Shown: one piece after another, positions 1 to 64,000 of the stretch | How the letters are laid out: each line of letters opens with the position of its first letter | Position numbering within the stretch: position 1 is the first letter of the stretch | NCBI RefSeq assembly: GCF_036588685.1 | Contig: NC_086375.1 | Location: 58,714,001-58,778,000, forward strand | Direction: 5' to 3' | DNA from: Mytilus trossulus | Taxonomy: Eukaryota | DNA length: 64,000 nucleotides | The notes under the pieces: model-generated | What the model was told of the DNA's origin: nothing | Database searches by the model: none | The model's input: only the letters and a program-made list of their open reading frames with translations | Program-made: the position numbers and the translations under genes

Positions 1-789
1 TGCGATCTGGTTGCCCGATGCAATGTGTGTGTCCCACTCACTAACGACATTTTTTCTCGGGCTTGGATCCCAAACTAGTATTTGTGATCTGATCAGTAAT
101 TTGACTGATGTTGTCCTGTTCCCGATCTTGATATTTTGACTGGCTGCGAATTCGCATATATAGCAGGAAACGTGTGACAGAATATAAGTTCCGGGGGGAA
201 CCCATAATATTTGTTCCAAGGAACTATTAGCATAAATCAAGTTCCATAAATATAAAGTTTTATCCAATACTAAAATAAAACTTCTTAAAGGATAAAATAT
301 TACAGTAGCAAAGTTCCAAATAAGGCAAACAAAAAATTTCACATGTGCATTGTAAATTGGGAACATTTTTATAAAAAAATATTCGTGAATAGATTCATTG
401 CCATTTAACATCTTTTTTTATGAGAGGAACGTATTCATAAATACTGTAACGTCGTTCTTTTCCAACACATTGATGTCTTAGTTGGCCATTTTTTGCATGT
501 ACAGTGTCTTCACCAAAGTCAAAAACTGGCAATAGAATCGAAACAAATTTACCCCGAGATTCATCTACCTCTTAATCAAACAGAGCATCTGACTGCTGCA
601 AAGTAGATTGCGTCAGGAAGATGCTATCATCATCTAGCTCATTTTTGTTTTTAAACCCATTTAATTTCATAAGCTATTTCATGAGTATCCTCATCTTTGT
701 CGTGAGTATCTAACGATTCTTCAACTATCATTTCTTCTGGCTCGTAGTATTTTTCTTACATTATTTTGTCTGTACTTGCCAACAATCTT

Positions 790-1022
790 TTTCACAAATT
801 TTTGAATTTTTGAAATATTAAGGCTTTTCTACCTCAGGCATAGATTACCTTAGCTGTATTTGGCAACACTTTTAGGAATTTTGGTTCTCACTGCTCTTCA
901 ACTTCGTACTTTATTTGGCCTTTGTAACTTTTTGGATTCGAGCGTCACTGATGAGTCTTTTGTAGACGAAACGCGTCTGACGTATATACTAAATTTAGTC
1001 CTGGTATCTATGATGAGTTAAT
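790..1022 (+). mobile_element. Hammerhead-bearing interspersed repeat (Penelope-like pLTR / retrozyme-like fragment)
   Basis: Related copies at 12985-13165, 19085-19190 and 39300-39430; interrupts the integrase pseudogene. Confidence 0.7.
943..982 (+). ncRNA. Minimal type I hammerhead ribozyme
   Basis: CGTCA-CTGATGA-GTCT(TTTGT)AGAC-GAA-ACGCGT-C|TGACG. Intact core, perfect stems I and II, palindromic stem III, GUC cleavage after 977. Confidence 0.8.
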
Positions 1023-2159
1023 TTATTTCGTTTTGCACAACATTGGGTCTCTTATCAAAGTTAAGTTTCTGTTACTTTTGAGCATGGCCAGCATTCTCAA
1101 CTACATCAGTAGTGATCTTGGTCTGTTTTTGTGGCAGGCTATTTCCAGCTTTATTTATCTAGTGTGTTGGTAGTTTCTCCATGAAAATTTTCATTGGGAA
1201 CGACCGGATTTCTATAGAACATTAAATAGTAAGGCGAATAATTGGTGCTGATTTGTTTCGAAATATTGTAAGAGAAGCAGCATTTTTGTGCAAAGTTTTG
1301 TGTTCTCTTGTACTGATTTATTTAACATAGTTTTCAAAGTCTGATTGAACCGTTCTGATCGTCAATTGACCGTGGGTGATATCGTGTAATAAGAATCTGC
1401 TAGAATCAATTTTGTGCCTCTGGTGATTTTGTGAGAAGTGAGTTGAATTCCCAACTGTAATCGCTTACTAATTTTAGGGGCATGTGATGTCTGCAAAATA
1501 GTTCATACATTTTTTCAGCTACTAATGATGCTACATAATTTGAAAAAGTCAATTACAGTAAGAACATACCAGTATCCATTGTCAGATAAAGGTTTCCACT
1601 GCTATCATTATACGGTCCAATAACTTAAAGATCTATAGCATTTTTCCCCAGGTGCTGTTAGGAATTTTAATTAACTGTAATTCAGTAGGTGTCGTTTTTG
1701 TTTTCTTGTTTGTGCATTAACAATGTTCACAGTGCTGGATGATTTGACATTCCCTTCCAGTTATATAGTTCAGCAAATTTATAATAAGATTTTTTATATA
1801 TACCTAAATGACTTCCATTCTCAGAGTGACAACTTCGGTATAGAATGTTTTGATCCCCTGTTATGACTAAATTGTTTTCGTCCTCTGCTACTTTATCTTC
1901 CAGTATAATACATTTTTCCCTCTAGGATCTCGAAATTCTGGGCTCTCTTCCTGATGCGTCTTCTTTCATTATCGTCCATTTCTGAAAAAAAATATGATAT
2001 AATCCTAATTAATCAGTAATAAAGCCGAAGTTCCAAATACAACATCAGATAGTGACGGCAAATATATGATTTAACACAAACTCATTGTATCAAACAATTC
2101 CAATATCAGTCTGTGGAATTCTATATGATTCATTGACAATCATTATCAGTCGTATAGTC

Positions 2160-2788
2160 ATACTTATAACTAAGTACTCATAACGAATCCAAGAGATGTC
2201 CGCACTAAAACATACGGTGAAAGACGATTCGACCGAGCTGGAGCTACATTGTGGAATGACCTACCAATTCATTTACGGAAAGAACAATCGCTTCTTCGTT
2301 TTAAAAAAGGTTTGAAGACACATATTTTTAGACTGGTGTACTGTGATGTGTAAGATCTGTGATAATTTATAATTTATTATTATTCTAAAAAGTTTAAGTG
2401 ATAGGACCTTTTTTATTTTTAATTTATTTAAATTTTTAGTTTTAACGATTTTATTGAAGAGACAGTTTATTTATCTTTTCATTGTGTTTTACTGGAATGT
2501 AAATAATTATAATTTTCATCATTATTCTTTTATTGACTGTTATATTTAATATGTTTTATGGTATTCATTGTGATATATATTTCCCCTGTCAATGCTCTTA
2601 ATTTCCATCATTATTCTATTTAATTTCTGTTTTATTCTTATGTTCATATATATATAATTGCTATTATTGTATGCATTGTGATATATATTTTCCTTCATTT
2701 TATATGTTAAGCGCTTAGAGTATTATGTTTATTAGATAGGCGCTACATGTATATAAAAGCTATGTAATAATAAATAATAATAATAATA
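2160..2788 (+). mobile_element. 3' end of an L2/CR1-group LINE
   Basis: RFDRAGATLWNDLPIHLRKEQSLLRFKKGLKTHIF C-terminal motif; AAGCGCTTAGAG...GGCGCT terminal stem-loop; (TAA)n tail. Confidence 0.8.
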
Positions 2789-2919
2789 CTTGGTTATAAA
2801 AGACTTGAACTAACAGTTTGTAAAGTTTGTTTAATACACATTGAAGGATATTGATAATAGATTGAAAAAAGTTTCCACAATTTGTAGAGTGCACTGTATA
2901 ACCAAGAGATCAAGGATAG

Positions 2920-3230
2920 TTTGTTATGTTATAAAAGTTCCAATAATATAGGTTCGAGTAGTACTTGTTATATTGGAAAATTTCCAGGAATATTTGTTAT
3001 ATTATAAAAGTTCCAGGAATGTTTGTTATATTATAAAAGTTCCAGGAATATTTGTTACTTTATAAAAGTTCCAGAAATATTTGTTATATTATACAAGTTC
3101 CCGGAATATTTATCATGGTATTAAAAATCCAGGGAATGTTTAGTATTATAATATAGTATAAACGTTCCTTGAATGTTTGATATAGTATAAAAGTACCATG
3201 CATTCAGGAACATTTGTTATATTTATAATT
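2920..3230. repeat. About 29-bp minisatellite TTATAAAAGTTCCAGGAATATTTGTTATA
   Basis: Units at about 3002, 3031, 3060 and 3089, with degenerate flanking copies. Confidence 0.85.
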
Positions 3231-6200
3231 GTTCTGATAATAGATATTATGAATGTAAGATAAATGTTTCAGGATTATTTATTATATGATCAAAGTAATA
3301 AGAATATGAACTACAATATCAAAACGTATTTGAAGCAACAAATGTATAGAAGAAAACTTCCAATAATAAAGAACAGGCATTTTTATCTTCAATTTGTGTC
3401 TAACTTCATACTTGACTTGTGTACAAGTCAAACTTTCTCTTTGTTACAAACACACGGATCATTAAGTTGCAGCATATAATGATACAATATTAAAATTATA
3501 TCTTATTATTGTATTAATGTATGGACTTTTTCATTTTGGCCCTGTAACATGCCATAGGTATTATTAATGGCCAAGGATGGTTGTAATGGCCCTGAGGCAA
3601 CGCAAATTTTGACTATGAAGAATTGTACTGACAAAATGTCAATTTCTCCTCTTTGGGTCTGTTATTATATTGTGTCGAAAATTCAATAAAATATGACAAA
3701 AAAAGAGATAATATCAAACAATTTAAATGGAAATGATTTTATTCATCTGAAAGAGTTTTATCGTCAAACCGTTTGATTGAGTAACAGTAATTGATACAAT
3801 ACAAACAAATATTCTGATTGTGTAGTTATGTCAAGTTTTTTATGTGCTCATTTTAATGCTATACAATATCTTTGGCCAGTGTAATACCACTTAAAACAAA
3901 GGAGAAGGTTTACGAAGGGTTGAAATTGGCCCTAAATTTTGTATGTTTTTGTTGAAATTTTACATAGAAATGCTTGTAATAATACTATGAAGAGAAAACA
4001 TATATTTTTCTGGCACTTTCCATACAATTGATGAAGATATGACCCCTTATGTAAACATTGTATGTATGTTGATACCATTTTTGTAGGAGTTATGTTCCCA
4101 ATATAATGGCATAATTTTAATTGTTTTGGCATTATATAAATTGGCGGTCATACACAATCCAAAAAGTTTTATATATTGATGAATTCTGTATCAAAATTGG
4201 AATATTTTCTGCATCAAATGGTCAATTTAGAATACTTGTCACAACAGTATCATCTGTAACCATATATCTGACACAATTTAACTACTATATATATTAGAAG
4301 TGTTCAAACAAAGCCATATTTGCAATAGTTGTATGTATGCAGATACCAGTCTGAGATATACATTCACTTAAAATGTTGTAGAGATGACTGCTAACATCTG
4401 ATTTTTGCATAACTTCCAAGCATTGTTATTGTTTTCTATATCAAGAACTTTAAAATCATAAAATCATAGCATTTACAAGCTAAATTATTTGTTTTATGAC
4501 CCAGGGGGAAGTCAATTTTTTATGTTTTTTGCCCCTGGGGCCTCAAATTTCCTGAGTCACTCTGCTTTTTCTAACAATTTGGAATATGAGTACATATTCA
4601 GGATAGAACACACTATTGTAAGTTTTCTTGAGATATTTTTGTTTTTCTAGCTTGTATTATGATGTGCTGACAAAAAAGCAGATTTAGGTGTTGCGGCTTA
4701 CTTTTTGGTTATCGAAAGGACACACATACCCCATAAATAATATTCAGAAAGGATCTATGAGTTTCAATGACTGCGAAGAGTAAATTTGAGCACTACTTAA
4801 CAGTTTAACTTACAAATATGCAAATATTATGAATTAATTTTGTATCCAGGACTTTAAGTAAACTATGCATACTGTAAACTGTGAATTTATGCTGAGTCAT
4901 CAAATATTAGGCCCAGGATTCTATCAATCTTCATTAAATATTTATTAAACTTCATATTTGAGTTAATTTCTTTAAAATCTATGAAATAAAGCAAATTTGG
5001 TTAAATTCTGAAGGTTCCCCTTTTTCACCCTATATAGATTGCATTTCTGTAAATATTGACAATGCAATTTCCCATAGGAACTCCTTTTACGGCTAAAACT
5101 GTACCACTTTTACTATGAAGTTTCGAAAAAAAATCTTATCCTAGAATTGAAAGTTCATATGCACCACAATTTTTTTCAAAGGTCAAAATATAGGGCTGTG
5201 CGGCATATTTTCAACGTTTATATGCCCTGAACGTCTCAGAGTTTAAACTTACACTAATTTTCTTAACTACCCCTACCTCGAATGAAAGGTTACCACAGAT
5301 TTTAATGTAAACAGTATGCACGTGTTTATTTACTGGTAACATTCCCAAGTTCTGTCTGCGACGCAGAGAGCCTAACTGGGAACCAGTATGTAAACAAAAT
5401 TAATTTTCTATGAATATTCAATTACTCCCCAAAAGAGGCGTGTTTTGAGCAACAGCTGTATTTACAAAGTGCAACCTATATATAAAGTGCATAGAAAATC
5501 AACCTAACGATGTTAGAGTAGATTTTATTCGTAACTTCCTCCCCGGCACCGGGGCTGGAACCTGTACTTAATATTTTTATTCAAAGAGAAACAAATGGCT
5601 GCTTCCTATTCTAAAAAATTTAATTTTGGTATTACTTGAATTGGTATAACACAATTATTCAAAAAAGATATAGTTTCTATGTATTTTTCTGATAAATATG
5701 GGAGATTATCGAACACTTCCGGTTTTGAAAAATTCAATTGCAGTGTACTGTGATACCTTGTGAAAATCCTTAGGTGTTCACCTTATAAGTTGTTTTCATG
5801 TATTTGGTGCAATAATTGACTATCTACTGGTTGTCGAGCTAATCTTTATTTTAACTGTGCCAAAGACTTTATACTAAAGGCCAAATATTCTATGCTTTTT
5901 TTTGGTTTCAAAATGAATTTTTATCAAAGTTCAATACATGTACGTTAGTCTGACCTAAACCCAGATATTGTCTTGATATTGGCCTGTTATTGGTAAAATT
6001 TATGGGGTTTTATGGATGTTTGATATGAAAAGAGTGACATCACTACTATAAGCTCTTATTTTCAACTTATGTTTTGATAAGAAAATATTGGTCTGTTTTA
6101 TGAGTAGCAATAACAAGGACAAGTCGAAATTTAGAACGTGATCAATGACCTCAAATATAAAGACCCGAGCTCTACATCACTTACAGTGATAGAGTTTCAC

Positions 6201-6899
6201 TCATATAATCAATAAGTCCAATACACCAGGGGTAATAACTCTCTTATGAACTCTATGAATAACTGTGGTTTTTATCAGAGTTTAATATTTGAAATCTGCT
6301 AATTGCAAGTATTATCAGGTAAATATTCCCAAAATTCGGAGAATATAAAGAGAAATTATCAGAAATTACATTGTCATCCGTTGTACGGTTCCCAGAAAAA
6401 CAATATTGGGGACATAACTCCTACATAGATAATATTTTTTTATGGTAAATTTAATAGAATGGTCGCTATCATCTACGTACTCAGAATTAATCATAAACTA
6501 ACTTCTTGCCGAAAGAAACACAGAAAAATAAAGCCAACTAAGAGATAATGCTGGAGAAAGAAATAATAAAGAAACGAATATTAATAGATTTTTCCATTGA
6601 AAGGTCGAAAACCTGATGATACTTGCAATTAAAAAATTCCAGATATGAAACTCTGATAATGAACAAGCAATATAAATTGAAGTAAATATGAATATTTATA
6701 CAAAAAAGCATATGCAAAAATTACCTTCAGATTTCAGACAGTTTGTAAGATAGAGAACACAACAATGTATTTCGAAACAAAATCATAAACATAGCAGTAC
6801 TGTAAGACATGTCAGTTACACTAGTAATAATAAAGTGCGTGGTATCACATATCTTTTTTTTTTTAATTTTGTCCGGCAAAACATGAATTTGAGAAAATA

Positions 6900-8560
6900 T
6901 CGTCATCTTCATTTCATCCATCGTTCTACTTTTTCTATTCTTCTTTCCTCACGCAGTACCTTAATATCATTTTTGATAGCCTCAATACTTGAAAACTCTG
7001 ATACTTTGCATGAATTCCAAATATGTTCGGCCGCTGCATTTAATGAACGTCGTAAAACTCCTACAACAGTTACTACACCTTTCACCAAAACACAGTCTTC
7101 ATACCAGACCGCGTTTTGAAAGTTCTCCTTCAGTTACATATTCAGCTCTTCCGCCTCTGTAAAAATACACTGCTTACTGTTGATCGTAAATTAAACTTTC
7201 TTACACCAAAAGATTTTTTTCAAAAGGTATTCTGTAATTTCAATGTAGTCAGCCTGGGAAATGTAATCTGCTCCAAAGTTGCACATTTTGTTTCTGTATA
7301 AACTTTAGTGTTCTGTGTTGAAGGATTGTTTACCATGTACAATAGTTTTTCAATTTCATCAATATCTGGTGTTAATATGATCGTGTGAACTCAAAATCTG
7401 TTTTCGTTCTTGGATTCGGTTCTCTAAGCCTCAATGACATCGTGGAAAAGATATCGTCTTATCTGTTTGTCTGTGATTACCTCTGACATTACGGCATACT
7501 GTTCCCGCATTTTTCCGAATGAACAAACCATTGCTCGACACGAATCTGCGCTCTTCTGTACAGGGAACTTCTTTCTTTGTAGTCATGAAGTCATCAATTC
7601 TCCAAACATTTTCAACGGCATTAAAATTTTCAATTAGATTTCTGTGATTTAGGAAGTTTCATAAGGAATTGACAATTTCAAAGATTGGTTTATTTCCAAG
7701 TGGATCGAAATGGTGAATGAGTGTATCTTTCTGGAAAATGACAGTTAAAATCCAGTGGTTTCTGTTAACATTAATTGATAGACATATTCAGTCCTTGTCA
7801 AACCATGTATCTTAACCCTCTGTGTTTTTTTGTCTTGCCAATTCCAATACTAGACGCAAACCAAGATGATGAAATTATCAGGGAATTGCCTTGTTTCAGT
7901 GTAGAACAACACAATCTATATTTATGTCAGCAAATTGGCCGCATAAAAAACCGTGAAACGTCTTCGCATTCCATGTTGTATCCGTTTACTCGCAAAGGTG
8001 CACTAAAATCATCCATAAAATTTACATCACAAGTTTGTAAATGTAAATTTAAAATATTGTCCGGTTCAATTAATGTAGTTTCATCTATAATTTGATAGTT
8101 GTCAAATGTTTCTGATTCATCCACTTTATCAGCAATAACAATTAAGTCTAGCATATATTGGTCAGACACAGATTGGACCTTTTCCATTGATACCTCAGTA
8201 ACAATGTTCGGGCTTTCGATTTTTTAAAATTTCAACGTCTCTATCAAATTGTCTAAATATGAAGGTAAACATTGAGCAAATGACTGCTTTCGGAGTGAAT
8301 TCAGAAATCAGTTTTGAAAATCCATCTGGATGCAAAATCAGAATTTCCCTTTATTATAACTGTTTTTCCATACTTCAATATGCAATGTTTGATTTCCACT
8401 GACCTTTCCTCTTTGCAAACTGTACATCTTTCGGGTCCGTCATTGCTGATGACTGCTTTTAAAGGCAGTTATTGTGCACAGTATTTGTATTTTTTTTATT
8501 TATATTTGTAATAAGTTGACATGTTAAACAGTTTGTTCGTTTTACAGTTGATAATCCGTA
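6900..8560 (-). pseudogene. Decayed transposon-borne ORF with Ulp1/SENP (C48) protease domain and upstream Cys-rich motifs
   Basis: INVNRNHWILTVIF...HHFDPLG (His, Asp) and PVQKSADSC (Gln, Cys) motifs; frameshifts and stops. Confidence 0.7.
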
Positions 8561-8584
8561 ATTGTCACCACAAGGTGCAATGGG

Positions 8585-9215
8585 AAGCTGAATACCCACG
8601 ATCTGCTTGAAACAAAATCCAGGGTGATGTTCAGCTGAGATTTTTTTCAAATTTAGTCCAAAGTTGGGGTCGGACACCCTACCCCACCCTTACGGAAATG
8701 TTAATAAAAAATGATCTACGTAATACTTTTTTCGCCACTAAATGCATTGTGAAGATGAAAAGGTATGGTCTACTAGAGAAAAAATCCAGGGTGTGGTTCG
8801 GCTTAGCTTTTTTTTTTAATTTGGTCCAACGTTGGGGTCGGACACCCTACCCCACCCTTACGGAAATGTTAATAAAAAATGTTCTACGGCAACACTTTTT
8901 TCGCCACCAGTTGCAACGGGAAGCTGAACACCCAAGGTCTACTTGAGAAAAAAATCCAGGGTGTGGTTCGGCTTAGTTTGTTTTTTAAATTTGGTCCAAA
9001 GTTGAGGTTAGACACCCTACCCCACCCTTACGGAAACGTTAATAAAAAATGTTCTACAGCAATAATATTTTCGCGACTAGGTGCAAGGGGGAGCTGAATA
9101 CCCAAGGTCTACTTGAGAAAAAAATCCAAGGTGTGGTTCGGCTTATTTTTTTTTTTAAATTTGGTCCCAAGTTAGGGTCGGACACCCTACCCCACCCTTA
9201 CGGAAATGTAAAAAA
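8585..9215. repeat. 168-170 bp tandem repeat, about 3.7 copies
   Basis: GACACCCTACCCCACCCTTACGGAAA at 8673, 8841, 9011 and 9181. Confidence 0.95.
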
Positions 9216-12014
9216 ACTAAACAGAATGTTTTGTTAAAACAGATTTGTCTCATTAAAAAAATATTAATGCACTTTCTTTTCTTGTCATGCAGAACAATAA
9301 TAACTTTTCAGGAGGAACTATTTGATAGGATGCAGAGAATATGGAAAGCTATTTGACACAATATCACAAAATCTATACTTTATGAGTTCAATGTCAATTC
9401 CCTGTTACAAGTAAGCATTTGGTTAATTTTAATACATGTTTACGATTCTAGGTACACTCAAAACTGTCGACCATTTTAATAAAAAAATAAAATCGGGGAG
9501 CACGCTGTTTCGTATATTGACATCGATTACTTTTGTCTTAAATTAATGAACAAGACAAAATATTTTTTAAATCATCGAATAGTTCTCCGATTGCTTTATT
9601 ATATATTAAACACTGATAAAATATTGGTAATATATCAATAAATGCATTTTGAGTACGCTTGAATCTTATGCAAATTTTGAGTTCAAAGACATATCCGAAA
9701 AGTGGCTGCTAGCGAGTGGCTGCTAGCTTGAGCCTGGTCATAATCTTACCTTGTTTAAATATATTAAAAGTTTGTTGTATTCCTCATCCTCATCCTCCAT
9801 TCTTTGTATGGACTACACGTACACACAGGTAAGGTGAGCAGTAATTCCATGTATACTGCAATCAGGTGAACAAAAATAGCAAATGCCACTCTTTCTTAAA
9901 AGAAACAAATATACTATGGAACCATATGTGTTTTAGTTCCAGGAAACTATCTTATGAAGGTGAATAGTATATCATGCGATTGGTGTTCACAATATCTTTT
10001 ATTTTGTGCATTTTTCCTTTGATCTTTTTTTGTGATAATTTTCATATCATGCTTCTCGCTTGAGATGGAAAAATTATCGCTAGAAACTAAGGAGGTCACG
10101 TGGCCGGTTGCTAACGAAATTGACATTGAAATTGACAACGTCGTCATAGGTAAAACAGCGATAAATAGATTATCATTGGTCATCTCAACTCGATAGCTTT
10201 TCTCACTTTCGCTGTACCAGCTAAAGCGAAAAAATCAATCTCGTTGAGATAATCAATAATGTTGTTCCAGGGGAACACGTATTATGTGGAACAAGTATAA
10301 TGTCCGCAGACGCCTACCTAGTCAACACATTCGGACTCGATAACTTCGTAAGTTCATACAAATTCCTCGTTTTTTGTTTTTTTTATTGATCAGTATTTTC
10401 CTAGTTGGTTACGGATAATTTTAAATTATTAATTTATCATTGATAAATTACTGTCGCCTTAATTTGTCGTCAATAATAGGTTGATAGATACGATGAGTCA
10501 TTGTCTAAGCTTACAAGCGATATATGTTTATTCATTAAATCTTTTGATGCCACGCCTTGCGGTCATAAAACTTTCGAGCATGATTTTTGTGCTCCGAGCA
10601 CTGAGCAAAGTTTTATGACTTCAACCCCAGTATAGTCGTCTTATCTGTAACAAGTAAGAAATGTTTAGAAATTAAATATCAAAATTATATATACAAAAAA
10701 CATCCGTTCTGTTGCAATCACATAGAGTTGTTCATCTTTGTGCATCATTCGTTTGTCTTAAATGAAATAAAAGAAGATAACAAATTATGTTATAGTTAGC
10801 TTTCGGAACTGTCATTTCAGAAATCTCTGGATACAATTTTCCAGGCGCATTAGTTAATCTGTTAATAGAAACAAATTTAAAGGAGCAATTGCATTTACGT
10901 GGTTCATTAAAACATAACTTCATTCTAAACCATAGCAGAGTTTAATTTTTAAGTATTTAAAGTGAAGATGTTTCGATGGAATCTTTTACAATGTAAATTA
11001 CTTATTAAAAGTTGAAGTTTTGATGGAAGATAACTACAACCAATTCATATAAAACAGTTGTTGCCGAAGAAGTTTTTTTTTTATCTTTCTTTACTGAGCG
11101 ACTTTTTTTTTTAACTTATTGCGCTTATTGTTAATATAAAAAATGAGATGGTTCTTTTTCTTTTAAATCTCATACAAAAATTACTTTTGTTTTTGTACAA
11201 TCTTATTTATGAATCTTCTTCTCTACATTTGTAAAAAGTGTACAAAAACGAATGCGTTATCAAGAAATTAGAATTTCAATGTGAAGTATTATGAAATTTA
11301 GATTGATGTTTAAGAAACAGCCCAACAGTTGGATTATACATTACTTTACTTCACAATGACCTTTATGTAATAAGTAATTGCTTTTTTTTCTAGTATGTTT
11401 GAATCTAATTATAATGATTGAATTTGAGAAAAAGAAAATATATCATTCGAAAAAAGACGGACAAATCAAAATTTGTAAAAAAAAATGCATTTAAAGAAAT
11501 TTCTTTTAAAAAGAGTTCTTTCTTCATTAGCTTCGTTGTATGGAAGAAGACCATACGAAACTAAAATCTTTGAACAAGATCTAACATATTTATATATAAG
11601 AGTCAACTATTTCATGCTCAAATTTCGATTCTAATGCATGGCTCACAAATACAGTTTATTGTTTATCTTTTGATACTTCTTGAGTTATTTAATGATTGTT
11701 CTTAAGATTGAAAAAAAAGATTCATACATATCGTGCACCCAGAAGCTTTGACAAAATAACCTCCGTCAAAACGTTCAAACCAAATAATGTGAATTCCAGT
11801 GGTGTATCTATTCTTGATTACGTAAAGAGCTATATGAACAATAAAGGTAATAATAGTTTACTGGTGTTTAAAATGGATTGAGATTATATAACACAATCAT
11901 ATCATTATCAAATTAAAAAGGTGTGTGAAAAAACCAGACCCCAATTTAAACAAATCTATATCTGGATGCGTGTTATTTGTTTCGAATACTCAATTGAAAG
12001 TATGGACGTCAAGT

Positions 12015-12235
12015 TAGTTACTTATTCCTTATTCGTTACTTATTCCTTATTCCTTTTTCGTTATTTATTCGTAACTTATTCCTTATTCGTTACTTATTCC
12101 CTATTCCTTATTCGTTACCTATTCGTTACTTATTCCCTATTCCTTATTCGTTACCTATTCGTTACTTATTCCCTATTCCTTATTCGTTACCTATTCGTTA
12201 CTTATTACCTATTCCTTATTCGTTACTTATTCGAT
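12015..12235. repeat. Compound TTATTC/GTTAC minisatellite (36-bp higher-order unit)
   Basis: Translates as repeated FVTYSLFLIRYL (12 aa = 36 nt). Confidence 0.9.
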
Positions 12236-12496
12236 TTTTAATATCCTTCTCCCTTTTTAATTTAATTGTTTATACTCTTATATCTGGTAATAGTTCTAAA
12301 TTTGTTGAGGTAAAATGATCTTTGTATGACCTATTTATATGTGTTTGTGCTCAACCGATCCTTTTACTTTATGTTCAATACTCATTTGTTCCTTATTTGA
12401 TTTTTATACGTTCTTACTTTTAACTGCTTTATATCCGTATGTTTGAAGATGGATCTTGGTTCGAAGGGATGAAATCACCGAGTAATCGCTTGTTTA

Positions 12497-12815
12497 AAAA
12501 AGAAGATGTGGTATGATTGCCAATGAGACAACTCCCCACAATAGACCAAAATGACACAGAAATTATCAACTAAAGGTCACTGTACGGGCTTCAACAATGA
12601 GCAAAGCCCAAAACCGCATAGTCAACTTTAAAAGACCCAAACACGACAATGTAAAACAATTCAAACAACAAAACTAACGGCCTTATTTCATATACAAAAA
12701 AATAAACGAAAAACAAATATGTAACACAAAAAAAAACGATAACTACTTAATTTCAGGCTCTTGACTAGGGACAGGCACATACTAACATAATGGGGCGGGG
12801 TTAAACATGTTAGCA
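12497..12815. repeat. Abundant interspersed repeat (AAGAAGATGTGGTATGATTGCCAATGAGACAAC family)
   Basis: Further copies near 19200, 22700-22800, 27010, 40240-40560, 42500-42650, 46080-46160, 47580-47830, 56880 and 59340-59560. Confidence 0.8.
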
Positions 12816-13027
12816 GGGTGTAAATCGTTTCGGAGCATGCTATTACCTTGTTTTATTCGTTCCACCACTCGCTTATAATTCGCTTATAATACGTGTATTA
12901 TACGTTGCACCTTTTAAACATGATTTTCAATTGATTTATTGTCTCTGGTAGTAGATTTGGGTTCTTCGAGGTGATATAACTCTATAAATAAACTCATCAA
13001 AGATACCAGGACTAAATCTTGTATATA

Positions 13028-13069
13028 CGTCAGACTCGCGTTTCGTCTACCAAAGACTCATCAGTAACG
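13028..13069 (-). ncRNA. Minimal type I hammerhead ribozyme
   Basis: CGTTA-CTGATGA-GTCT(TTGGT)AGAC-GAA-AC(GCGA)GT-C|TGACG on the minus strand. Confidence 0.75.
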
Positions 13070-13164
13070 CTCGAATCCAAAAATATTAAAAAAGCCAAAT
13101 AAAATACGAAGTTGAAGAGCATTGAGGACCAAATTTCCTAAATGTTTGCCAAATCCAGCTAAGC

Positions 13165-14150
13165 CCGTATGTACCCGTTCCAGCGCTCGGATAATACCCT
13201 GTTACCTATTCGTTACTTATTCGCTATTAATACATTTGTTATACGTTGCACCTTTTAGAAAAGGAATTTCAATTGTGTCCATGTCTCCGATGGTAACAAT
13301 GTGTTCTTAGAGATGAAATGACCCTATTAACGCGCATGTACCCGTTCGAGCGCTCGGATTATACCCTGTTACTTTTTCGTTCCTTATTCGCTTTTAATGC
13401 GCGGGGTATACGTTTCACCTTAAAATAATATTTTTTTTAATTGTGTTCATGTCTCTAGTGGTAACCATGGCTTCTTAGAGATGAAAATAACCCTATTAGC
13501 GCGTATGTTCCCGTTCCAGCGCTCGGTTAATACCCTGTTACTTATTCGTTCCTTATTCGCTTAAAAAACGTTTGTTGTATGTTGCACTATTTAGCAAAGG
13601 TTTTTCAATTATGTTCATGTCTCTGGTGGTAACAATGTGTTCCTACAGATGAAAATAACCCTATTAGCGCACATGTACCCGTTCTAGCGCTCGGTAAATA
13701 CCCTGTTACTTATTAGTTCCTTATTCGCTTATAATACGTTTGTTGTATGTTGCACCTTTTAGAAAAGGATTTTCAATTATGTTCATGTCTCTGGTGGTAT
13801 CGATGTATTCTTACAGATAAAATTACCCTATAAGCGCGCATGTATCCGTTCGAGCGCGCGGATAATACGCTGTTACTGATTCGTTCCTTATTCGCTTTTA
13901 ATACGCGTGGTATACGTTTCACCTTGAAATAAATCGTTTTTTAATTGTGTTCATGTCTCTGGTGGTAACAATGTGTTCCTAGAGATAAATAAACCTATTA
14001 GCGCTTATGTACCCGTTCCAGCGCTCGGATAATACCCTGTTACTTATTCGTTCTGTATTTGCTTATAATACAATTGTTATGCGTTGCACCTTTTATAAAA
14101 GGATTTTCAATTGGGGTAACAATTTGTTCTTAGAGATGATAGACCCTATA
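13165..14150. repeat. About 168-bp satellite-like tandem array, 6 copies
   Basis: GTACCCGTTCCAGCGCTCGG-like starts at 13171, 13338, 13507, 13675, 13842 and 14009. Confidence 0.95.
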
Positions 14151-15099
14151 AGCATCTTCGTTTTTATGGTAATACCCAGGTATTACTTCATGAAAAGTGT
14201 TATTAAAAATATACGACACTAATGTAAAACATGACATGGCTTCAAGACATATCATATTTAGAAATTGATTCAACTCCATGATCCAACCAAGACCATGAAA
14301 ACTGCAAAAATTAAACATGTGTGAGGGTGGGAGGACCTTTATCCGGATTTCGGGATTGACCCGTTAGACATCCGGGAAATCTTTTTTATAAATTTCGAAA
14401 TGATGGGATTTAAATTCATAAAAATTCAGAACCTGAATTTTAAGCCTGGGATTTCTGGTTCAGAACAAAGCGGCAACAACATGATCAAAGAGCAGACAAG
14501 AGCTCTATGTCTATTTTGAGCAAAAGCCAAGTACGTTACTCTTCAACCTTATTTATTTCATATCTTATAACACGTTTGAATGGACAGGTAGAACTATCTT
14601 ATATATGCAAAATATATTTTGTTAGATCAAAAATGTTTGCCCTTCATTTTTATTCTTATAATAATGTTTAACAACAGATCAAGTTTTCTGTCTACAACAG
14701 AAATTGAGGATATCATCTGTTTCTAAGTTGATTATCTGACATAGTGTTAAATCTGGAACATATGCTATTCCCGGGTTTTAGTCACAAAAAGTAGAGAGAA
14801 AAGAAATCTTTCTTTTATACATGTATATTATATAGGTAGTTGCATGTATGCTAATAAGAGCCAATAAGTTTTGATAGCAATTACACAAGATACAAGTCAC
14901 ATGAAAGTAGAATGTATATATATATACTAAAGAGCTGAATTTAAATGGTGATATATATATATATATACCTGAAGATGTGTTTGGTTGGATGAATCCATTA
15001 ACATGTTTCATTGCTTCATTGCTTGCAACATAGAGTTTAACCAACAGTTATTACTCTTGTTGACTAATCCATGTTGAGCACATGGTATGTTTGTATCTT

Positions 15100-17340
15100 C
15101 ATCTTCAATATCCCTTCTTGAACCTTTCATAAATGTAGACTCTGTGGGTTTTGAATCACAAGACTTCTTTTCATTAGTTTTCTTGCTTTCATAAAGTGGT
15201 GGAAGTCCTTCTGATTCTGAAATTCTCTCTTCTTTTCAAATTGTTCCGATTTTAGTTTGCAAGTTTCCCCCTTTTTTATTTTCGGGCCAGGTATTTTAAA
15301 CGGCGGAGAGAAATACTTAAAGGTTGTTTCTCTTGGTTTCTTTCTTTGCCACTTCTCTTCCATTTTGTCTATATCATCTTGTTCTATTTTATTACTGGTT
15401 TCTCCCTTTTTCCTTTCTTTTTCTTCTCAATCTTGGCATCATTCATAGTTGTAAGGCATTCTCTAATTCTACCTCTAATGCCAGTGTGTATTTGCCGAAG
15501 AAATACTCCAGCAGGGCGATGAAGCTTCTTCTTTAATTAGTATAGTGTGTTTACAATGTTTAACCAGTTTTCCACATAGCAGTTAGTGTCTCTTCATATC
15601 AATTGACTGGCACTTTCTGTGAGTAACAAAAGTCCACTCCACAAAGGAAATAAGTACAAATAGGATTCTAGTAAGTCCTGTACTTCAGGACAATAATACA
15701 CATTTAGTTTTAAAGTATCTGTGTTTGTGACTTTTGTTTTCATCCTAATGTTTGCAAAATGTTTATGAAAAGGTGATGGTGCCTTTATAGTTCTCTGTGA
15801 TGACACTGTCTCAGGTTCCTCTTCATCCTTCAAGTCTGTCTCTAAATCATTAATTTCGGCAGGAGTAAGCAGATTTCTTATTTTCTGATTAAAATTTTCC
15901 AATGCTGTATTTACATTTTCGCTTTCATATTCACTTTGGCATACCAAACACATTTTCTCATACAGTGTAGAAGCTGTCTCTAATTTGAAGCATTTTGGAA
16001 CAGTCCAAATACATATGTAAAAAAAATCCACTTCCCCTCTATCCGGTGTTTATTTTGAAACTTTGTTCCGGAATCTTTTAAGTATGTGTGCAGAGCAAAT
16101 GTGGGCCGTAGTAAAAGTTCCTTATGACCTTTGTTGGTAGCTACATTCCAAGCTCTATTTAGATATGAAGCAATGTTTTCTTGGTTAAAGATAATTAGAG
16201 AAGAATTAATCAATGGCAAAGAGAAATCAACTTAGACTCGCAGAGGTTGACAGGGATTTCACCTGTTAAACAATCGTATGCACTCTTGCTTCAATTTAGA
16301 CCGGCCCAGCATTTGAGGATTGGTCATTACTCAACATTTCCCAAATTGGATTTGGTGGATCCTTCAGTTGTGCGCCTTTAACACGAGCTGCATAATAAAA
16401 TACTGCCTTCTCCTTGTTATTTGTCCTTTTAACAACTGACCCTGTTGCGTCTAAATACAGTACTCCTTCACCCAATTTCACTTTTTCTCTAAATATTTTC
16501 AATTGGTCTTCTTTGAAGCAAACAGCAACAAATGGCGAATAGGACAGAAGTTTAATGTATCCTGGGATGTTTGGAGATTCATAGTTATCCTTCATTACTT
16601 CTTGTGTTATAAAAAGATCTCTCCAATCATCAGCATCCAATTTTTTGGCTAAATTGCTTTCATATACCAGGTTACGAAGCACTGCCTTCGAGGATGTCTG
16701 GGTTCTATTCCCAGCAGAATATGCTTCTTCACTCATTTCTACAAGTTTTTGATAGTGGAGATTGCTGGAGCCAATGTTGCTAGCTTCTGTCTTGTACTCT
16801 TCTCTTCGATCTCCAGATAGATGTCGTTTACGACGTTCATTTCTTGGATGACTAACATCGCCTGTTATGTCTACATTCACATCTACAGTTAGGTCTGTAT
16901 CTGATGGTTCTTTCTGTATGGTAAATACAAGTGACAAGCATTTGTCTAAGGTGCACTTTGCTTTGCCATAAAAAAAAAAAGCTGCATTGTTTTTTCTTGT
17001 GTCTTTTCTAGCTACACGATTATAGATGAAGCACAATACACAGGATTGGATATATCTCTCAATTCTTTCATAGAAAATATTTGTCCACTGTTTGGCAAGA
17101 TGTCTTCCTACAAGGGATTCAACTGCTTTTTTTCAACCATTCTGCAGAGTTGAGAATGAATGAGAAAGATGCAGGTGGAACAGCAGTATACTCCTTCTCT
17201 AAATCTGACTCAGAACATTTATCCCTATTTCCCTCCTCTGACATAGCAAAAGGTATATCATCTGGATCACTTACTTCTAGGCTTTCTATGTCAGTATCTG
17301 ATTTATTAGTGTCACCTCCTAAACTTCTCGTGGTAGATGA
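15100..17340 (-). pseudogene. Decayed MULE-like (NOF/Foldback-type) transposase
   Basis: LYLDATGSVVK, HICSAHILK (CxxH), YLFPLWSGLL, RDTNCYVENW and EEKWQRKK motifs across frameshifted ORFs at 16296-17036, 15980-16219, 15594-16031 and 15127-15363. Confidence 0.75.
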
Positions 17341-17419
17341 CTCACTTGAGGAATGATAAGGTTTAAATTTAAATTTCTTAGAAAATATTGGAGAATGTGC
17401 ACGTGGTTCTTCATGAAGT

Positions 17420-19020
17420 TCATTTGGACCATAAAGTTACCAAATTGGGAATGTGCCAAAGGGACAACAACCCGACCATAGTGCAGACAACAGCAGAAGG
17501 TCGCCAACAGGTCTTCAATGCAACGAGAAATTCTCGCATCCGGAGGCGTCCTTCATCTGGCCCCTAAACAAATATATACTAGTTCAGTGATATTGATCGC
17601 AATACTAAACTCCAAATTGTACACAAGAAACTAAAGTTAAAATATTACAAGACTAACAAAGGCCAGAGGATCCTGACTTGGGACAGGCGCAAAAATGTGG
17701 CGGGGTAAAACATGTTTGTGAGATCTCAATCCTCCCCTATACCTCTAGCCAACGCATAACAATACGCACATTAAAATTCAGTTCAAGATTAGTCCGAGTC
17801 TGATGTCAGAAGATTTAACCAAGGAAAATAAACAAAATGACAATAATACATAAGTAATATCAGACTACTAGCAGTTAACTGACATGCCAGATACAGACTT
17901 CAATTAAACTGATTGAAAGATTATGTCTTCATCATATGAATATCAGACACAATCCTCCCTGTGAGAGGTTTAATAGCATGCCATCATAACATATATAAGA
18001 AGAACATAACCCGTGTCATGCCAGCAACTGGTTTATTAATAATAAATGTGTTTAGTTCCGATGCCAAGACCCGATAAGTGAATCAATATTAACGCCAAAA
18101 TATGCAATCTTTAATGACCTGACAACAGTATTGTAACTATATTCCTTCTTAATAAGTAAACTTAAAGGTTTTATTAGCTTCTGACGTGAATAATGACATT
18201 TTTGTGCTGTATAAAGAATATTTCTATAAAATATAGGATGTGAAATACCTGAACGTATAAGAAGTCTGCATGTTGATCTATCTTTACGAATGATGTCCTT
18301 ATACCGATGATAAAATTTAGCAAACGTTTTGACAAGTTTGTGATATCGAAAACCCTGGTGTAATAATTTTTCAGTAATACATAAATTTCTCTCTCGTTAA
18401 AATCTAAAACATTGTTACATACACTAGCGAATCCTACAAGTTGGGATATATAAACACCGTAAGATGGTGACAAGGGAACGTCACCATCTTAAAATGGATA
18501 ATTAATGATAGGAAATGAGAAATCATCTCTTTTATCATAAATTTTAGTATTAAGCTTTCCGTTAATATATATATATATCAGAATCGAGGAAAGGGCAGTG
18601 GTCATTGTTAATATTAGCTTTATTTTTAGTAATTTTAACAGGATAAATTTCTTTAGTATTCATACTGAAGTCGTCATTATTAAGAGCCAAAATATCATCC
18701 AAATATCTAAAAGTATTATTAAATGTGTGTATCAGAAGTTGTTTCGATGGGTCTTTGCTGTTTTTTGTCATCATTGTAATTCATAGCAATACAAAAAAAA
18801 ACGGTCCGCAGAAAGTGGTGCACACTTAGTCCCATTGGAATTCCGATAACCTGACGATATACGGAATCTCTAAAGTGAACAAAAATGTTATCTAGTAAAA
18901 ATTCAAGGGCATATATAGTATCAACGCATGTCCAATTGACATATTTTTTTGTTTGTTTATTGCTACTAAAAAATGACATAAAAGAGTTTGAACATATATA
19001 TTCACATTCTGATTTTTTAT
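17420..19020 (-). mobile_element. 5'-truncated Penelope-like retroelement (RT pseudogene plus 3' tail)
   Basis: FLLDNIFV, YRQVIGIPMG, FRYLDDILALNN, PFLD, YDKRDDFSFPIINYP and YGVYISQL motifs; frameshifted. Confidence 0.8.
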
Positions 19021-19111
19021 ATAAATAGTTATAATGCCCATTTTATATAAATAGTTATAATGCCCATTTTATATAAATAGTTATCAAAGGTATCATGCTT
19101 GTGATTTAATA

Positions 19112-19153
19112 CGCTAGACGAGCGTTTCGCCTAAATAAGACTCATCAGTGACG
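19112..19153 (-). ncRNA. Minimal type I hammerhead ribozyme (one stem I mismatch)
   Basis: CGTCA-CTGATGA-GTCT(TATTT)AGGC-GAA-ACGCTCGT-C|TAGCG; just upstream of, and co-oriented with, the Penelope-like RT fragment. Confidence 0.7.
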
Positions 19154-19890
19154 CTCAGATCAAAATAGTAAGAAAGCCAAACAAGTATAAAATCAATAAG
19201 ATGTGATATGTTTGCAAATGAGAAAACTTCCCACAATAGAACAAATGACATAGAAGTGAGCAACTATAGGTACATGTGCGGCCCTCGTCAATAGGTAAAA
19301 GCCTCTGTGGAATCTCATTTAAGTGCTACCACAAAACAAAGATTAACGAAAAACAATATAAAAAAGGGAACTTCAAAAGTTCCTTCATAAAAATACCATT
19401 ACTGTCGATGGATACAATTTTACATAGAACCGTATTTCCAGCATAAAACACTCTTTTTACATGAACATCATTTGATTGAAATATTATACATAATACGGAT
19501 CCGACATCAAATCAGTTTACCACCTATTGATGCACCTTATGAATAGTTGTAATCGTAATGCTAATCCACATTCTATATAGCAAACGTACAACAAACAATT
19601 TTCAACAATAAACAGGAAAGGAAGTTTACCTACCATTTCTTGCAGCGGCTTTTTGGTTATATGTGTCTAAATGTCGCTTACAACTTTCAAATAAAGGGTT
19701 TGTTTCCTATAGTATGCCGATATTCTTTTCATGTGTTATCGCATTCGATTTGCAACGTTTTTACAGGAATGTTTGTTTTCTCGTTTGAGTTTATAAGAAC
19801 TAAGTTGATTATGGTGAATGATTAGATTCACAGAAACGATGACTGACAGGACATAAGTTGTGAGGAGGAATTCGAAGATTTTGTGGTTGG

Positions 19891-21438
19891 TATGGTGGCC
19901 GCATAAGGCCAGTTCGCGTTTTCGCCTTTCATATTCTATAGGGCGAAGTCGCGAAGTCGAAAACGAAAAAAGGAGAAATATTTTTTCTTTCGGATTTTGC
20001 GTTTTCGCGATATACACATGTATTATAAAATAACATTTCAAATATAATAAGAGACAACTTGAAGACTACAAATTATAAGTCATTCAAATGATTGTCATAT
20101 AAATTTCATATCCGTGGTTTACTTATTTATTTATTTTCATAAATTCCTTTACATTCTTTGTTTCAAATACTCTTACAAGAGTTTTTGTAGTTTTAATTAT
20201 ATTTTGTTTATATACATCTATAATTATTTGCATGTGTAAATTAGTAGATTAATCATGTTTTATTCATGTAGTTGATATTGTATGTAGAGAGCCTTATTGG
20301 AAATGGATTTAATCCAAATGAGTTTCTCTCTTTAAATAAAGATCATGTTATTATTAGTATCATTATTATAATTACTGAACATATTTAAAAACAGATGCAT
20401 TTGTATAAAAAATTGAATGTACAATTTGCTTGAAATCTTATTTTTGACATTTTAAAATATATTTGTTAAATTGACCAGATTCAGTTTCTCTATTTATTTT
20501 TTGTTCATCTGACACGGAGAGAATTGTTGTTTTGTCTACCGCAGTCAACTGTTTATCCCTTGTCCCTTGGTGTCTCCTGTAGATGAACAAATTTCAATCT
20601 TTGAAAATTTGAAATATTAATCAATGCTTTTAGTGATATATGGGAAACACATACTACATTTACATGAATTTTCCTTAAATCCAGGTTACTTTTTTTTTTT
20701 TTTTTTTAAATTAAATGAACATGCGACAGGTTTAGGATATATGTGTCATTATATATTCTAGTATCGTATGACATGTCTTATGATAGCTTCGCAAAACCGT
20801 CCCAATTTTTGTTTGACAAAAATCTAATCTCCGAATTGTATTATTTAAACTTTTTTTACACAAGCTAATTCAAATATTAAAATTTTTGATTCACAAAAAG
20901 AGCATGAAATGAACGGTAATGAATTTAAGTAACCATGTCGATAATAATGATTAATTTCATATATTTTAAAATGTGCAAACTATAACTTCCAGCAAATAAT
21001 ATATTCTAAGGCATTTTTTTTTTACGAATGCTCTGTTTTTAAATTTGTTCATTAATTATCAACAAAGAATGAAAAGAAATTGTCTAATTTATGAAAATAT
21101 AAATATACGTCACAGATATAATATCTATATGCCAATCATTTGAATGACTTTTTCTTTTTAGTCTTGTCTCAATTATATTTATTAAATATTATGTTATAAT
21201 ATATCGCAAAAATGCGAAAAGACGAAATCGCGAAAAGACGAAGTCGAAAACGCGAGGTCGAAAACGCAAAATCAGATAGAAAATATGTTTCGCTTTTTCG
21301 CGTAATAGCCTTTTCGAGTTTTTGCGTTTTTCGCGTTTTCGACTTCGGGTTTTCGACCTCGCGGTTTTGCGTTTTAGTCCTATGGAATATGAAGGGCGAA
21401 AAGGCGAAAACGCGAAATGGCCTTAACCGGCCATGATA
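19891..21438. mobile_element. Non-autonomous DNA transposon with long (over 200 bp) imperfect TIRs
   Basis: TGGCCG..TAAGGCCA.TTCGCGTTTTCGCC..TTCATATT.TATAGG is mirrored at 21375-21438. The inner arm AAGTCATTCAAATGATTG is mirrored at about 21130-21150. Confidence 0.8.
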
Positions 21439-24400
21439 GTTTCCTTTTAATATATTATAAGCTGTTGTAGCTATCGCTAATGCATTGTAACATTATAACT
21501 AGATATAAAATCAATTGCAGTATGATTTATTGTTTTGTTAAAGATGTTCAGAAAATTATAAAAGATTAATTTATTTTCCATCATTAAACAAGAGCATGCT
21601 GGTATCCTGAAGAGTTAAACAATGCAAAGTCAACACAAAACACTTTGAAATGTCATATTTTCACATTATCACTAATGGCATTTCAACAGTTTGACATTTC
21701 AAACTGGAAAGATAATTTGAAAATATCTGAAATTGCACTTCTGTACTTCCATTTAAGTTGTTTTTTCAACTCTTCTGATTGAGATTATTCGACTTAATGA
21801 CAATTAAAACATTCTCAGATGTCAGTCAGCAATGTTATTCAGCACATGATTTTTTTTTTATAGCTGATCAACATAAAAAGTAAAATCACAAAAAAACTAA
21901 ACTCCGAGGAAAATCCAACCGTAAAGTCCCTAATCAAATGGCAAAATCAAATGACAAAACACATCAAACGAATGGACATCTGTCATATTCCTGACTTGGT
22001 ACAAGCATTTTTAAATTTAGAAAACGGTGGATTGAGTCTAGTTTTATAGCGCTAAACCTCTCACTTCTATGAAAAAGGGATGGAAGATACCAGAGGGACA
22101 GTCAACCTCATAAATCGAAAGTAAACTGACAATGCCATGGCTAAAAATGAAAAAGACAAACGAACAAACATAAATACATATGACACAAAAGAAACTAAAG
22201 AATAAGCTAAACGAACCCCACCAAAAACTAGGGGTGATCTCAGGTACTTTAGAAGGGTAAGCAGATCCTGCTCTCCATGACAGTCGCATCAAATTCCGTT
22301 ATATTTACAACGAAATGTTCCTCAGCCTCAACCTTTGAAATCAATGTTTAGCTGTGTTGGAACATTGCATTGTTCATCATCCAACAAAATTGCATTCAAA
22401 CTAGATCTTAAATTTACATTTAGTAAATATTATATAATTCTAAAATGAGAACTCTTAAAAATCTGAAGAAGAAAAAAAACCAGATAAATATATAATTAAT
22501 TTAACATGTAGTCAAAATTTGAAATTTGAATATTAGGTAAACAGGGTTGTGTTACTCAGTCTAGTTAAAACCCAATAAAAGAGATTTCTCTTTCGTTTTT
22601 AAAATGCTCACACGCAAACAAATGTATTTCTCTTGAGAAAGGCTAGACAAAATGTTGTTTGATTTCAGAGGTATAAGCTGATAAATTCTGTAATTCTGTA
22701 CGGTGACCTACAAAATGTATAGTTGTTAATTTGTGTGTCATTTTTGTCTCTTGTGGGGAGTTATTTCATTTTCAATCATACCACATCTTCTTTTTTTTAT
22801 ATAGTATAAGGAGCACATCCCTGTTGATAGTCCGTATAAGGTTATATCTTTATCCCCAAAGTCTATATAAACTATTGGTATACATTTGAATTACATCAAC
22901 ATTAATAATACATACAATACATACATAAACTATGTGACAGAGTAGCTGAAGGTTTTGTAGTAATACACAAACATTATTTTAACATTGTAGGTTCTAAGAT
23001 TAAAAGATCTGAATATAAATTTACCTAACTGACAAAGCTTTTTTACATTGTTTATACTCATTAGTTTAATAAATTTGTACATTTTTTTTTCCAATAATAT
23101 TACTTGTTCTAATAAATGTGAACATGCAAATGGGTAACGTTTAACCCGAGATATGTTTACACTATACAATGGATTAGAGAGTATGTTACTGAAGAAATCA
23201 GGAAACGATCATGTTAGTCACATATTATTATAGTTTGAAGTCGTCCATATATGTCAATATCGCAGTCAACATAAAGACTGTTAGCAGACCTTCTACTTTG
23301 GGTGGTATCTTTTATCTTATTAATAAGTTCACTGGATTACATAAAGTACTAATTGAAATATTCCCAATGTTTAAATGAAAGATCGACTACAATGTTTCAT
23401 CCAACATATAGTTTTCTATAAAAATGAGAAATGTAGAAATAAATGTCTTGTTTCGGGTCATGAAAAATCTTCCTCTATGAAGAACCCGAATTATCACAAC
23501 AACAAAAACACCGCATATGAAATCATCAAAAATCTGGACTTTTGTTCAACAACATATTTTGTTGAGTTGGGTAAACTGATATTTCAGGAGAGACAGTCGG
23601 TATTGTAAAAGGTACTACATTGACTAGAGATATAGGCGGAGGGTTGAGATCCCGAAAAATATGTTTAACACTGCCGCATTTTTGCGCTTGTCACAAGTCA
23701 GGGGGCTCTGGCAACTGTTAGTCTTGTATGTTTTTAATTCTAGTTTCTTGTGTATAATTCGGAGTTTAGTATGACATCCATGATCACTGAACTAGTATAT
23801 ATTAAGATTTAATCATTCAGCATTAAATCAATTTAATAAATTGAGAGTATCGTCTGCTAAACTAGAGTTAACTTTTCTTTAATTTTGACGGACTTAAGCG
23901 TCTTTTGTTAACTTACATTTTTCATAAGCGGTTTTCCCGCTTTTATTTGGTATAAAATTGCATGCTTTTCGTGATTTGTTCATTGCGTGATTTGAACTCT
24001 GAAGGAACACAAAAACCCACCCTATCCCTCCCTTTAGAATATTTTTTTCTGCTGTTTGTTGTATATTTTCAGATATTGCCAAAAGAAGCGTCATGGATTG
24101 GACAGAATGTTTACTGAATACATAGTTTTACTGAAGGGCTGAATTTATCACAGTTGGCGTCTGGTAGCCCAGTTGCCATTTGGAGAAAACATATGATGGT
24201 TGCCCTTCAATGTTTTTATCTTGGACATTAATGAGAAATTGTCGATGAATGCAAATTCGTTGGCCGGTTGATACATAGTTGAACTGTCCTAATAAATCCA
24301 TGACAAAAAATTGCCAAAATTCAAACTTACTATTTGTTGTTTTTTATTATGATCATAAATTAGTTTGTCTTACAATTTGTTCACATTTGTATAACCAAAG

Positions 24401-25413
24401 GTAATCTGGAGTCGTTGGAAATATTACAAGGGATTTCAACGAATTTGGGTTATCTTTTATCTGGTATATCGTATTCCTTAATTGACTTCTGTTGGTTTCT
24501 TTCGAATATTTAATAAATATTCATTAAGGGGCCAGCTATAGGACTCCTACGGGTGCAGGAGTTTCTAGCTGCATTGAAGATCCATTTGTGGCTTTCGGCT
24601 GTTGTCTGCTCTATGGTTGGGTGTTGTCTCTTTGACACATTCCTCATTCCCATTCTAAATTTTACTAATTTTCAATAACTACTCGCCGATTGTTTTTTTT
24701 TTTTTTGTACTCATATAGAACAGAACTCATACATAGTCTTCGCAACACAAAAACGAAAGTTTTGTTTTTATGTTAGCCAATTCTTCTTAATATAATGTGT
24801 TTCACAGTTAGACCGAATTTATTCTACAGAATGTAGTTTAATTGATATATGCATATAATTTCTTTATTTAACCTTCATTACCTTTCAGCGTGCTTAACAA
24901 GATGTGAACCGCATGGATACGAAATTAATTAAAAATTAAAATAAACCACATCTTCCTATATCTATTGACATGTTTTCCTTGACTTCAGAGTGGTTCTTTA
25001 TAAGAAAATTGGCAATGAGTTCGAGAATATTTCAAAATTGTATAGTCTAAAAAAAAAGTCAAGTGTGCTTTACACAAATGTTAATTTTAGTCAATTCAGA
25101 AAAAATGAAGGTCTGATTATTCAGCTTATTAAATTGAACGAAAACACGTTGATGGCAAGCGGGAACGTATTGCTAGAAGACCAAACATAAAGGAATAGTA
25201 CTTGTCTTTCGTGGTCTTACAATAAAGAAAAGGCTTCTTTGGAAATAAAGATGGTGTACGATTAAAGATTGTGTATTTCTAAACCATGATTTTTCAATCA
25301 ATAGAAAGTATGACTGACTTTTTCGACGAAGATCTACATTTTAAATCAAATTGTAAAATTTTAAACTGTAACAGTTTAATTCTGTCAATTTATCATGTGA
25401 CATGTAATGTATG

Positions 25414-26654
25414 GACGCAACGTTAGATATTGCTACTACCACGAAAAATAGCGTTAAGTAAATATTTGAAGGGAAAATTTTTATAGAAATGTTGAAATAA
25501 ATATTTCAAGTTATACATGAAAATAAAGATTGATTCTAAATTTTTCACATTATGATAGAGAAAGAAAAAAAAATTATATTCATAGGCTTAGGAAGACACA
25601 AATTATCAGAAAAAAAACGTTTACTGAGCGTTGTCCCATGTAACAAACTAGAACCATAAAACTCGAAAATTCGCGAAATGTTCACGCAACTCTTCAAAGT
25701 TTTGCATGAACATTCTATGTTTTGATATATTTCAGTATTGGTTAACATGGCTGTCTCCTTTTAAAATTTGCATACATATTTTCAAAAGAATATGATTCAC
25801 AAAAAAGTCCCATCGGAAATTTAATTTGGAAACTTGAAACATTTCAGCTCAGAAATAAGATTTTGACAGACAATTCATTAAATTGTAAGCACGATCGTTT
25901 TGTACTAAGTGTTAGCTCCCAAAATTCGAATTGGGAAATAAATTGAGCTAGATATTCAATTCAAAATAATAAATTTGCAATGTCTTGCGGAAATGTCCGA
26001 GTTAAACTTTCATGCCTTCACAAAACTTTTACGGCCAAACAAACAAAGATTTGATTTCGTGAAGATTATTTTTTGGCTTTGATAACTATACCAATAAAAA
26101 GTACTTTTAAAGTAGAAGTTGGTACATCAAATAGCATTAAGATTACAGGGTAATCTATAAAAAATACAGATTAATGAAAATGTCTTGCAAGTTTGTCCGT
26201 TATCATAATTTGACGTCGCTACAAGCGTAATTTGCTAGGGACGGCATGAACTGCATTCGCGTGTTACTTCCTCCACTAAATATAAATGTCTTGGTTTCAA
26301 CAAAACGAAATGATGCACACATTAAAAAAATACACATCTATTAGACGATCAAAAAGTAAGAAAACTTCAGTACCATAAGTATAAGCTATTGTATGACACT
26401 ACTTGAATAAAATCATACTATTGAATATATAATGCAGCAATATTCCTCCGAAACACATAATTATTAGCAGTAAAATTGAATATTCTATGTTGATTATAAA
26501 ATCATATCAAATTGGATTATCACGACATATACTTGTGTGTTATACTTTTTTCATTAACCCAAAAAGGAAAGCAGGAACAATTAGATAAAGCGCATTTCCA
26601 ATTTAACGTCATTTTTCTGTTACACTAAATGGTAGCAATATCTAACGTTGCGTC
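25414..26654. mobile_element. Non-autonomous TIR element, 23-bp perfect TIR, apparent 3-bp TSD ATG
   Basis: GACGCAACGTTAGATATTGCTAC ... GTAGCAATATCTAACGTTGCGTC, with ATG on both flanks. Confidence 0.8.
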
Positions 26655-26812
26655 ATGATATAAAGGGAAGAAACCGCACTTAAAGTTTTCTTTTCCATGT
26701 ACGAAACATGAAAGACATTTTGTATATTAAAATATATCATTCTTTAACAGATTCTCATTTTGAGGGAGAAAAAAATATTGATACTGTTTTGATTTTTATA
26801 TTATACAATTAG

Positions 26813-26941
26813 TTTATTTCAAGCATATAGCTATTAAAGAAAAGAAGTCTGTGAAAACTATCGATACATTCTCAGCTTAAAATGTCAACCGGAACAGATG
26901 AACCATCTTGTACAGCCATAACGTTGTTTCATTTCCATGTA
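26813..26941 (-). other. Gene A putative non-coding 3' exon (acceptor 26943-26942, AATAAA 26818-26813)
   Basis: Donor AAG|GTATAA 8 nt after the stop; TTTTCTTGTTTACAG acceptor; canonical poly(A) signal. Confidence 0.5.
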
Positions 26942-27210
26942 CTGTAAACAAGAAAATGTGAAGAATGAGAATCATAACAAACTGACAACTTACTTAGTCA
27001 TAAATATAAGAAGATATGATATGAGTGTCAATGAGACAACACTCCATCCAAGTCACAATTTGTAAAAGTATACCATTATTTATTTGGTTTTCTTTTGTCT
27101 TTTTCATCATGATATATTTTTCACTTTTTTCAACCGACGAACTTTTGTAAAGGTCGTTTAAATATCAGTCATAACCTCCTTATACATAAAAGAGACTTAT
27201 ACCTTTAGTT

Positions 27211-27459
27211 CTATTTTCCTCCTCCGCCGCCACCTCCTCCTCCTGATTTTCCGCCACCGCCGCCACCACCTCCTCCAGATTTGCCTCCACCACCGCCGCC
27301 TCCGCCACCACTCCCCCCACCACCGCCTCCGCCGCCACCACCTCCGCCGCCTCCTCCTCCGCCTCCGCTTCGTTTAACAATAAGGCGAGCCTCAGACTGT
27401 TCTATGAGGGTTACAATCAGTAAAGATATTACCAATACAGTACAAAGGGAAGGCTTCAT
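27211..27459 (-). CDS. Secreted poly-glycine peptide precursor (gene A): signal peptide, RLIVKR propeptide, S-G18-(S-G9-K)x3
   Basis: Intact 82-aa ORF with hydrophobic signal ending SEA and a dibasic KR site. Gly codons are mixed (GGA/GGC/GGT), as expected for coding sequence. Acceptor TTGCAG lies 5 nt before ATG; TATA and donor upstream; poly(A) signal downstream. Confidence 0.88.
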   Translation of the reverse strand: MKPSLCTVLVISLLIVTLIEQSEARLIVKRSGGGGGGGGGGGGGGGGGGSGGGGGGGGGKSGGGGGGGGGKSGGGGGGGGGK

Positions 27460-27716
27460 GTTTGCTGCAAGTATCCAATAACAATCAATTTAATGAAAAA
27501 AACAGAGTTGTTAGGAATGCTTTAAACGATATTAGATAACTGTCATTTCAAATGGGAATTCCATAAAACTACATGTATGTTAGTTTAATTCTTTAACGTT
27601 AAGTCATAGGAGCGTTTGTGAAAGAAAGAAAAAATGATATGACGAAAGTATAAATGTTATTCTTTAATTTCGATTTAGTTGTCTAACTAAAACTAAAAGC
27701 ATCAATAATATTATTT

Positions 27717-27774
27717 ACTCACTTGTCGAAAGTTTCATTCCAAGTGTAGATTTGTGATTTCATATCTGCTTATA
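27717..27774 (-). promoter_or_regulatory. Gene A TATA box (TATAAG 27774-27769), non-coding exon 1 and GTGAGT donor (27722-27717)
   Basis: Strong consensus donor about 45 nt downstream of a TATA-like box; same layout as the other four genes. Confidence 0.6.
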
Positions 27775-29126
27775 AGGCTTATTTTGTTGTAGCCTATTAC
27801 GTAAACAATATTTGTGGAAGATAATATATAAATCTTCCGAAAATTCCCATCTTTATTATTGTGAGATTTCCTTGTTAACATAACTTGAAAACCATATGTT
27901 TTGTAAAACCAGCTACAGCTCATTAATCAGTAAAAAAAAAGTAAAAAAAAGTTGGGACAATGACACATCTTATATTTTGTAAATTTCGTACACGATCTTG
28001 TTCTGCCAGCGTATTGAAAAATGCATCTGAGATATAATGATTTGTGACTTCTGGCGTATGTATTTAAAATACGTAAAAGATGTTAAAAACAATAATGCAC
28101 ATACATTGATGCATGAATGAATAGCACTATAATAAAGAACAAAAGCAGCAACTTAAAACACAAAGCAAAATCAGCAAGAATTATAAAAAAAAAAAAAAAA
28201 AAAACAAATAAGAGTAAAAGTATAATATGCACCACTACTATGTTTCAAAGCCGTAACATAAACATAAAAACAAATACTAAACACAGACATTGCAATGACA
28301 AGAGTTGACGTTCCTTCTTATGAGTTTAATATTATTATGCTTGCATTGAATAAAAGATGTTTCACCCTGCAAGCATTGCTGCTTAGATTTGATATCTGAA
28401 AGTCCTCATCATCATTAACATTGTGTATCTCAAGAATTTACAAATATCGCAAACGGATACACTATATGCAAACTTTATTAAATTGAGCCAACAAAAAGTG
28501 CTCAAGCTCAGGTTGTTATGTTTTGTATGAATTGTAAGTCATCTCTTTTATAAATCTCACAAAAAATCACAGATTTTTAAAAACTATATTTTACGAATCA
28601 CTGTCAATTCAAATAGGATGTTTTGTATGTCCTTCTACCCTCTTTGGTAAATGATTTTGTACCGGAGTAAACTGATGTTTGTAGATGTAAATACACTGTA
28701 TAAATATATATTGTATTTGAACCAAATTTTTGTATGTTTTGTAGATCATGGCAGACACAGAGAAAACGCCAAGATGGAGATGCCCGATCTTCATGACCAG
28801 ATTATAATAAGAGGAGTTGGACGGGCATGTAATCTATGGTATGTGTAAAAAAGAGGTCATCCAAGGGAGAATACTTATATAAAGACAACACTAGTATGCT
28901 ACCCATAGTAGAATTGACACAAACGAAGGAGACACACGAAATCCTATCTGAGATTGTTTCTGATAAAAAAGAACAAAGTACACTAAAACCATTTTGTAAA
29001 TATGTTTATTTTAAACATGAATGATTTCAAACAGTGTTGTGGTGGGGAAAGGGGACGAATTTTATAATCTATTGATTTGCGTAATGCATATTTTTCAGTC
29101 AAAATGAACGACATATCTACATATAA

Positions 29127-29567
29127 GAATCATATTCAAAACAGTGTGGTCCTGGCCATTGATTGACGATCTAAATTATCCCATTGACTGGGACAGATTA
29201 GGTGAACGTTTGTCTGTAACGACCATTGCTCACTTCTTACTTATTATAGAATTTAAACTGTGGGGTCACCAAAGGTTCTTAACGCCTCTAATAATATAAG
29301 AATTCGAAAAATTATTCAGGAATAACCTTTATGTTTTGATTTATATTATTGATATAAATCAACACATTGTATTATTCCGGATTCGTTTTTCGAATTGCTT
29401 TATTTAGGTGTTGAGAACCTTTGGTGACCCCACAGATTCAGTGTCTTTAACAAGTACATAGTGAGCAGTGGTTGTTACCGACAAACGTTCACCTAATCAG
29501 TCCCAGTCGATGCGATAATTGAGGTAGTTAATCAATGACCAGGACCACACTGTTTTGAATATGATTC
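29127..29567. mobile_element. Foldback MITE (PIF/Harbinger-like, TAA TSD)
   Basis: Inverted arms of about 165 bp (GAATCATATTCAAAACAGTGTGGTCCTGG...); TAA on both sides. Confidence 0.88.
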
Positions 29568-30015
29568 TAAATTAAATAGTCTGGTTATTGTATTCATTTT
29601 AGTTGTAGAAAACTCTTTTTACAGGAAAACTATCAATCAAAAATGGAATCAATTAGTGATCTGTGAGCCGTGTACTATGAAACCCGATCGATCATGACAC
29701 AATCAACAGAGGCAGTACCCGAATAGAGCTGGAGAACAAAAAATGTATATAATATTTTCTGAAAAACTTTTAAAATAATGCAAGTTTCCCGAAACAAATA
29801 ATTCTTTAGGTGTACTTTTCATTTAATTTTTTTTTTAAAACCTAAACAGGAAACAAGAAAGACATGTGTTAATTACATATATCATTAAATACTGTAGCAG
29901 GTACCTTTGCGTGTTTACATGAAAAGTGCATTTTTTTACATGAAAGAGGAAATAATTAGTTTGCCTTTTTTTTAAATAAAAAAATAAAAGTTTCCCTAGA
30001 TTTTTTAGTAAACCT

Positions 30016-30085
30016 TATAAATTGCCTGCACGTAACAATTCAACTACATGTACTTAGTTTTCTTAACTGATGAATTAAGGTAAGG
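30016..30085 (+). promoter_or_regulatory. Gene B TATAAA (30016-30021), non-coding exon 1 ending 30079, donor GTAAGG
   Basis: Consensus elements, conserved in the duplicated copy at 32488-32564. Confidence 0.65.
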
Positions 30086-30594
30086 ATGATAATAAATCTG
30101 CACATTGCACAAGTTTTTTTAATTCTGTCTTTGGTGATTTCATTTTATTTGTATCAATAGACTCAAATTCCAAATAATTCGAGAAGTTAACAAATATTAT
30201 TCGGTTCTTGTTAGATTTTAAATTTCAGAAAATACGCGAATGTATAATTATTGCCTTTTTTTATTTTCTTTAAAATAAGCGTACAGATCAATATTGCTAT
30301 AAATGTCATTTTTATCTTTGCATTTGTGTAGAAATATAGAAAATTGTAATCCATAAATTTGCCCATCCCGCACGACTGAATCCCATGAAAAATATTTACA
30401 TTCCCATGACGAAATAAAATTATTTGCTAGGATTCTGACGGAAACGAAAATTTCCGACGGAAAACATGTTCTAATCATCAAAATAAAATCGTTCAAATTA
30501 ATAGAGTGCTAGTACAATGTATCAAAAGCCAAATCATAGTAAAACAAATCAAGTTAAATACATTTCATTTTAATTTTTCTTATAGAGTTTCATT

Positions 30595-30816
30595 ATGAAG
30601 AAACTGATCGTTCTTTTTCTCCTGTTTGCTCTTTTACTGGAAAATACAGAGTCAGTGAGACCTCGTCATCCTCCATGTCATCCTTGGCCTCGTTGTAAAT
30701 CATATCCTAAAGGGAGCAGTGGTGGAGGCGGCGGAGGTGGTGGCGGTGCAGGAGGCGGCGGTGGAGGTGGAGGCGGCGGAGGTGGTGGCGGAGGAGGAGG
30801 AGGTGGAGGACGATAG
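30595..30816 (+). CDS. Secreted peptide precursor (gene B): signal peptide, Pro/Arg/His/Cys head VRPRHPPCHPWPRCKSYPK, then GSS-G9-A-G20-R
   Basis: Intact 73-aa ORF. Signal MKKLIVLFLLFALLLENTES; acceptor TTTTCTTATAG 9 nt before ATG; AATAAA at 30876-30881. Confidence 0.88.
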   Translation: MKKLIVLFLLFALLLENTESVRPRHPPCHPWPRCKSYPKGSSGGGGGGGGGAGGGGGGGGGGGGGGGGGGGGR

Positions 30817-32487
30817 AAATAAAACGTAGCAGTTTCTGATTCACAAACACTGTAGAACAGATCGATGTCATTATGAATAAACACAATTGTGAATAATTAC
30901 ATATCTTTTTCTTTTTAAAATTTCTTCTTGATAACAGCAAACGAAGAAAGGGATGTGATAAATATATATTAATGAAACAGCAACCAACGTCCCCTTATTG
31001 AATGCATGGTTATGCACATACATTGGGGTTTAAATGAAATACAAATCTTCCCTGAAGAATGTCAAACGATGAACTGACGAAAGATACACACAATCATTTC
31101 ATTTAAAGGTGATACAGAAAAAAGCAAAATTAACTTTAAAAGAGGGAAATATATGTATGATAAAAAAAACACAACAAAAAAGAATATAATATTACTATGA
31201 TCGATGAAGCCACACTCACAATGCAAATGCATAACCTGTTAATACGAAATCACATAGACCTACATACCAATTGCTGTACTATGTCTATTTGGGTGTATAC
31301 AGCAAAGTCATAAAATTTACAGGAAGACACAATACTGTACAGAACGCACACCCAAAAATACAACAAAATTCAACTAGCAAGACTAACCATTAACCCGTGA
31401 ATAGATGTCTACCCTTACACCTGACACAACAACTGATCAACAATATTTAAAATTAATCTCGTATAACCTCTACAAGTTCAAGAAAACGACTCGGAGGAAA
31501 GCTCCCGAAGCCGTCTACTCTTCAAATAAGATTTTTACAAACTTCTGAAGGCGACAAATCCATCGTCTTTGAAACACTGCAAAAGGATAGGGACAAAACT
31601 TCCAAAACAAATTACTGTATCTAATGAAAAAAAAACATCAAAAAGCATTGATCGCTCTTTAACATGCATATCCGTACAGAAATGTTCTCCATTAACGAAA
31701 AGATAACTTTAAAATCCTGAGAAGTAACTGCAATCATTCGGATATCGAACTAACAGAGGATTTCACACACTGGAAGAAGGAGAGAATTAAACTTACATTA
31801 AAGAAAGGAGTACTTTCAACAGAATAAAAAAAAATGTTCCGTTCCATCTGTCATGGATGGAAGACTTGTTTTATATTTTGTTGGACTTCACCATTTTGTA
31901 AATATCTTCATTCTAAACATGAAAATGTCAAACTGTGTTGTAGTCGGAGGAAGGGGACTCTTTTGAGACGAATTATATATACCTTTTGATTGGCGTGATA
32001 CATATGTATTAGTCAAAATAAATGAGCTATCTAAATACATTGAATAGTATAATTTATTGAATTCATATTGGCTGTAGAAAACTCTTTTTACAGGAAAACT
32101 TTCAATCAGAAATATAATCAATTAGTTCTCAGTGAGCCGTGCCCTTCCTTGAAAACCCGATCGATGACACAATCAACTGATGCAACACCCGAATAGAGCT
32201 GGAGAACGAAAAATGTCTATAACATTTTCTATGCAAGGTTCTCCTAACAAAACATTCGTTATATTACGTGTACATGTATAAGAACAGATGACATTTTTCA
32301 TTTTTCATTTGTTTTTTTAATAAAACAGGAAACAAGAAAGACATGTGTTAATTACATATAATTATTATTCAAAACTGTAGCAGGTACCTTTGCGTGTTTA
32401 CAACAAAAGTGCATTTTTTAAAATGTAAGAGGTGCTCTTATTTTTAAATAAAAGAATAATAGTTTCCCTAGTTTATTTAGTAAACCT

Positions 32488-32564
32488 TATAAATTGCCTG
32501 TACGTAACAATTCAACTACATGTTACATGTACATAGTTTTCATAACTGGTGAATTAAGGTAAGT
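32488..32564 (+). promoter_or_regulatory. Gene B' TATAAA (32488-32493), non-coding exon 1 ending 32558, donor GTAAGT
   Basis: Homologous to the gene B promoter and exon 1. Confidence 0.62.
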
Positions 32565-33059
32565 TTGATAATAAATCTGTACATGGCACAGGTTTCTTTT
32601 GTCTTTTGTTATTTCATTTTTATTGGTATTTATATACTCAAATTCCAAATGATTCGAGAAGTTTACAAATATAATTTGGTTCTTGTTAGATTTTAAATTT
32701 CAGAAAATACGAAATCAATGTACAATTATTACCGTTTTTTATTTTCTTTGAAAAAAGCGTACAGATCAACACTTAATATCATTTTTATCTTTGTATTTGT
32801 GTAGAACTATAGAAAATTGTAATGGAAATCGCCCATCCTGCACGACTGAATCCCATGAATATTTTTACATTCCCATAAAATTCTTTTCTAGGATTCTGAC
32901 GGAAACGAAAATTTCCTACGGAGACAATGTTCTTATCATCAAAAATAAACTCGTTCAAATTAATATGCTTTTACAATTTACTAACAGCCTAATCATATTT
33001 TTTTTTCATATTTAATACGTTTCATTTTTCAATTATTATTATTTACATATAGTTTCATT

Positions 33060-33188
33060 ATGAAGAAACTGATCGTTCTTTTTCTCCTGTTTGCTGTCTT
33101 ACTGGAAAATACAGAATCAGGTCCTCAACCTCCATGTCACGTTCCTTGTAAATGTGATCCTGTTTTTAAAGGTGGAAATAAAACGTAG
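33060..33188 (+). CDS. Gene B' - 42-aa paralog of gene B lacking poly-Gly: MKKLIVLFLLFAVLLENTES-GPQPPCHVPCKCDPVFKGGNKT
   Basis: Manually translated (below the ORF-track size cutoff). Signal peptide 19/20 identical to gene B; TATA, donor, acceptor and AATAAA retained. Confidence 0.75.
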   Translation: MKKLIVLFLLFAVLLENTESGPQPPCHVPCKCDPVFKGGNKT

Positions 33189-36100
33189 CAGCTTCTGATT
33201 CACTGTAGAACATATCGACTTCATTATGAATAAACACAATTGTGAATAATTACATATACGAAAGCCATTTCTTTGTCTTTTTTTTTTAATTTCTTCTTGA
33301 AAACAGTAAACGAATAAAAGGGATGTGACTAATACGTAAATGACACAGCAATCTAACAGACATTATGAGTCTCCCAATTTGATGCAGGGACACAAACATA
33401 CATCGGGGTTCAAATGAAATCACAATCCTCTCTCTTCAATATCCCATGATCGGTTTCTTGCGTTTGGATTAAATTAAAAACAGATTCATTAATGAGACAG
33501 CAAACAAAAGACATATATAGAGTAACATACAACGGTATACTACTGTTGCCTTTATTTATACAAACTATTGGCTAGACATAAGATATTTCAATCTACAAAT
33601 AGTCCAAAAACTAAAATTTTAAATCAAAGACAGTTAAAGATACACCATCAACACTCAATACAAAAAATCATTACGGTAGGATTTAAAAAAAAAATCATCG
33701 ATCAATGGACTTACTAAACCAGGAAAATCATTCACGTTATATACAATGCAGGAATGTGCGATCTTGTAAAACGCCAAATGCGAAATATACAGAGAAAAAA
33801 AAAATTTGACATTGCGTTGAACTAGAAATTGGCAAATTGATATAATACTCCACAAAATCCAGATAAATTGATTGAATAACAGCAAGAAACATATATGAGA
33901 AAATATCTGAAAAAGTCTAATTTTTGGCAATAAGAAAAAAAAACCAAGAAAAACATTTAGACTCAAACAATTGTTAAATGTGGTTACAATGGCAATTTTA
34001 AAAATGGTAAAAAAAATCTAGATCTTTCCTGTTGCCAAAGTGAATCAATTTTCTAAAAAGTTTCTAATGGGAATAAGGAATAAGTTTCAACTGTTTAAGA
34101 CATCATTTGTGGTTTACTAGTATAATTATCCTGCAATATTTTATCAAATGCCAATTATTGATTTTTATCCTAAAATATAGTCAGATATGTCGGTAACATG
34201 AAGGTATCTAGAGTAGCAGGACAACGGTAACAGGACAGAGTTGGTAACAGTAAGGATTTTTTTCTAAAAAAAACGTTCATTATCACTGAACTAGTATATA
34301 TTTGTTTAGGGGCCAGCTGAAGGACACCTCCAGGTGCGGGAATTTCTCGTTACATTGAAGACCTGTTGGTGACCTTCCGCTGTTGTTTTTTCTAATATGT
34401 ACGGGTTGTTGTCTCTTTGATACATTCCCCATTTCCATTCTCAATTTTAATTTTATTAATTTTATAGTTTAAGAAAAATACATCATTTCAGATTGGTCAC
34501 AATTGTAAGATAACAGCAAACAATGTCATTTATCCTTTGAAACTGTATTTGCAAGATGGAAAATCTGCCTGAGTAATGAAAAATTCTAAAATAAATTCCT
34601 TTCTGTTAATATCTACAGAAAATACTAATAATATGATAATACTAAAATTGCACAATGTTCTCTACTGTTATCAAAAGCAAAATACCTATATTTTTCATGC
34701 AATTATTATTTTGAATTATTTAATATGGTGATGATAACTTAAATTAAATGAAATAGTTGGCATATAGTAGATTAACTTTTTGATTCATCAGTGAAATCGT
34801 CTTGAACATCCTTCCTGTTACTGATTATTGTTATGCTGTTACTTTCAATCAGGTAACATGACAGAACGTAACAAAAGGAATTACGCAGTTCTTTTTCTTC
34901 ATTTACTCGAATTGTGTATAAGTTTACTTCCATCTACATGTCAATTTGATAAGATACTATAAAAACACATGTTCTGGTATAGTGCTGATCATGAAATTAT
35001 TTTCAGAAGGTACACAAAAAGGCTGTAACAGGAGAGAACAACAAAATTATTTTTCTCCAAATTCTGATCTTTGGGGAGTTCAGATTTTTTTAAAACTGGT
35101 TGCTATTCACCAAAACATATGGTGTCATACATTCAGGAAATGAGGCTCTTCACATAGCATTATAAGAAATAATTTTTTTGTCTTTCAAACATGTACACAT
35201 GTGGTAAAAACCAAGCGGTAACAGGAGGGAAATTACCCCCCTGGGGACAACATTTAAAAGACCCTTGAAAATGCTAAATTTTCTTACATGCTTTCGTTAT
35301 AACAAAACCAGACCATAAACGGAGAAGTTTGTTATATAATCTATCAGATTTGTGAAAATCGGAAGGCTGTTTACTTAATTTAGATATTCTTTGAATGATT
35401 GAAATTTCAGAAAATAACAGGGGACAATATGATTTAGGGGGGGGGGGGGTGACCATTTAAATTATAATATTTTATAGGAAGAAATATTAAAAAGAATTTT
35501 TAATTGGTTGCAGTTGGTGCATTATATACTCTAGTAAATAATGTAACTTAAAATTTTCCGAAAAGATTCCTGAATAAAAAAATAATTGCCGGTAAAGTGT
35601 GGGACATGGAAATTAGACTTTTTCAGATATTGTCTCATATCCATTATCAATAAGTGTATGCAACCAATGAGAACGAATTGAAACATACAATTTCTATACT
35701 TTTAAGCGGGAGGTTTGGCTAGTCATTAAACCAGGTTCAACCAATCATTTTTATAAAATTGTCTTGTACCAAGTCAAAAATACTCCAGCTTTTTACCAAA
35801 TAGTTCGTTTCTGTGTATGTTGGCGTTTGTTTTGTAGCACTTAAGTGTGCCTGTTATTCTTCTGTTTTCCTCTTAGAGTTAATGTCTTCTCTGTACTCTT
35901 GTTTTTAGTTTATAACCCAGATTTGTTTACTTACAATCGGTTAATTACTTTTGAACACCGCTATACTACTGTTTCTCTTATTTCGATTAAACAATGATAT
36001 TACTGTAAAAAGCCTAATAGTCCAGCGGATATCAGAATAATTGATCACTTTATGGTAAAAGCATGAAACTTGGCATAGTGAAAGATTTAGGGGTATAGAC

Positions 36101-36869
36101 AAAATTCAGATATGGAGCCACGAACAAAAAATCCAATATGGCCGCCAAATTCAAGATGGCCGACATTAGTATAACATAATTCACTTGATGAAGTCTTCCA
36201 ATTTTAATGTGTTCAGAAGATGTCACAAACTTAAGGAAATACAATTAAGATATGTCAATTATTATTTTTTTTAAACCTTTTAATACAGAAATGATCAAAA
36301 TGGCGTCCAAATTCAAAATGGCGCGTCAAAATGTCTAAGTTTGACAGTATTCGTATATATACACCATGATTGTGTGATAGAAAGTTACCAAATCCGCGAA
36401 ACTGATCATTTGATATCGACAAAGGCCTACAATGTATCATTAATGCCTTGGTGCATAGATAATATTTTCAAAATGGCGGCAATATTTAAAATGGCGCCAT
36501 TTAACATGTACAAATTTGACGTTTGTTTTTAAATATGGTATACAAATGATTAAAAAATAATGGATAATTTATTTCAATACAAGCACGTATATACAAACAT
36601 ATTATTATTTAATGTAACAGGTGACATTAACTATGAAATAAAAATGGCCGATACAGTTCAAAATGGCGTCTTCGACGAGTTCTTATTTTTCACAGTTACA
36701 GGTAATGACCTTAGAAAATTTCACAATTTTCCTGAAATGAAAAAAAAAACAACATATGCAGTATTGAATCAGTGCAAAGAGTATTTCTTAGAAAAAAAAA
36801 TCACAAGTAACTATTTAACATAACAACAGATTAAAATTATAATTAAAATATGATACAAATGCAGGGAAA

Positions 36870-39248
36870 TCAAAAGAAAGCACAGTCACGATCAGTTTCT
36901 CTTTCACAGTCCGGTGAGCAGTTGCATAATGCTGTGCATTTTAATGCTGCTTTCAAGAATTTACATGCTCCTATACATCCTTTCTTACATCTACAGTGGA
37001 TGAACTCTTGGCATGACATTGAAGCTTTGGCAAGCACAGACCAGAATGGTACCGAAGTACCATCAAGTTTTTGCCAACCAAATAAATCTGGTGATGGCAT
37101 ACTTGAATTTGCAACTAAACAATTGCGCCCAAAAAACACTACCTTGGTAAGCTGCACGTTTCGTATGTTCAATGAAGAAGTGCATCTCATGATGGAGGAA
37201 TATTGTCAATTGTTCTTGTCTTCTGCGTCAATAACTGTTTTCTAAACTCATTCACCATATTAGCTGTACTAGACCGATCATACAAAAGCACAACATATCG
37301 TTCTATTACTTTTAACACTTTTAAAATTTCCACTTCATTTGGATTTTCAAAAACCTGCAGAAATGCTTCTGACAACTCCTCATATACGAACCATGTATCC
37401 CAAGCTTTTCCCAGAAAAAGCTGAGACTGTGTCACAACCGGTAAATGAATGGAACAGTGGAAAGACTTTCAATTCCAATGGTCCTAGAGCAAGGCACAAT
37501 CCATGAATTGAAATATATAGAAAGTTCTTTCCAGTGCCAAAACCTATCCACAGCTGTTCAGCCATTTGAATTCCCCTTTTAATGCAGCTGGGAATGAGGA
37601 CATATCAATTGAAAGTTCTCCTTCAACTAATGGGATATCCGGTTCGATGAATATTAGTACAGCTGGTGGAAGATTTAAATTACTCTCTGGTAAAAGAGAC
37701 ACTCTCTTTGACTGACATTTCAACATAGGTTCAGATTGGTCAAATGTTTGAACAACGCCTTGAACATCCTCTGAAATATGTTGGAATAAAGATATACCTG
37801 TACCATGGAATGAATTTTTTAACGAGATACTGCTTGAATTGTGATCAATGTTTTCTACAGCAGATGAAGTAAATACATTTTGTAGTGGATTGGTAGGGCA
37901 AACAATACCTTCTTTGACAGAACGACGACAAGCATCCTTGGCCATGGAAGTAGAAATTTCTAACACTCGGTCGTAGGAGACAGACAGTCCAAGATTGAAG
38001 AAAGTATCTACTAGATCACGTTTGCTAGTCTTACATGGATCATGATTCCCAAATTAGCACAAAATGGAGGTTCATGATCTTTCATGTGACGGTTGGATAG
38101 TTTCTTTGTACAACTATACATCAGAAGATGTGCTATTGTTAATGTCGACTGAGAATATGAACGATCCTGAATGTTGGGTCCAAATTGAATCATACTGACC
38201 AAAGTAAGCAATGACTGGGGTACATAAGCTTCCTGATATCCCTTTGGGAAGGTTCCTTTAAATTCTGAATTTGATGCGAAAATATCTTTACGAACAAACG
38301 TAGCTGCTTTTGATATGTTGAAAAACTCATTATCAAAGTCTTCTAAGCAGACTCTCTCAATGCAGGACCAATGTCATCTTTGAAAGCAAGGATGTTTTCA
38401 AGACCTTGTTTGTAAGCATCTAAGTTAGGGAAATTACAATTCTGTGTTTTAGTCGTGTACTACTAACTCGAGATGAAACATCTGCACCTAGACATGTTAT
38501 TCTTTCCGTATAAAGTTTACATAGATCTGACAATCTGAAAATGCAATACCATGGATTTGACTTTCCTTCTTAGATTCGACATTACCATTTTTCATTTCAA
38601 TTTGAGATGCACGATTATATAAGGAAACAAAACATTTAGGGTGTTACTTTGCTTCCTTTGCAATTAGATCACCAGCACTTAACTTTGCAAGTAACAACGT
38701 GTCATTTAATTTTACTGCTCATTCTCTCACATGTGTATCCTGTCCAAACGTTGAGGACTCATGAAGGGCTTCTTGGCCATTTTCATTACAGAAAAAGCAC
38801 ACAGACGGGTAACTGGTGGACTGAACGGAGAGGCTATGTCTAGTTTTCTTTTAGATGTGGTTGCTTTGTCATTTATTCTCTCATGTAAGGTTGTTTTTTC
38901 TGCTCTATCCAACTTTGTCCTGTTCAGTTTCAAGTTGCAATATTTGTGCCAACATGCCTTTTGGTCAATGAAATACTGTGCTATTCCGGGTCCCTCATCT
39001 AAATATAAGTTTGCAATGCACACATTAATGCCTTCAGGCATCAATCGTAATTCATGAAACTTCTAAATATTGTCAGCTAAAGATTGATAACCAGCACCAA
39101 CATTGAGACGTTTAGAATCAAATGGGCATATACGTTTTTCATCTATTATTTCTTGGCATAGGATGCAATTTGCCCAATCAATATTATTTAACTTAGTTGG
39201 TTTGTCATATTCTACACTTGATACCCTGAACGTCTTTTCAGTAGCCAT
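36870..39248 (-). pseudogene. Academ transposase relic (N-terminal Cys region, XPG-like FHSFTGCDTVSAF motif, C-terminal Cys8 finger)
   Basis: ORF fragments IDWANCILCQE, ACWHKYC, NIDHNSSS...SFHGTGISLFQH, LWIGFGTGK, FHSFTGCDTVSAF, CRCKKGCIGACK..KAALKCTALCNC. Confidence 0.85.
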
Positions 39249-39494
39249 GTTGTAAGAAATATGATCGTAAATTAGTTTATATATTCCTTGTATATAACTT
39301 CTGTATGCCAGACGCGTGTTTCGTCTACAAATGTCGTATCAGTGACGCTTGAATCGAAAAAGTTAAAAAGACAAACAAAAAGTATTTAATTTAATATTTG
39401 ACGACCTGAAATCCTGAAAGTTTTGCAAAGCACAAATATTTGTTGATTATTAAAAGCTTTCTAGATATACACGATATAGTTTCTGATAATAAGA

Positions 39495-40000
39495 CTTTTG
39501 ACGGCCATTTTGAATTTGTCGGCCATTTAGCAATTATTTTTGATTGTTCCATATTCAGAAAAGATTAATTAGCATCATAACTAGCAATATGCAAAGTTTT
39601 TTGCTTTTATTTTCAAATGATCAATTATACCATTTTTATTTTGGACTCTGCCTCATGACTGTTGGCGGCCATTTTGAATTTGTCGGCCATTATGGAATTA
39701 TTTTGATTGTTCCATATTCATTAAAGATTATTAAGCACCATAACTAGCAATATGCAAAGTGTTGTGTTTTTATTTTCAATGATAAATTATACCATATTTT
39801 TGGACTCTGCCTCATGACTGTTGGTGGCCATTTTGAAATTGGCGGCCATTTTTGATTTTTTTTTATTGTTCCATATTCAGAAAAGATTAATAATCATCAT
39901 AATTAGCAATATGCAAAGTTTTTTGCTTTTACTTTCAAATGTTAAATTAAACTATATTTTTTGACTCTGCTTCATGACTGTTGGCGGCCATTGTGGATTT
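39495..40000. repeat. About 161-bp subterminal tandem repeats of the Academ element
   Basis: GGCCATTTTG units at about 39502, 39664, 39823 and 39983. Confidence 0.85.
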
Positions 40001-40646
40001 TGTTTCGATGGCTCCATATCCAAAAATGTTTATAAGCATCATAACTAAAACTGTGCAAAGTTTCATGCTTTTACCATAAAGTGATCAATTGTCCCAATAT
40101 ATTGGACTTAGCTGCTGGACTATAATGCAAACAATGATATTCAGCAAACTCCTGCCGGTGGAATTATATTTTGACGTTAATATTTGTTCACGAAAGCAAA
40201 TACTTTCCATGCAATCTGAAACGTCCAGCTGTTAATTAAGAAGATGTGATATAACTGCCAATGAAACAACCCTCTAACCGACGAAAATGACACAGAAATT
40301 AAAAACTTCTAGGTCACCGTGCGTCCTTCGACAATAATCAAAACCCATAATGCCTAGTTAAATATTAAAGGCCTCGAAATGACAAATGTAAAACAATCAA
40401 AACGAGAAAAATAACGGTCTGATTTTTTTACAACCCAATGAACGAAAAAATGAATATATATCAACCAAAACATCCACTGAATTACATGCTCCTGACTTGG
40501 GACAGGCATATACAGATTTTAGCGGGATTTGGGATTGAACAAGTTTGCGGGAGCCCAACCTTCTTCTATCCTGAGACAAAGGAGTAACAGCACAACATAT
40601 GATCGTAGTTAATGACAGCTAGTTCAAAGTAAAAAAACAACTTATA

Positions 40647-41194
40647 ACTAGAATTGCCATTGCAAGCAATAGCGGATGTCACCCTGGTCCACCAATTTTC
40701 ACTAAACAGCAGCCATGGTAACGGCAGCCATTTTGGAAATTTCAAAGTTGAATGCCGCATCAAGAATTACAAGTTAACATTCCTATAACGTTTCATACAT
40801 TTTTGAAGAATTTTCAAAATTTTGCTATTTTTGAACAGTTTCCATGGCAACATTTGAAAATTCCAAAGTCATACTGCTGCTTCATATTGTGCTCCCGATA
40901 ATATTATACCATCATATAACATTTAAGGGCTGTAGAATTAATTTAACACTAATGTTCTGGAATGTTCCATTGAATTTTTCATATTTTTGCTGTTTCCATG
41001 GCAATGGCAGCCATGTTTTTAATTCCAAAGTCAGGTGCACAACTAGACATGGTGATCAACATTATGTTATAGTTCCATCAACATTGGTCCATTCAGTTCC
41101 GAGAACTAAGCTGGACAAAAAGTGTGGAATAAGAATAATAAAAAAGAATCGTACAATAACAATATGTCACCCGACCTCCGTCAGGGTGACATAA
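40647..41194. mobile_element. Helentron-associated non-autonomous element (HINE-like)
   Basis: ACTAG start; subterminal ATGTCACCC; terminal hairpin ATGTCACCC-n11-GGGTGACAT; internal CCATGG(C/T)AA repeats; AAT/AAG microsatellite. Confidence 0.65.
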
Positions 41195-41299
41195 AAAATC
41201 CAGTGAATATCCAACATCCAATGGCGAAAAGGCACGACCTTGTGCAATGCCAAAATGCAGGTACCGACAGATTGTAGAACCATGTAAGAGAGACAAAAT

Positions 41300-41645
41300 A
41301 TACCAGAGACACAGCAAACTCTCTATCAAATAAATCATGATAGAAATAACAAGTCCTGAAATATCGTATTAACTGGGATTTATATAATACATTTTGTACT
41401 CCGTATGCAGGCGTTTCTGGAATATTGCTACTTGGAAATGCAGTTTCAGAGATTTTTCTTTTGAATGATAGTGATTTTAGAATGTATGATTTATTCCTGA
41501 GGCTCCCTAAGACAAGATACTTGTTTCTACGTTGGCCATTATTTTTTAGTAAACAAAACAGGACCAACTCTTTCAACTTGTCTTCAATTAAAATGGGGAA
41601 TGCTTGTGTAAACTGTATCAAAGTCAAATGTTTTAATGCTATCGC
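41300..41645 (-). mobile_element. Penelope-like RT fragments
   Basis: LKELVLFC..KNNGQRR.KYLVLG and SSNIPETPAYGV..SQLIRYFR.C motifs. Confidence 0.7.
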
Positions 41646-44600
41646 AATATGAAAAAGTATAATATTGTATGTACTCTAAAAGCTATTTGGAATGTTTTAA
41701 TAACCACATTTGATTCATGTCACCTATAAAATACTGAATGTGTAATGCATTCGTATATAAAAATAATATTTAGTTTGTTTTTTAATTTACCTTAAACAAA
41801 ATCAATATTCATATCATATTACCCCGGTCGTATCTAAAATACCGGACTCTGATTAACAAAATCTCCGTATAAAAATAAGAGTGCATTTTGTGCTAAAATT
41901 CCAATCATATCTTTGTTTCTATAAAATCGTGTTATGGCATTTTTTGTATGTGTAGTATAGCTTGAATTGATTATTTATTTTTATAAATAGTATTTGTATA
42001 TATTTGTTCATGCATTGACTTAATGATTGACTCTGAAAGAATATACAGTATGACAGTACATTGATTTTCTATTAACTTAATAAGTATTTACATCCTGGGT
42101 TTACCATTTCTTTATTCCGATTGGTTACTCTGTGAGCTCCTTTGATTTTGAGGCACTCTTTTCAGGTTCTTCACGGAGATATAAAACACTGATACTTTAT
42201 TTTGATATTCATATTCATATATTTATAATTCTTATCCTGGAAACCATTCTTTATATATACGGATTCCAGTATGTGAAGTATAGAGTTCAGTAACTTTATA
42301 GAGGAGCACTGCCCATCCCTTGTTTTATATACACGAATGTTTATTTGTGATTACCTATAATAAACCTTTAGAACCCTACTGATCAGAGATGATTACGCCC
42401 AACTTGATGAGTATATACGTTGACAAATCAAAACAATCTGTGTTGATCTGTATATGGTTTCATATCATTCAAAATTCATAATCAATTATTATAAAGCGTT
42501 GATTTCGGGGCCTTTTATAGCTGACTATGCATATGGGCTTTGTTCATTGTTGAAGACCGTACGCTAATCCATAGCTGTTAATTTCTGTGCCATTTGGTCT
42601 CTTGTGGAGAGTTGTCTCATTGGAAATTATACCACATCTTCTTTTTTATATATATTTGAACGACAATGATACTATGATTAGTTTTGCCCCAATACTTTCG
42701 GCCCTGCAATCATTTGCTGTCTAGTAAGAAATGGTGGCTTTTATATTTTTTTAAAGTCCAAACATAGTTCTGTAGGATAACAGAACTTGCAGCGTTTCAA
42801 CTCCATCCTCCACCCTCAAACTGCTTGAATTAAAAAATAAAATTATCTTACTTTGAACTTTTGATGTCGTTCCTTAAACAATGAGTAGGGTTTTATTTAT
42901 CGAATCAGTCAACCAAATTGTTTTCATTTGTTTCACTTCCAATGATTACATTTTTTTTATCTAATATCTGGACGCGCCTAGTTCATGCGTAAACCATGAT
43001 CTCTAGCTAATGTTCCAGTGGAAGTTCACATGAATATGAATTTAATGAGGTTGAATTATTCACTTGTAAGTGAATAATTGATCTTACAAGTGAATAATTC
43101 ATCAACGATGTTCATATATATGCTTATTTTGACAAACCTGATCCAAATTGACCGCTAAAAGCGAATTATTTTATCACTATTTCCTTTTCATTAATGATCA
43201 AACAAAACAAATCATGATTTGTTTTCTTATGCTCGTGGCTAATGCCCATACATCTGTTTACACCTGTGAAACACTTAAAATGTTTACCTTACAATTCCTT
43301 CAATGGAGATAATTTGTAAGCATATTTCCGAAAGCAATGAATTTATTAAAAATGTAATGATGAAAAACGAACAAGTAAATGGAAATGAAAACCTTATTTT
43401 GCAAAACCCCCCAAATCATTCGAAACGAACATATTATGATTATTTCAAACATCTTCGTATCTTGTGACTCAAAATTATTCAATCGATTTAAAAAAAGAAG
43501 CTAAAATCTAGAACCCACGAACATTTTACGCTTGTTCAAATCAATTAAATTCAACCCACGAATAACAGTTCTCTCTTGTATTTAAACTTGTGTCATATGC
43601 ATTCAACATAATCGATAGACTTTGAATTATTCAGTGAAATGATTGCATGTATCTGTTGAATGCGTGGTCTAAAAAAAAACTCAAATTTTCTTAAGGGAAA
43701 AAGTTTGTATCTTGACTATTTTTGTTAAATCAAAGCTGTTCTTTGATCTCTCTTTAAAACATGATATTTGTTCCTGTGTCGTTATTCTTTTTTAAGAAAT
43801 AAAGTAGGACTTTCTTATATTTTTGAGCCGTTAGGAAAAAAGGGGGAATTTTTATTTAAAGGGTTTAGGAGGTCAATCTTTTATACTGTTGCACTCTACG
43901 AGGTATTCTTATTTCAAGTACACTAGCAGGTCCTTTAAATGTATAACTTAAGTATCCACATCGTTTATGGAGTATCTAGTAAATACCCAGCAGAACGAAG
44001 AAATACCCAGTTCCATAAATGATTGGAAATTCGAAAGGAACACAAAACAGACAAGAGATTATACAGGGTTTCCTTTTTTGTAAGTGTTGTAGAAGAATAT
44101 ATTTGGTTTCGAAGTGAAGTTTCATTTCTATTTCAAGTAATTAGTAATTGATATATTAACTTGATTTACAAACAAACACTTTTATTTTCTATATACTTTA
44201 TTTAGCCTTTTCAATGCAGAAATATTATACTTCTTGATCGAATATTGATTACGCTTTCCAAGAATTCCTCAACTTGATAAAATTCAATTTGTTGTATTTC
44301 AAGAGCATCCATATCATGTGATCCTTTCCATGATGCACATAAAATCCGTTTTGTTCACTATCTACATTTAACGAATACTTAGTAATTCGATACAAACAAG
44401 GTTTAAAAAAAACCTAAGGTTTCAACTCCCTCAGACCTAGTTGACTATAAATGGATATGGCTATTATTTCAAGTTATTTTTAGTCATACAGGTTTTTCAA
44501 CTGTTTTGTTCTTATTCATCTTTTCTAATACATCCTTAGCTATTATATTTTTGGCTTTGCTCGTCCTTGTAAGCGCGTCGGACGCATTTCGATATTGTAT

Positions 44601-44789
44601 GTTCTTTAACGTTCGATTCATTTCGTATGAGTATACGCATCTTTAAACACTTGGCTTCTTGCATCATCGAAAAGTAATTAATTGCCGAAACACGGATCTG
44701 CTTCAGTAATATTGGGACCGTTATTACTACCCCACTGTATTGGTTCCTGTCGGTGGACTTATTTTAACTATAACAATCCCCCATCCCCC

Positions 44790-45232
44790 ACCCCCATTAT
44801 TTTTCTCTAGAAGTCCTGGAATAGGCCGACCCTACCCCCATTTTTTTTAACATTTTTTTCGAATTTTGAGCTCTAGTTTCAGATTTTTGAACATAGCGCC
44901 CTTCGATACCTAGCGCAAAAGTAGCGCCTGTTTCTCCTCTACAAGACCTATATAGTCATATCCCGTGACACCCCCATTATTTTTCTCTAGAAATCCTGGA
45001 ATAGGCCGACCCTACCCCCATTTTTTTTACATTTTTTTCGAATTTTGAGCTCTAGTTTCAGATTTTTGAACATAGCGCCCTTCGATACCTAGCGCAAAAG
45101 AAGCGTATGTTTCTCCTCTACAAGACCTATATAGTCATATCCCGTGACACCCCATTATTTTTCTCTAGAAGCCCTGGAATAGGCAGACCCCCCTAATTTT
45201 TTGACATTTTTTTTCAAATTTTGAGCTCTAGA
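44790..45232. repeat. About 179-bp tandem repeat, 2.5 near-identical copies
   Basis: CCCCATTATTTTTCTCTAGAA..CCTGGAATAGGC at about 44791, 44971 and 45149. Confidence 0.95.
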
Positions 45233-45436
45233 TTAAACAATGACAAAAAAGGTACTTTTACATACGTTCTAAATTGAAGTTGGTGGCCCTACACCTACAC
45301 ATAATCCGTTGGTAGATGCAGAGTTATTGTGGTACTGAATATTAGCCTAAAAAGTTATGTGACTTGTTACAAATACATTTTATTTTTCTGACAATGTACA
45401 TAATTTTTAATATTTTGTTTTTATTCTACGAATTAC

Positions 45437-45812
45437 ACCCCAAGGGTGACTAGTGAATAGAAATGGTGACTTGGTCTTCTTCCGACCGGCAGTAGAATGC
45501 TTCCAAAGTGAGACGTCCATTTGGCTGTGCGGGATGTATCAACTTTTCAGCCACATCCGGTCAGAATGGGGACATTAAATCCGATGCCTCGAATAAAGAG
45601 AGTGTTATGTTCTTTGAAAATAAAAAAAAACATTTGCAACAACTCTTTGAGTGGTCGATCCGTATGTGGCCTGTTGCAAAATAAAATTTCTGTCTCTATC
45701 CCTCTATTACATAACCTACCAATTGTATTTATTGTTATTTTGTTCTCGCCCGTGCATGTAACATGCACGATCTATTTGCCACTGGACGTAAAGCAAACAG
45801 CGATCAATCCTA
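45437..45812 (+). mobile_element. SINE (bivalve Meta-domain-like)
   Basis: Homologous to 55785-56230; ends CCACTGGACGT...CAATC. Confidence 0.6.
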
Positions 45813-48800
45813 CAATTTACAACCGTCACTTGAAATTTTAGTTGTTAAAATTCAAATTATTGCCTCTAATTTTTTCGAAGAAATCGACAAAGTTTACGAA
45901 CATTTACGCAAAAAGAAATATCTACGGTAAAGGTACAAGTATAAATAAAGAAAACAATTCGATATGGAACATTTTATTTGTGCAACAGTTGGCTGTTATA
46001 ATGATAAATGGAGATATGGGATACTAGTATGCAATTTATAAGAAAGCAACATCTGGAGCCAAGGCTCAGTGTTGAAGGCCGTAATTGACCGATAATTGTT
46101 TACTTTTTTAAATTGTTATTTGGCTGGAGATTTGTCTCATTGTCACCACATCTTCCTATATCTACTTAACGACATCAAAACCAAAGAAATCATGCAAATT
46201 GTGACTGGAGCTAATTGATCGAGTATCTTTTGATTTCTAATTTGTAGTTTTAGTAAACGTTGGTTCCCTAGATTGAAAAGTATTTGTAGTATAATTATCA
46301 CACTAAGCATTTCAGTCTCTAGTACATATTTTTTTAAGTCTTAAAACTTTTATCCTTGGGTAGAAAATTCAAACCATAATGGAATAAGGTGGTGCGGTAA
46401 CTATCCACCAAAGACAAAATGAAGGAAATGTTAGTTTGCTATTGCTACTTCATTTTACATCTTCAAATAACTATTCCATTATATGAACTGGATATTCAAA
46501 AATATGTTTAATAGGCACGTATTATCATATTGTGTCACTTGTGTCCGTTCAACCGTCAATCTCGCACTTGGTATATAGGGTGTATACGGCTTATTATTTA
46601 GCACTACAGTCTTTTTGCTTCGGGTTTAAATTGTGTACATGGTGTTACAACTTATATTTAAGCTGCGCATATCTTCTGGATTTTCTCTATTTTTTGTTCA
46701 TGACAGGTTGCTTGATTAGGCATTTTGATAACATATAAAAGGCACGCAGAGTACAGACTCCGGCTTACATCTCCTGCATGTGGAATTTCAAGCTGGAACC
46801 TTTATATTTCGCAGTTTGTTTTACTCTGCATATCTGCATAAGAATGCATATCTGCTCTCAACATTTGTTTTGTAAATAATTTTCCACAAATGACAGACTT
46901 GAATCTTGTGAAATGTTGCGTACAGTTTGTATAATGTTTGTCTAACTTGCTGAGCAACCAACTGACACATTTACATCACGCAGAGTACGCTATACTTATG
47001 TATGTAGCAAATTAAGAATAAAAATTATGATCGAGTTCTGAAATTTCCTTTGAGTTTTGTTATTTTATTTTTTAGAATGTGTATTTGATCTCATAATTTT
47101 CACAACTAACAGAATGTTCAACCTTTTTTTGATTGGTGCATCAAATGTGTCTTTTATAAACAACTGTTGTATCGTCCCGAACATGCATGCACTATTTGCC
47201 ACTGAACGTTAAACAACCATCAAAACCCGAGCAATTATAAAACTGTTTTACACTGGATCAAATTTTTAAAGTACTCTATTTCTGCATGGATGAAGCGATG
47301 ACACCACCATCAGTGTCTTAAAGGATGGAGTTAAAAACTTAGTTATTCACATGAATCACACGTGAAATTTCTTATCTTATTTCCACGTGACCTTTACAAA
47401 AATATAAAAGTATTTTTCATGATTTTAATTAAATTTTAGAATTAAGATATTATTTGAATAATCTTATTTAAAAAAATTACGTGGATTTAACGTGTACCTA
47501 TTTCCGGTGATTAGTTCATGAACTATTAAAATATTCACGTTGAACCAACAAGTTCAAGCAAGTTTCAAGTATATATAAAAAAGATGATGTGGTATGACTG
47601 CAAACGAGACAACACTCCACAAGAGACCTTAATGACACAACAACTATAGGTCATTGCACGGCCTTTAATAATGAGAAAAGCCTATACCGTGCGCATAGTC
47701 AGCCATAAAAGGCCCCGAAATGACAATGCAAAACAAATCAAACGAGAAAACTAACGGCCTTATTTATATAAATCAATGAACGAAAAACAAATGTGTAACA
47801 CATTAACAAAATTGATGACAACCACTGAATTACAACATGCTCGTTTTACGACACCCGACAAGTGAAATGAAAATTAAAAAAAAAACACCATTCAGATTCC
47901 GACACATATTTTGTTTTCGATTTCTCTGAGTAGGAACAACGTTACATTCTGTATTCAATGACGTCACACGTTTTCGGCCAAATTATAAGGGCATCAATGA
48001 ACTTTGAAGCCATTTATCTCAAAAACAAGGATGGTGACATATAAGTTTCTATACTTGTATGGATTCAGAATGCAATCATGGATATTATGTTAGTTTTTTG
48101 TTTTTCTCAGTATATCACAACATAGCCATCCATTGGAAAATCTAAAAAAAGTAAGCCGAAAAATAGGCATTTCCTCTATATACCTAAGTAAATTTGTCGC
48201 CAAAATTGACGTTTTCTTATGAAAATACCAAGAAGACAAAAAAAGTGACCCCCATTTTTTATTACATATTCCGATGTAATTCGATTCAAAGAACACGTGA
48301 CCAAAAAGTTTGGAAATCGGGAGATATGCCATTCGGTATCGTGTTACCTTAAATCAATGGATTGGATAAAAAACATTTCAAAATTGAGTTAAAATTGCTA
48401 TATTTTAACTGATTTTCTGCCTTTTTGAATATTTTTTTATTTAACGGCCGTTGTTGTCTTATTCTGTTGTTTGGTTTCTCGATATATCGCCTTATTGTTC
48501 GCTGGCTTATTGTTCGCTAGCTATTGTTCGCTAGCTTCTGCCTGGTCCTTATTTTACATAGAGGTCAGTTTCGAAAGTGTAATAAACATGATTTTGTTGT
48601 TGTCCATTCGTTTGATGTTTTTTGTCATTTGATTTTGTCATTTTATTTGTAATAGGGATTTTTCGATTGAATTTTCCTCGGAGTTCAGTATTTTTGTAAT
48701 TTTACTTCTTATAACTAATTGACGTGGTGTTTGTCTCATGTTAATACCAGTCCAATTTCGAAGGAAGAAGACAAATATCAGTGGTATGATTTCAATTAGT

Positions 48801-49341
48801 ATTTTGAACATATAAACTAGTAAAAAACCAAAATCATAAGTTTCGGAAGTTTATTTAATGTGATATATATGTTATAAATTTATTAATCATTAGTGTTGTT
48901 CAAACCAAATGTTTGAAATCTACAAAGTAACATCCGAAAAAGTTCGAAAATACATGTAAGGAACACCTGTGAACCATAGGGGAATAACCTTAAGATTTGA
49001 CAAATGATACAATAATGACTCTGCATTCCTTACAGACTTTCGAATCCCCAAATAACTCATATGATACTAGTTTTCTTCATACTGTCTTCTTCTGCCACTC
49101 TCCATAAATTACTACAAATATTAAGTGATGATTTGCATGACATGTCAACATTTCGACATACATTAATATATATATAACAAGCGCTTGTACAAGGTTAAAT
49201 GCAATTTCAGTTTTGACATATGTTGTTTGTAATAGTGCATCGCACTTTAGTGAATTATATGAATCAAAATAACAAACAAAAAGATCAGAAGGACAATTTT
49301 ATTTTTCATAAACGCATCCTCATTTTGGTAAATCAACACTT

Positions 49342-49629
49342 TCACCAACTGCCACCCCATCCTCCGCCACTACCGCCTCCTCCTCCTCCTCCTCCTCCTC
49401 CTCCTCTTCCACCACCACCGCCACTTCCACCACCTCCGCCGCCGCCTCCTTTACTTCCCTTTCCTTTACTCACGATGCAGTGCTTTTTACCATCTACTAC
49501 AGTACAACCAAAACCATTTCCCGAAGCACTAGCACTTCCTGAGTCCTTTTTTCCAGAAACGGAGATCGAAGCGCTATGTACTGTTTCCAGCAACAATACA
49601 AATACTGATACACAATACAAAAACTTCAT
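49342..49629 (-). CDS. Secreted Gly-rich peptide precursor (gene C): signal, Ser/Gly/Lys region, C-x8-C loop, poly-Gly, GWGGSW end
   Basis: 95-aa ORF from the ATG at 49629; the upstream extension in the ORF track is intron polypyrimidine tract. Signal MKFLYCVSVFVLLLETVHS; acceptor TTTTTTCCAG 4 nt before ATG. Confidence 0.87.
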   Translation of the reverse strand: MKFLYCVSVFVLLLETVHSASISVSGKKDSGSASASGNGFGCTVVDGKKHCIVSKGKGSKGGGGGGGGSGGGGGRGGGGGGGGGGGSGGGWGGSW

Positions 49630-50916
49630 TTCTCTGGAAAAAAACGACAAAACATAGTTAAATAATTTTGACTGTCCAAGGGAATTTTATACGTGCTATA
49701 CTTTATGGATACATGTATAATAAATTTGTTATCGGGAGAAATTGCATCTTTGAACGATACCGGTATTATAAAAAGTAAAACCACAAAAATACTGAACTCA
49801 AAGGAAAATCAATTCGGAAAGTCCATAATCACATGGCAAAATCAAATAACAAAACGCATCAAAAACGAAAGGATAAGAACTGTCATATTCCTGACTATGG
49901 TGGATTAAACCTTGTTTTATAGCAATAACCCTCTCACTATAAACGTATACCTGATTGATTGATTGGTTTGTTACGCCACTTTTCGCAGTATTGTGCTATT
50001 TCATGGCAGTCAGTTTTTATTGGCGGAGGGCACGGAGAGAAACGCCAACGTTTGGTAGGAAAACTAACAAATGAATCCTATTCAATCAATATATTTGAGT
50101 CGAGTGCATCTCACACGTGCAGGGTTATGGTTCATACCAGTGTTGACAGGCTAGTGATACAGGAGTTTGACTTCTTATACCACCCGGTCACCATGAGACT
50201 TAACATGAGGTACCCACATACAAAATTTATTCGGAAGCATTAAAACAAAAAGGACCATAAAAATTATAAGGTCAAATTTCTACGATGAATGGCAATCTAT
50301 TGTTTGAGTAAATTCACCAAAATCTTTCAGCACAATATGCTTATCAGTAATGAAAATCTGATATCACCCCCGGTGTTTTGGTGTGGTTCGTGTTGTCTTT
50401 TCGTTTTTATTGGTTTCTGCAATGATTTAATCTGTATTTTTTCGACATATCAGTTGTTAATTGTCCCTTTTGGTATATTTAGTCTCTTAATGTATCAATT
50501 GAAAACTTATTACTGAAAAGCATTCTTTAAATTATGATCGAACTGATCTACTAGTGATGGAACTTATTCGGCAGTGCTACTGATCAAGTGATGATATCGC
50601 TACATAATTTGACAACATTTTCAGGATATCATTTATTGAATAGTTATTACAGTCAGAAGCAACGACAACTGGCAAATCGTTTAAAACAAATTTTAAAAGT
50701 AATTTCCTTTTAACCATTTTTAACAGTTGTTCAATTTATATTTGTATAATTTTTGAATTTCTTAGATCAAATTAAGAAATAAAGAATCTAACAAGAAACT
50801 ATTTACTTGACAATTCAGTATGTTCCTGTTATCCATAATTACATACACAATTTTATTGTTACAAAACATAATTAAAGAAACTGTCATGTGAATATTCACT
50901 ATCAAAAACAGTAAAG

Positions 50917-51005
50917 ATTTACCTGAATGGAGTTTCTTCGGAAAATAAATTGTTTTAACTGAAAAATTACTTAAATAAATTGCTTTTAAAACTATCTAAT
51001 TTATA
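50917..51005 (-). promoter_or_regulatory. Gene C putative TATAAA (51005-51000), exon 1 ending 50923, donor CAG|GTAAAT
   Basis: Same layout as the other genes; implies an intron 1 of about 1.3 kb. Confidence 0.5.
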
Positions 51006-51567
51006 AAACATTATTCATTTTAAATTCTAAGTTCGTGAACTTCCACGTACGTGCGTGTAACTTCTAAAACAATTACTAATTTCACTAATGTAAATACTTG
51101 ACGTGTTTAAAATCCAGAAACTATTGTGCGTTGGTACAGAACACGAAAATAGTTTTCCTTTATTAGTGATACAAATTCCAAAAAGTTCATTGGTCTAAGG
51201 TTAAACTTAAAGGGTACTCAATACTTTTCAACTTCGTACTTTATTTTGCTATTTAGTTTTCCTGTCGAAATGAGAAAAAGTTCCAATAGTTAACTGGTCT
51301 AAGGTTAAACTTAGAAAGTCCTTATTGTTCTTCAACTTAGTACTTCATTTTAAAATTGAACAATTTTTAATTCGCGCATCACTGATGACTTCCCCATTAG
51401 ACCTCACATGGATTTTATTCAGTAAGTACCTGTTTTGATTGCATTTATTTATGTATTCTGGAACACTAGAAAATATATGGTGTTTGTTGTTCGACGTGGT
51501 CAGTACTTTTTGTGTCCGTTAATTGTTGCCAAATAAAAGGAAATGTTGCATTCATCGTATGTGTATA

Positions 51568-52156
51568 TTTCAGCTTTCCAATTGTGAACTTTCCATTTCT
51601 AAGAAGCAACATTCCAGCAGCACCTGCATACGGGGTATATATCTCCCAATTGATACGATATTCCCGTGCATGCATTTCCTATCATGATTTTCTTGATAGA
51701 GGGTTACTGCTCACAAGGAAGCTATTAAACCAAGAGTTCCAAATGGTGAAGTTGAAATCATCCCTTCGTAAATTTTACGGACGCCATCACGAGTTGGTTG
51801 ACCGTTATGGAATAACCGTTTCACAAATGATATCGAATATGTTCCTTACGTCGTAACTACAATCCCCTTCCCTTTCATGAATTTGACCTACCGAATTAGA
51901 CTATTTACCGGATTTGTAATCACATAAGCAACACGACGGGTGCCGCATGTGGAGCAGGATCTGCTTACCCTTCCGGAGCACCTGAGATCACCCCTAGTTT
52001 TTGGTGGGGTTCGTGTTGTTTATTCTTTAGTTTTCTATGTTGTGTCATGTGTACTATTGTTTTTCTGTTCGTCTTTTTCATTTTTAGCCATGGCGCTGTC
52101 AGTTTGTTTTAGATTTATGAGTTTTACTGTCCCTTTGGTATCTTTCGTCCCTCTTC
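51568..52156 (+). mobile_element. Young 5'-truncated Penelope-like element 3' end (RT C-terminus plus tail)
   Basis: Uninterrupted FSFPIVNFPFL..NIPAAPAYGVYISQLIRYSRAC...LKSSLRKFYGRHHELV; tail shared with 22050-22280. Confidence 0.85.
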
Positions 52157-54804
52157 TAAACCCTAACCATTATTCAACATCACAACAAAAGAACAACTGT
52201 AACAATCAGCTGGGAATTGCATGATGTAAACCAACAAAAATAAAAACAATAGACAAAAAGTACAAAATTGAAATACTGGAATGTCAAAGCCAATAACAAC
52301 TTGTGTATAAAATCAGGCTCTACCAGACTACAGTATTAATCAGTACACATCCAACTGATTTACTATAACAATTTACAAACGGTTCGAAAAAAAAGTGTGA
52401 CATAGTGCTATAACGAAATAGGAGTACATTACAACAATAGGTTGTAGGACCATATGATTTCATAACTGTACATCATGACGTTTTAAGTCGTCTTTAAATT
52501 ATCAAAAACAAAATCAAATTGAATATAAGTACCGTTAAAACAATATTCTGTTATCTTTAAGTTACGACGGTGTAAAAATGATGCACTTCAAGAACAGATT
52601 CAGTAAGGGATCAATGAGAGTACATGGATTGAATGCAAATGCAGGTGCTTTATAAACAACATCACTGAAAACATAATATCCTGTTTGTAGCAAGATATAG
52701 AAACGACAATGTCTTCAAACAGAATCTATCAAATAATTTAGTATATTAAGTTTTAAATTAATTTGGTAACGAAATCCACGAAATAATCATTGATGAGTTT
52801 ATAAAACATATATAAATGGTTTACCCCAACTTTAACTGTTATGTATGTTTGTTGTGATCACACATTGTGTCAATATAATGGAATTTTAAGGGACTATCAC
52901 ACAAATGAAATGTTAAATAAGGTACCTGTACAATAAGATTTAATCCACCATTTTCTTCAAACGGAAATTGCTATACCAAACCAAAGTCAGGAATATGACA
53001 GTTGTTTTCCATTTCGTTTGATGTGTTTCAGCTTTTGATATTGCCATAAAAAAAGGAGTTTTGCGTTCGACTGTAATTTTCCTTGGAGTTTGGTATTATT
53101 TTGTATTTGTTGTTGTTGCTTTTTACAACTCCTGGTTCGATGCCAATGGTAGTAAAAGTTTCGTTCTCACCAACCCAGTAATTAGCATTTTTGTATTGAA
53201 ATAAAATATTCTAAATATGACCATTTTCTGTAATTTATTGAATACAAACTATGTTTTTTTTAGATTAAAGACATTGTTTCCTTAGCCCGTAAAAAAATCG
53301 GGTTTTACTGTTCTTCAACTTTGATTTGGTCTTGAACTGTTTACAGATCTTTTTATGTAGACGCAATAAACGTTTGGCGTAACAAAATATATGCTTGGTA
53401 AAAGTGGTGAATTTTTACAACCAGTCGTTCGATGCCATAGCTGGTGTTCGTTTCGTTATAAGAGTATTACCAGCCCTGTAGTCCGCACTTTAAAGTTGAC
53501 ATGAAATATCCTGAAGTTATCGCACTATTAATATGTTTATAGTATAGCCATATATTGCACAACTTTTTTAGAATTCCTTTTTGTAATGCTATCAACTATC
53601 ATGTACTTTTTGATTTGGTCTTCACAATGTTTTGGTTTAAGCGACATTGATGAGTCATACGTAAACGAAATGGCGTCCATGATTCAATTGTACTTTTTTG
53701 TTACCACTTGGTCGATGTCATTGCTGGTGGACGTTTTGTAAACGAGTCCGTCACCACTTATTATTGTTATGTTAGATACTTGTTTCGTTGGCAATTATAC
53801 CACACCTTTTTATCTTATATGAAATATCATTTATGTTCATCGTATGTCTTTAATAATAACATGTCTTCTGATTGTTTTTATTCGTACCGGTCCTACATAT
53901 GTATTTATGTTTGTTTGCTTTTTGGCCTTGAATGTTTGTCCCTAATATTTTATTAACTGTGCATTTGCATTCAGATATCGCAGATCAAATTTATTTGTTC
54001 ATAGTGTATTAATTTACGTTTTTTGATTGAGTTACGCCTGCCAATTGATATTTTATCGTGTATTTTTTTATGTTGTGATTTTATGTTATTGTTTCAGAAA
54101 AAAGGAGAAGGTTTGGTACCATCAAATCGTTTAATCCCGCTGCAAATGTTTGCACTTGTCCTAAGTCAGGAATCTGATGTACAGTAGTTGTCGTTTGTTT
54201 ATAGATTAGACCGTTGGTTTTCCCGTTTGAATGTTCTTACACTAGTTATTTTGGGGCCCTTTATAGCTTGTTGTTCGGTGTGAGCCAAGGCTCCTTGTTG
54301 AAGGCACATATTTCTACTTAGTTCTTAATACATAGATGGTGAAAGAAGAAGTAATTATTTTTCTTAAGGCGAAGTGTACGTAATTAAACTTCACAATGGA
54401 TTTTTTTTAAATTTCACATACGAATTCTGCTTGTAAAATTACACCAGAAAATGAAATAAAAAAAGGGGGTAACCGTTTTCGTTTTTGAGATACGAGCCGT
54501 TGAAATTAACTACAAGATACACCAAAATAACAAAGGATATATAGGGAAAATCATCAAAATTAGCAGGTATTTTTACATCATCAAGATTTTCTATTTTGTT
54601 GGACAATGGATTTTTTTCTAAAACTGATATACGATTTAAAAATGAAAGACGAATCCATCGGTGCAAAGAAAGTCCTTAGCAACCGTATTAGTTTTTACGC
54701 TACTCTCTGTTGAAGTTTAGTTTTTGGCTGGAACATTGAAATTATCTGGCGACGTCATTGTCTGCAGTAACGTCGCCACAACTTCTACGTCGAAACTCTA
54801 TTAA

Positions 54805-55077
54805 GGTGGTACCCAACACTTTCACTAAAATTAATTTGGCTCGTTTAATTTTCATAAAATTTTGTCAAAGTATTTACTTTGACCCTTTAACTAAAATGTA
54901 AAAATTTGAAAAAAATTTGAACCAACCGTTTATCAGAAAAATTACACTGGTTATATAGCAGTTTGACAAACATCAATTTTGATCATTGAGAAGCTTAATA
55001 TTCCTTCTACAACACAACGTAATTAAAACGTTTAGCTGACTTTACAGAGTTATCTCCCTGTAGTGTTAGGTACCACC
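54805..55077. mobile_element. Nested Kolobok-like MITE (TTAA TSD)
   Basis: TTAA|GGTGGTACCCAACACT ... AGTGTTAGGTACCACC|TTAA. Confidence 0.88.
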
Positions 55078-55782
55078 TTAAACCGTACAATGCCGTAGCA
55101 ATGGCGTTCGTGTGTATTACCCATCTTCCTATGTATTACAAATGATCTTACGCTATAATTTGATAAGGAACTAAACTAACTAATTTTAAAGAATATTTCT
55201 GTCGCAAAAGAAAATGCAAGTTTGTAAATTAATTTACCGCAAATCAAAAAAAATTGCCGTAGACTCTAATTTCATCTTTTCTATATTAGAGTGATTTCCG
55301 AACCTTTTTCAATGCTGGCATGGATTGTTTAATTCTTTTATGAATCAAATATCGAGTTTGAATTCGTCCCGGTTAACACAGTGTTGTCAGAAAGAATTGA
55401 TCGGCTTTAATACTAAGATCGGGTATACACCTCGTTTTCAATCTTTAAGTTACTTCTGTATGTTTGTATTTAAAAAAGTAGACCTATTGTCTGCATATTT
55501 TCATGTTCGTCATTTCTGCATGTTGTTAATCTGAAGATTTGCACACAATATAGTCTACATCATAAACCTATTTCACTAGTCATGTTTACACACATGCTAA
55601 AGACGCATCTCTGCCAAAACATATTTTATTTTACAAAATTCCCAATCTCTATTACTTTCCCTTTTCTTTAACTAAATGACAAAGAATGATGTAATGATTG
55701 CTGAATGAAGTTTCAGTAACATAAGAAAATATTTGTTTGTTCCATGCATTATTTGTTAAAAATCCACATTAAAGGATTTAAA

Positions 55783-56232
55783 TTGATTGATTGATTGTTG
55801 GTTGCTTAACGTCCAGTGGCAAATATGTCATGCATGTTCAGGATGAGAACGAGTTAATAATAAAAACAATAGGAAGTTTTGTTCATAACAGAGGCCATCC
55901 GGGATGATGGTCTGGGAAATTTGGAGTGCCACTAGAAAATGAGAGTACATGTATATTGGATAGGGACAGAAATTTTGCCGCGTGCAACAGTCAACATATT
56001 CAACCCTTAAATTATAGTTGTTGTAATGGTTTTTAACGGGCATAGAGTGTGGCACTCTCTTTACACGAGTCATCGGAATAGCGTTCCCATTCTGACCGGA
56101 CGTGACTGCGAGCTTAATAAATCATGCACAGCCAAACGGACCCTCCTCTTCGGAAAATGTTTTACTGCCGGTCGGGAGAAGACCAAGCGACCACATTTCG
56201 TTTCCCCAGTCACCTTTGGGGTAACACGGATT
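55783..56232 (-). mobile_element. SINE (bivalve Meta-domain-like) nested in the Kolobok-like element
   Basis: Homologous to 45437-45812; (CAAT)n tail. Confidence 0.65.
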
Positions 56233-59200
56233 TAAACAATAAACACAATGCATACTATGGTACTTCAACTTCTTAAGTTCTTATACATCCGTGGCTTTAA
56301 AATGTTCTGCCTTTAGTGTCCCTTATCTAGGTTAATCCAGAAAAGCGCTTCATTTCATTTTATCTTCAGAATTTTTTAGACCGCAATGAGGTTAAAAAGA
56401 AGGACTCGCTTATACATACATTTAAAAAAAAAAAATAGAAAAGATCGGAGTATTTGGTATAACCACCAGTCGCAGATATTTCATACATGTATATTCAAAA
56501 TGAAAACCTTACACCTTATGTGATTCTTTTGAGATCGACGTACCTAGTCAGTGCAATAACGACCGTAACATACCCATGCAGTGTTATGAAATAAAATTTG
56601 TGTAGGGTAATGAATTAAATAGCGATGAATATAGAGTAACGCTTTAAATTAACTGGTGTAAAATTAATTATATAAGAATGCGACCTTATGAGAATTATCA
56701 TGTTCGATGCTTTAAAAATTTACCTAATAAAATGTTACAAGAATGTACTCAGTGTAATGCACGGAGATTATTCATACTGTATTGCTACACGGGTTTACCT
56801 AGCAAAGTGCCGTACGAATATAGCTTCTGCATAATGCAAATGCACGGCTTTCCTATTTATTTCATATAAAACAACAAGGAGATGTGGTATGACATCCAAT
56901 GAGTCAACTACCCGCCACTGGTTAAATGAAGTCGATGTAAGCAATAACTATAAACAACCAAACTCTTTTCAACAATTAAAGGGACAAAAACATAATGTGT
57001 AGGCCACAAAAACCCCGATATGAAAAATGCAAAAAATTTCCAACGAGAAAATCAACAGCCTTATTCATGAAAAAAATAGTTACGAAAAACAAATACCATA
57101 TTGTGAAGTAAAAGACTTGAACCAAAGTGAGTAACAACCAGCAAACTATAAGTCCAATAATACAAATCTTTGGAGTTTGAAATGATTTATATTCAACGAT
57201 TTTTATCGGATACATTTTTTTTGGGGGGGGGGTCAATGTTGATAATAAGAAAAGTAATATCCTATAAATTGTTTTTGAATGTAAATGATATGAAACTCCA
57301 AATTCTTACATTATTGGACAAGTAATTGGCAGATCCTTACGGGAGTTGGACCCCCTTCTTTGGGCCGATCAATGCATTTGAATGGGGACATATAGTTGGA
57401 ATCCCCCCTTTGTCCTGGGTTGGGGACCCCTTTTTTTAATGGCTGGATCCGCCCCTACTAGTACACCACGGGCTTCTCAATTCTTGTATTATGATCTATT
57501 ATCATGAACTAAGTGAAAGCATAGAGGTGACTGAGTGCGAGATCTTCCTGGATAATCATTGAGGTCGTTTATATGCATTCCTTGCAGTAGACTTCCGTTA
57601 AATTTTAAAAAAAATCTTTAAAATGCTATCGAAATGTATAAAAAGTCTGAACTTATTTCACCTCTCATTCCACTAAACATTAAATTACAGTTACAAGTGC
57701 CACAAAACTTTCCTGGCCTCTTTTAACCGTAATGATATTTTTCTACTCATTCATTATCTTGAATTGAGACCTATTAGGAAAAACACGTTACTCAGTCAAA
57801 ATTACATTTTGTTCTCTAATTTGAAATGATGCACACAGGCACAATAAAAAAAAATAATTTTGCTATCTCTTCGAAATTGGAATTTAAAAAAGAAGAAATG
57901 ACGTGTGATATTTTTTATCATACATGAATCTTGTGTATTTGTAATTTCAATTTCAATTTGGTTCTAAATTTAGATTTAGATTTTTAATAAATTTCGGACG
58001 GAATAGAAGACACCTGTTTATTTTCTGCACATGTATGACATGTATAAAAAGTTGAAAACTGGAAGTTGAATGACATAGTTTTTACTTATTCTAAGATAAA
58101 TGTTTAGAGTGATCACTTTTTAGTTTACTATGAGTATATTTTTGGGGCCTAATTTGTTAACTTTCGTCTTTGTTCTTTCGACTTGTAAGTGTTGCCCTAG
58201 ACTAGTCGTCAAATTTTATTCTCTTGGTATCGTCTTATTTTCTAAATTGATATAAAACATGTCCTAAAATTTTCATTAGCACAAAATACGAACATGTCAA
58301 CGTTTTTTCAATCTAATAAATAATTTCATATGTCATTCATTAATTGTTCGGTAACCCGCTAAAACTTTAAGTTGAGTACTGTGTGTTTTTGTTCAAAACT
58401 TACGGCTTTTAAAACGATATTGTTGGGTCAATTCAGGTTTAATTTTAATAATTAAATAATTAATAATAGAAGTAGAATCGTCACATGTTTATTTATTTAT
58501 AATTCTGTTGTGAGGCGATTTTACAATCTGTTGATATAAGTTTTTACACGAAATGGCTTTCATGTCCCATGCGTCTGAAACAAAATAAATCAACTAGTAT
58601 TAAAGTCAGGCTGCACGAAACAATAGAATGCTTTGATTTCTAAATGGAGTATTTCAGATAATTTCTCATGATTAGGTTTTTTAAGACAGCACGGGCGTGC
58701 TTTTTGGATTTGTGATAGACCGCACGAAGTATTTTCTCTTTCGTGTGTCCTTTCTTGGAGTAAGGGAGATAACTTGCGTAACTAACGTCGAACGTTATTA
58801 ATCCCGTATTCCGCTAGGGGCGTGCAATTACGTACACTTCGCCTTAAGTTGAAATTCTAAAGTAACATAAACGAACATATTATTGTTGAGGATTTTTTTT
58901 GAAGAAAGTATCAATGCAGCTTACGATATTTTTCAAAGTAAATTGTCAATAACTAATTAATATGGTATGATTTGCAAAACAATACGGAATTGTTTATTTT
59001 GTCTATGGGAACAACAACTGTAATGATGTAGAACAGGTGCCACAGCACTCTTTGGTCTTTGAATGTGGCATACGCGTTACTCTGAGGACTCTCAGACCTG
59101 TACTTTGTGTCTCTTTTATACTTTTATCGGTTTCTTTTTATCTGATTTTTATAGTTTGTTCGTAATTGTACTTTTACACCACTGACCGAGGTAGGGCAGA

Positions 59201-59914
59201 GGGTTTGGCGCCACCCAACATGCTCAACCCCGGACTCAACTTTCTATATGTCCTTGTCCCATAGTCAAGAACGTGTAGTTCAGTATTGATCGTTTGTTGT
59301 TGTATATCATTTTTTCGTTCTTTGTTTTGTAGACAAATCAAGCCGTTAGTTTTCTCGTTTGAATTGTTTTACATTTGTGCTGGGACTTAGTTAGTATAGA
59401 AAGTCCCTGATTTCTGATTTCTAAGCCTTTTTATAGCTTTCATATTGTGATGTATGTGATTTGCTCATTGTTGAAAATCTTAGGTGACCAATAGTTATTT
59501 TCTATGTTATTTAGATTTTGGTGGACAGTTGTCTTAGCTGCAATCATATCAGATCTTTGATGTTCATAAGTGTTGAAGAACATTTTAAAAATAAATTAGA
59601 AAAAAATGTGAAGCATAAAAACAAAACTTATATCATGTATAACTATTTTAAGATTAATTTTCATTAGCATTACTTCTTCAGCGGTAAAGAAAGCATTGTT
59701 TTAATGCAAAATAATTTACTAGTAACTATTTGTTATTGTAATGTGGTAGAATGATTGCAGATGCATTTGTCATGTTTTGATGTCATTCAATATTCCAGAT
59801 ATAATTATAAAAACAAATATGAAATTTTATAATTTTAGTGGAAACAACATACGATGTGCATTAATACATGCAGTGCGGATGCAACAATTGAACAAATAAT
59901 TGTTTTTTAAATAT

Positions 59915-59993
59915 TTTATTTTTAAATTCTGATGTGTCGTTCTGGTTCATATTTCCATATTTTTATAACCGTCTAGTTTGAGCACCTATAGTT
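59915..59993 (-). other. Gene D putative non-coding 3' exon (acceptor 59995-59994, AATAAA 59920-59915)
   Basis: Donor G|GTAGGT 5 nt after the stop; TTTCTTTTTCAG acceptor; poly(A) signal. Confidence 0.5.
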
Positions 59994-60461
59994 CTGAAAA
60001 AGAAATTTTAACCTCATTTAAAATATCTTCAAGACATGATTGAAGTGGAAAATTTAATACAGATATATACATGTATCTAGAAGTTATCAACGCATACAAG
60101 TTCAACATAATGTCCAGGTTAGGTAATGACTTGATTTTAAAAAATTTCTATAAGTAAATAAAATTGAAATAGGGAACGTGTCAAAGAGACATCACAACTA
60201 CCAAAGAACAGAAAACAGCCAAAGTCCAAAAAGGGTTTTTAACATCCGAGAAAATCATGCACCCGGAAGCAGGCTTCATCTAGCCACTAAGAAAACATGC
60301 GTACTAGTTCAATTAAAATGGACGTCCTACTGTACCACGTATGTCACCAATGAATGCCATTAAAATCTTTGGCTTTTAAACACATTCATTTATACGTTTT
60401 TGAACAAAGAGTTTAATATTTCAAACAAAAAATAGATATATTTAAAACACACCTACCCTTT

Positions 60462-60695
60462 TTAACAACCTCTTCCTCCTCTCCCTCCTGTGCCTCCTTG
60501 ACCTCCAGGGGTACCAGGTTCTCCCGGACATCCTCCTCCAAAGTCCCATCCAGGTTCTCCAGGTCGCCCGGGTTCACCAGGTCTTCCAGGTTCACCGGGT
60601 TGTCCAGGACCACCACCCCTTCCACCTTCTCTCCATTGTCCATTTATACAACATAAAACTATCACAAAAACGCTAATAAATACAAGGCACTTCAT
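60462..60695 (-). CDS. Secreted collagen-like / Gly-X-Y micro-protein precursor (gene D)
   Basis: Intact 77-aa ORF. Signal MKCLVFISVFVIVLCCING; mature region starts with Gln; G-X-P then G-G-X triplets; two Cys. Acceptor TTTTCTTTCAG 3 nt before ATG. Confidence 0.87.
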   Translation of the reverse strand: MKCLVFISVFVIVLCCINGQWREGGRGGGPGQPGEPGRPGEPGRPGEPGWDFGGGCPGEPGTPGGQGGTGGRGGRGC

Positions 60696-60985
60696 TTTCT
60701 GAAAGAAAATAGCAAACGAGATTAAATAAAATCAATTCCCAAAAATAAGAATTGAATCCAGATTTTGAGTGCGCAGATTTTATCCTCCAAACAGTTTTGC
60801 TATAAAAAGTTTGCAAAATAGATTAAAACCTACGTCTTTAAAGATTTTTAACCTCAACTTTAAAGTCACTAAATTAAGTAAATCTTCAAGGTAAAGTATG
60901 CTTGTATAACATTTTCACATAAATTAAAAGACAAAACACATTTTTACATTTAATTGAAATCCATTAACTTGTTATTCAAAAATGA

Positions 60986-61045
60986 GCTTACGTGGTTCTC
61001 TGTTTGTTCTTTGTTATTATATGTATTGTGTATGAATATTATATA
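60986..61045 (-). promoter_or_regulatory. Gene D TATATAA (61045-61039), exon 1 ending 60992, donor GTAAGC
   Basis: Consensus donor about 50 nt downstream of TATA. Confidence 0.58.
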
Positions 61046-62149
61046 TACATATATTTGATATAATTATGCACATCGAACAGAATAACATAAAATTTAATAT
61101 AAAAAAGTAAATATTTCCAACATCTTCAATTTGACCTTTTGAAACATTTTGATGACGTATTAAGACATTTATGTATAACATATCCCCCTCGTGATGTTAT
61201 AATGTTATTTGTCTAGTTAAATAATTAATGTTTTTTTTTTTCTTATTTTAAGTGTGAATGGGTACTCGTTATGTAATTACAATGTATGTATAAACAACCA
61301 TTCGTCACCGTAACTTCCTGTCATATGTATGTTGTTCACCTTTACATTAATAAAAATGTTAGGATATTTTTCATACAATTTTCCGTAAAGCCCCTGGAAA
61401 ATGATTTTTTAAAATAAAATTAAGAATTAATTGTCCAGAAAAAAATTGAAAGGTCTTTACACCTAAGTATTAATAAACACGTATGAATTATGATAGTATT
61501 ACGTTTAGTTGAAATGAATTTTCATAAGGATAGTTAAATTAGTTAAGCAAAATAGTCATGATTCATTTGATATGAAAAATAGTGGAACAAATTTCATAAA
61601 CGGTACCATTAATACTGCACATGATGAGGATTTCGACAAAGCTCAATACAAACTTTGAAGATCTGATAAAACAAAAAAAAAGACCTTAATATGTAAAACT
61701 CAATCCGAACAAGAATTAGAGTTTTGCCTCAAAGAAATTTATTTCTGAAAGTATGATTTAAGAGGTACCTTTATGAATTAGAATAATTATTACTACTATC
61801 TTTAACTTCTTTCAAACTAAATTAGTTAATTTGTATCTTTAGGTTATAAGCTTCTTCCGGTTTTTTTTTTTTTATTAAAAGGTCAATTAAGGAGTCAAGT
61901 ACTAGTATTAGACCACTGTCGAGTCTGTCCGTCACCGGAAAAAAAATCTCGTCAATTATGTGCGCCTTTGTGACGATTTACCAGATTGAGAGGACCACTG
62001 CATTATCAACGTTTATAACGCGTCTTGGTGATCGTAATTGTGCAGGATAAACTAGAAATAATGGTTGTTCTGTAGGCTTGATCCTTACTCACAATTCCCT
62101 CATGACAACAGTACTGATTGTCAATAATGAGAATTCAATTTGTCGAATA

Positions 62150-63190
62150 ATTTCGTGCGAAATAGCATCATAGTTTTCCAACCACTCTCTCAACATTTAA
62201 ACGGAAACAGTGCACGAATGATGTTTCCTAAAACCAAACTTTTTGACGGAAATGCATCGTACTTTGAGTGGTCTATTGGTTTCTTTACCAAAACTCAAAC
62301 ACAAGGTTTCAATATAAATGGACAGAAAATTCTAAACTTAAACTTATTGATGATTTATTGACTGAAAATGTAAAGAATGAGATAATAGAGTTTGAAATGA
62401 TTAATTACGGGGAAAATCAGGTTGGTGTTGATGAGGCTACAAAAAAATTGTAGATAATATTTCAAGCCTTTCTTGTAAAGCAACTCCAAAACCTAAGAGG
62501 AGGAAGAAGAAAAGAAAATTTAAACAAGTTTTGTCAGACAATGTTATATATGAAACCAAGCGTCAAATAAATAAAATAGGAAACAAAATAAGAAATAATC
62601 CAAATAATAAAAGTTTAAAGCAAAAGTTTTTTGAGGTAAAAAAAAAACTTGAAGAAAATGGTTAAACAGAAAAAGTATGAATATAAACAGAAACTTTATA
62701 ATTGTTTAAGTGAATATATCGATCAAAATCCAAAGGAAATATTGGAAAATTTTAAAATCTCTTAGGAATAAAACAGAAAAAGATGAACTATCAGAGGTAT
62801 TAAAAGATGAAGAAGTTTTAATAAAACATTTTCAAGATCAAGGTAAACCTTCATCTATAAATAGTGCTTTTATGATAGACATTGAATCACAATTAAAGTT
62901 GTTAGAAAATAATATAAACTTCAAAGCTGAAACAGATGCTCCAATATCTTGTTCAGAAGTAAATATAAGGTAATCAGAGTACTAAAACTTCAAAAAGTCT
63001 GCCGGACCAGATAGAATTATAAATGAAATAATGAAAACCTCAAATCAAGTAATAATTAAGTAAATTGTTAAAATATTTAATTTAATTCTAAAAACGGGTT
63101 TATACCCAAAATCATGGAAGGACTCATATATAATCGCACTTCATAAGAAGGGAGACAAATCTGATCCCAATAATTACAGAGGTATTATCT
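62150..63190 (+). mobile_element. Decayed LINE ORF2 fragment (region preceding and entering RT)
   Basis: LKLQKSAGPDRIINE, IFNLILKTGLYPKSWKDSYIIALHKKGDKSDPNNYRGI; frameshifts. Confidence 0.85.
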
Positions 63191-63764
63191 TTAATCAGGT
63201 GGCAGAAACCAGTTATTTTACAATAAATATTAAGAATTTCATGGATTTATGATTTTATTTTCTTGAAAATTCATTCAAGCTTATATACAAATAAAATGTA
63301 TGGTTTCAAGGAACCAAGATGTGTGCGTGCTTATGTAAATATATAGAAAACCTTTAAATGTGGGTGTCTGTCCAGCATGGAGATTTAAAAAAAATATAAA
63401 TGCATTGTAAATAAGGCAAAAAATGTGATGCTCTGAGACCAATCTGTTGCATTGCTCACCTGCAGAATCCTGCTAAAAGCCGACAAGAATTTTAGGCAAA
63501 ATTCAAGAGATAAAGGATATTTAGTGAATTAGAGCCTTGTCCGAACCTATCCTTACCATTAAAATCTCAAGATATTTTTGTTTACAAAAAAACGAATATT
63601 TTCACTACTTTGATTGAATGCCGTCAAGTGAGGAGACCACAATTTTGACATCTGATTGGACCCATGGGTGAAGGAAATCCCCAACATGTGTATGCAACTA
63701 CTCACTTGTGCAGTACACTAGCCTAGAATTTACATTCATTTATTTTGTTAGTCCACATAATGCA

Positions 63765-64000
63765 ATTATATACCTCAATGCTTTACTATTGAATAGGAAA
63801 CGGTGTGTAAAAGTCGGTGCATATTTTAGTACCTGGCAAAATATCTACAAAGGTGTACCGCAGGGCTCGATTTTGGGTCCTGTGCTTTTGAATATTTTTC
63901 TAAACGACATTTTCAATTTTGTGAAAGAAAATGAACTGTATAATTATGCAGACGATATTACATTGTCAAACTCAGGACCAGACCTAAATGGATTAGTTAA
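63765..64000 (+). mobile_element. CR1/L2-group RT fragment, runs off the window
   Basis: YLLNRKRCVKV...KGVPQGSILGPVLLNIFLNDIF...YNYADD. Confidence 0.88.

What the first reader, a model, noticed from the sequence alone, without database searches (positions are those of the whole stretch)
26813..61045. Cluster of five tiny secreted peptide genes with shared architecture and highly divergent mature regions (four Gly-rich)
Seen: genes A (27459-), B (30595+), B' (33060+), C (49629-) and D (60695-) all show TATA, a short non-coding exon, an intron, then the full CDS starting ATG AAG 3-9 nt after the acceptor. Signal peptides share features: LIEQSEA / LLENTES / LLETVHS in A, B and C, and SVFV in C and D. 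Mature regions share little beyond Gly richness. Known: a conserved signal with a hypervariable mature peptide is typical of defence-peptide and toxin superfamilies, and Gly-rich AMPs exist in arthropods (acanthoscurrins, ctenidins). Inference: a lineage-specific family of secreted Gly-rich effectors (antimicrobial or mucus/cuticle structural) that pipelines would likely mask as low-complexity sequence. Individual members may already exist in mussel transcriptome surveys; I cannot check.
Basis: partly seen in the sequence, partly recalled or inferred. Interest (0 to 1): 0.88.

Follow-up and report, generated by a model that had tools for sequence, protein, structure and literature searches.

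The report
Mussel glycine-rich secreted peptide cluster
These five tiny mussel genes are real and belong to a 12-gene set of five different glycine-rich peptide types with predicted export signals, lying in two duplicated blocks; I found no description of them, and they likely act as surface defence peptides (untested; a structural role is almost as likely), which would make them the first glycine-rich antimicrobial peptides of bivalves.

Summary
All five ORFs and their layout are in the sequence. Contigs from runs guessed to be RNA support splicing for C and D; A, B and B' were not tested. The genome carries myticin genes, so it is a mytilid mussel. The window is half of the system: a second block about 300 kb away holds A2, B2, C2, D2, D3 and a new type E (two genes) in mirror order, giving 12 genes of five types. 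The cited motifs are missing from paralogues B2, C2, D2 and D3, and in C and D the mature part is better conserved (76-83%) than the signal (41-50%). Poly-Gly uses mixed codons, so it is not a microsatellite. B' has lost its Gly tract by a 100-nt deletion. The only protein relatives found are two unnamed Logan sequences of type C. A, B, C1 and E are cationic, and A, B and E end in amidation-type Gly+Lys/Arg. Best reading: mucosal defence peptides (0.45) versus structural matrix (0.40). A separate 13-gene poly-Gly family lies on contig C1.

The parts
27211..27459 (-). Gene A CDS, 82 aa: 24-aa predicted signal, short head ending in a KR site, then a near-pure Gly chain with few K/S, ending GK. 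Mature part 78% Gly, net +6.
27723..27774 (-). Gene A TATAAG (27774-27769) and non-coding exon 1 (about 27744-27723); intron 27722-27465. Predicted; promoter and donor conserved in A2.
26813..27202 (-). Gene A predicted 3'-UTR intron (27202-26942), exon 3 and AATAAA (26818-26813). Sequence only; an AATAAA inside the intron is an alternative.
30016..30585 (+). Gene B TATAAAT (30016-30022), exon 1 to 30079, intron 30080-30585. Predicted; TATA and donor conserved in B' and B2.
30595..30816 (+). Gene B CDS, 73 aa: signal, Pro/Arg/His head with two Cys, 20-Gly run, ending GR; net +6.
32488..33052 (+). Gene B' TATAAAT (32488-32494), exon 1 to 32558, intron 32559-33052. Predicted.
33060..33188 (+). 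Gene B' CDS, 42 aa: young tandem copy of B; a 100-nt deletion removed the Gly tract and the old stop, and the frame runs three codons into the former 3' UTR; three Cys.
49342..49629 (-). Gene C CDS, 95 aa: signal, Ser/Gly/Ala linker, predicted beta-hairpin (residues 40-53) carrying Cys42 and Cys51, Gly/Ser tail ending in Trp; net +6 (paralogue C2: -1).
50923..50960 (-). Gene C non-coding exon 1; intron 50922-49634. Donor conserved in C2; acceptor and exon position supported by contigs of X1 and X3.
60462..60695 (-). Gene D CDS, 77 aa: signal, about seven G-X-P triplets, a W-D-F turn, two Cys, ending GGRGGRGC; net 0.
60992..61047 (-). Gene D TATA-like run (61047-61039) and exon 1 (about 61017-60992); intron 60991-60699. 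Acceptor supported by X3 record 32.
59915..60456 (-). Gene D 3'-UTR intron (60456-59994), exon 3 and AATAAA (59920-59915). One X3 contig joins 59994 to 60460 (depth 141, short side 20 nt).

Best explanation
The window holds one of two duplicated blocks of five distinct kinds of tiny glycine-rich peptide genes, whose products are predicted to be exported and likely serve as surface (mucosal) defence peptides. Shown: the ORFs, the single coding exon, the second block, conservation within types, and spliced contigs for C and D. Inferred: the signal peptide is removed; A is cut again after KR; in A, B and E the C-terminal Lys/Arg would be trimmed and the last Gly turned into an amide, as predicted for myticalins; the cationic, flexible products (3.4-6.4 kDa) would bind anionic microbial surfaces, with the Pro/Arg/Cys head of B and the Lys-bearing hairpin of C as the active ends and poly-Gly as a flexible tether. 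The neutral D type fits this least and may be an accessory or structural partner. Linkage in the same order in both blocks suggests joint regulation (inferred).
For: Size and charge: net +5 to +7 for A1, A2, B1, B2, C1, E1, E2, that is 7 of 11 Gly-rich genes. Gly followed by 1-3 Lys/Arg at the C-terminus in 6 of 6 intact A, B and E genes; CPE/PAM amidation is described for myticalins (PMC5577615 passages). KR site kept in A1 and A2. Tyr is 0-1 per peptide, unlike the Gly/Tyr proteins of the same genome and shematrins/KRMPs. A 5'-UTR exon with the intron right before ATG is also the myticalin layout. Gly-rich cationic AMPs and Gly + Pro/Arg + Cys mosaics exist in arthropods (acanthoscurrin, ctenidin, hyastatin, GRPSp; review passages). 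pN/pS below 1 between paralogues (signal 0.60, head 0.44) shows selection on the protein.
Against: No activity or tissue data. D1-D3 are neutral or acidic and C2 is -1. Mature A has no hydrophobic residue after KR, so it cannot be amphipathic. Mussel defence families are hypervariable and under positive selection, whereas these mature parts are conserved. Poly-Gly is common in this genome in proteins that look structural. The amidation-type end may be a by-product of Gly-rich chains with basic tails.
Confidence: 0.45

Rival explanations
1. The peptides are small structural components of a secreted film or matrix (mucus, periostracum, byssal coat, larval or egg envelope). Poly-Gly and G-X-P segments would give flexible or polyproline-II chains, and terminal Lys and Cys would be cross-link handles.
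For: The same genome has poly-Gly runs in Gly/Tyr multi-exon proteins, an MSI60-like Ala/Gly protein and a tyrosinase-like protein (names by my reading, not by search). D resembles collagen-type triplets. B has a basic Trp/Cys head plus Gly tail like the KRMP outline. A fixed set of unrelated genes kept in order under purifying selection suits a parts kit. The two-exon layout recalls vertebrate epidermal differentiation complex genes (recalled).
Against: Almost no Tyr (no DOPA precursor), no acidic domain, very small size. Pfam finds no collagen or shell family. KR site and Gly+Lys/Arg ends look like bioactive-peptide processing.
Confidence: 0.4
2. The five types are unrelated in function and sit together only because this region breeds small secreted genes; some may be signals, reproductive secretions or stress proteins (for D, an ice-binding polyproline-II bundle like springtail antifreeze proteins, recalled).
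For: No cross-type homology shown; charges range from -1 to +7; E is missing from the window block and D/E are duplicated in the other.
Against: All types share Gly richness, size and layout, and the order A-B-C-D is kept in both blocks.
Confidence: 0.12
3. The second block is an assembly artefact (other haplotype), or the ORFs are non-coding repeats.
For: A 100-N gap lies between the blocks at C3:58544714, so their relative orientation depends on scaffolding.
Against: Paralogues differ at 27-63% of synonymous sites in signal and head; apart from the genes, repeats and one 2-kb stretch next to C, the blocks show no long collinear match in the part of the output seen (cut). Logan holds separate relatives of C1 and C2 (P0001 93% to C1, P0002 55 of 60 to C2). 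Gly runs mix GGA/GGC/GGT; spliced contigs exist.
Confidence: 0.03

Closest known systems
Myticalins and modiocalins (Mytilus/Modiolus linear cationic AMPs; PMC5577615, PMC12294457, passages and introduction read)
   Same: Mussel-restricted small secreted peptides; clustered tandem genes; non-coding exon 1 with the intron right before ATG; predicted CPE/PAM amidation; second intron at the end of the main coding exon.
   Different: [quoted passage not shown] Here there is no anionic extension, the second intron lies after the stop, mature parts are Gly-rich and conserved, and signals differ by type.
Arthropod Gly-rich AMPs: acanthoscurrin, ctenidins, GRPSp, Spgly-AMP, hyastatin (known here from review passages; primary papers not read)
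   Same: Secreted, cationic, very high Gly; hyastatin combines Gly-rich, Pro/Arg-rich and Cys modules as B does; amidation.
   Different: No sequence homology found. Module order differs (B: Pro/Arg/Cys head then Gly tail). A lacks hydrophobic residues. D and C2 are not cationic. Activity and tissue untested.
Shematrins and KRMPs (pearl-oyster shell matrix; PMC3896809 passages)
   Same: Signal, Gly-rich body, basic ends; KRMPs are about 10 kDa with a basic Trp-containing head.
   Different: Those are Gly/Tyr-rich; these have 0-1 Tyr and are smaller. Gly/Tyr-type genes exist elsewhere in this genome (C5:5.2-5.4 Mb).
MgCRP-I (PMC4558851 passages)
   Different: Six invariant Cys, four exons, conserved pre-pro region and positive selection; none holds here.

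Membership tests
   Cross-type mean 17 vs within-type 59 and unlinked controls 12 (unlinked C1 family about 20); motifs absent from paralogues. Only five controls; a few nominal cross-type hits remain.
   C 83% vs 47%; D 76-78% vs 41-50%; A 71 vs 62; B 48 vs 50; E 69 vs 65; met only for B/B' (53 vs 95).
Myticalins | Non-coding exon 1, intron right before ATG | tested here: met
   definition
Myticalins | Dibasic site followed by anionic C-terminal extension; phase-1 intron within the CDS | tested here: not met
   No extension in 12 of 12 genes; CDS in one exon
Myticalins | Gill-specific expression and antibacterial activity | not testable with these tools
   Runs carry no tissue label
MgCRP-I | Six invariant Cys, four exons | tested here: not met
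   0-3 Cys; single coding exon; definition
Gly-rich AMPs (functional class) | Secreted, Gly-rich, cationic | tested here: met
   Met by 7 of 11 Gly-rich genes (A1, A2, B1, B2, C1, E1, E2); not by C2, D1-D3. Signal peptides judged by hydropathy and by eye; no SignalP.
Gly-rich AMPs (functional class) | Antimicrobial activity; immune or mucosal expression | not testable with these tools
   needs bench assays and labelled RNA-seq
Gly-rich AMPs (functional class) | Sequence homology to a named member | tested here: inconclusive
   No named hit for C, D, B; A and E not searched outside the genome except by exact look-up; short low-complexity queries are weak
Shematrin / KRMP | Gly/Tyr-rich domain | tested here: not met
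   Tyr 0-1 in all 12 mature peptides
Collagen (type D) | Long uninterrupted G-X-Y domain | tested here: not met
   About seven triplets then a break; no Pfam hit; PDB matches are repeat-driven
Pfam GRP PF07172 (plant glycine-rich proteins) | Score above curated cut-off (30 bits) | tested here: not met
   C scores 19.5 bits; A, B, B', D, E1 no hit

The most novel reading that the evidence does not exclude
Mussels hide a whole class of glycine-rich antimicrobial peptides, a category stated to be unknown in bivalves: a co-regulated kit of five unrelated peptide types (pure poly-Gly, Pro/Arg/Cys-headed, hairpin-headed, G-X-P and Gly/Arg) that was duplicated as a block, plus a separate family of at least 15 poly-Gly genes elsewhere, all overlooked because of size and low complexity.
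Probability: 0.35. Interest if true: 0.75.

Novelty: new variant of a known kind. Interest (0 to 1): 0.55.

Why it matters
A 2025 paper on mussel AMPs states that no glycine-rich peptides are known in mussels or any bivalve (PMC12294457 introduction passage). These genes give concrete, short, synthesizable candidates that make that gap testable. If they prove structural instead, they are new components of a mussel secretion. Either way they show a linked set of unrelated micro-genes, plus a larger poly-Gly family, for which no named protein record was found. The score is moderate because Gly-rich secreted peptides are a familiar kind across animals and no function is shown.

Tried and rejected
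Run search: no RNA holder on record was listed; 24 rows, 5 with share above 0.2; not used as evidence on expression or tissue. Reads were laid only on 48500-61500, so A, B and B' splicing is untested; contig depths were not used to rank genes. Exact look-ups found none of 16 proteins, but the control protein from the same genome (L168) was also absent, so this is uninformative. Homologue searches: D none of 78 candidates; B no candidate; C two Logan proteins. The C profile over 1.84 billion representatives gave the same two plus a tick repeat protein matching only the signal region, rejected. ESM Atlas: no usable hit for C or B, low recognition. AlphaFold: C head pLDDT 64.5, hairpin only, no PDB match at E<=0.001; D pLDDT 52.9, no structure, so no support or verdict on a polyproline bundle. 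PDB hit 8zxl for D is a G-X-P repeat match. Of D's 27 genome matches, 3 are D genes; 12 further loci were read (11 collagen-type exons, L017 unclear) and 12 were not fetched. Flanking genes gave no functional clue: 34 of 67 long GC-richer ORFs were scanned and hits were mostly transposon domains. The gill 'glycine-rich secreted protein' of Mytilisepta looks collagen-like from its primers (my reading) and could not be linked; a digestive-gland 'glycine-rich protein' has no sequence in the passages seen. Literature: 10 searches, including six peptide motifs with 0 papers, found no description. Four papers could not be read: DeMartini 2017 on new foot proteins, the ctenidin paper, and the 2015 Gerdol and Venier review (DeMartini tried twice, so three distinct works). 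I have an unverified recollection that the 2015 review lists putative mussel glycine-rich peptides; if so, some types may be in print. No supplements were read, and they may bear on novelty. The genomic context of P0001/P0002 could not be obtained. Earlier scan notes: nothing relevant. My notebook says 14 genes for the C1 array; the correct count is 13.
Full report
Observation. Each starts ATG AAG 3-9 nt after an AG acceptor and has a hydrophobic N-terminus (judged by hydropathy, no SignalP). Four such ORFs with at least 30% Gly occur in the window against none in 100 block shuffles. The window is G000:C3:58714001-58778000 of a 1.30-Gb genome that has eight myticin-family matches over the Pfam cut-off, so it is a mytilid mussel.

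Extent. Genome searches with A, B, C, D and E and a scan of 864 kb around the window give 12 genes in two blocks. The window block reads A(-) B(+) B'(+) C(-) D(-). The second block at C3:58.373-58.444 Mb reads D2(+) E2(-) D3(-) E1(-) C2(+) B2(-) A2(+), the mirror order, with a fifth type E (Gly/Arg-rich, 52-58 aa) that has no copy in the window block. All 11 Gly-rich ORFs with a hydrophobic start in the 864 kb lie in these blocks. A 100-N gap lies between them, so the inversion itself depends on scaffolding. The blocks are old paralogues, not haplotypes: synonymous differences are 27-63% in signal and head regions, and Logan holds separate relatives of C1 and C2.

Gene structure and expression. 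Promoter-side sequence and exon-1 donors are conserved within types A-D; the TATA box is clearly conserved only in A and B. Contigs from four coded runs, three guessed to be RNA, were laid on 48500-61500. X1 and X3 contigs of C break off at the acceptor, and their extra 21 and 34 letters account for the depth in the bin holding predicted exon 1. An X3 contig of D begins at the acceptor with 16 unlike letters, another runs unspliced, and a third joins 60460 to 59994, which reveals a 3'-UTR intron (one contig, short side 20 nt, another organism code). Donor-like sites 2-9 nt after the stop occur in A1, A2, B2, D1-D3, E1 and E2, and not in B1, B', C1 or C2. Tissue is unknown.

Protein-level selection. 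Gly tracts mix GGA, GGC and GGT, so they are not simple repeats; pooled pN/pS is 0.60 in signals and 0.44 in heads (the tail value of 0.11 is inflated by arbitrary poly-Gly alignment). B' is a young copy of B with a 100-nt deletion of the Gly tract and stop, in-frame indels in the head, and intact promoter and splice sites; whether it is functional is open.

Signal peptides are clearly homologous within a type (mean score 59, n=9) and hardly across types (17, n=57), little above five unlinked secreted proteins (12, n=60) and below the unlinked C1 family (about 20). The quoted motifs are absent from B2, C2, D2 and D3. A few cross-type pairs are nominally significant and the cross-type mean exceeds the control mean, but pairs are not independent and controls are few. 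In C and D the mature part is the better conserved region. So this is a cluster of five small families, not one hypervariable family.

Anatomy. A: head ending in KR, then about 80% Gly, ending GK. B: Pro/Arg head with two Cys, then about 20-30 Gly, ending GR or GKK. C: Ser/Gly/Ala linker, a predicted hairpin with Cys42 and Cys51, Gly/Ser/Trp tail. D: G-X-P triplets, two Cys, neutral. E: Gly/Arg, ending GRRK. Seven of 11 are cationic (+5 to +7); Tyr is 0-1. No Pfam family above cut-off, no fold match, no named relative.

Wider genome. A poly-Gly pattern has 942 overlapping matches and 147 run starts, 100 listed. A tandem array of 13 genes at C1:74.78-74.93 Mb, with relatives at C1:42.43 and C5:25.04 Mb, encodes a conserved signal (75% mean identity), poly-Gly, a short hydrophobic spacer and cationic Gly/Arg/Phe/Trp repeats, with the same intron-before-ATG and donor-after-stop layout. 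That family, not the window's, fits a conserved-signal model. Of 20 other poly-Gly loci sampled, several are Gly/Tyr multi-exon or shell-type proteins and two gave no readable ORF, which keeps the structural reading strong.

Mechanism. I favour secreted surface-defence peptides (0.45): cationic charge, a KR site, Gly+Lys/Arg ends in 6 of 6 intact A, B and E genes, lack of Tyr, and a myticalin-like layout. A structural film or matrix role is close behind (0.40): conservation rather than diversification, neutral D and C2, no amphipathy in A, and poly-Gly in structural-looking proteins. Processing, co-regulation and activity are all inferred.

Known relatives and novelty. Not myticalins, MgCRP-I, shematrins/KRMPs, collagens or plant GRPs by tested features. 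They resemble arthropod Gly-rich AMPs in composition only (review passages). PMC12294457 states that no glycine-rich peptides are known in bivalves. Ten literature searches found no description; three relevant works were not held and no supplements were read, so prior listing cannot be excluded. What I saw of papers: passages of PMC12294457, PMC3896809, PMC5549309, PMC4203926, PMC11767717, PMC12466427, PMC8583803, PMC7554965, PMC7971044, PMC4558851 and PMC10608444; passages plus the introduction of PMC5577615; the rest as search listings only.

Verdict. Real, apparently undescribed families of a familiar kind; function untested. Interest 0.55.

Noticed in passing
G000:C1:74776812-74926300 (L135-L154), also L105 (C1:42.434 Mb) and L164 (C5:25.04 Mb): Family of 13 tandem genes plus two dispersed copies: conserved signal, poly-Gly, short hydrophobic spacer, cationic Gly/Arg/Lys-Phe/Trp repeats (89-179 aa, net +2 to +22); intron before ATG and donor about 35 nt after the stop (one array member lacks it). 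A strong separate candidate for Gly-rich AMPs.
   Followed up: partly
G000:C3:58383997 and 58411737 (L103, L104): Type E genes (Gly/Arg, ending GRRK), absent from the window block. E1 has a 241-bp tandem duplication of its 5' end upstream; E2 starts at a shifted Met.
   Followed up: partly
G000:C5:5.17-5.39 Mb (L155-L161): Tandem cluster of multi-exon secreted Gly/Tyr/Leu-rich genes; composition suits periostracum or shell-matrix proteins (my reading).
   Followed up: no
L171:896-1156 (C6:54.555 Mb): Single-exon 87-aa secreted peptide with poly-Gly, a hydrophobic spacer and a Gly/Lys/Arg tail; outline like the C1 family with a different signal.
   Followed up: no
L168 (C1:70.93 Mb) and L170 (C7:40.06 Mb): A secreted vWA-like protein and a tyrosinase-like protein, each with long poly-Gly inserts (domains by my reading, not searched).
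   Followed up: no
L044:5615-6283 (C3:58.53 Mb): Neuralized-domain ORF between the two blocks (Pfam PF07177).
   Followed up: no
L042:5962-7269 and L043:7168-8475: Two near-identical 436-aa integrase-core ORFs (PF24764) in inverted orientation about 14 kb apart, close to the assembly gap at C3:58544714.
   Followed up: no
window 15100-17400 and 36800-39300 (- strand): Runs of broken ORFs that look like transposon remnants; no Pfam hit.
   Followed up: partly
window 45800-48400: About 2 kb just downstream of C aligns (74-86%) in inverted orientation with the stretch downstream of C2 (C3:58426000-58428350); either a remnant of the block duplication or a shared repeat.
   Followed up: no
L027:9007-9336 (C3:58.363 Mb): 110-aa exon with hydrophobic segments 10 kb from D2; no confident Pfam hit.
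   Followed up: partly

Follow-up and report, generated by a model that had tools for sequence, protein, structure and literature searches.

The open reading frame (ORF) at 27211 to 27459 on the minus strand of the window, that is, of the whole 64,000-nt stretch of Mytilus trossulus DNA that was analyzed, is best explained as an intact, lineage-restricted, and probably functional gene (gene A) for a small secreted polyglycine peptide, bounded by predicted gene signals. Its setting is best explained as a local cluster of fast-changing genes for glycine-rich secreted peptides. Among the possible functions, a role as an extracellular matrix component ranks first and is tentatively favored; the main rival, a glycine-rich antimicrobial peptide (AMP), ranks second and is appreciably more doubtful.

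Gene A and its predicted precursor

Gene A encodes 82 amino acids (aa) followed by a TAG stop. The part downstream of the dibasic KR is 52 aa long, of which 45 (87%) are Gly, and its residues run S-G18-(S-G9-K)3, ending in G-K-stop. An initial sequence-only reading of the locus had described this composition, this layout, Gly runs in multiples of 9, and the G-K-stop end, and the translation agreed with it exactly. The mature part consists of Gly, Ser, and Lys only, without Cys, Arg, aromatic, aliphatic, or hydrophobic residues; with three Lys and no acidic residue, its computed net charge is about +3 and its pI about 10. Gly codons are mixed (17 GGA, 15 GGC, 11 GGT, and 2 GGG), the longest run of a single codon being 3 (mean of shuffles, 3.7). 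Since the codons are mixed, with positions 1 and 2 held in all 45 and position 3 scrambled, the tract is read as one maintained at the protein level and not as a trinucleotide microsatellite.

Promoter, intron, and polyadenylation motifs accompany the ORF (Table 1), and from the signal-like N terminus we infer secretion, in keeping with the secreted precursor proposed earlier. The hydrophobic core of the predicted signal peptide has a Kyte-Doolittle mean of 3.18 over 10 residues. The octamer CCTTATAA occurs six times in the window (both strands), and three of these copies precede the donors of genes A, B, and C. More generally, TATAAR lies at a matching distance from 7 of the 57 GTRAGK donors in the window. 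The donor at 27722 is the sole GTRAGK in the 2.5 kb upstream of gene A; the pyrimidine tract of the acceptor is weak and fell short of a 9-of-14 filter. An abundant dispersed repeat (27000 to 27079) has its boundary exactly at the candidate polyadenylation signal. Sequencing depth over gene A in run X20, where unrelated loose ends were present, was not counted as expression, and a lack of X3 coverage upstream of gene C was left out of account.

A KR followed by Ser, with an Arg upstream, is a good context for proprotein convertases. At the gene A site, Ser comes directly after KR, P6 is Arg, and P4 is Ile, a good-looking context for the convertase site that the sequence-only reading had pointed out. 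A convertase would thus remove RLIVKR from the secreted precursor, and the product would perhaps be trimmed to a 50-residue Gly-amide. The terminal G-K had also been taken for an amidation signal, and this part of the proposal stands with a qualification: the terminus is a possible CPE/PAM signal, but each S-G9-K unit ends in G-K, so that the terminus alone, being also the plain end of a repeat unit, is weak evidence for amidation. Gene B independently ends in G-R-stop, which would lend modest support to the amidation reading. Loss of the terminal Lys of A would leave Gly exposed for amidation, as has been proposed for myticalins (PMC5577615, available text). The computed monoisotopic masses are 4081.92 for the product uncut at KR, 3316.39 after the KR cut, 3188.29 once the Lys is also removed, and 3130.29 for the amidated 50-mer.

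Table 1. Positions of gene A parts and of the neighboring genes in the window
Feature	Positions	Strand	Remarks
TATA box of gene A, predicted	27770..27777	-	CCTTATAA; 52 nt upstream of donor
Short noncoding exon 1, predicted	27723..27745	-	5′ end inferred from TATA spacing
5′-UTR intron, predicted	27465..27722	-	258 nt; GTGAGT donor; CAG acceptor 5 nt before ATG
Signal peptide, predicted	27388..27459	-	Residues 1-24; predicted cleavage after S-E-A by the -3/-1 rule
Propeptide RLIVKR	27370..27387	-	Six residues, dibasic end (KR = residues 29-30); from translation; putative convertase site
S-G18	27313..27369	-	Residues 31-49; from translation
Unit 1, S-G9-K	27280..27312	-	Ser codon AGT; 24/33 nt shared with unit 2 and with unit 3
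Unit 2, S-G9-K	27247..27279	-	Ser codon TCT; from translation
Unit 3, S-G9-K	27214..27246	-	Ser codon TCA; 29/33 nt shared with unit 2; G-K a possible amidation signal
Stop codon TAG	27211..27213	-	From translation
Polyadenylation signal AATAAA, candidate	27079..27084	-	127 nt past the gene A stop
Gene B, 73 aa	30595..30816	+	Signal, Pro/His/Cys segment, G9-A-G20, G-R-stop; TATA 30013, donor 30080
Gene C, 42 aa	33060..33188	+	Recent copy of B, Gly tract absent; TATA 32485, donor 32559
Gene D, 95 aa	49342..49629	-	Signal, Ser-rich segment, two-Cys hairpin, Gly runs 8/5/11/3/2, Trp-containing end
Gene E, 77 aa	60462..60695	-	Signal, G-X-P repeats, Gly/Arg-rich tail

Neighboring genes, alleles, and database relatives

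Four further small secreted-peptide ORFs (genes B to E) were found in the window, each starting a few bases past an AG acceptor. The signal peptides of A and B, B and D, and D and E align above shuffles (P = 0.001 to 0.0075), in a test that leaves the layout general to signal peptides uncontrolled. On the DNA level, the shuffle test for relatedness of A and B was not significant (P = 0.41). Common ancestry of the five genes is, on these comparisons, suggested rather than shown. Multiples of 3 account for two of the seven Gly runs of B and D, and the G9 of gene B precedes a G20.

Genes B and C are the products of a recent tandem duplication and lie about 2.47 kb from each other (29965 to 30900 and 32437 to 33260), with upstream blocks 87 to 93% identical; gene C lacks the stop codon and the whole Gly tract of gene B, and its end corresponds to 3′-UTR sequence in B. 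The two-Cys segment of gene D is conserved and predicted to form a beta-hairpin (strands 40 to 45 and 48 to 53; pLDDT about 53 to 66), and the Gly runs of D finish in Gly-Trp motifs. Gene E has collagen-like triplets of the form G-X-P as well as Cys residues, and its tail is of Gly and Arg.

Among the 20 sequencing runs listed for the locus, none was an RNA run; four of the 20 were aligned to gene A and used for the reading of alleles. X3 record 27, which carries an organism label other than that of the best-matching run, covered residues 1 to 76 with six substitutions in 266 nt and no gaps, and the G18, G9, and G9 runs are therefore kept in a related allele. X2 record 10 covered the whole coding sequence (27182 to 27939) with eight substitutions and 21 gap letters, which excludes a change by a 27- or 33-nt unit, though smaller changes would fit. 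With divergence of about 2% and mixed codons that should resist slippage, the gap-free allele would give weak support to a constraint on Gly-run length. The sequence-only reading had held that free variation of Gly runs among alleles would speak against it; no such variation was seen for gene A in the one cleanly readable allele, but tracts of neighboring genes vary or have been lost. Two homologues of gene D were recovered, P0034 (94% identical over the query) and P0035 (70%), with runs of 9/11/3/2 and 4/11/3/4/3, respectively, compared with 8/5/11/3/2 in D itself, so that the G11 run is constant in all three sequences while the other runs differ.

An exact protein look-up returned none of the five proteins. 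The whole-protein homologue search gave 33 matches at E ≤ 10 from 8,000 scored candidates, the 10 inspected being unrelated Gly-rich sequences, and region searches with A (residues 1 to 40) and B (1 to 42) gave no candidates among near-length proteins. There was no usable match for A or D in the ESM Atlas, and in JGI metagenomes 0 of 620 pattern matches were confirmed and exact DNA matches numbered zero; blank searches of this kind do not establish an absence of relatives. Pfam returned no family at E ≤ 1 for A, B, C, or E, and gene D had a subthreshold match to GRP (PF07172; 19.5 bits, where the cut-off is 30). Peptide A and the cluster are apparently undescribed: neither appeared in the literature search, which mostly excluded subscription journals and some mussel proteomics supplements, and the distinctive motifs were absent from the supplements of three mussel papers (9 of 16 files for PMC3896809).

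Matrix and defense roles considered for peptide A

Peptide A would, in the reading that we tentatively prefer, be a disordered, self-associating peptide of an extracellular matrix. The monomer would most likely be disordered, with local PPII propensity, and the secreted, concentrated peptide would self-associate through intermolecular polyglycine-type hydrogen bonding to serve as filler or framework in organic material outside the cell, for example, mucus, the periostracum, or a cuticle of byssus type. Lys residues at intervals would hold the peptide soluble in granules and supply amines for cross-linking. A matrix role is favored because A has hardly any side chains with which to bind a specific partner or enter a membrane, because polyglycine aggregates, and because bivalves have Gly-rich framework proteins, as in shell and periostracum frameworks that include Gly-rich secreted proteins (PMC3191542, PMC3896809, available text). 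Labile tracts nearby provide further support, since the Gly runs of D differ among homologues and C corresponds to B minus its Gly tract. Several observations count against this role, namely, the lack of Tyr in A, the dedicated processing signals and the 5′-UTR intron before the ATG that recall mussel AMP genes, the length of unit 1, the gap-free G18/G9/G9 allele, and the constant G11 of gene D. Shematrins and KRMPs, as described in the same two papers, resemble A in being small, secreted, low-complexity, and Gly-rich with basic residues; however, they have Gly-Tyr repeats, which are used in quinone tanning, or a Lys/Trp domain, whereas A has neither Tyr nor Trp.

It is also possible, if rather doubtful, that A is a defense peptide, antimicrobial or mucosal, that is glycine-rich, cationic, processed, and amidated and acts in the manner of the arthropod Gly-rich AMPs, and that the cluster is a hypervariable defense locus. 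The signal peptide, dibasic site, and terminal G-basic-stop of both A and B point this way, as do the net charge and the similarity of signal peptides beyond shuffles while mature parts differ. That test is nevertheless blind to the universal signal peptide layout, the DNA-level comparison of A and B gave no significant similarity, and the terminal G-K of A is equally the end of a repeat. Spiders, scorpions, and isopods have amidated cationic Gly-rich AMPs (PMC6784228 for chelicerates; PMC7017220), and a secreted, cationic, Gly-dominated product with an amidation signal can likewise be predicted from the A sequence. Acanthoscurrins, ctenidins, serrulin, and armadillidins are likewise small, secreted, cationic, Gly-dominated, and repetitive, with C-terminal amidation (predicted in A). 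In the available descriptions, however, these arthropod AMPs have short Gly runs regularly interrupted by aromatic, aliphatic, or Arg residues, whereas mature A is built of G, S, and K alone, with Gly runs of 9 to 18, no hydrophobic, aromatic, or Arg residue, and a low charge density. Compared with those AMP sequences, A lacks motifs of the GGGX type that include an aromatic, aliphatic, or Arg residue, and most of the armadillidins listed in PMC7017220 are about 47 to 51% Gly with GGGX motifs (X = F, Y, R, S, or I), against 87% in A. No sequence relationship between A and the arthropod Gly-rich AMPs was found.

Closer to hand, the Mytilus myticalins share with A a secreted precursor of biased composition, a dibasic site, predicted Gly-amidation, and a 5′-UTR intron directly before the ATG (PMC5577615, PMC12294457), which in A is predicted between a donor at 27722 and an acceptor at 27465. 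As described in the available text of PMC5577615, myticalins have the KR after the mature peptide, followed by an anionic extension, more than 10% Arg, and three exons; in A, by contrast, the KR lies ahead of the tract, and there is neither an extension nor Arg. Judged by its sequence, A misses a defining feature of every family tested (polyglycine-II [PGII] bundles, Gly-rich AMPs, myticalins, and shematrins/KRMPs) and has no Pfam match, and we therefore place it in none of them.

Small secreted Gly-rich peptides are a known kind among invertebrates, in which A, at 87% Gly and with no detectable relative, is extreme. The gill and digestive gland of mussels contain abundant Gly-rich transcripts that have not been named (PMC5549309, PMC4203926, available text). 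According to the available text of a 2025 paper, Gly-rich AMPs have not been identified in bivalves (PMC12294457), a gap that A would fill if it proved antimicrobial. If A self-assembles, it would offer a natural test of pure-polyglycine PGII bundles free of disulfides and hydrophobic packing. A peptide of 50 to 52 residues is open to synthesis, and both questions are thus directly testable.

Regularity of the repeat and the polyglycine-II bundle

Units 2 and 3, the most similar pair at the nucleotide level (Table 1), have a common AAA-TCN junction and agree in six of nine wobble bases (uncorrected P = 0.025 in 1 of 10 comparisons). Unit 1 agrees with either of them in only two or three of nine wobble bases, and its AGT Ser codon is one change away from a Gly codon and belongs to another codon family than theirs. 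Nucleotide identity thus appears to support one duplication (units 2 and 3) and not a second (unit 1). When three breaks were placed at random in 45 Gly (200,000 trials), a common divisor of at least 5 arose in 0.6% and runs that were all multiples of 9 in 0.045%; the former rose to 1.5% of trials when one duplication (the last two units) was assumed, and the long run was a multiple of the unit in 6 to 9% when all three units were taken to be duplicated, all under post hoc nulls of our own making with arbitrary length ranges. The run-length pattern of gene A is non-random, and its significance hinges on the duplication history.

DNA duplication can account for much of the numerical regularity. 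A 33-nt K-S-G9 unit duplicated within a mixed-codon GGN tract would produce the repeat, at least partly, and the number 9 would then be the length of a unit and say nothing about how many turns a helix makes. That unit 1 equals units 2 and 3 in length despite its diverged wobble bases is not accounted for by duplication alone: either unit 1 is an older copy that has retained its length, in which case the sequence-only reading would be favored, or the agreement is a coincidence, and a length constraint could be reflected here. No codon-lag periodicity in the tract survived multiple testing (best lag 17, P = 0.044, 22 lags). A 7-codon third-position motif common to A and B, spotted by eye, was dropped as plausible by chance.

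Selection of the K-S-G9 register for ordered interchain PGII bundles or fibers, formed by a processed, amidated peptide nearly free of side chains and encoded in what may also be a defense-peptide cluster, appears unlikely; A would in that case be a natural free-standing polyglycine-II material. Rather improbable as well is a dispensable or decaying gene, intact through recency, with a tract that has no selected function. Paralogue C has lost its Gly tract, and a homologue of A was not found in the protein collections searched, as such a gene would predict; however, the first two positions are held in 45 Gly codons with the third scrambled, the signals of gene A are all intact, and the aligned part of the allele from the differently labeled organism is gap-free.

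The sequence-only reading had equated G9 with three PGII turns and preferred a stand-alone PGII bundle to a disordered tract, and neither proposal held up well. Among the validated helices of sfAFP, gp38, and ALK, 8 of 30 have lengths in multiples of 3, which is the chance level, two have length 9, and the longest has 11 residues (PMC13243192, Table 1). There are features of A that would suit a bundle. Periods of 7 to 15 residues from start to start occur in gp38 and ALK, linkers in the three reference proteins are of at most 2 residues in 7 of 27 cases (PMC13243192), and central helices of gp38 are built of runs of six to seven Gly (PMC8409303). PGII bundles (ALK/LTK, gp38, sfAFP) share with A helix-compatible Gly segments, 2-residue breaks, and probably local PPII propensity (PMC13243192, PMC8409303, PMC11364801). 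The three equal S-G9-K units, with their period of 11, fit segments of 4 to 11 residues joined by short linkers, whereas all 30 reference helices are shorter than G18, which shows no marked linker. Because Ser-to-Ser spacing in A is 19, 11, and 11, G18 does not represent two units under a model with K-S turns. The 11-residue period and the K-S linker may therefore be called compatible with a bundle, and the multiple of three is, on this comparison, no bundle signature.

The number of helices and the means of holding them together also differ. The reference bundles, taken as a set, hold 6, 10, and 14 helices of 4 to 11 residues each (PMC13243192), whereas A has four Gly runs, one of them of 18, or five helices if G18 folds back; oligomers could add more. 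Disulfides and hydrophobic contacts are needed for the stability of sfAFP (PMC8409303, PMC11364801), and the reduced snow-flea antifreeze protein is an expanded, unfolded chain (PMC11010952). Reduced sfAFP variants with 3 × 7, 14, or 21 consecutive Gly stay expanded, the 21-Gly variant being aggregation-prone (PMC11010952), and a scrambled control indicates that glycine richness alone does not confer a stable bundle (PMC13243192). The sequence of mature peptide A contains no stabilizing disulfides, hydrophobic face, or flanking folded domain. A PDB search returned 56 matches at E ≤ 10, none of them named ALK, LTK, gp38, or antifreeze protein; most were chimeras or fusion constructs, the two alignments displayed were to Gly-Ser linkers, and microcin B17 matched at an E value of 0.32. 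Single-sequence AlphaFold2 of the mature peptide was uninformative (pLDDT 48.3, pTM 0.12, no secondary structure).

A folded stand-alone monomer is thus unlikely, and chain-to-chain packing in an aggregate is plausible. Taken as a whole, a stand-alone PGII bundle, either monomeric or a small oligomer, in which selection keeps the 11-residue unit and K-S forms the turns, seems quite improbable, even considering the gap-free X3 record, the exclusion of a whole-unit change by the X2 record, and the matching length of unit 1. That the plus strand is coding (a polyproline ORF at 27281 to 27481), or that the tract is a noncoding microsatellite, is barely credible: the plus strand does have an open CCN frame at the locus, but this frame starts only at TTG and has none of the gene signals, whereas the signal peptide, TATA box, splice sites, and polyadenylation signal are all predicted on the minus strand, in frame with Gly, and the mixing of Gly codons speaks against a microsatellite.

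The window as a whole is about 32% GC and repeat-rich, and no long conserved ORFs were recognized in it. One abundant dispersed repeat resembles a repeat of Mytilus. A 39-aa ORF on the minus strand (39947 to 40066) has a signal-like start similar to that of gene A (LCTVLV in both); it lies partly inside a 159-bp tandem array, has no evident acceptor, and is probably due to chance. Short satellite arrays were found at four places: 8568 to 9216 (period, 170 bp), 13162 to 14113 (168 bp), 39493 to 40000 (159 bp), and 44789 to 45231 (179 bp). Broken ORF fragments are present at 15100 to 17450, 36850 to 39350, 41180 to 41680, and 51470 to 52230, and resemble decayed remnants of transposons and reverse transcriptase.

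Follow-up and report, generated by a model that had tools for sequence, protein, structure and literature searches.

The gene and its predicted peptide

The window, by which we mean the whole stretch of 64,000 nucleotides analysed here (contig C3:58714001-58778000), carries on its minus strand at 60462..60695 a complete coding sequence of 77 aa in one exon (gene T), with the ATG at 60695 and the TAA at 60464-60462, exactly as in a preliminary description of this DNA. Residues 1-19 (60639..60695, minus strand) would form a signal peptide ending in Asn-Gly: cleavage after Gly19 is predicted from a hydrophobic core, the -3/-1 rule and the Asn-Gly common to T and its two paralogs (see below), and residues 2-22 form a helix in the AF2 model. 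In the resulting mature peptide of 58 aa (∼5.5 kDa), Gly makes up 45% (26 residues) and Pro 17% (10 residues); there are also 6 Arg, 5 Glu, 2 Thr, 2 Trp and 2 Cys but no Ala, Ser or Val, and the net charge is 0.

The Gly register that had been noted in this peptide holds: of the 18 mature positions 6, 9 ... 57, Gly occupies 17 and Phe the remaining one (Phe33), a regularity reached in none of 200,000 composition-preserving shuffles (the shuffle maximum was 16, in three shuffles). The N-terminal Gln, the internal Cys and the C-terminal Cys that had been named are present as Gln1, Cys37 and Cys58. The peptide had also been said to have no trimerisation domain, and none is seen, because a Pfam search with T and the two paralog proteins at E ≤ 1 returned 0 families and no collagen match.

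Two Gly-X-Y blocks, of 9 and 7 full triplets, make up most of the mature peptide. Block 1 (60543..60623, minus strand) contains seven G-X-P among its nine triplets and coincides in part with a 9/18-bp tandem DNA repeat; the repeat, with periods of 9, 18 and 27 bp, lies at 60549-60615, so that part of the length of the block is probably due to recent slippage. A linker of three residues, Phe-Gly-Gly (60534..60542, minus strand), stays in register and leads to block 2 (60465..60533, minus strand), which opens with Gly-Cys, continues with G-X-P and G-G-X triplets and closes with Gly-Cys, the two Cys being 21 residues apart.

Transcript structure and variation

At least 19 runs from 8 studies carry part of the stretch, and 8 of the 23 listed runs were compared, seven of them RNA-like and one DNA-like. 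None of these runs is on record as RNA; the spliced joint itself is the evidence for a transcript. This joint (60457/60458 to 59993) is found in contigs of four of the seven RNA-like runs (X2, X3, X16 and X17), from three studies and under two species labels, and it delimits an intron of 463 nt in the 3' UTR (59994..60456, minus strand) with GT..AG ends and its donor 5 nt past the TAA. The other three RNA-like runs have no listed joint: the X1 contig stops at 60458, coverage in X12 is confined to 60530-60798, and in X14 the contig goes 78 nt beyond 60460. In the large DNA-like run X15, a single contig spans the stretch without the joint. The last exon (59903..59993, minus strand, 91 nt) is non-coding and has an AATAAA at 59920-59915; the X17 contig (496 nt) ends at 59903.

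On the 5' side, contigs cover a leader at 60696..60863 (minus strand) in which a putative acceptor-like AG lies 3 nt ahead of the ATG. They are unspliced as far as 60791-60863 in X1, X2, X12, X16 and X17, and as far as 61539 in X3. Most runs read through this AG (60699-60700) unspliced, and the main X14 contig starts at 60698, exactly there.

Gene T is a spliced, complete gene with a single coding exon. Its TAA is kept in the mature mRNA, because the sole intron seen starts 5 nt after the stop and the last exon is non-coding with a polyadenylation signal; T is therefore not the first exon of a long collagen, a reading that the spliced contigs refute. Splicing ahead of the TAA into further coding exons, which the preliminary description had proposed as a check, was looked for in these contigs with a negative result.

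Among the variants listed, three replace a residue of the mature region (R3S, R7K and R25Q), while two of its Gly codons and one Pro codon show synonymous variants; none of those listed costs a register Gly, and no indel is listed for the mature part, which contigs of X1, X2, X14, X16 and X17 cover without any. The form in X14 differs in the signal peptide by substitutions and one 3-nt insertion, and a low-depth X16 contig shows 11 differences and no gap. Alleles or close orthologs of T under two species labels thus retain the Gly register.

Paralogs and the conserved design

A search with the T protein against the genome assembly (1.30 Gb, 541 contigs) gave 36 matches at E ≤ 10, among them two strong non-self matches (E about 1e-10) that lie 380-400 kb from T on the same contig. 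Twelve further loci were read and are mostly multi-exon collagen-type genes. The collagen most like T is a locus with collagen-type exons (L004, contig C5:41276453-41279566) that has a strong bias for G-X-P over G-P-X triplets of 27 to 3, and it is possibly a source or a parallel of block 1. A degenerate DNA pattern for the C-terminus recovered the three known copies and was too loose across the genome, with 294 matches vs 245 in the control.

Identity to T is 67% for one paralog and 65% for the other. Between themselves they are 87% identical over ∼2.9 kb, and since they are evidently recent duplicates of each other, we count them as one independent comparison. In T and both paralogs, 7-9 triplets form a G-X-P block, a linker with Trp follows, and the second block runs from Gly-Cys to Gly-Cys-stop; Trp31 and the C-terminal 8 residues are retained as well. 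Within the blocks Gly is strictly kept at each third position and indels are triplet-sized, and the two Cys always occupy X positions, 21 residues apart in T and 18 in each paralog. The linker, by contrast, measures 3 aa in register in T and 14 and 13 aa out of register in the paralogs, and the mature N-terminus is Gln in T vs Arg in both of them. The net charges of the three peptides are 0, 0 and -1.

As both paralogs lack them, neither the unbroken register nor an N-terminal Gln that might become pyroGlu is a feature of the family, and pyroGlu in that role is rejected. The expectation that orthologs would keep the triplet register stands for the alleles or close orthologs mentioned above and fails between the blocks of both paralogs. 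What the three sequences have in common is a design of a G-X-P block, a Trp-containing linker and a Cys-bracketed block of G-X-P and G-G-X triplets, rather than a single continuous collagen register.

A cluster of Gly-rich signal-peptide genes

A scan of 864 kb of contig C3 (NC_086375.1, 58.114-58.978 Mb) for short ORFs with a signal-peptide-like start revealed 12 members, seven at 58.37-58.44 Mb and five at 58.74-58.77 Mb, all five of the latter in the window, and no further ones in the 200 kb left of the cluster or the 200 kb right of the window. The earlier account of a single peptide missed this cluster of Gly-rich signal-peptide genes, of which four more lie in the window. The 12 ORFs fall into five subfamilies: the T type (three), a short Gly/Arg type (two), a type with two Cys and poly-Gly (two), a Pro/Arg type with two Cys and poly-Gly (three, one of them tail-less) and near-pure poly-Gly (two). 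With signal lengths assumed, the Gly content is 38-81% in 11 of the 12. Of the nine neighbours outside the T subfamily, seven are cationic (net charges from +5 to +7), and six have a C-terminus of Gly and basic residues. A C-terminal Gly followed by Lys or Arg is a possible amidation signal.

The four window neighbours all begin with a predicted signal peptide. C2 (49342..49629, minus strand, 95 aa) combines a 2-Cys segment with a poly-Gly tail; D2 (30595..30816, plus strand, 73 aa) has a Pro/Arg-rich 2-Cys head and a poly-Gly tail; D3 (33060..33188, plus strand, 42 aa) is a short D2 paralog without that tail; and E2 (27211..27459, minus strand, 82 aa) is almost pure poly-Gly with Lys/Ser. Three of these four have poly-Gly tracts of 11-20 residues and a net charge of +6. 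Unnamed relatives of C2 with 92% and 71% identity occur in Logan contigs of 1.0-1.4 kb. We consider the four as candidates for bivalve Gly-rich defence or matrix peptides.

The second half of the cluster (C3:58373635-58443739, L051-L058) comprises seven genes, including the short Gly/Arg-rich type ending in Gly-Arg-Arg-Lys, which has no copy in the window. The first 12 codons of gene B2 recur as an exact copy ∼240 bp upstream of the gene (C3:58411943-58411978, minus strand). The left-hand group reads C+ D- E+ and the right-hand one E- D+ C-, its mirror image, and the T subfamily takes the outermost place in each; this arrangement points to an inverted block duplication with the halves ∼300 kb apart, in which one member of each of four subfamilies was kept. 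Their retention in both halves suggests that the four may form a set working together.

Splice-like sites are much commoner around the cluster ORFs than around background ORFs: an acceptor-like site ahead of the ATG occurs in 8 of the 12 cluster ORFs vs 162 of 1,710 background ORFs, and a donor-like site after the stop in 7 of 12 vs 121 of 1,710; in most members the acceptor-like AG lies 3-9 nt ahead of the ATG. Comparison of the 5' sequences links subfamilies B and D (z 5-7) and the T subfamily to the others weakly (z up to 3.5).

Other features of the window and the contig are of a different kind. A degenerate LINE-type reverse-transcriptase remnant with frameshifts was recognised by motif at 62300-64000 (plus strand), and open frames of 151-278 aa without a Pfam match over the cut-off, probably transposon remnants, lie at 15594-17132 and 37544-38053 (both minus strand). 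Satellite-like tandem arrays with periods of 159-179 bp occupy 8568-9216, 13162-14113, 39493-40000 and 44789-45231. Between the cluster halves there are duplicated intronless frames of ∼500 aa that are membrane-protein-like (C3:58463970-58465499 and 58480340-58481827, plus strand) and an inverted pair of 436-aa frames whose first 110 residues are identical (C3:58509962-58511269, plus strand, and 58521168-58522475, minus strand). Across the genome, the myticin Pfam family has eight matches above its cut-off, from which we take the DNA to be that of a mytilid mussel, probably Mytilus.

Homology and literature searches

None of the searches for homologs produced a named one. A single-sequence protein search with T found 0 matches at E ≤ 0.001 among 78 candidates, and an alignment search gave six weak matches only (E 0.1-0.96). 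A profile search of 1.84 billion representatives yielded 18 matches, the five shortest of which are generic Gly-X-Y or Gly-rich proteins without the Cys pattern. None of 10 cluster proteins was found by exact look-up, and a stored relative of C2 gave no usable match in the protein atlas. In the PDB, T had nine matches at E ≤ 1, collagen-like by composition only and without a springtail antifreeze protein (AFP) among them.

A literature search that included four short motifs found no description of the T family; most subscription journals and all supplements were outside its scope. Oyster Gly-rich genes carry composition-based labels such as 'ctenidin-1-like' and are treated as biomineralisation genes in PMC12040131, and for this reason automatic annotations of the cluster may exist outside the collections searched. 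Among mytilids, a 'low complexity protein - collagen-like' from the mantle rim and one labelled 'glycine-rich secreted protein' from the gill of Mytilisepta virgata are highly expressed and uncharacterised according to the tables of PMC5549309; compared by these labels alone, they could be homologs of T. On present sequence comparisons we are dealing with a real gene family, in kind small secreted Gly-rich proteins, that has no named match in the collections searched.

Possible roles: extracellular material or defence peptide

The explanation that we tentatively prefer, and to which we give somewhat less than an even chance, is that T is a flexible chain whose two Cys form disulfide links in an extracellular material made of protein, to which its poly-Gly neighbours likely belong as well. 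Starting from the spliced transcript with its retained stop and its polyadenylation signal, the signal peptide would be cut after Asn-Gly and Y-position Pro may be hydroxylated. Each Gly-X-Y block would then sample short polyproline-II (PPII) helices, the chain probably being too short and too rich in Gly-Gly for a free-standing triple helix. The two conserved Cys around block 2 may form disulfides, either intermolecular or closing a hairpin. By such bonds chains could be tied together in a matrix or coat, on mantle, periostracum, gill or byssus for instance.

A role in a matrix is supported by what has been conserved, because the blocks, the Cys, Trp31 and the C-terminal 8 residues are kept while the register across the linker is lost. 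Their near-zero net charges moreover set the three peptides apart from cationic antimicrobial peptides of the usual kind. A high combined content of Pro and Gly is shared by elastomeric proteins, among them abductin and the elastic domains of the byssus (PMC3542772), and with its Gly and Pro contents T has a composition of that general kind. Against the matrix reading it may be said that seven of nine neighbours are cationic and six have Gly plus basic ends, which would fit defence peptides at least as well. The strict Gly periodicity and the triplet-sized indels would also imply packing with Gly on one face, and hence more order than in a random elastomer. Given the weak match of the T subfamily's 5' ends to those of the others, common ancestry of the whole cluster is a possibility only.

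The main rival is a role in mucosal or humoral defence, in which the cluster would be a bank of Gly-rich host-defence peptides and the neutral T a scaffold, an agglutinin or a partner of the cationic ones; we regard it as unlikely. The arrangement, with small genes for signal-peptide proteins that lie in tandem and fall into distinct subfamilies, is similar to that described for the myticalins (PMC12294457), and the positive charge and the Gly plus Lys/Arg ends of the neighbours are in line with it. However, the T subfamily is neutral or acidic, and the allelic changes listed for its mature part are few and conservative rather than hypervariable. The second intron of myticalin genes interrupts the coding sequence, unlike the intron of T, and T is without their C-terminal extension (PMC12294457); according to the same source, of 2025, bivalves are not known to have any glycine-rich antimicrobial peptide.

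Possible folds: triple helix or polyproline-II bundle

Readings of how the chain folds partly overlap with readings of what it does. T had been described as a 'micro-collagen', and once its Pro residues are hydroxylated, three of its chains might indeed wind into a very short triple helix, with disulfides between the chains as clamps at either end of block 2. We find this improbable, although the Gly register is far past chance, 25 of the 43 full triplets counted across the three paralogs (T having 16 of the 43) are G-X-P and hence hydroxylase targets, a bias that recurs in the collagen-type locus L004, and both Cys occupy X positions whose spacing is divisible by three. Terminal Gly-Pro-Cys disulfides have moreover been used to stabilise short synthetic triple helices (PMC10765305).

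The composition of the triplets speaks against it. Gly in X or Y acts as an interruption, for which KGE/KGD salt bridges can compensate (PMC11923368), and 6 of the 16 triplets of T have such a Gly, compared with 30 of 689 triplets from collagen-type exons at 11 loci of this genome, which are similarity hits taken to be collagens (Fisher p 6e-5, the triplets not being independent). The longest runs of triplets without Gly in X or Y are 7, 5 and 3 in the three paralogs, whereas the Cys-bracketed block has only 2-3 consecutive ones and block 1 of one paralog only three. None of the 43 triplets is Gly-Pro-X, no Lys occurs, and so neither KGE nor KGD is found in the three peptides. The blocks are, furthermore, parted by the Gly-to-Phe position or by an insert of 13-14 aa, and trimerisation domain and Pfam collagen match are both absent. 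For comparison, (Gly-Pro-Hyp)8 has a Tm of 47.3 C, and each substitution in X often costs 2-15 C in a roughly additive manner (PMC7824840). Because every X is non-Pro and such costs add up, and because the Gly-free runs are short and both Gly-Pro-X and Lys are missing, a stable free-standing triple helix of T appears unlikely. The label 'micro-collagen' is thus partly supported by the sequences, in the register though poorly in the very short triple helix that it implies.

Alternatively, T might fold on itself into a compact intramolecular PPII bundle shut by a Cys37-Cys58 disulfide, with the G-G-X segment as the inner helix, which we also consider improbable. According to bioRxiv 10.1101/2023.11.25.568672, a helix in such bundles contains more Gly the more neighbours it has and less at the edge, the loops at the flanks are tolerant, and the springtail protein owes stability to disulfides; a linker that varies between conserved blocks with Gly periodicity would fit loops of this kind. 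Springtail AFPs can also bear pyroGlu and some Hyp (PMC10235112). Their strings, however, consist of 3-4 triplets joined by loops of 3-6 residues, often with Gly at X1 and with an Ala-rich flat face (PMC10235112), whereas the blocks of the T family have 7-9 triplets. X1 is Gly in 5 of the 16 triplets of T, four of these in the last block; X is otherwise mostly Glu, Arg or Gln, Y is Pro, and Ala is rare (0 in T, one in each paralog). The AF2 models gave no informative fold, neither for the precursor (mean pLDDT 55.7, pTM 0.26) nor for the mature peptide (mean pLDDT 52.3, pTM 0.17).

A more far-reaching proposal, and a decidedly doubtful one, takes the cluster as a co-secreted kit whose G-X-P, G-G-X and poly-Gly parts span the PPII series which Segura Rodriguez and Laurents trace in their review from collagen over (Pro-Gly-Gly)n sheets to a poly-Gly honeycomb (bioRxiv 10.1101/2023.11.25.568672). 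The products would assemble into a multi-chain PPII honeycomb with a poly-Gly core, T capping the edges with its G-G-X part inward and its G-X-P part outward, locked by disulfides. Polyglycine-II bundles have so far been single-chain domains or synthetic peptides, in the account of that review, and if the proposal were true, the cluster would provide a natural extracellular material or defence mesh made of intermolecular ones.

Ice binding, a special case of the PPII bundle, strikes us as very improbable. T had been likened to springtail antifreeze proteins, but the Ala-rich face and the 3-4-triplet helix/loop pattern are missing, and judged by composition no flat face rich in Ala, Ser, Thr or Val was found in T or its paralogs; with no Ala in T and X mostly Glu, Arg and Gln, an antifreeze function is unlikely, and a springtail-type antifreeze is rejected. 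It is scarcely credible that T is a first collagen exon or a non-coding repeat artefact, even though a strong splice donor adjoins the ORF end and block 1 is a DNA tandem repeat, as the donor is used 5 nt past the TAA (4 runs, 3 studies), the next exon is non-coding with an AATAAA, listed variants at Gly codons are synonymous, and two paralogs keep the ORF with the same Gly-Cys-stop end.

Comparison with known systems

Taken as a single gene, T is a modest find, since animal materials commonly contain small secreted proteins rich in Gly. It is spliced and present under two species labels, yet the protein collections searched gave no named match for it or for its neighbours. The cluster offers a set of short peptides (2-6 kDa) that can be synthesised for two questions. 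One is whether bivalves have glycine-rich defence peptides, none being known according to PMC12294457. The other is how short and how Gly-rich a natural Gly-X-Y chain can be before the triple helix gives way to a PPII bundle or to disorder.

Cnidarian minicollagens and nematode cuticle collagens are short or non-fibrillar and consist of interrupted, Cys-flanked Gly-X-Y blocks. T is like them in its interrupted blocks, its Y-position Pro and the Cys near the blocks that could cross-link. It differs in being far shorter, in having neither a Cys-rich or trimerisation domain nor Gly-Pro-X or Lys, in a second block that is mainly G-G-X, and in staying below Pfam collagen detection.

Glycine-rich antimicrobial peptides of arthropods include acanthoscurrin, the ctenidins and serrulin. 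The cationic poly-Gly neighbours of subfamilies B, D and E resemble these in composition and in the C-terminus of Gly plus basic residues; T itself, the G-X-P peptide with two Cys, is neutral.

The springtail AFPs HhAFP (PDB 3BOG) and GrAFP (7JJV), which are PPII bundles, share with T the small size, a signal peptide, Gly at each third residue, G-G-X triplets and Cys, and the pyroGlu and Hyp reported for springtail AFPs (PMC10235112) are both possible in T; its long G-X-P runs and two Cys, the absence of an Ala-rich face and the PDB search set it apart. The myticalins of Mytilus gill are likewise compositionally biased secreted peptides encoded in a tandem cluster with distinct subfamilies (PMC12294457). 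In that description they have no Cys, a C-terminal extension and a phase-1 intron within the coding sequence, whereas T has two Cys, a net charge of 0, no extension and an intron in the 3' UTR.

From abductin and the elastic domains of byssal preCols T differs in its size of only ∼5.5 kDa, in its strict triplet periodicity and in having Cys as the sole evident cross-link, and no homology to them was found. What T has in common with them is the high content of Pro and Gly, the repeated Pro-Gly, and a presumed disorder and presumed need for cross-links (PMC3542772).
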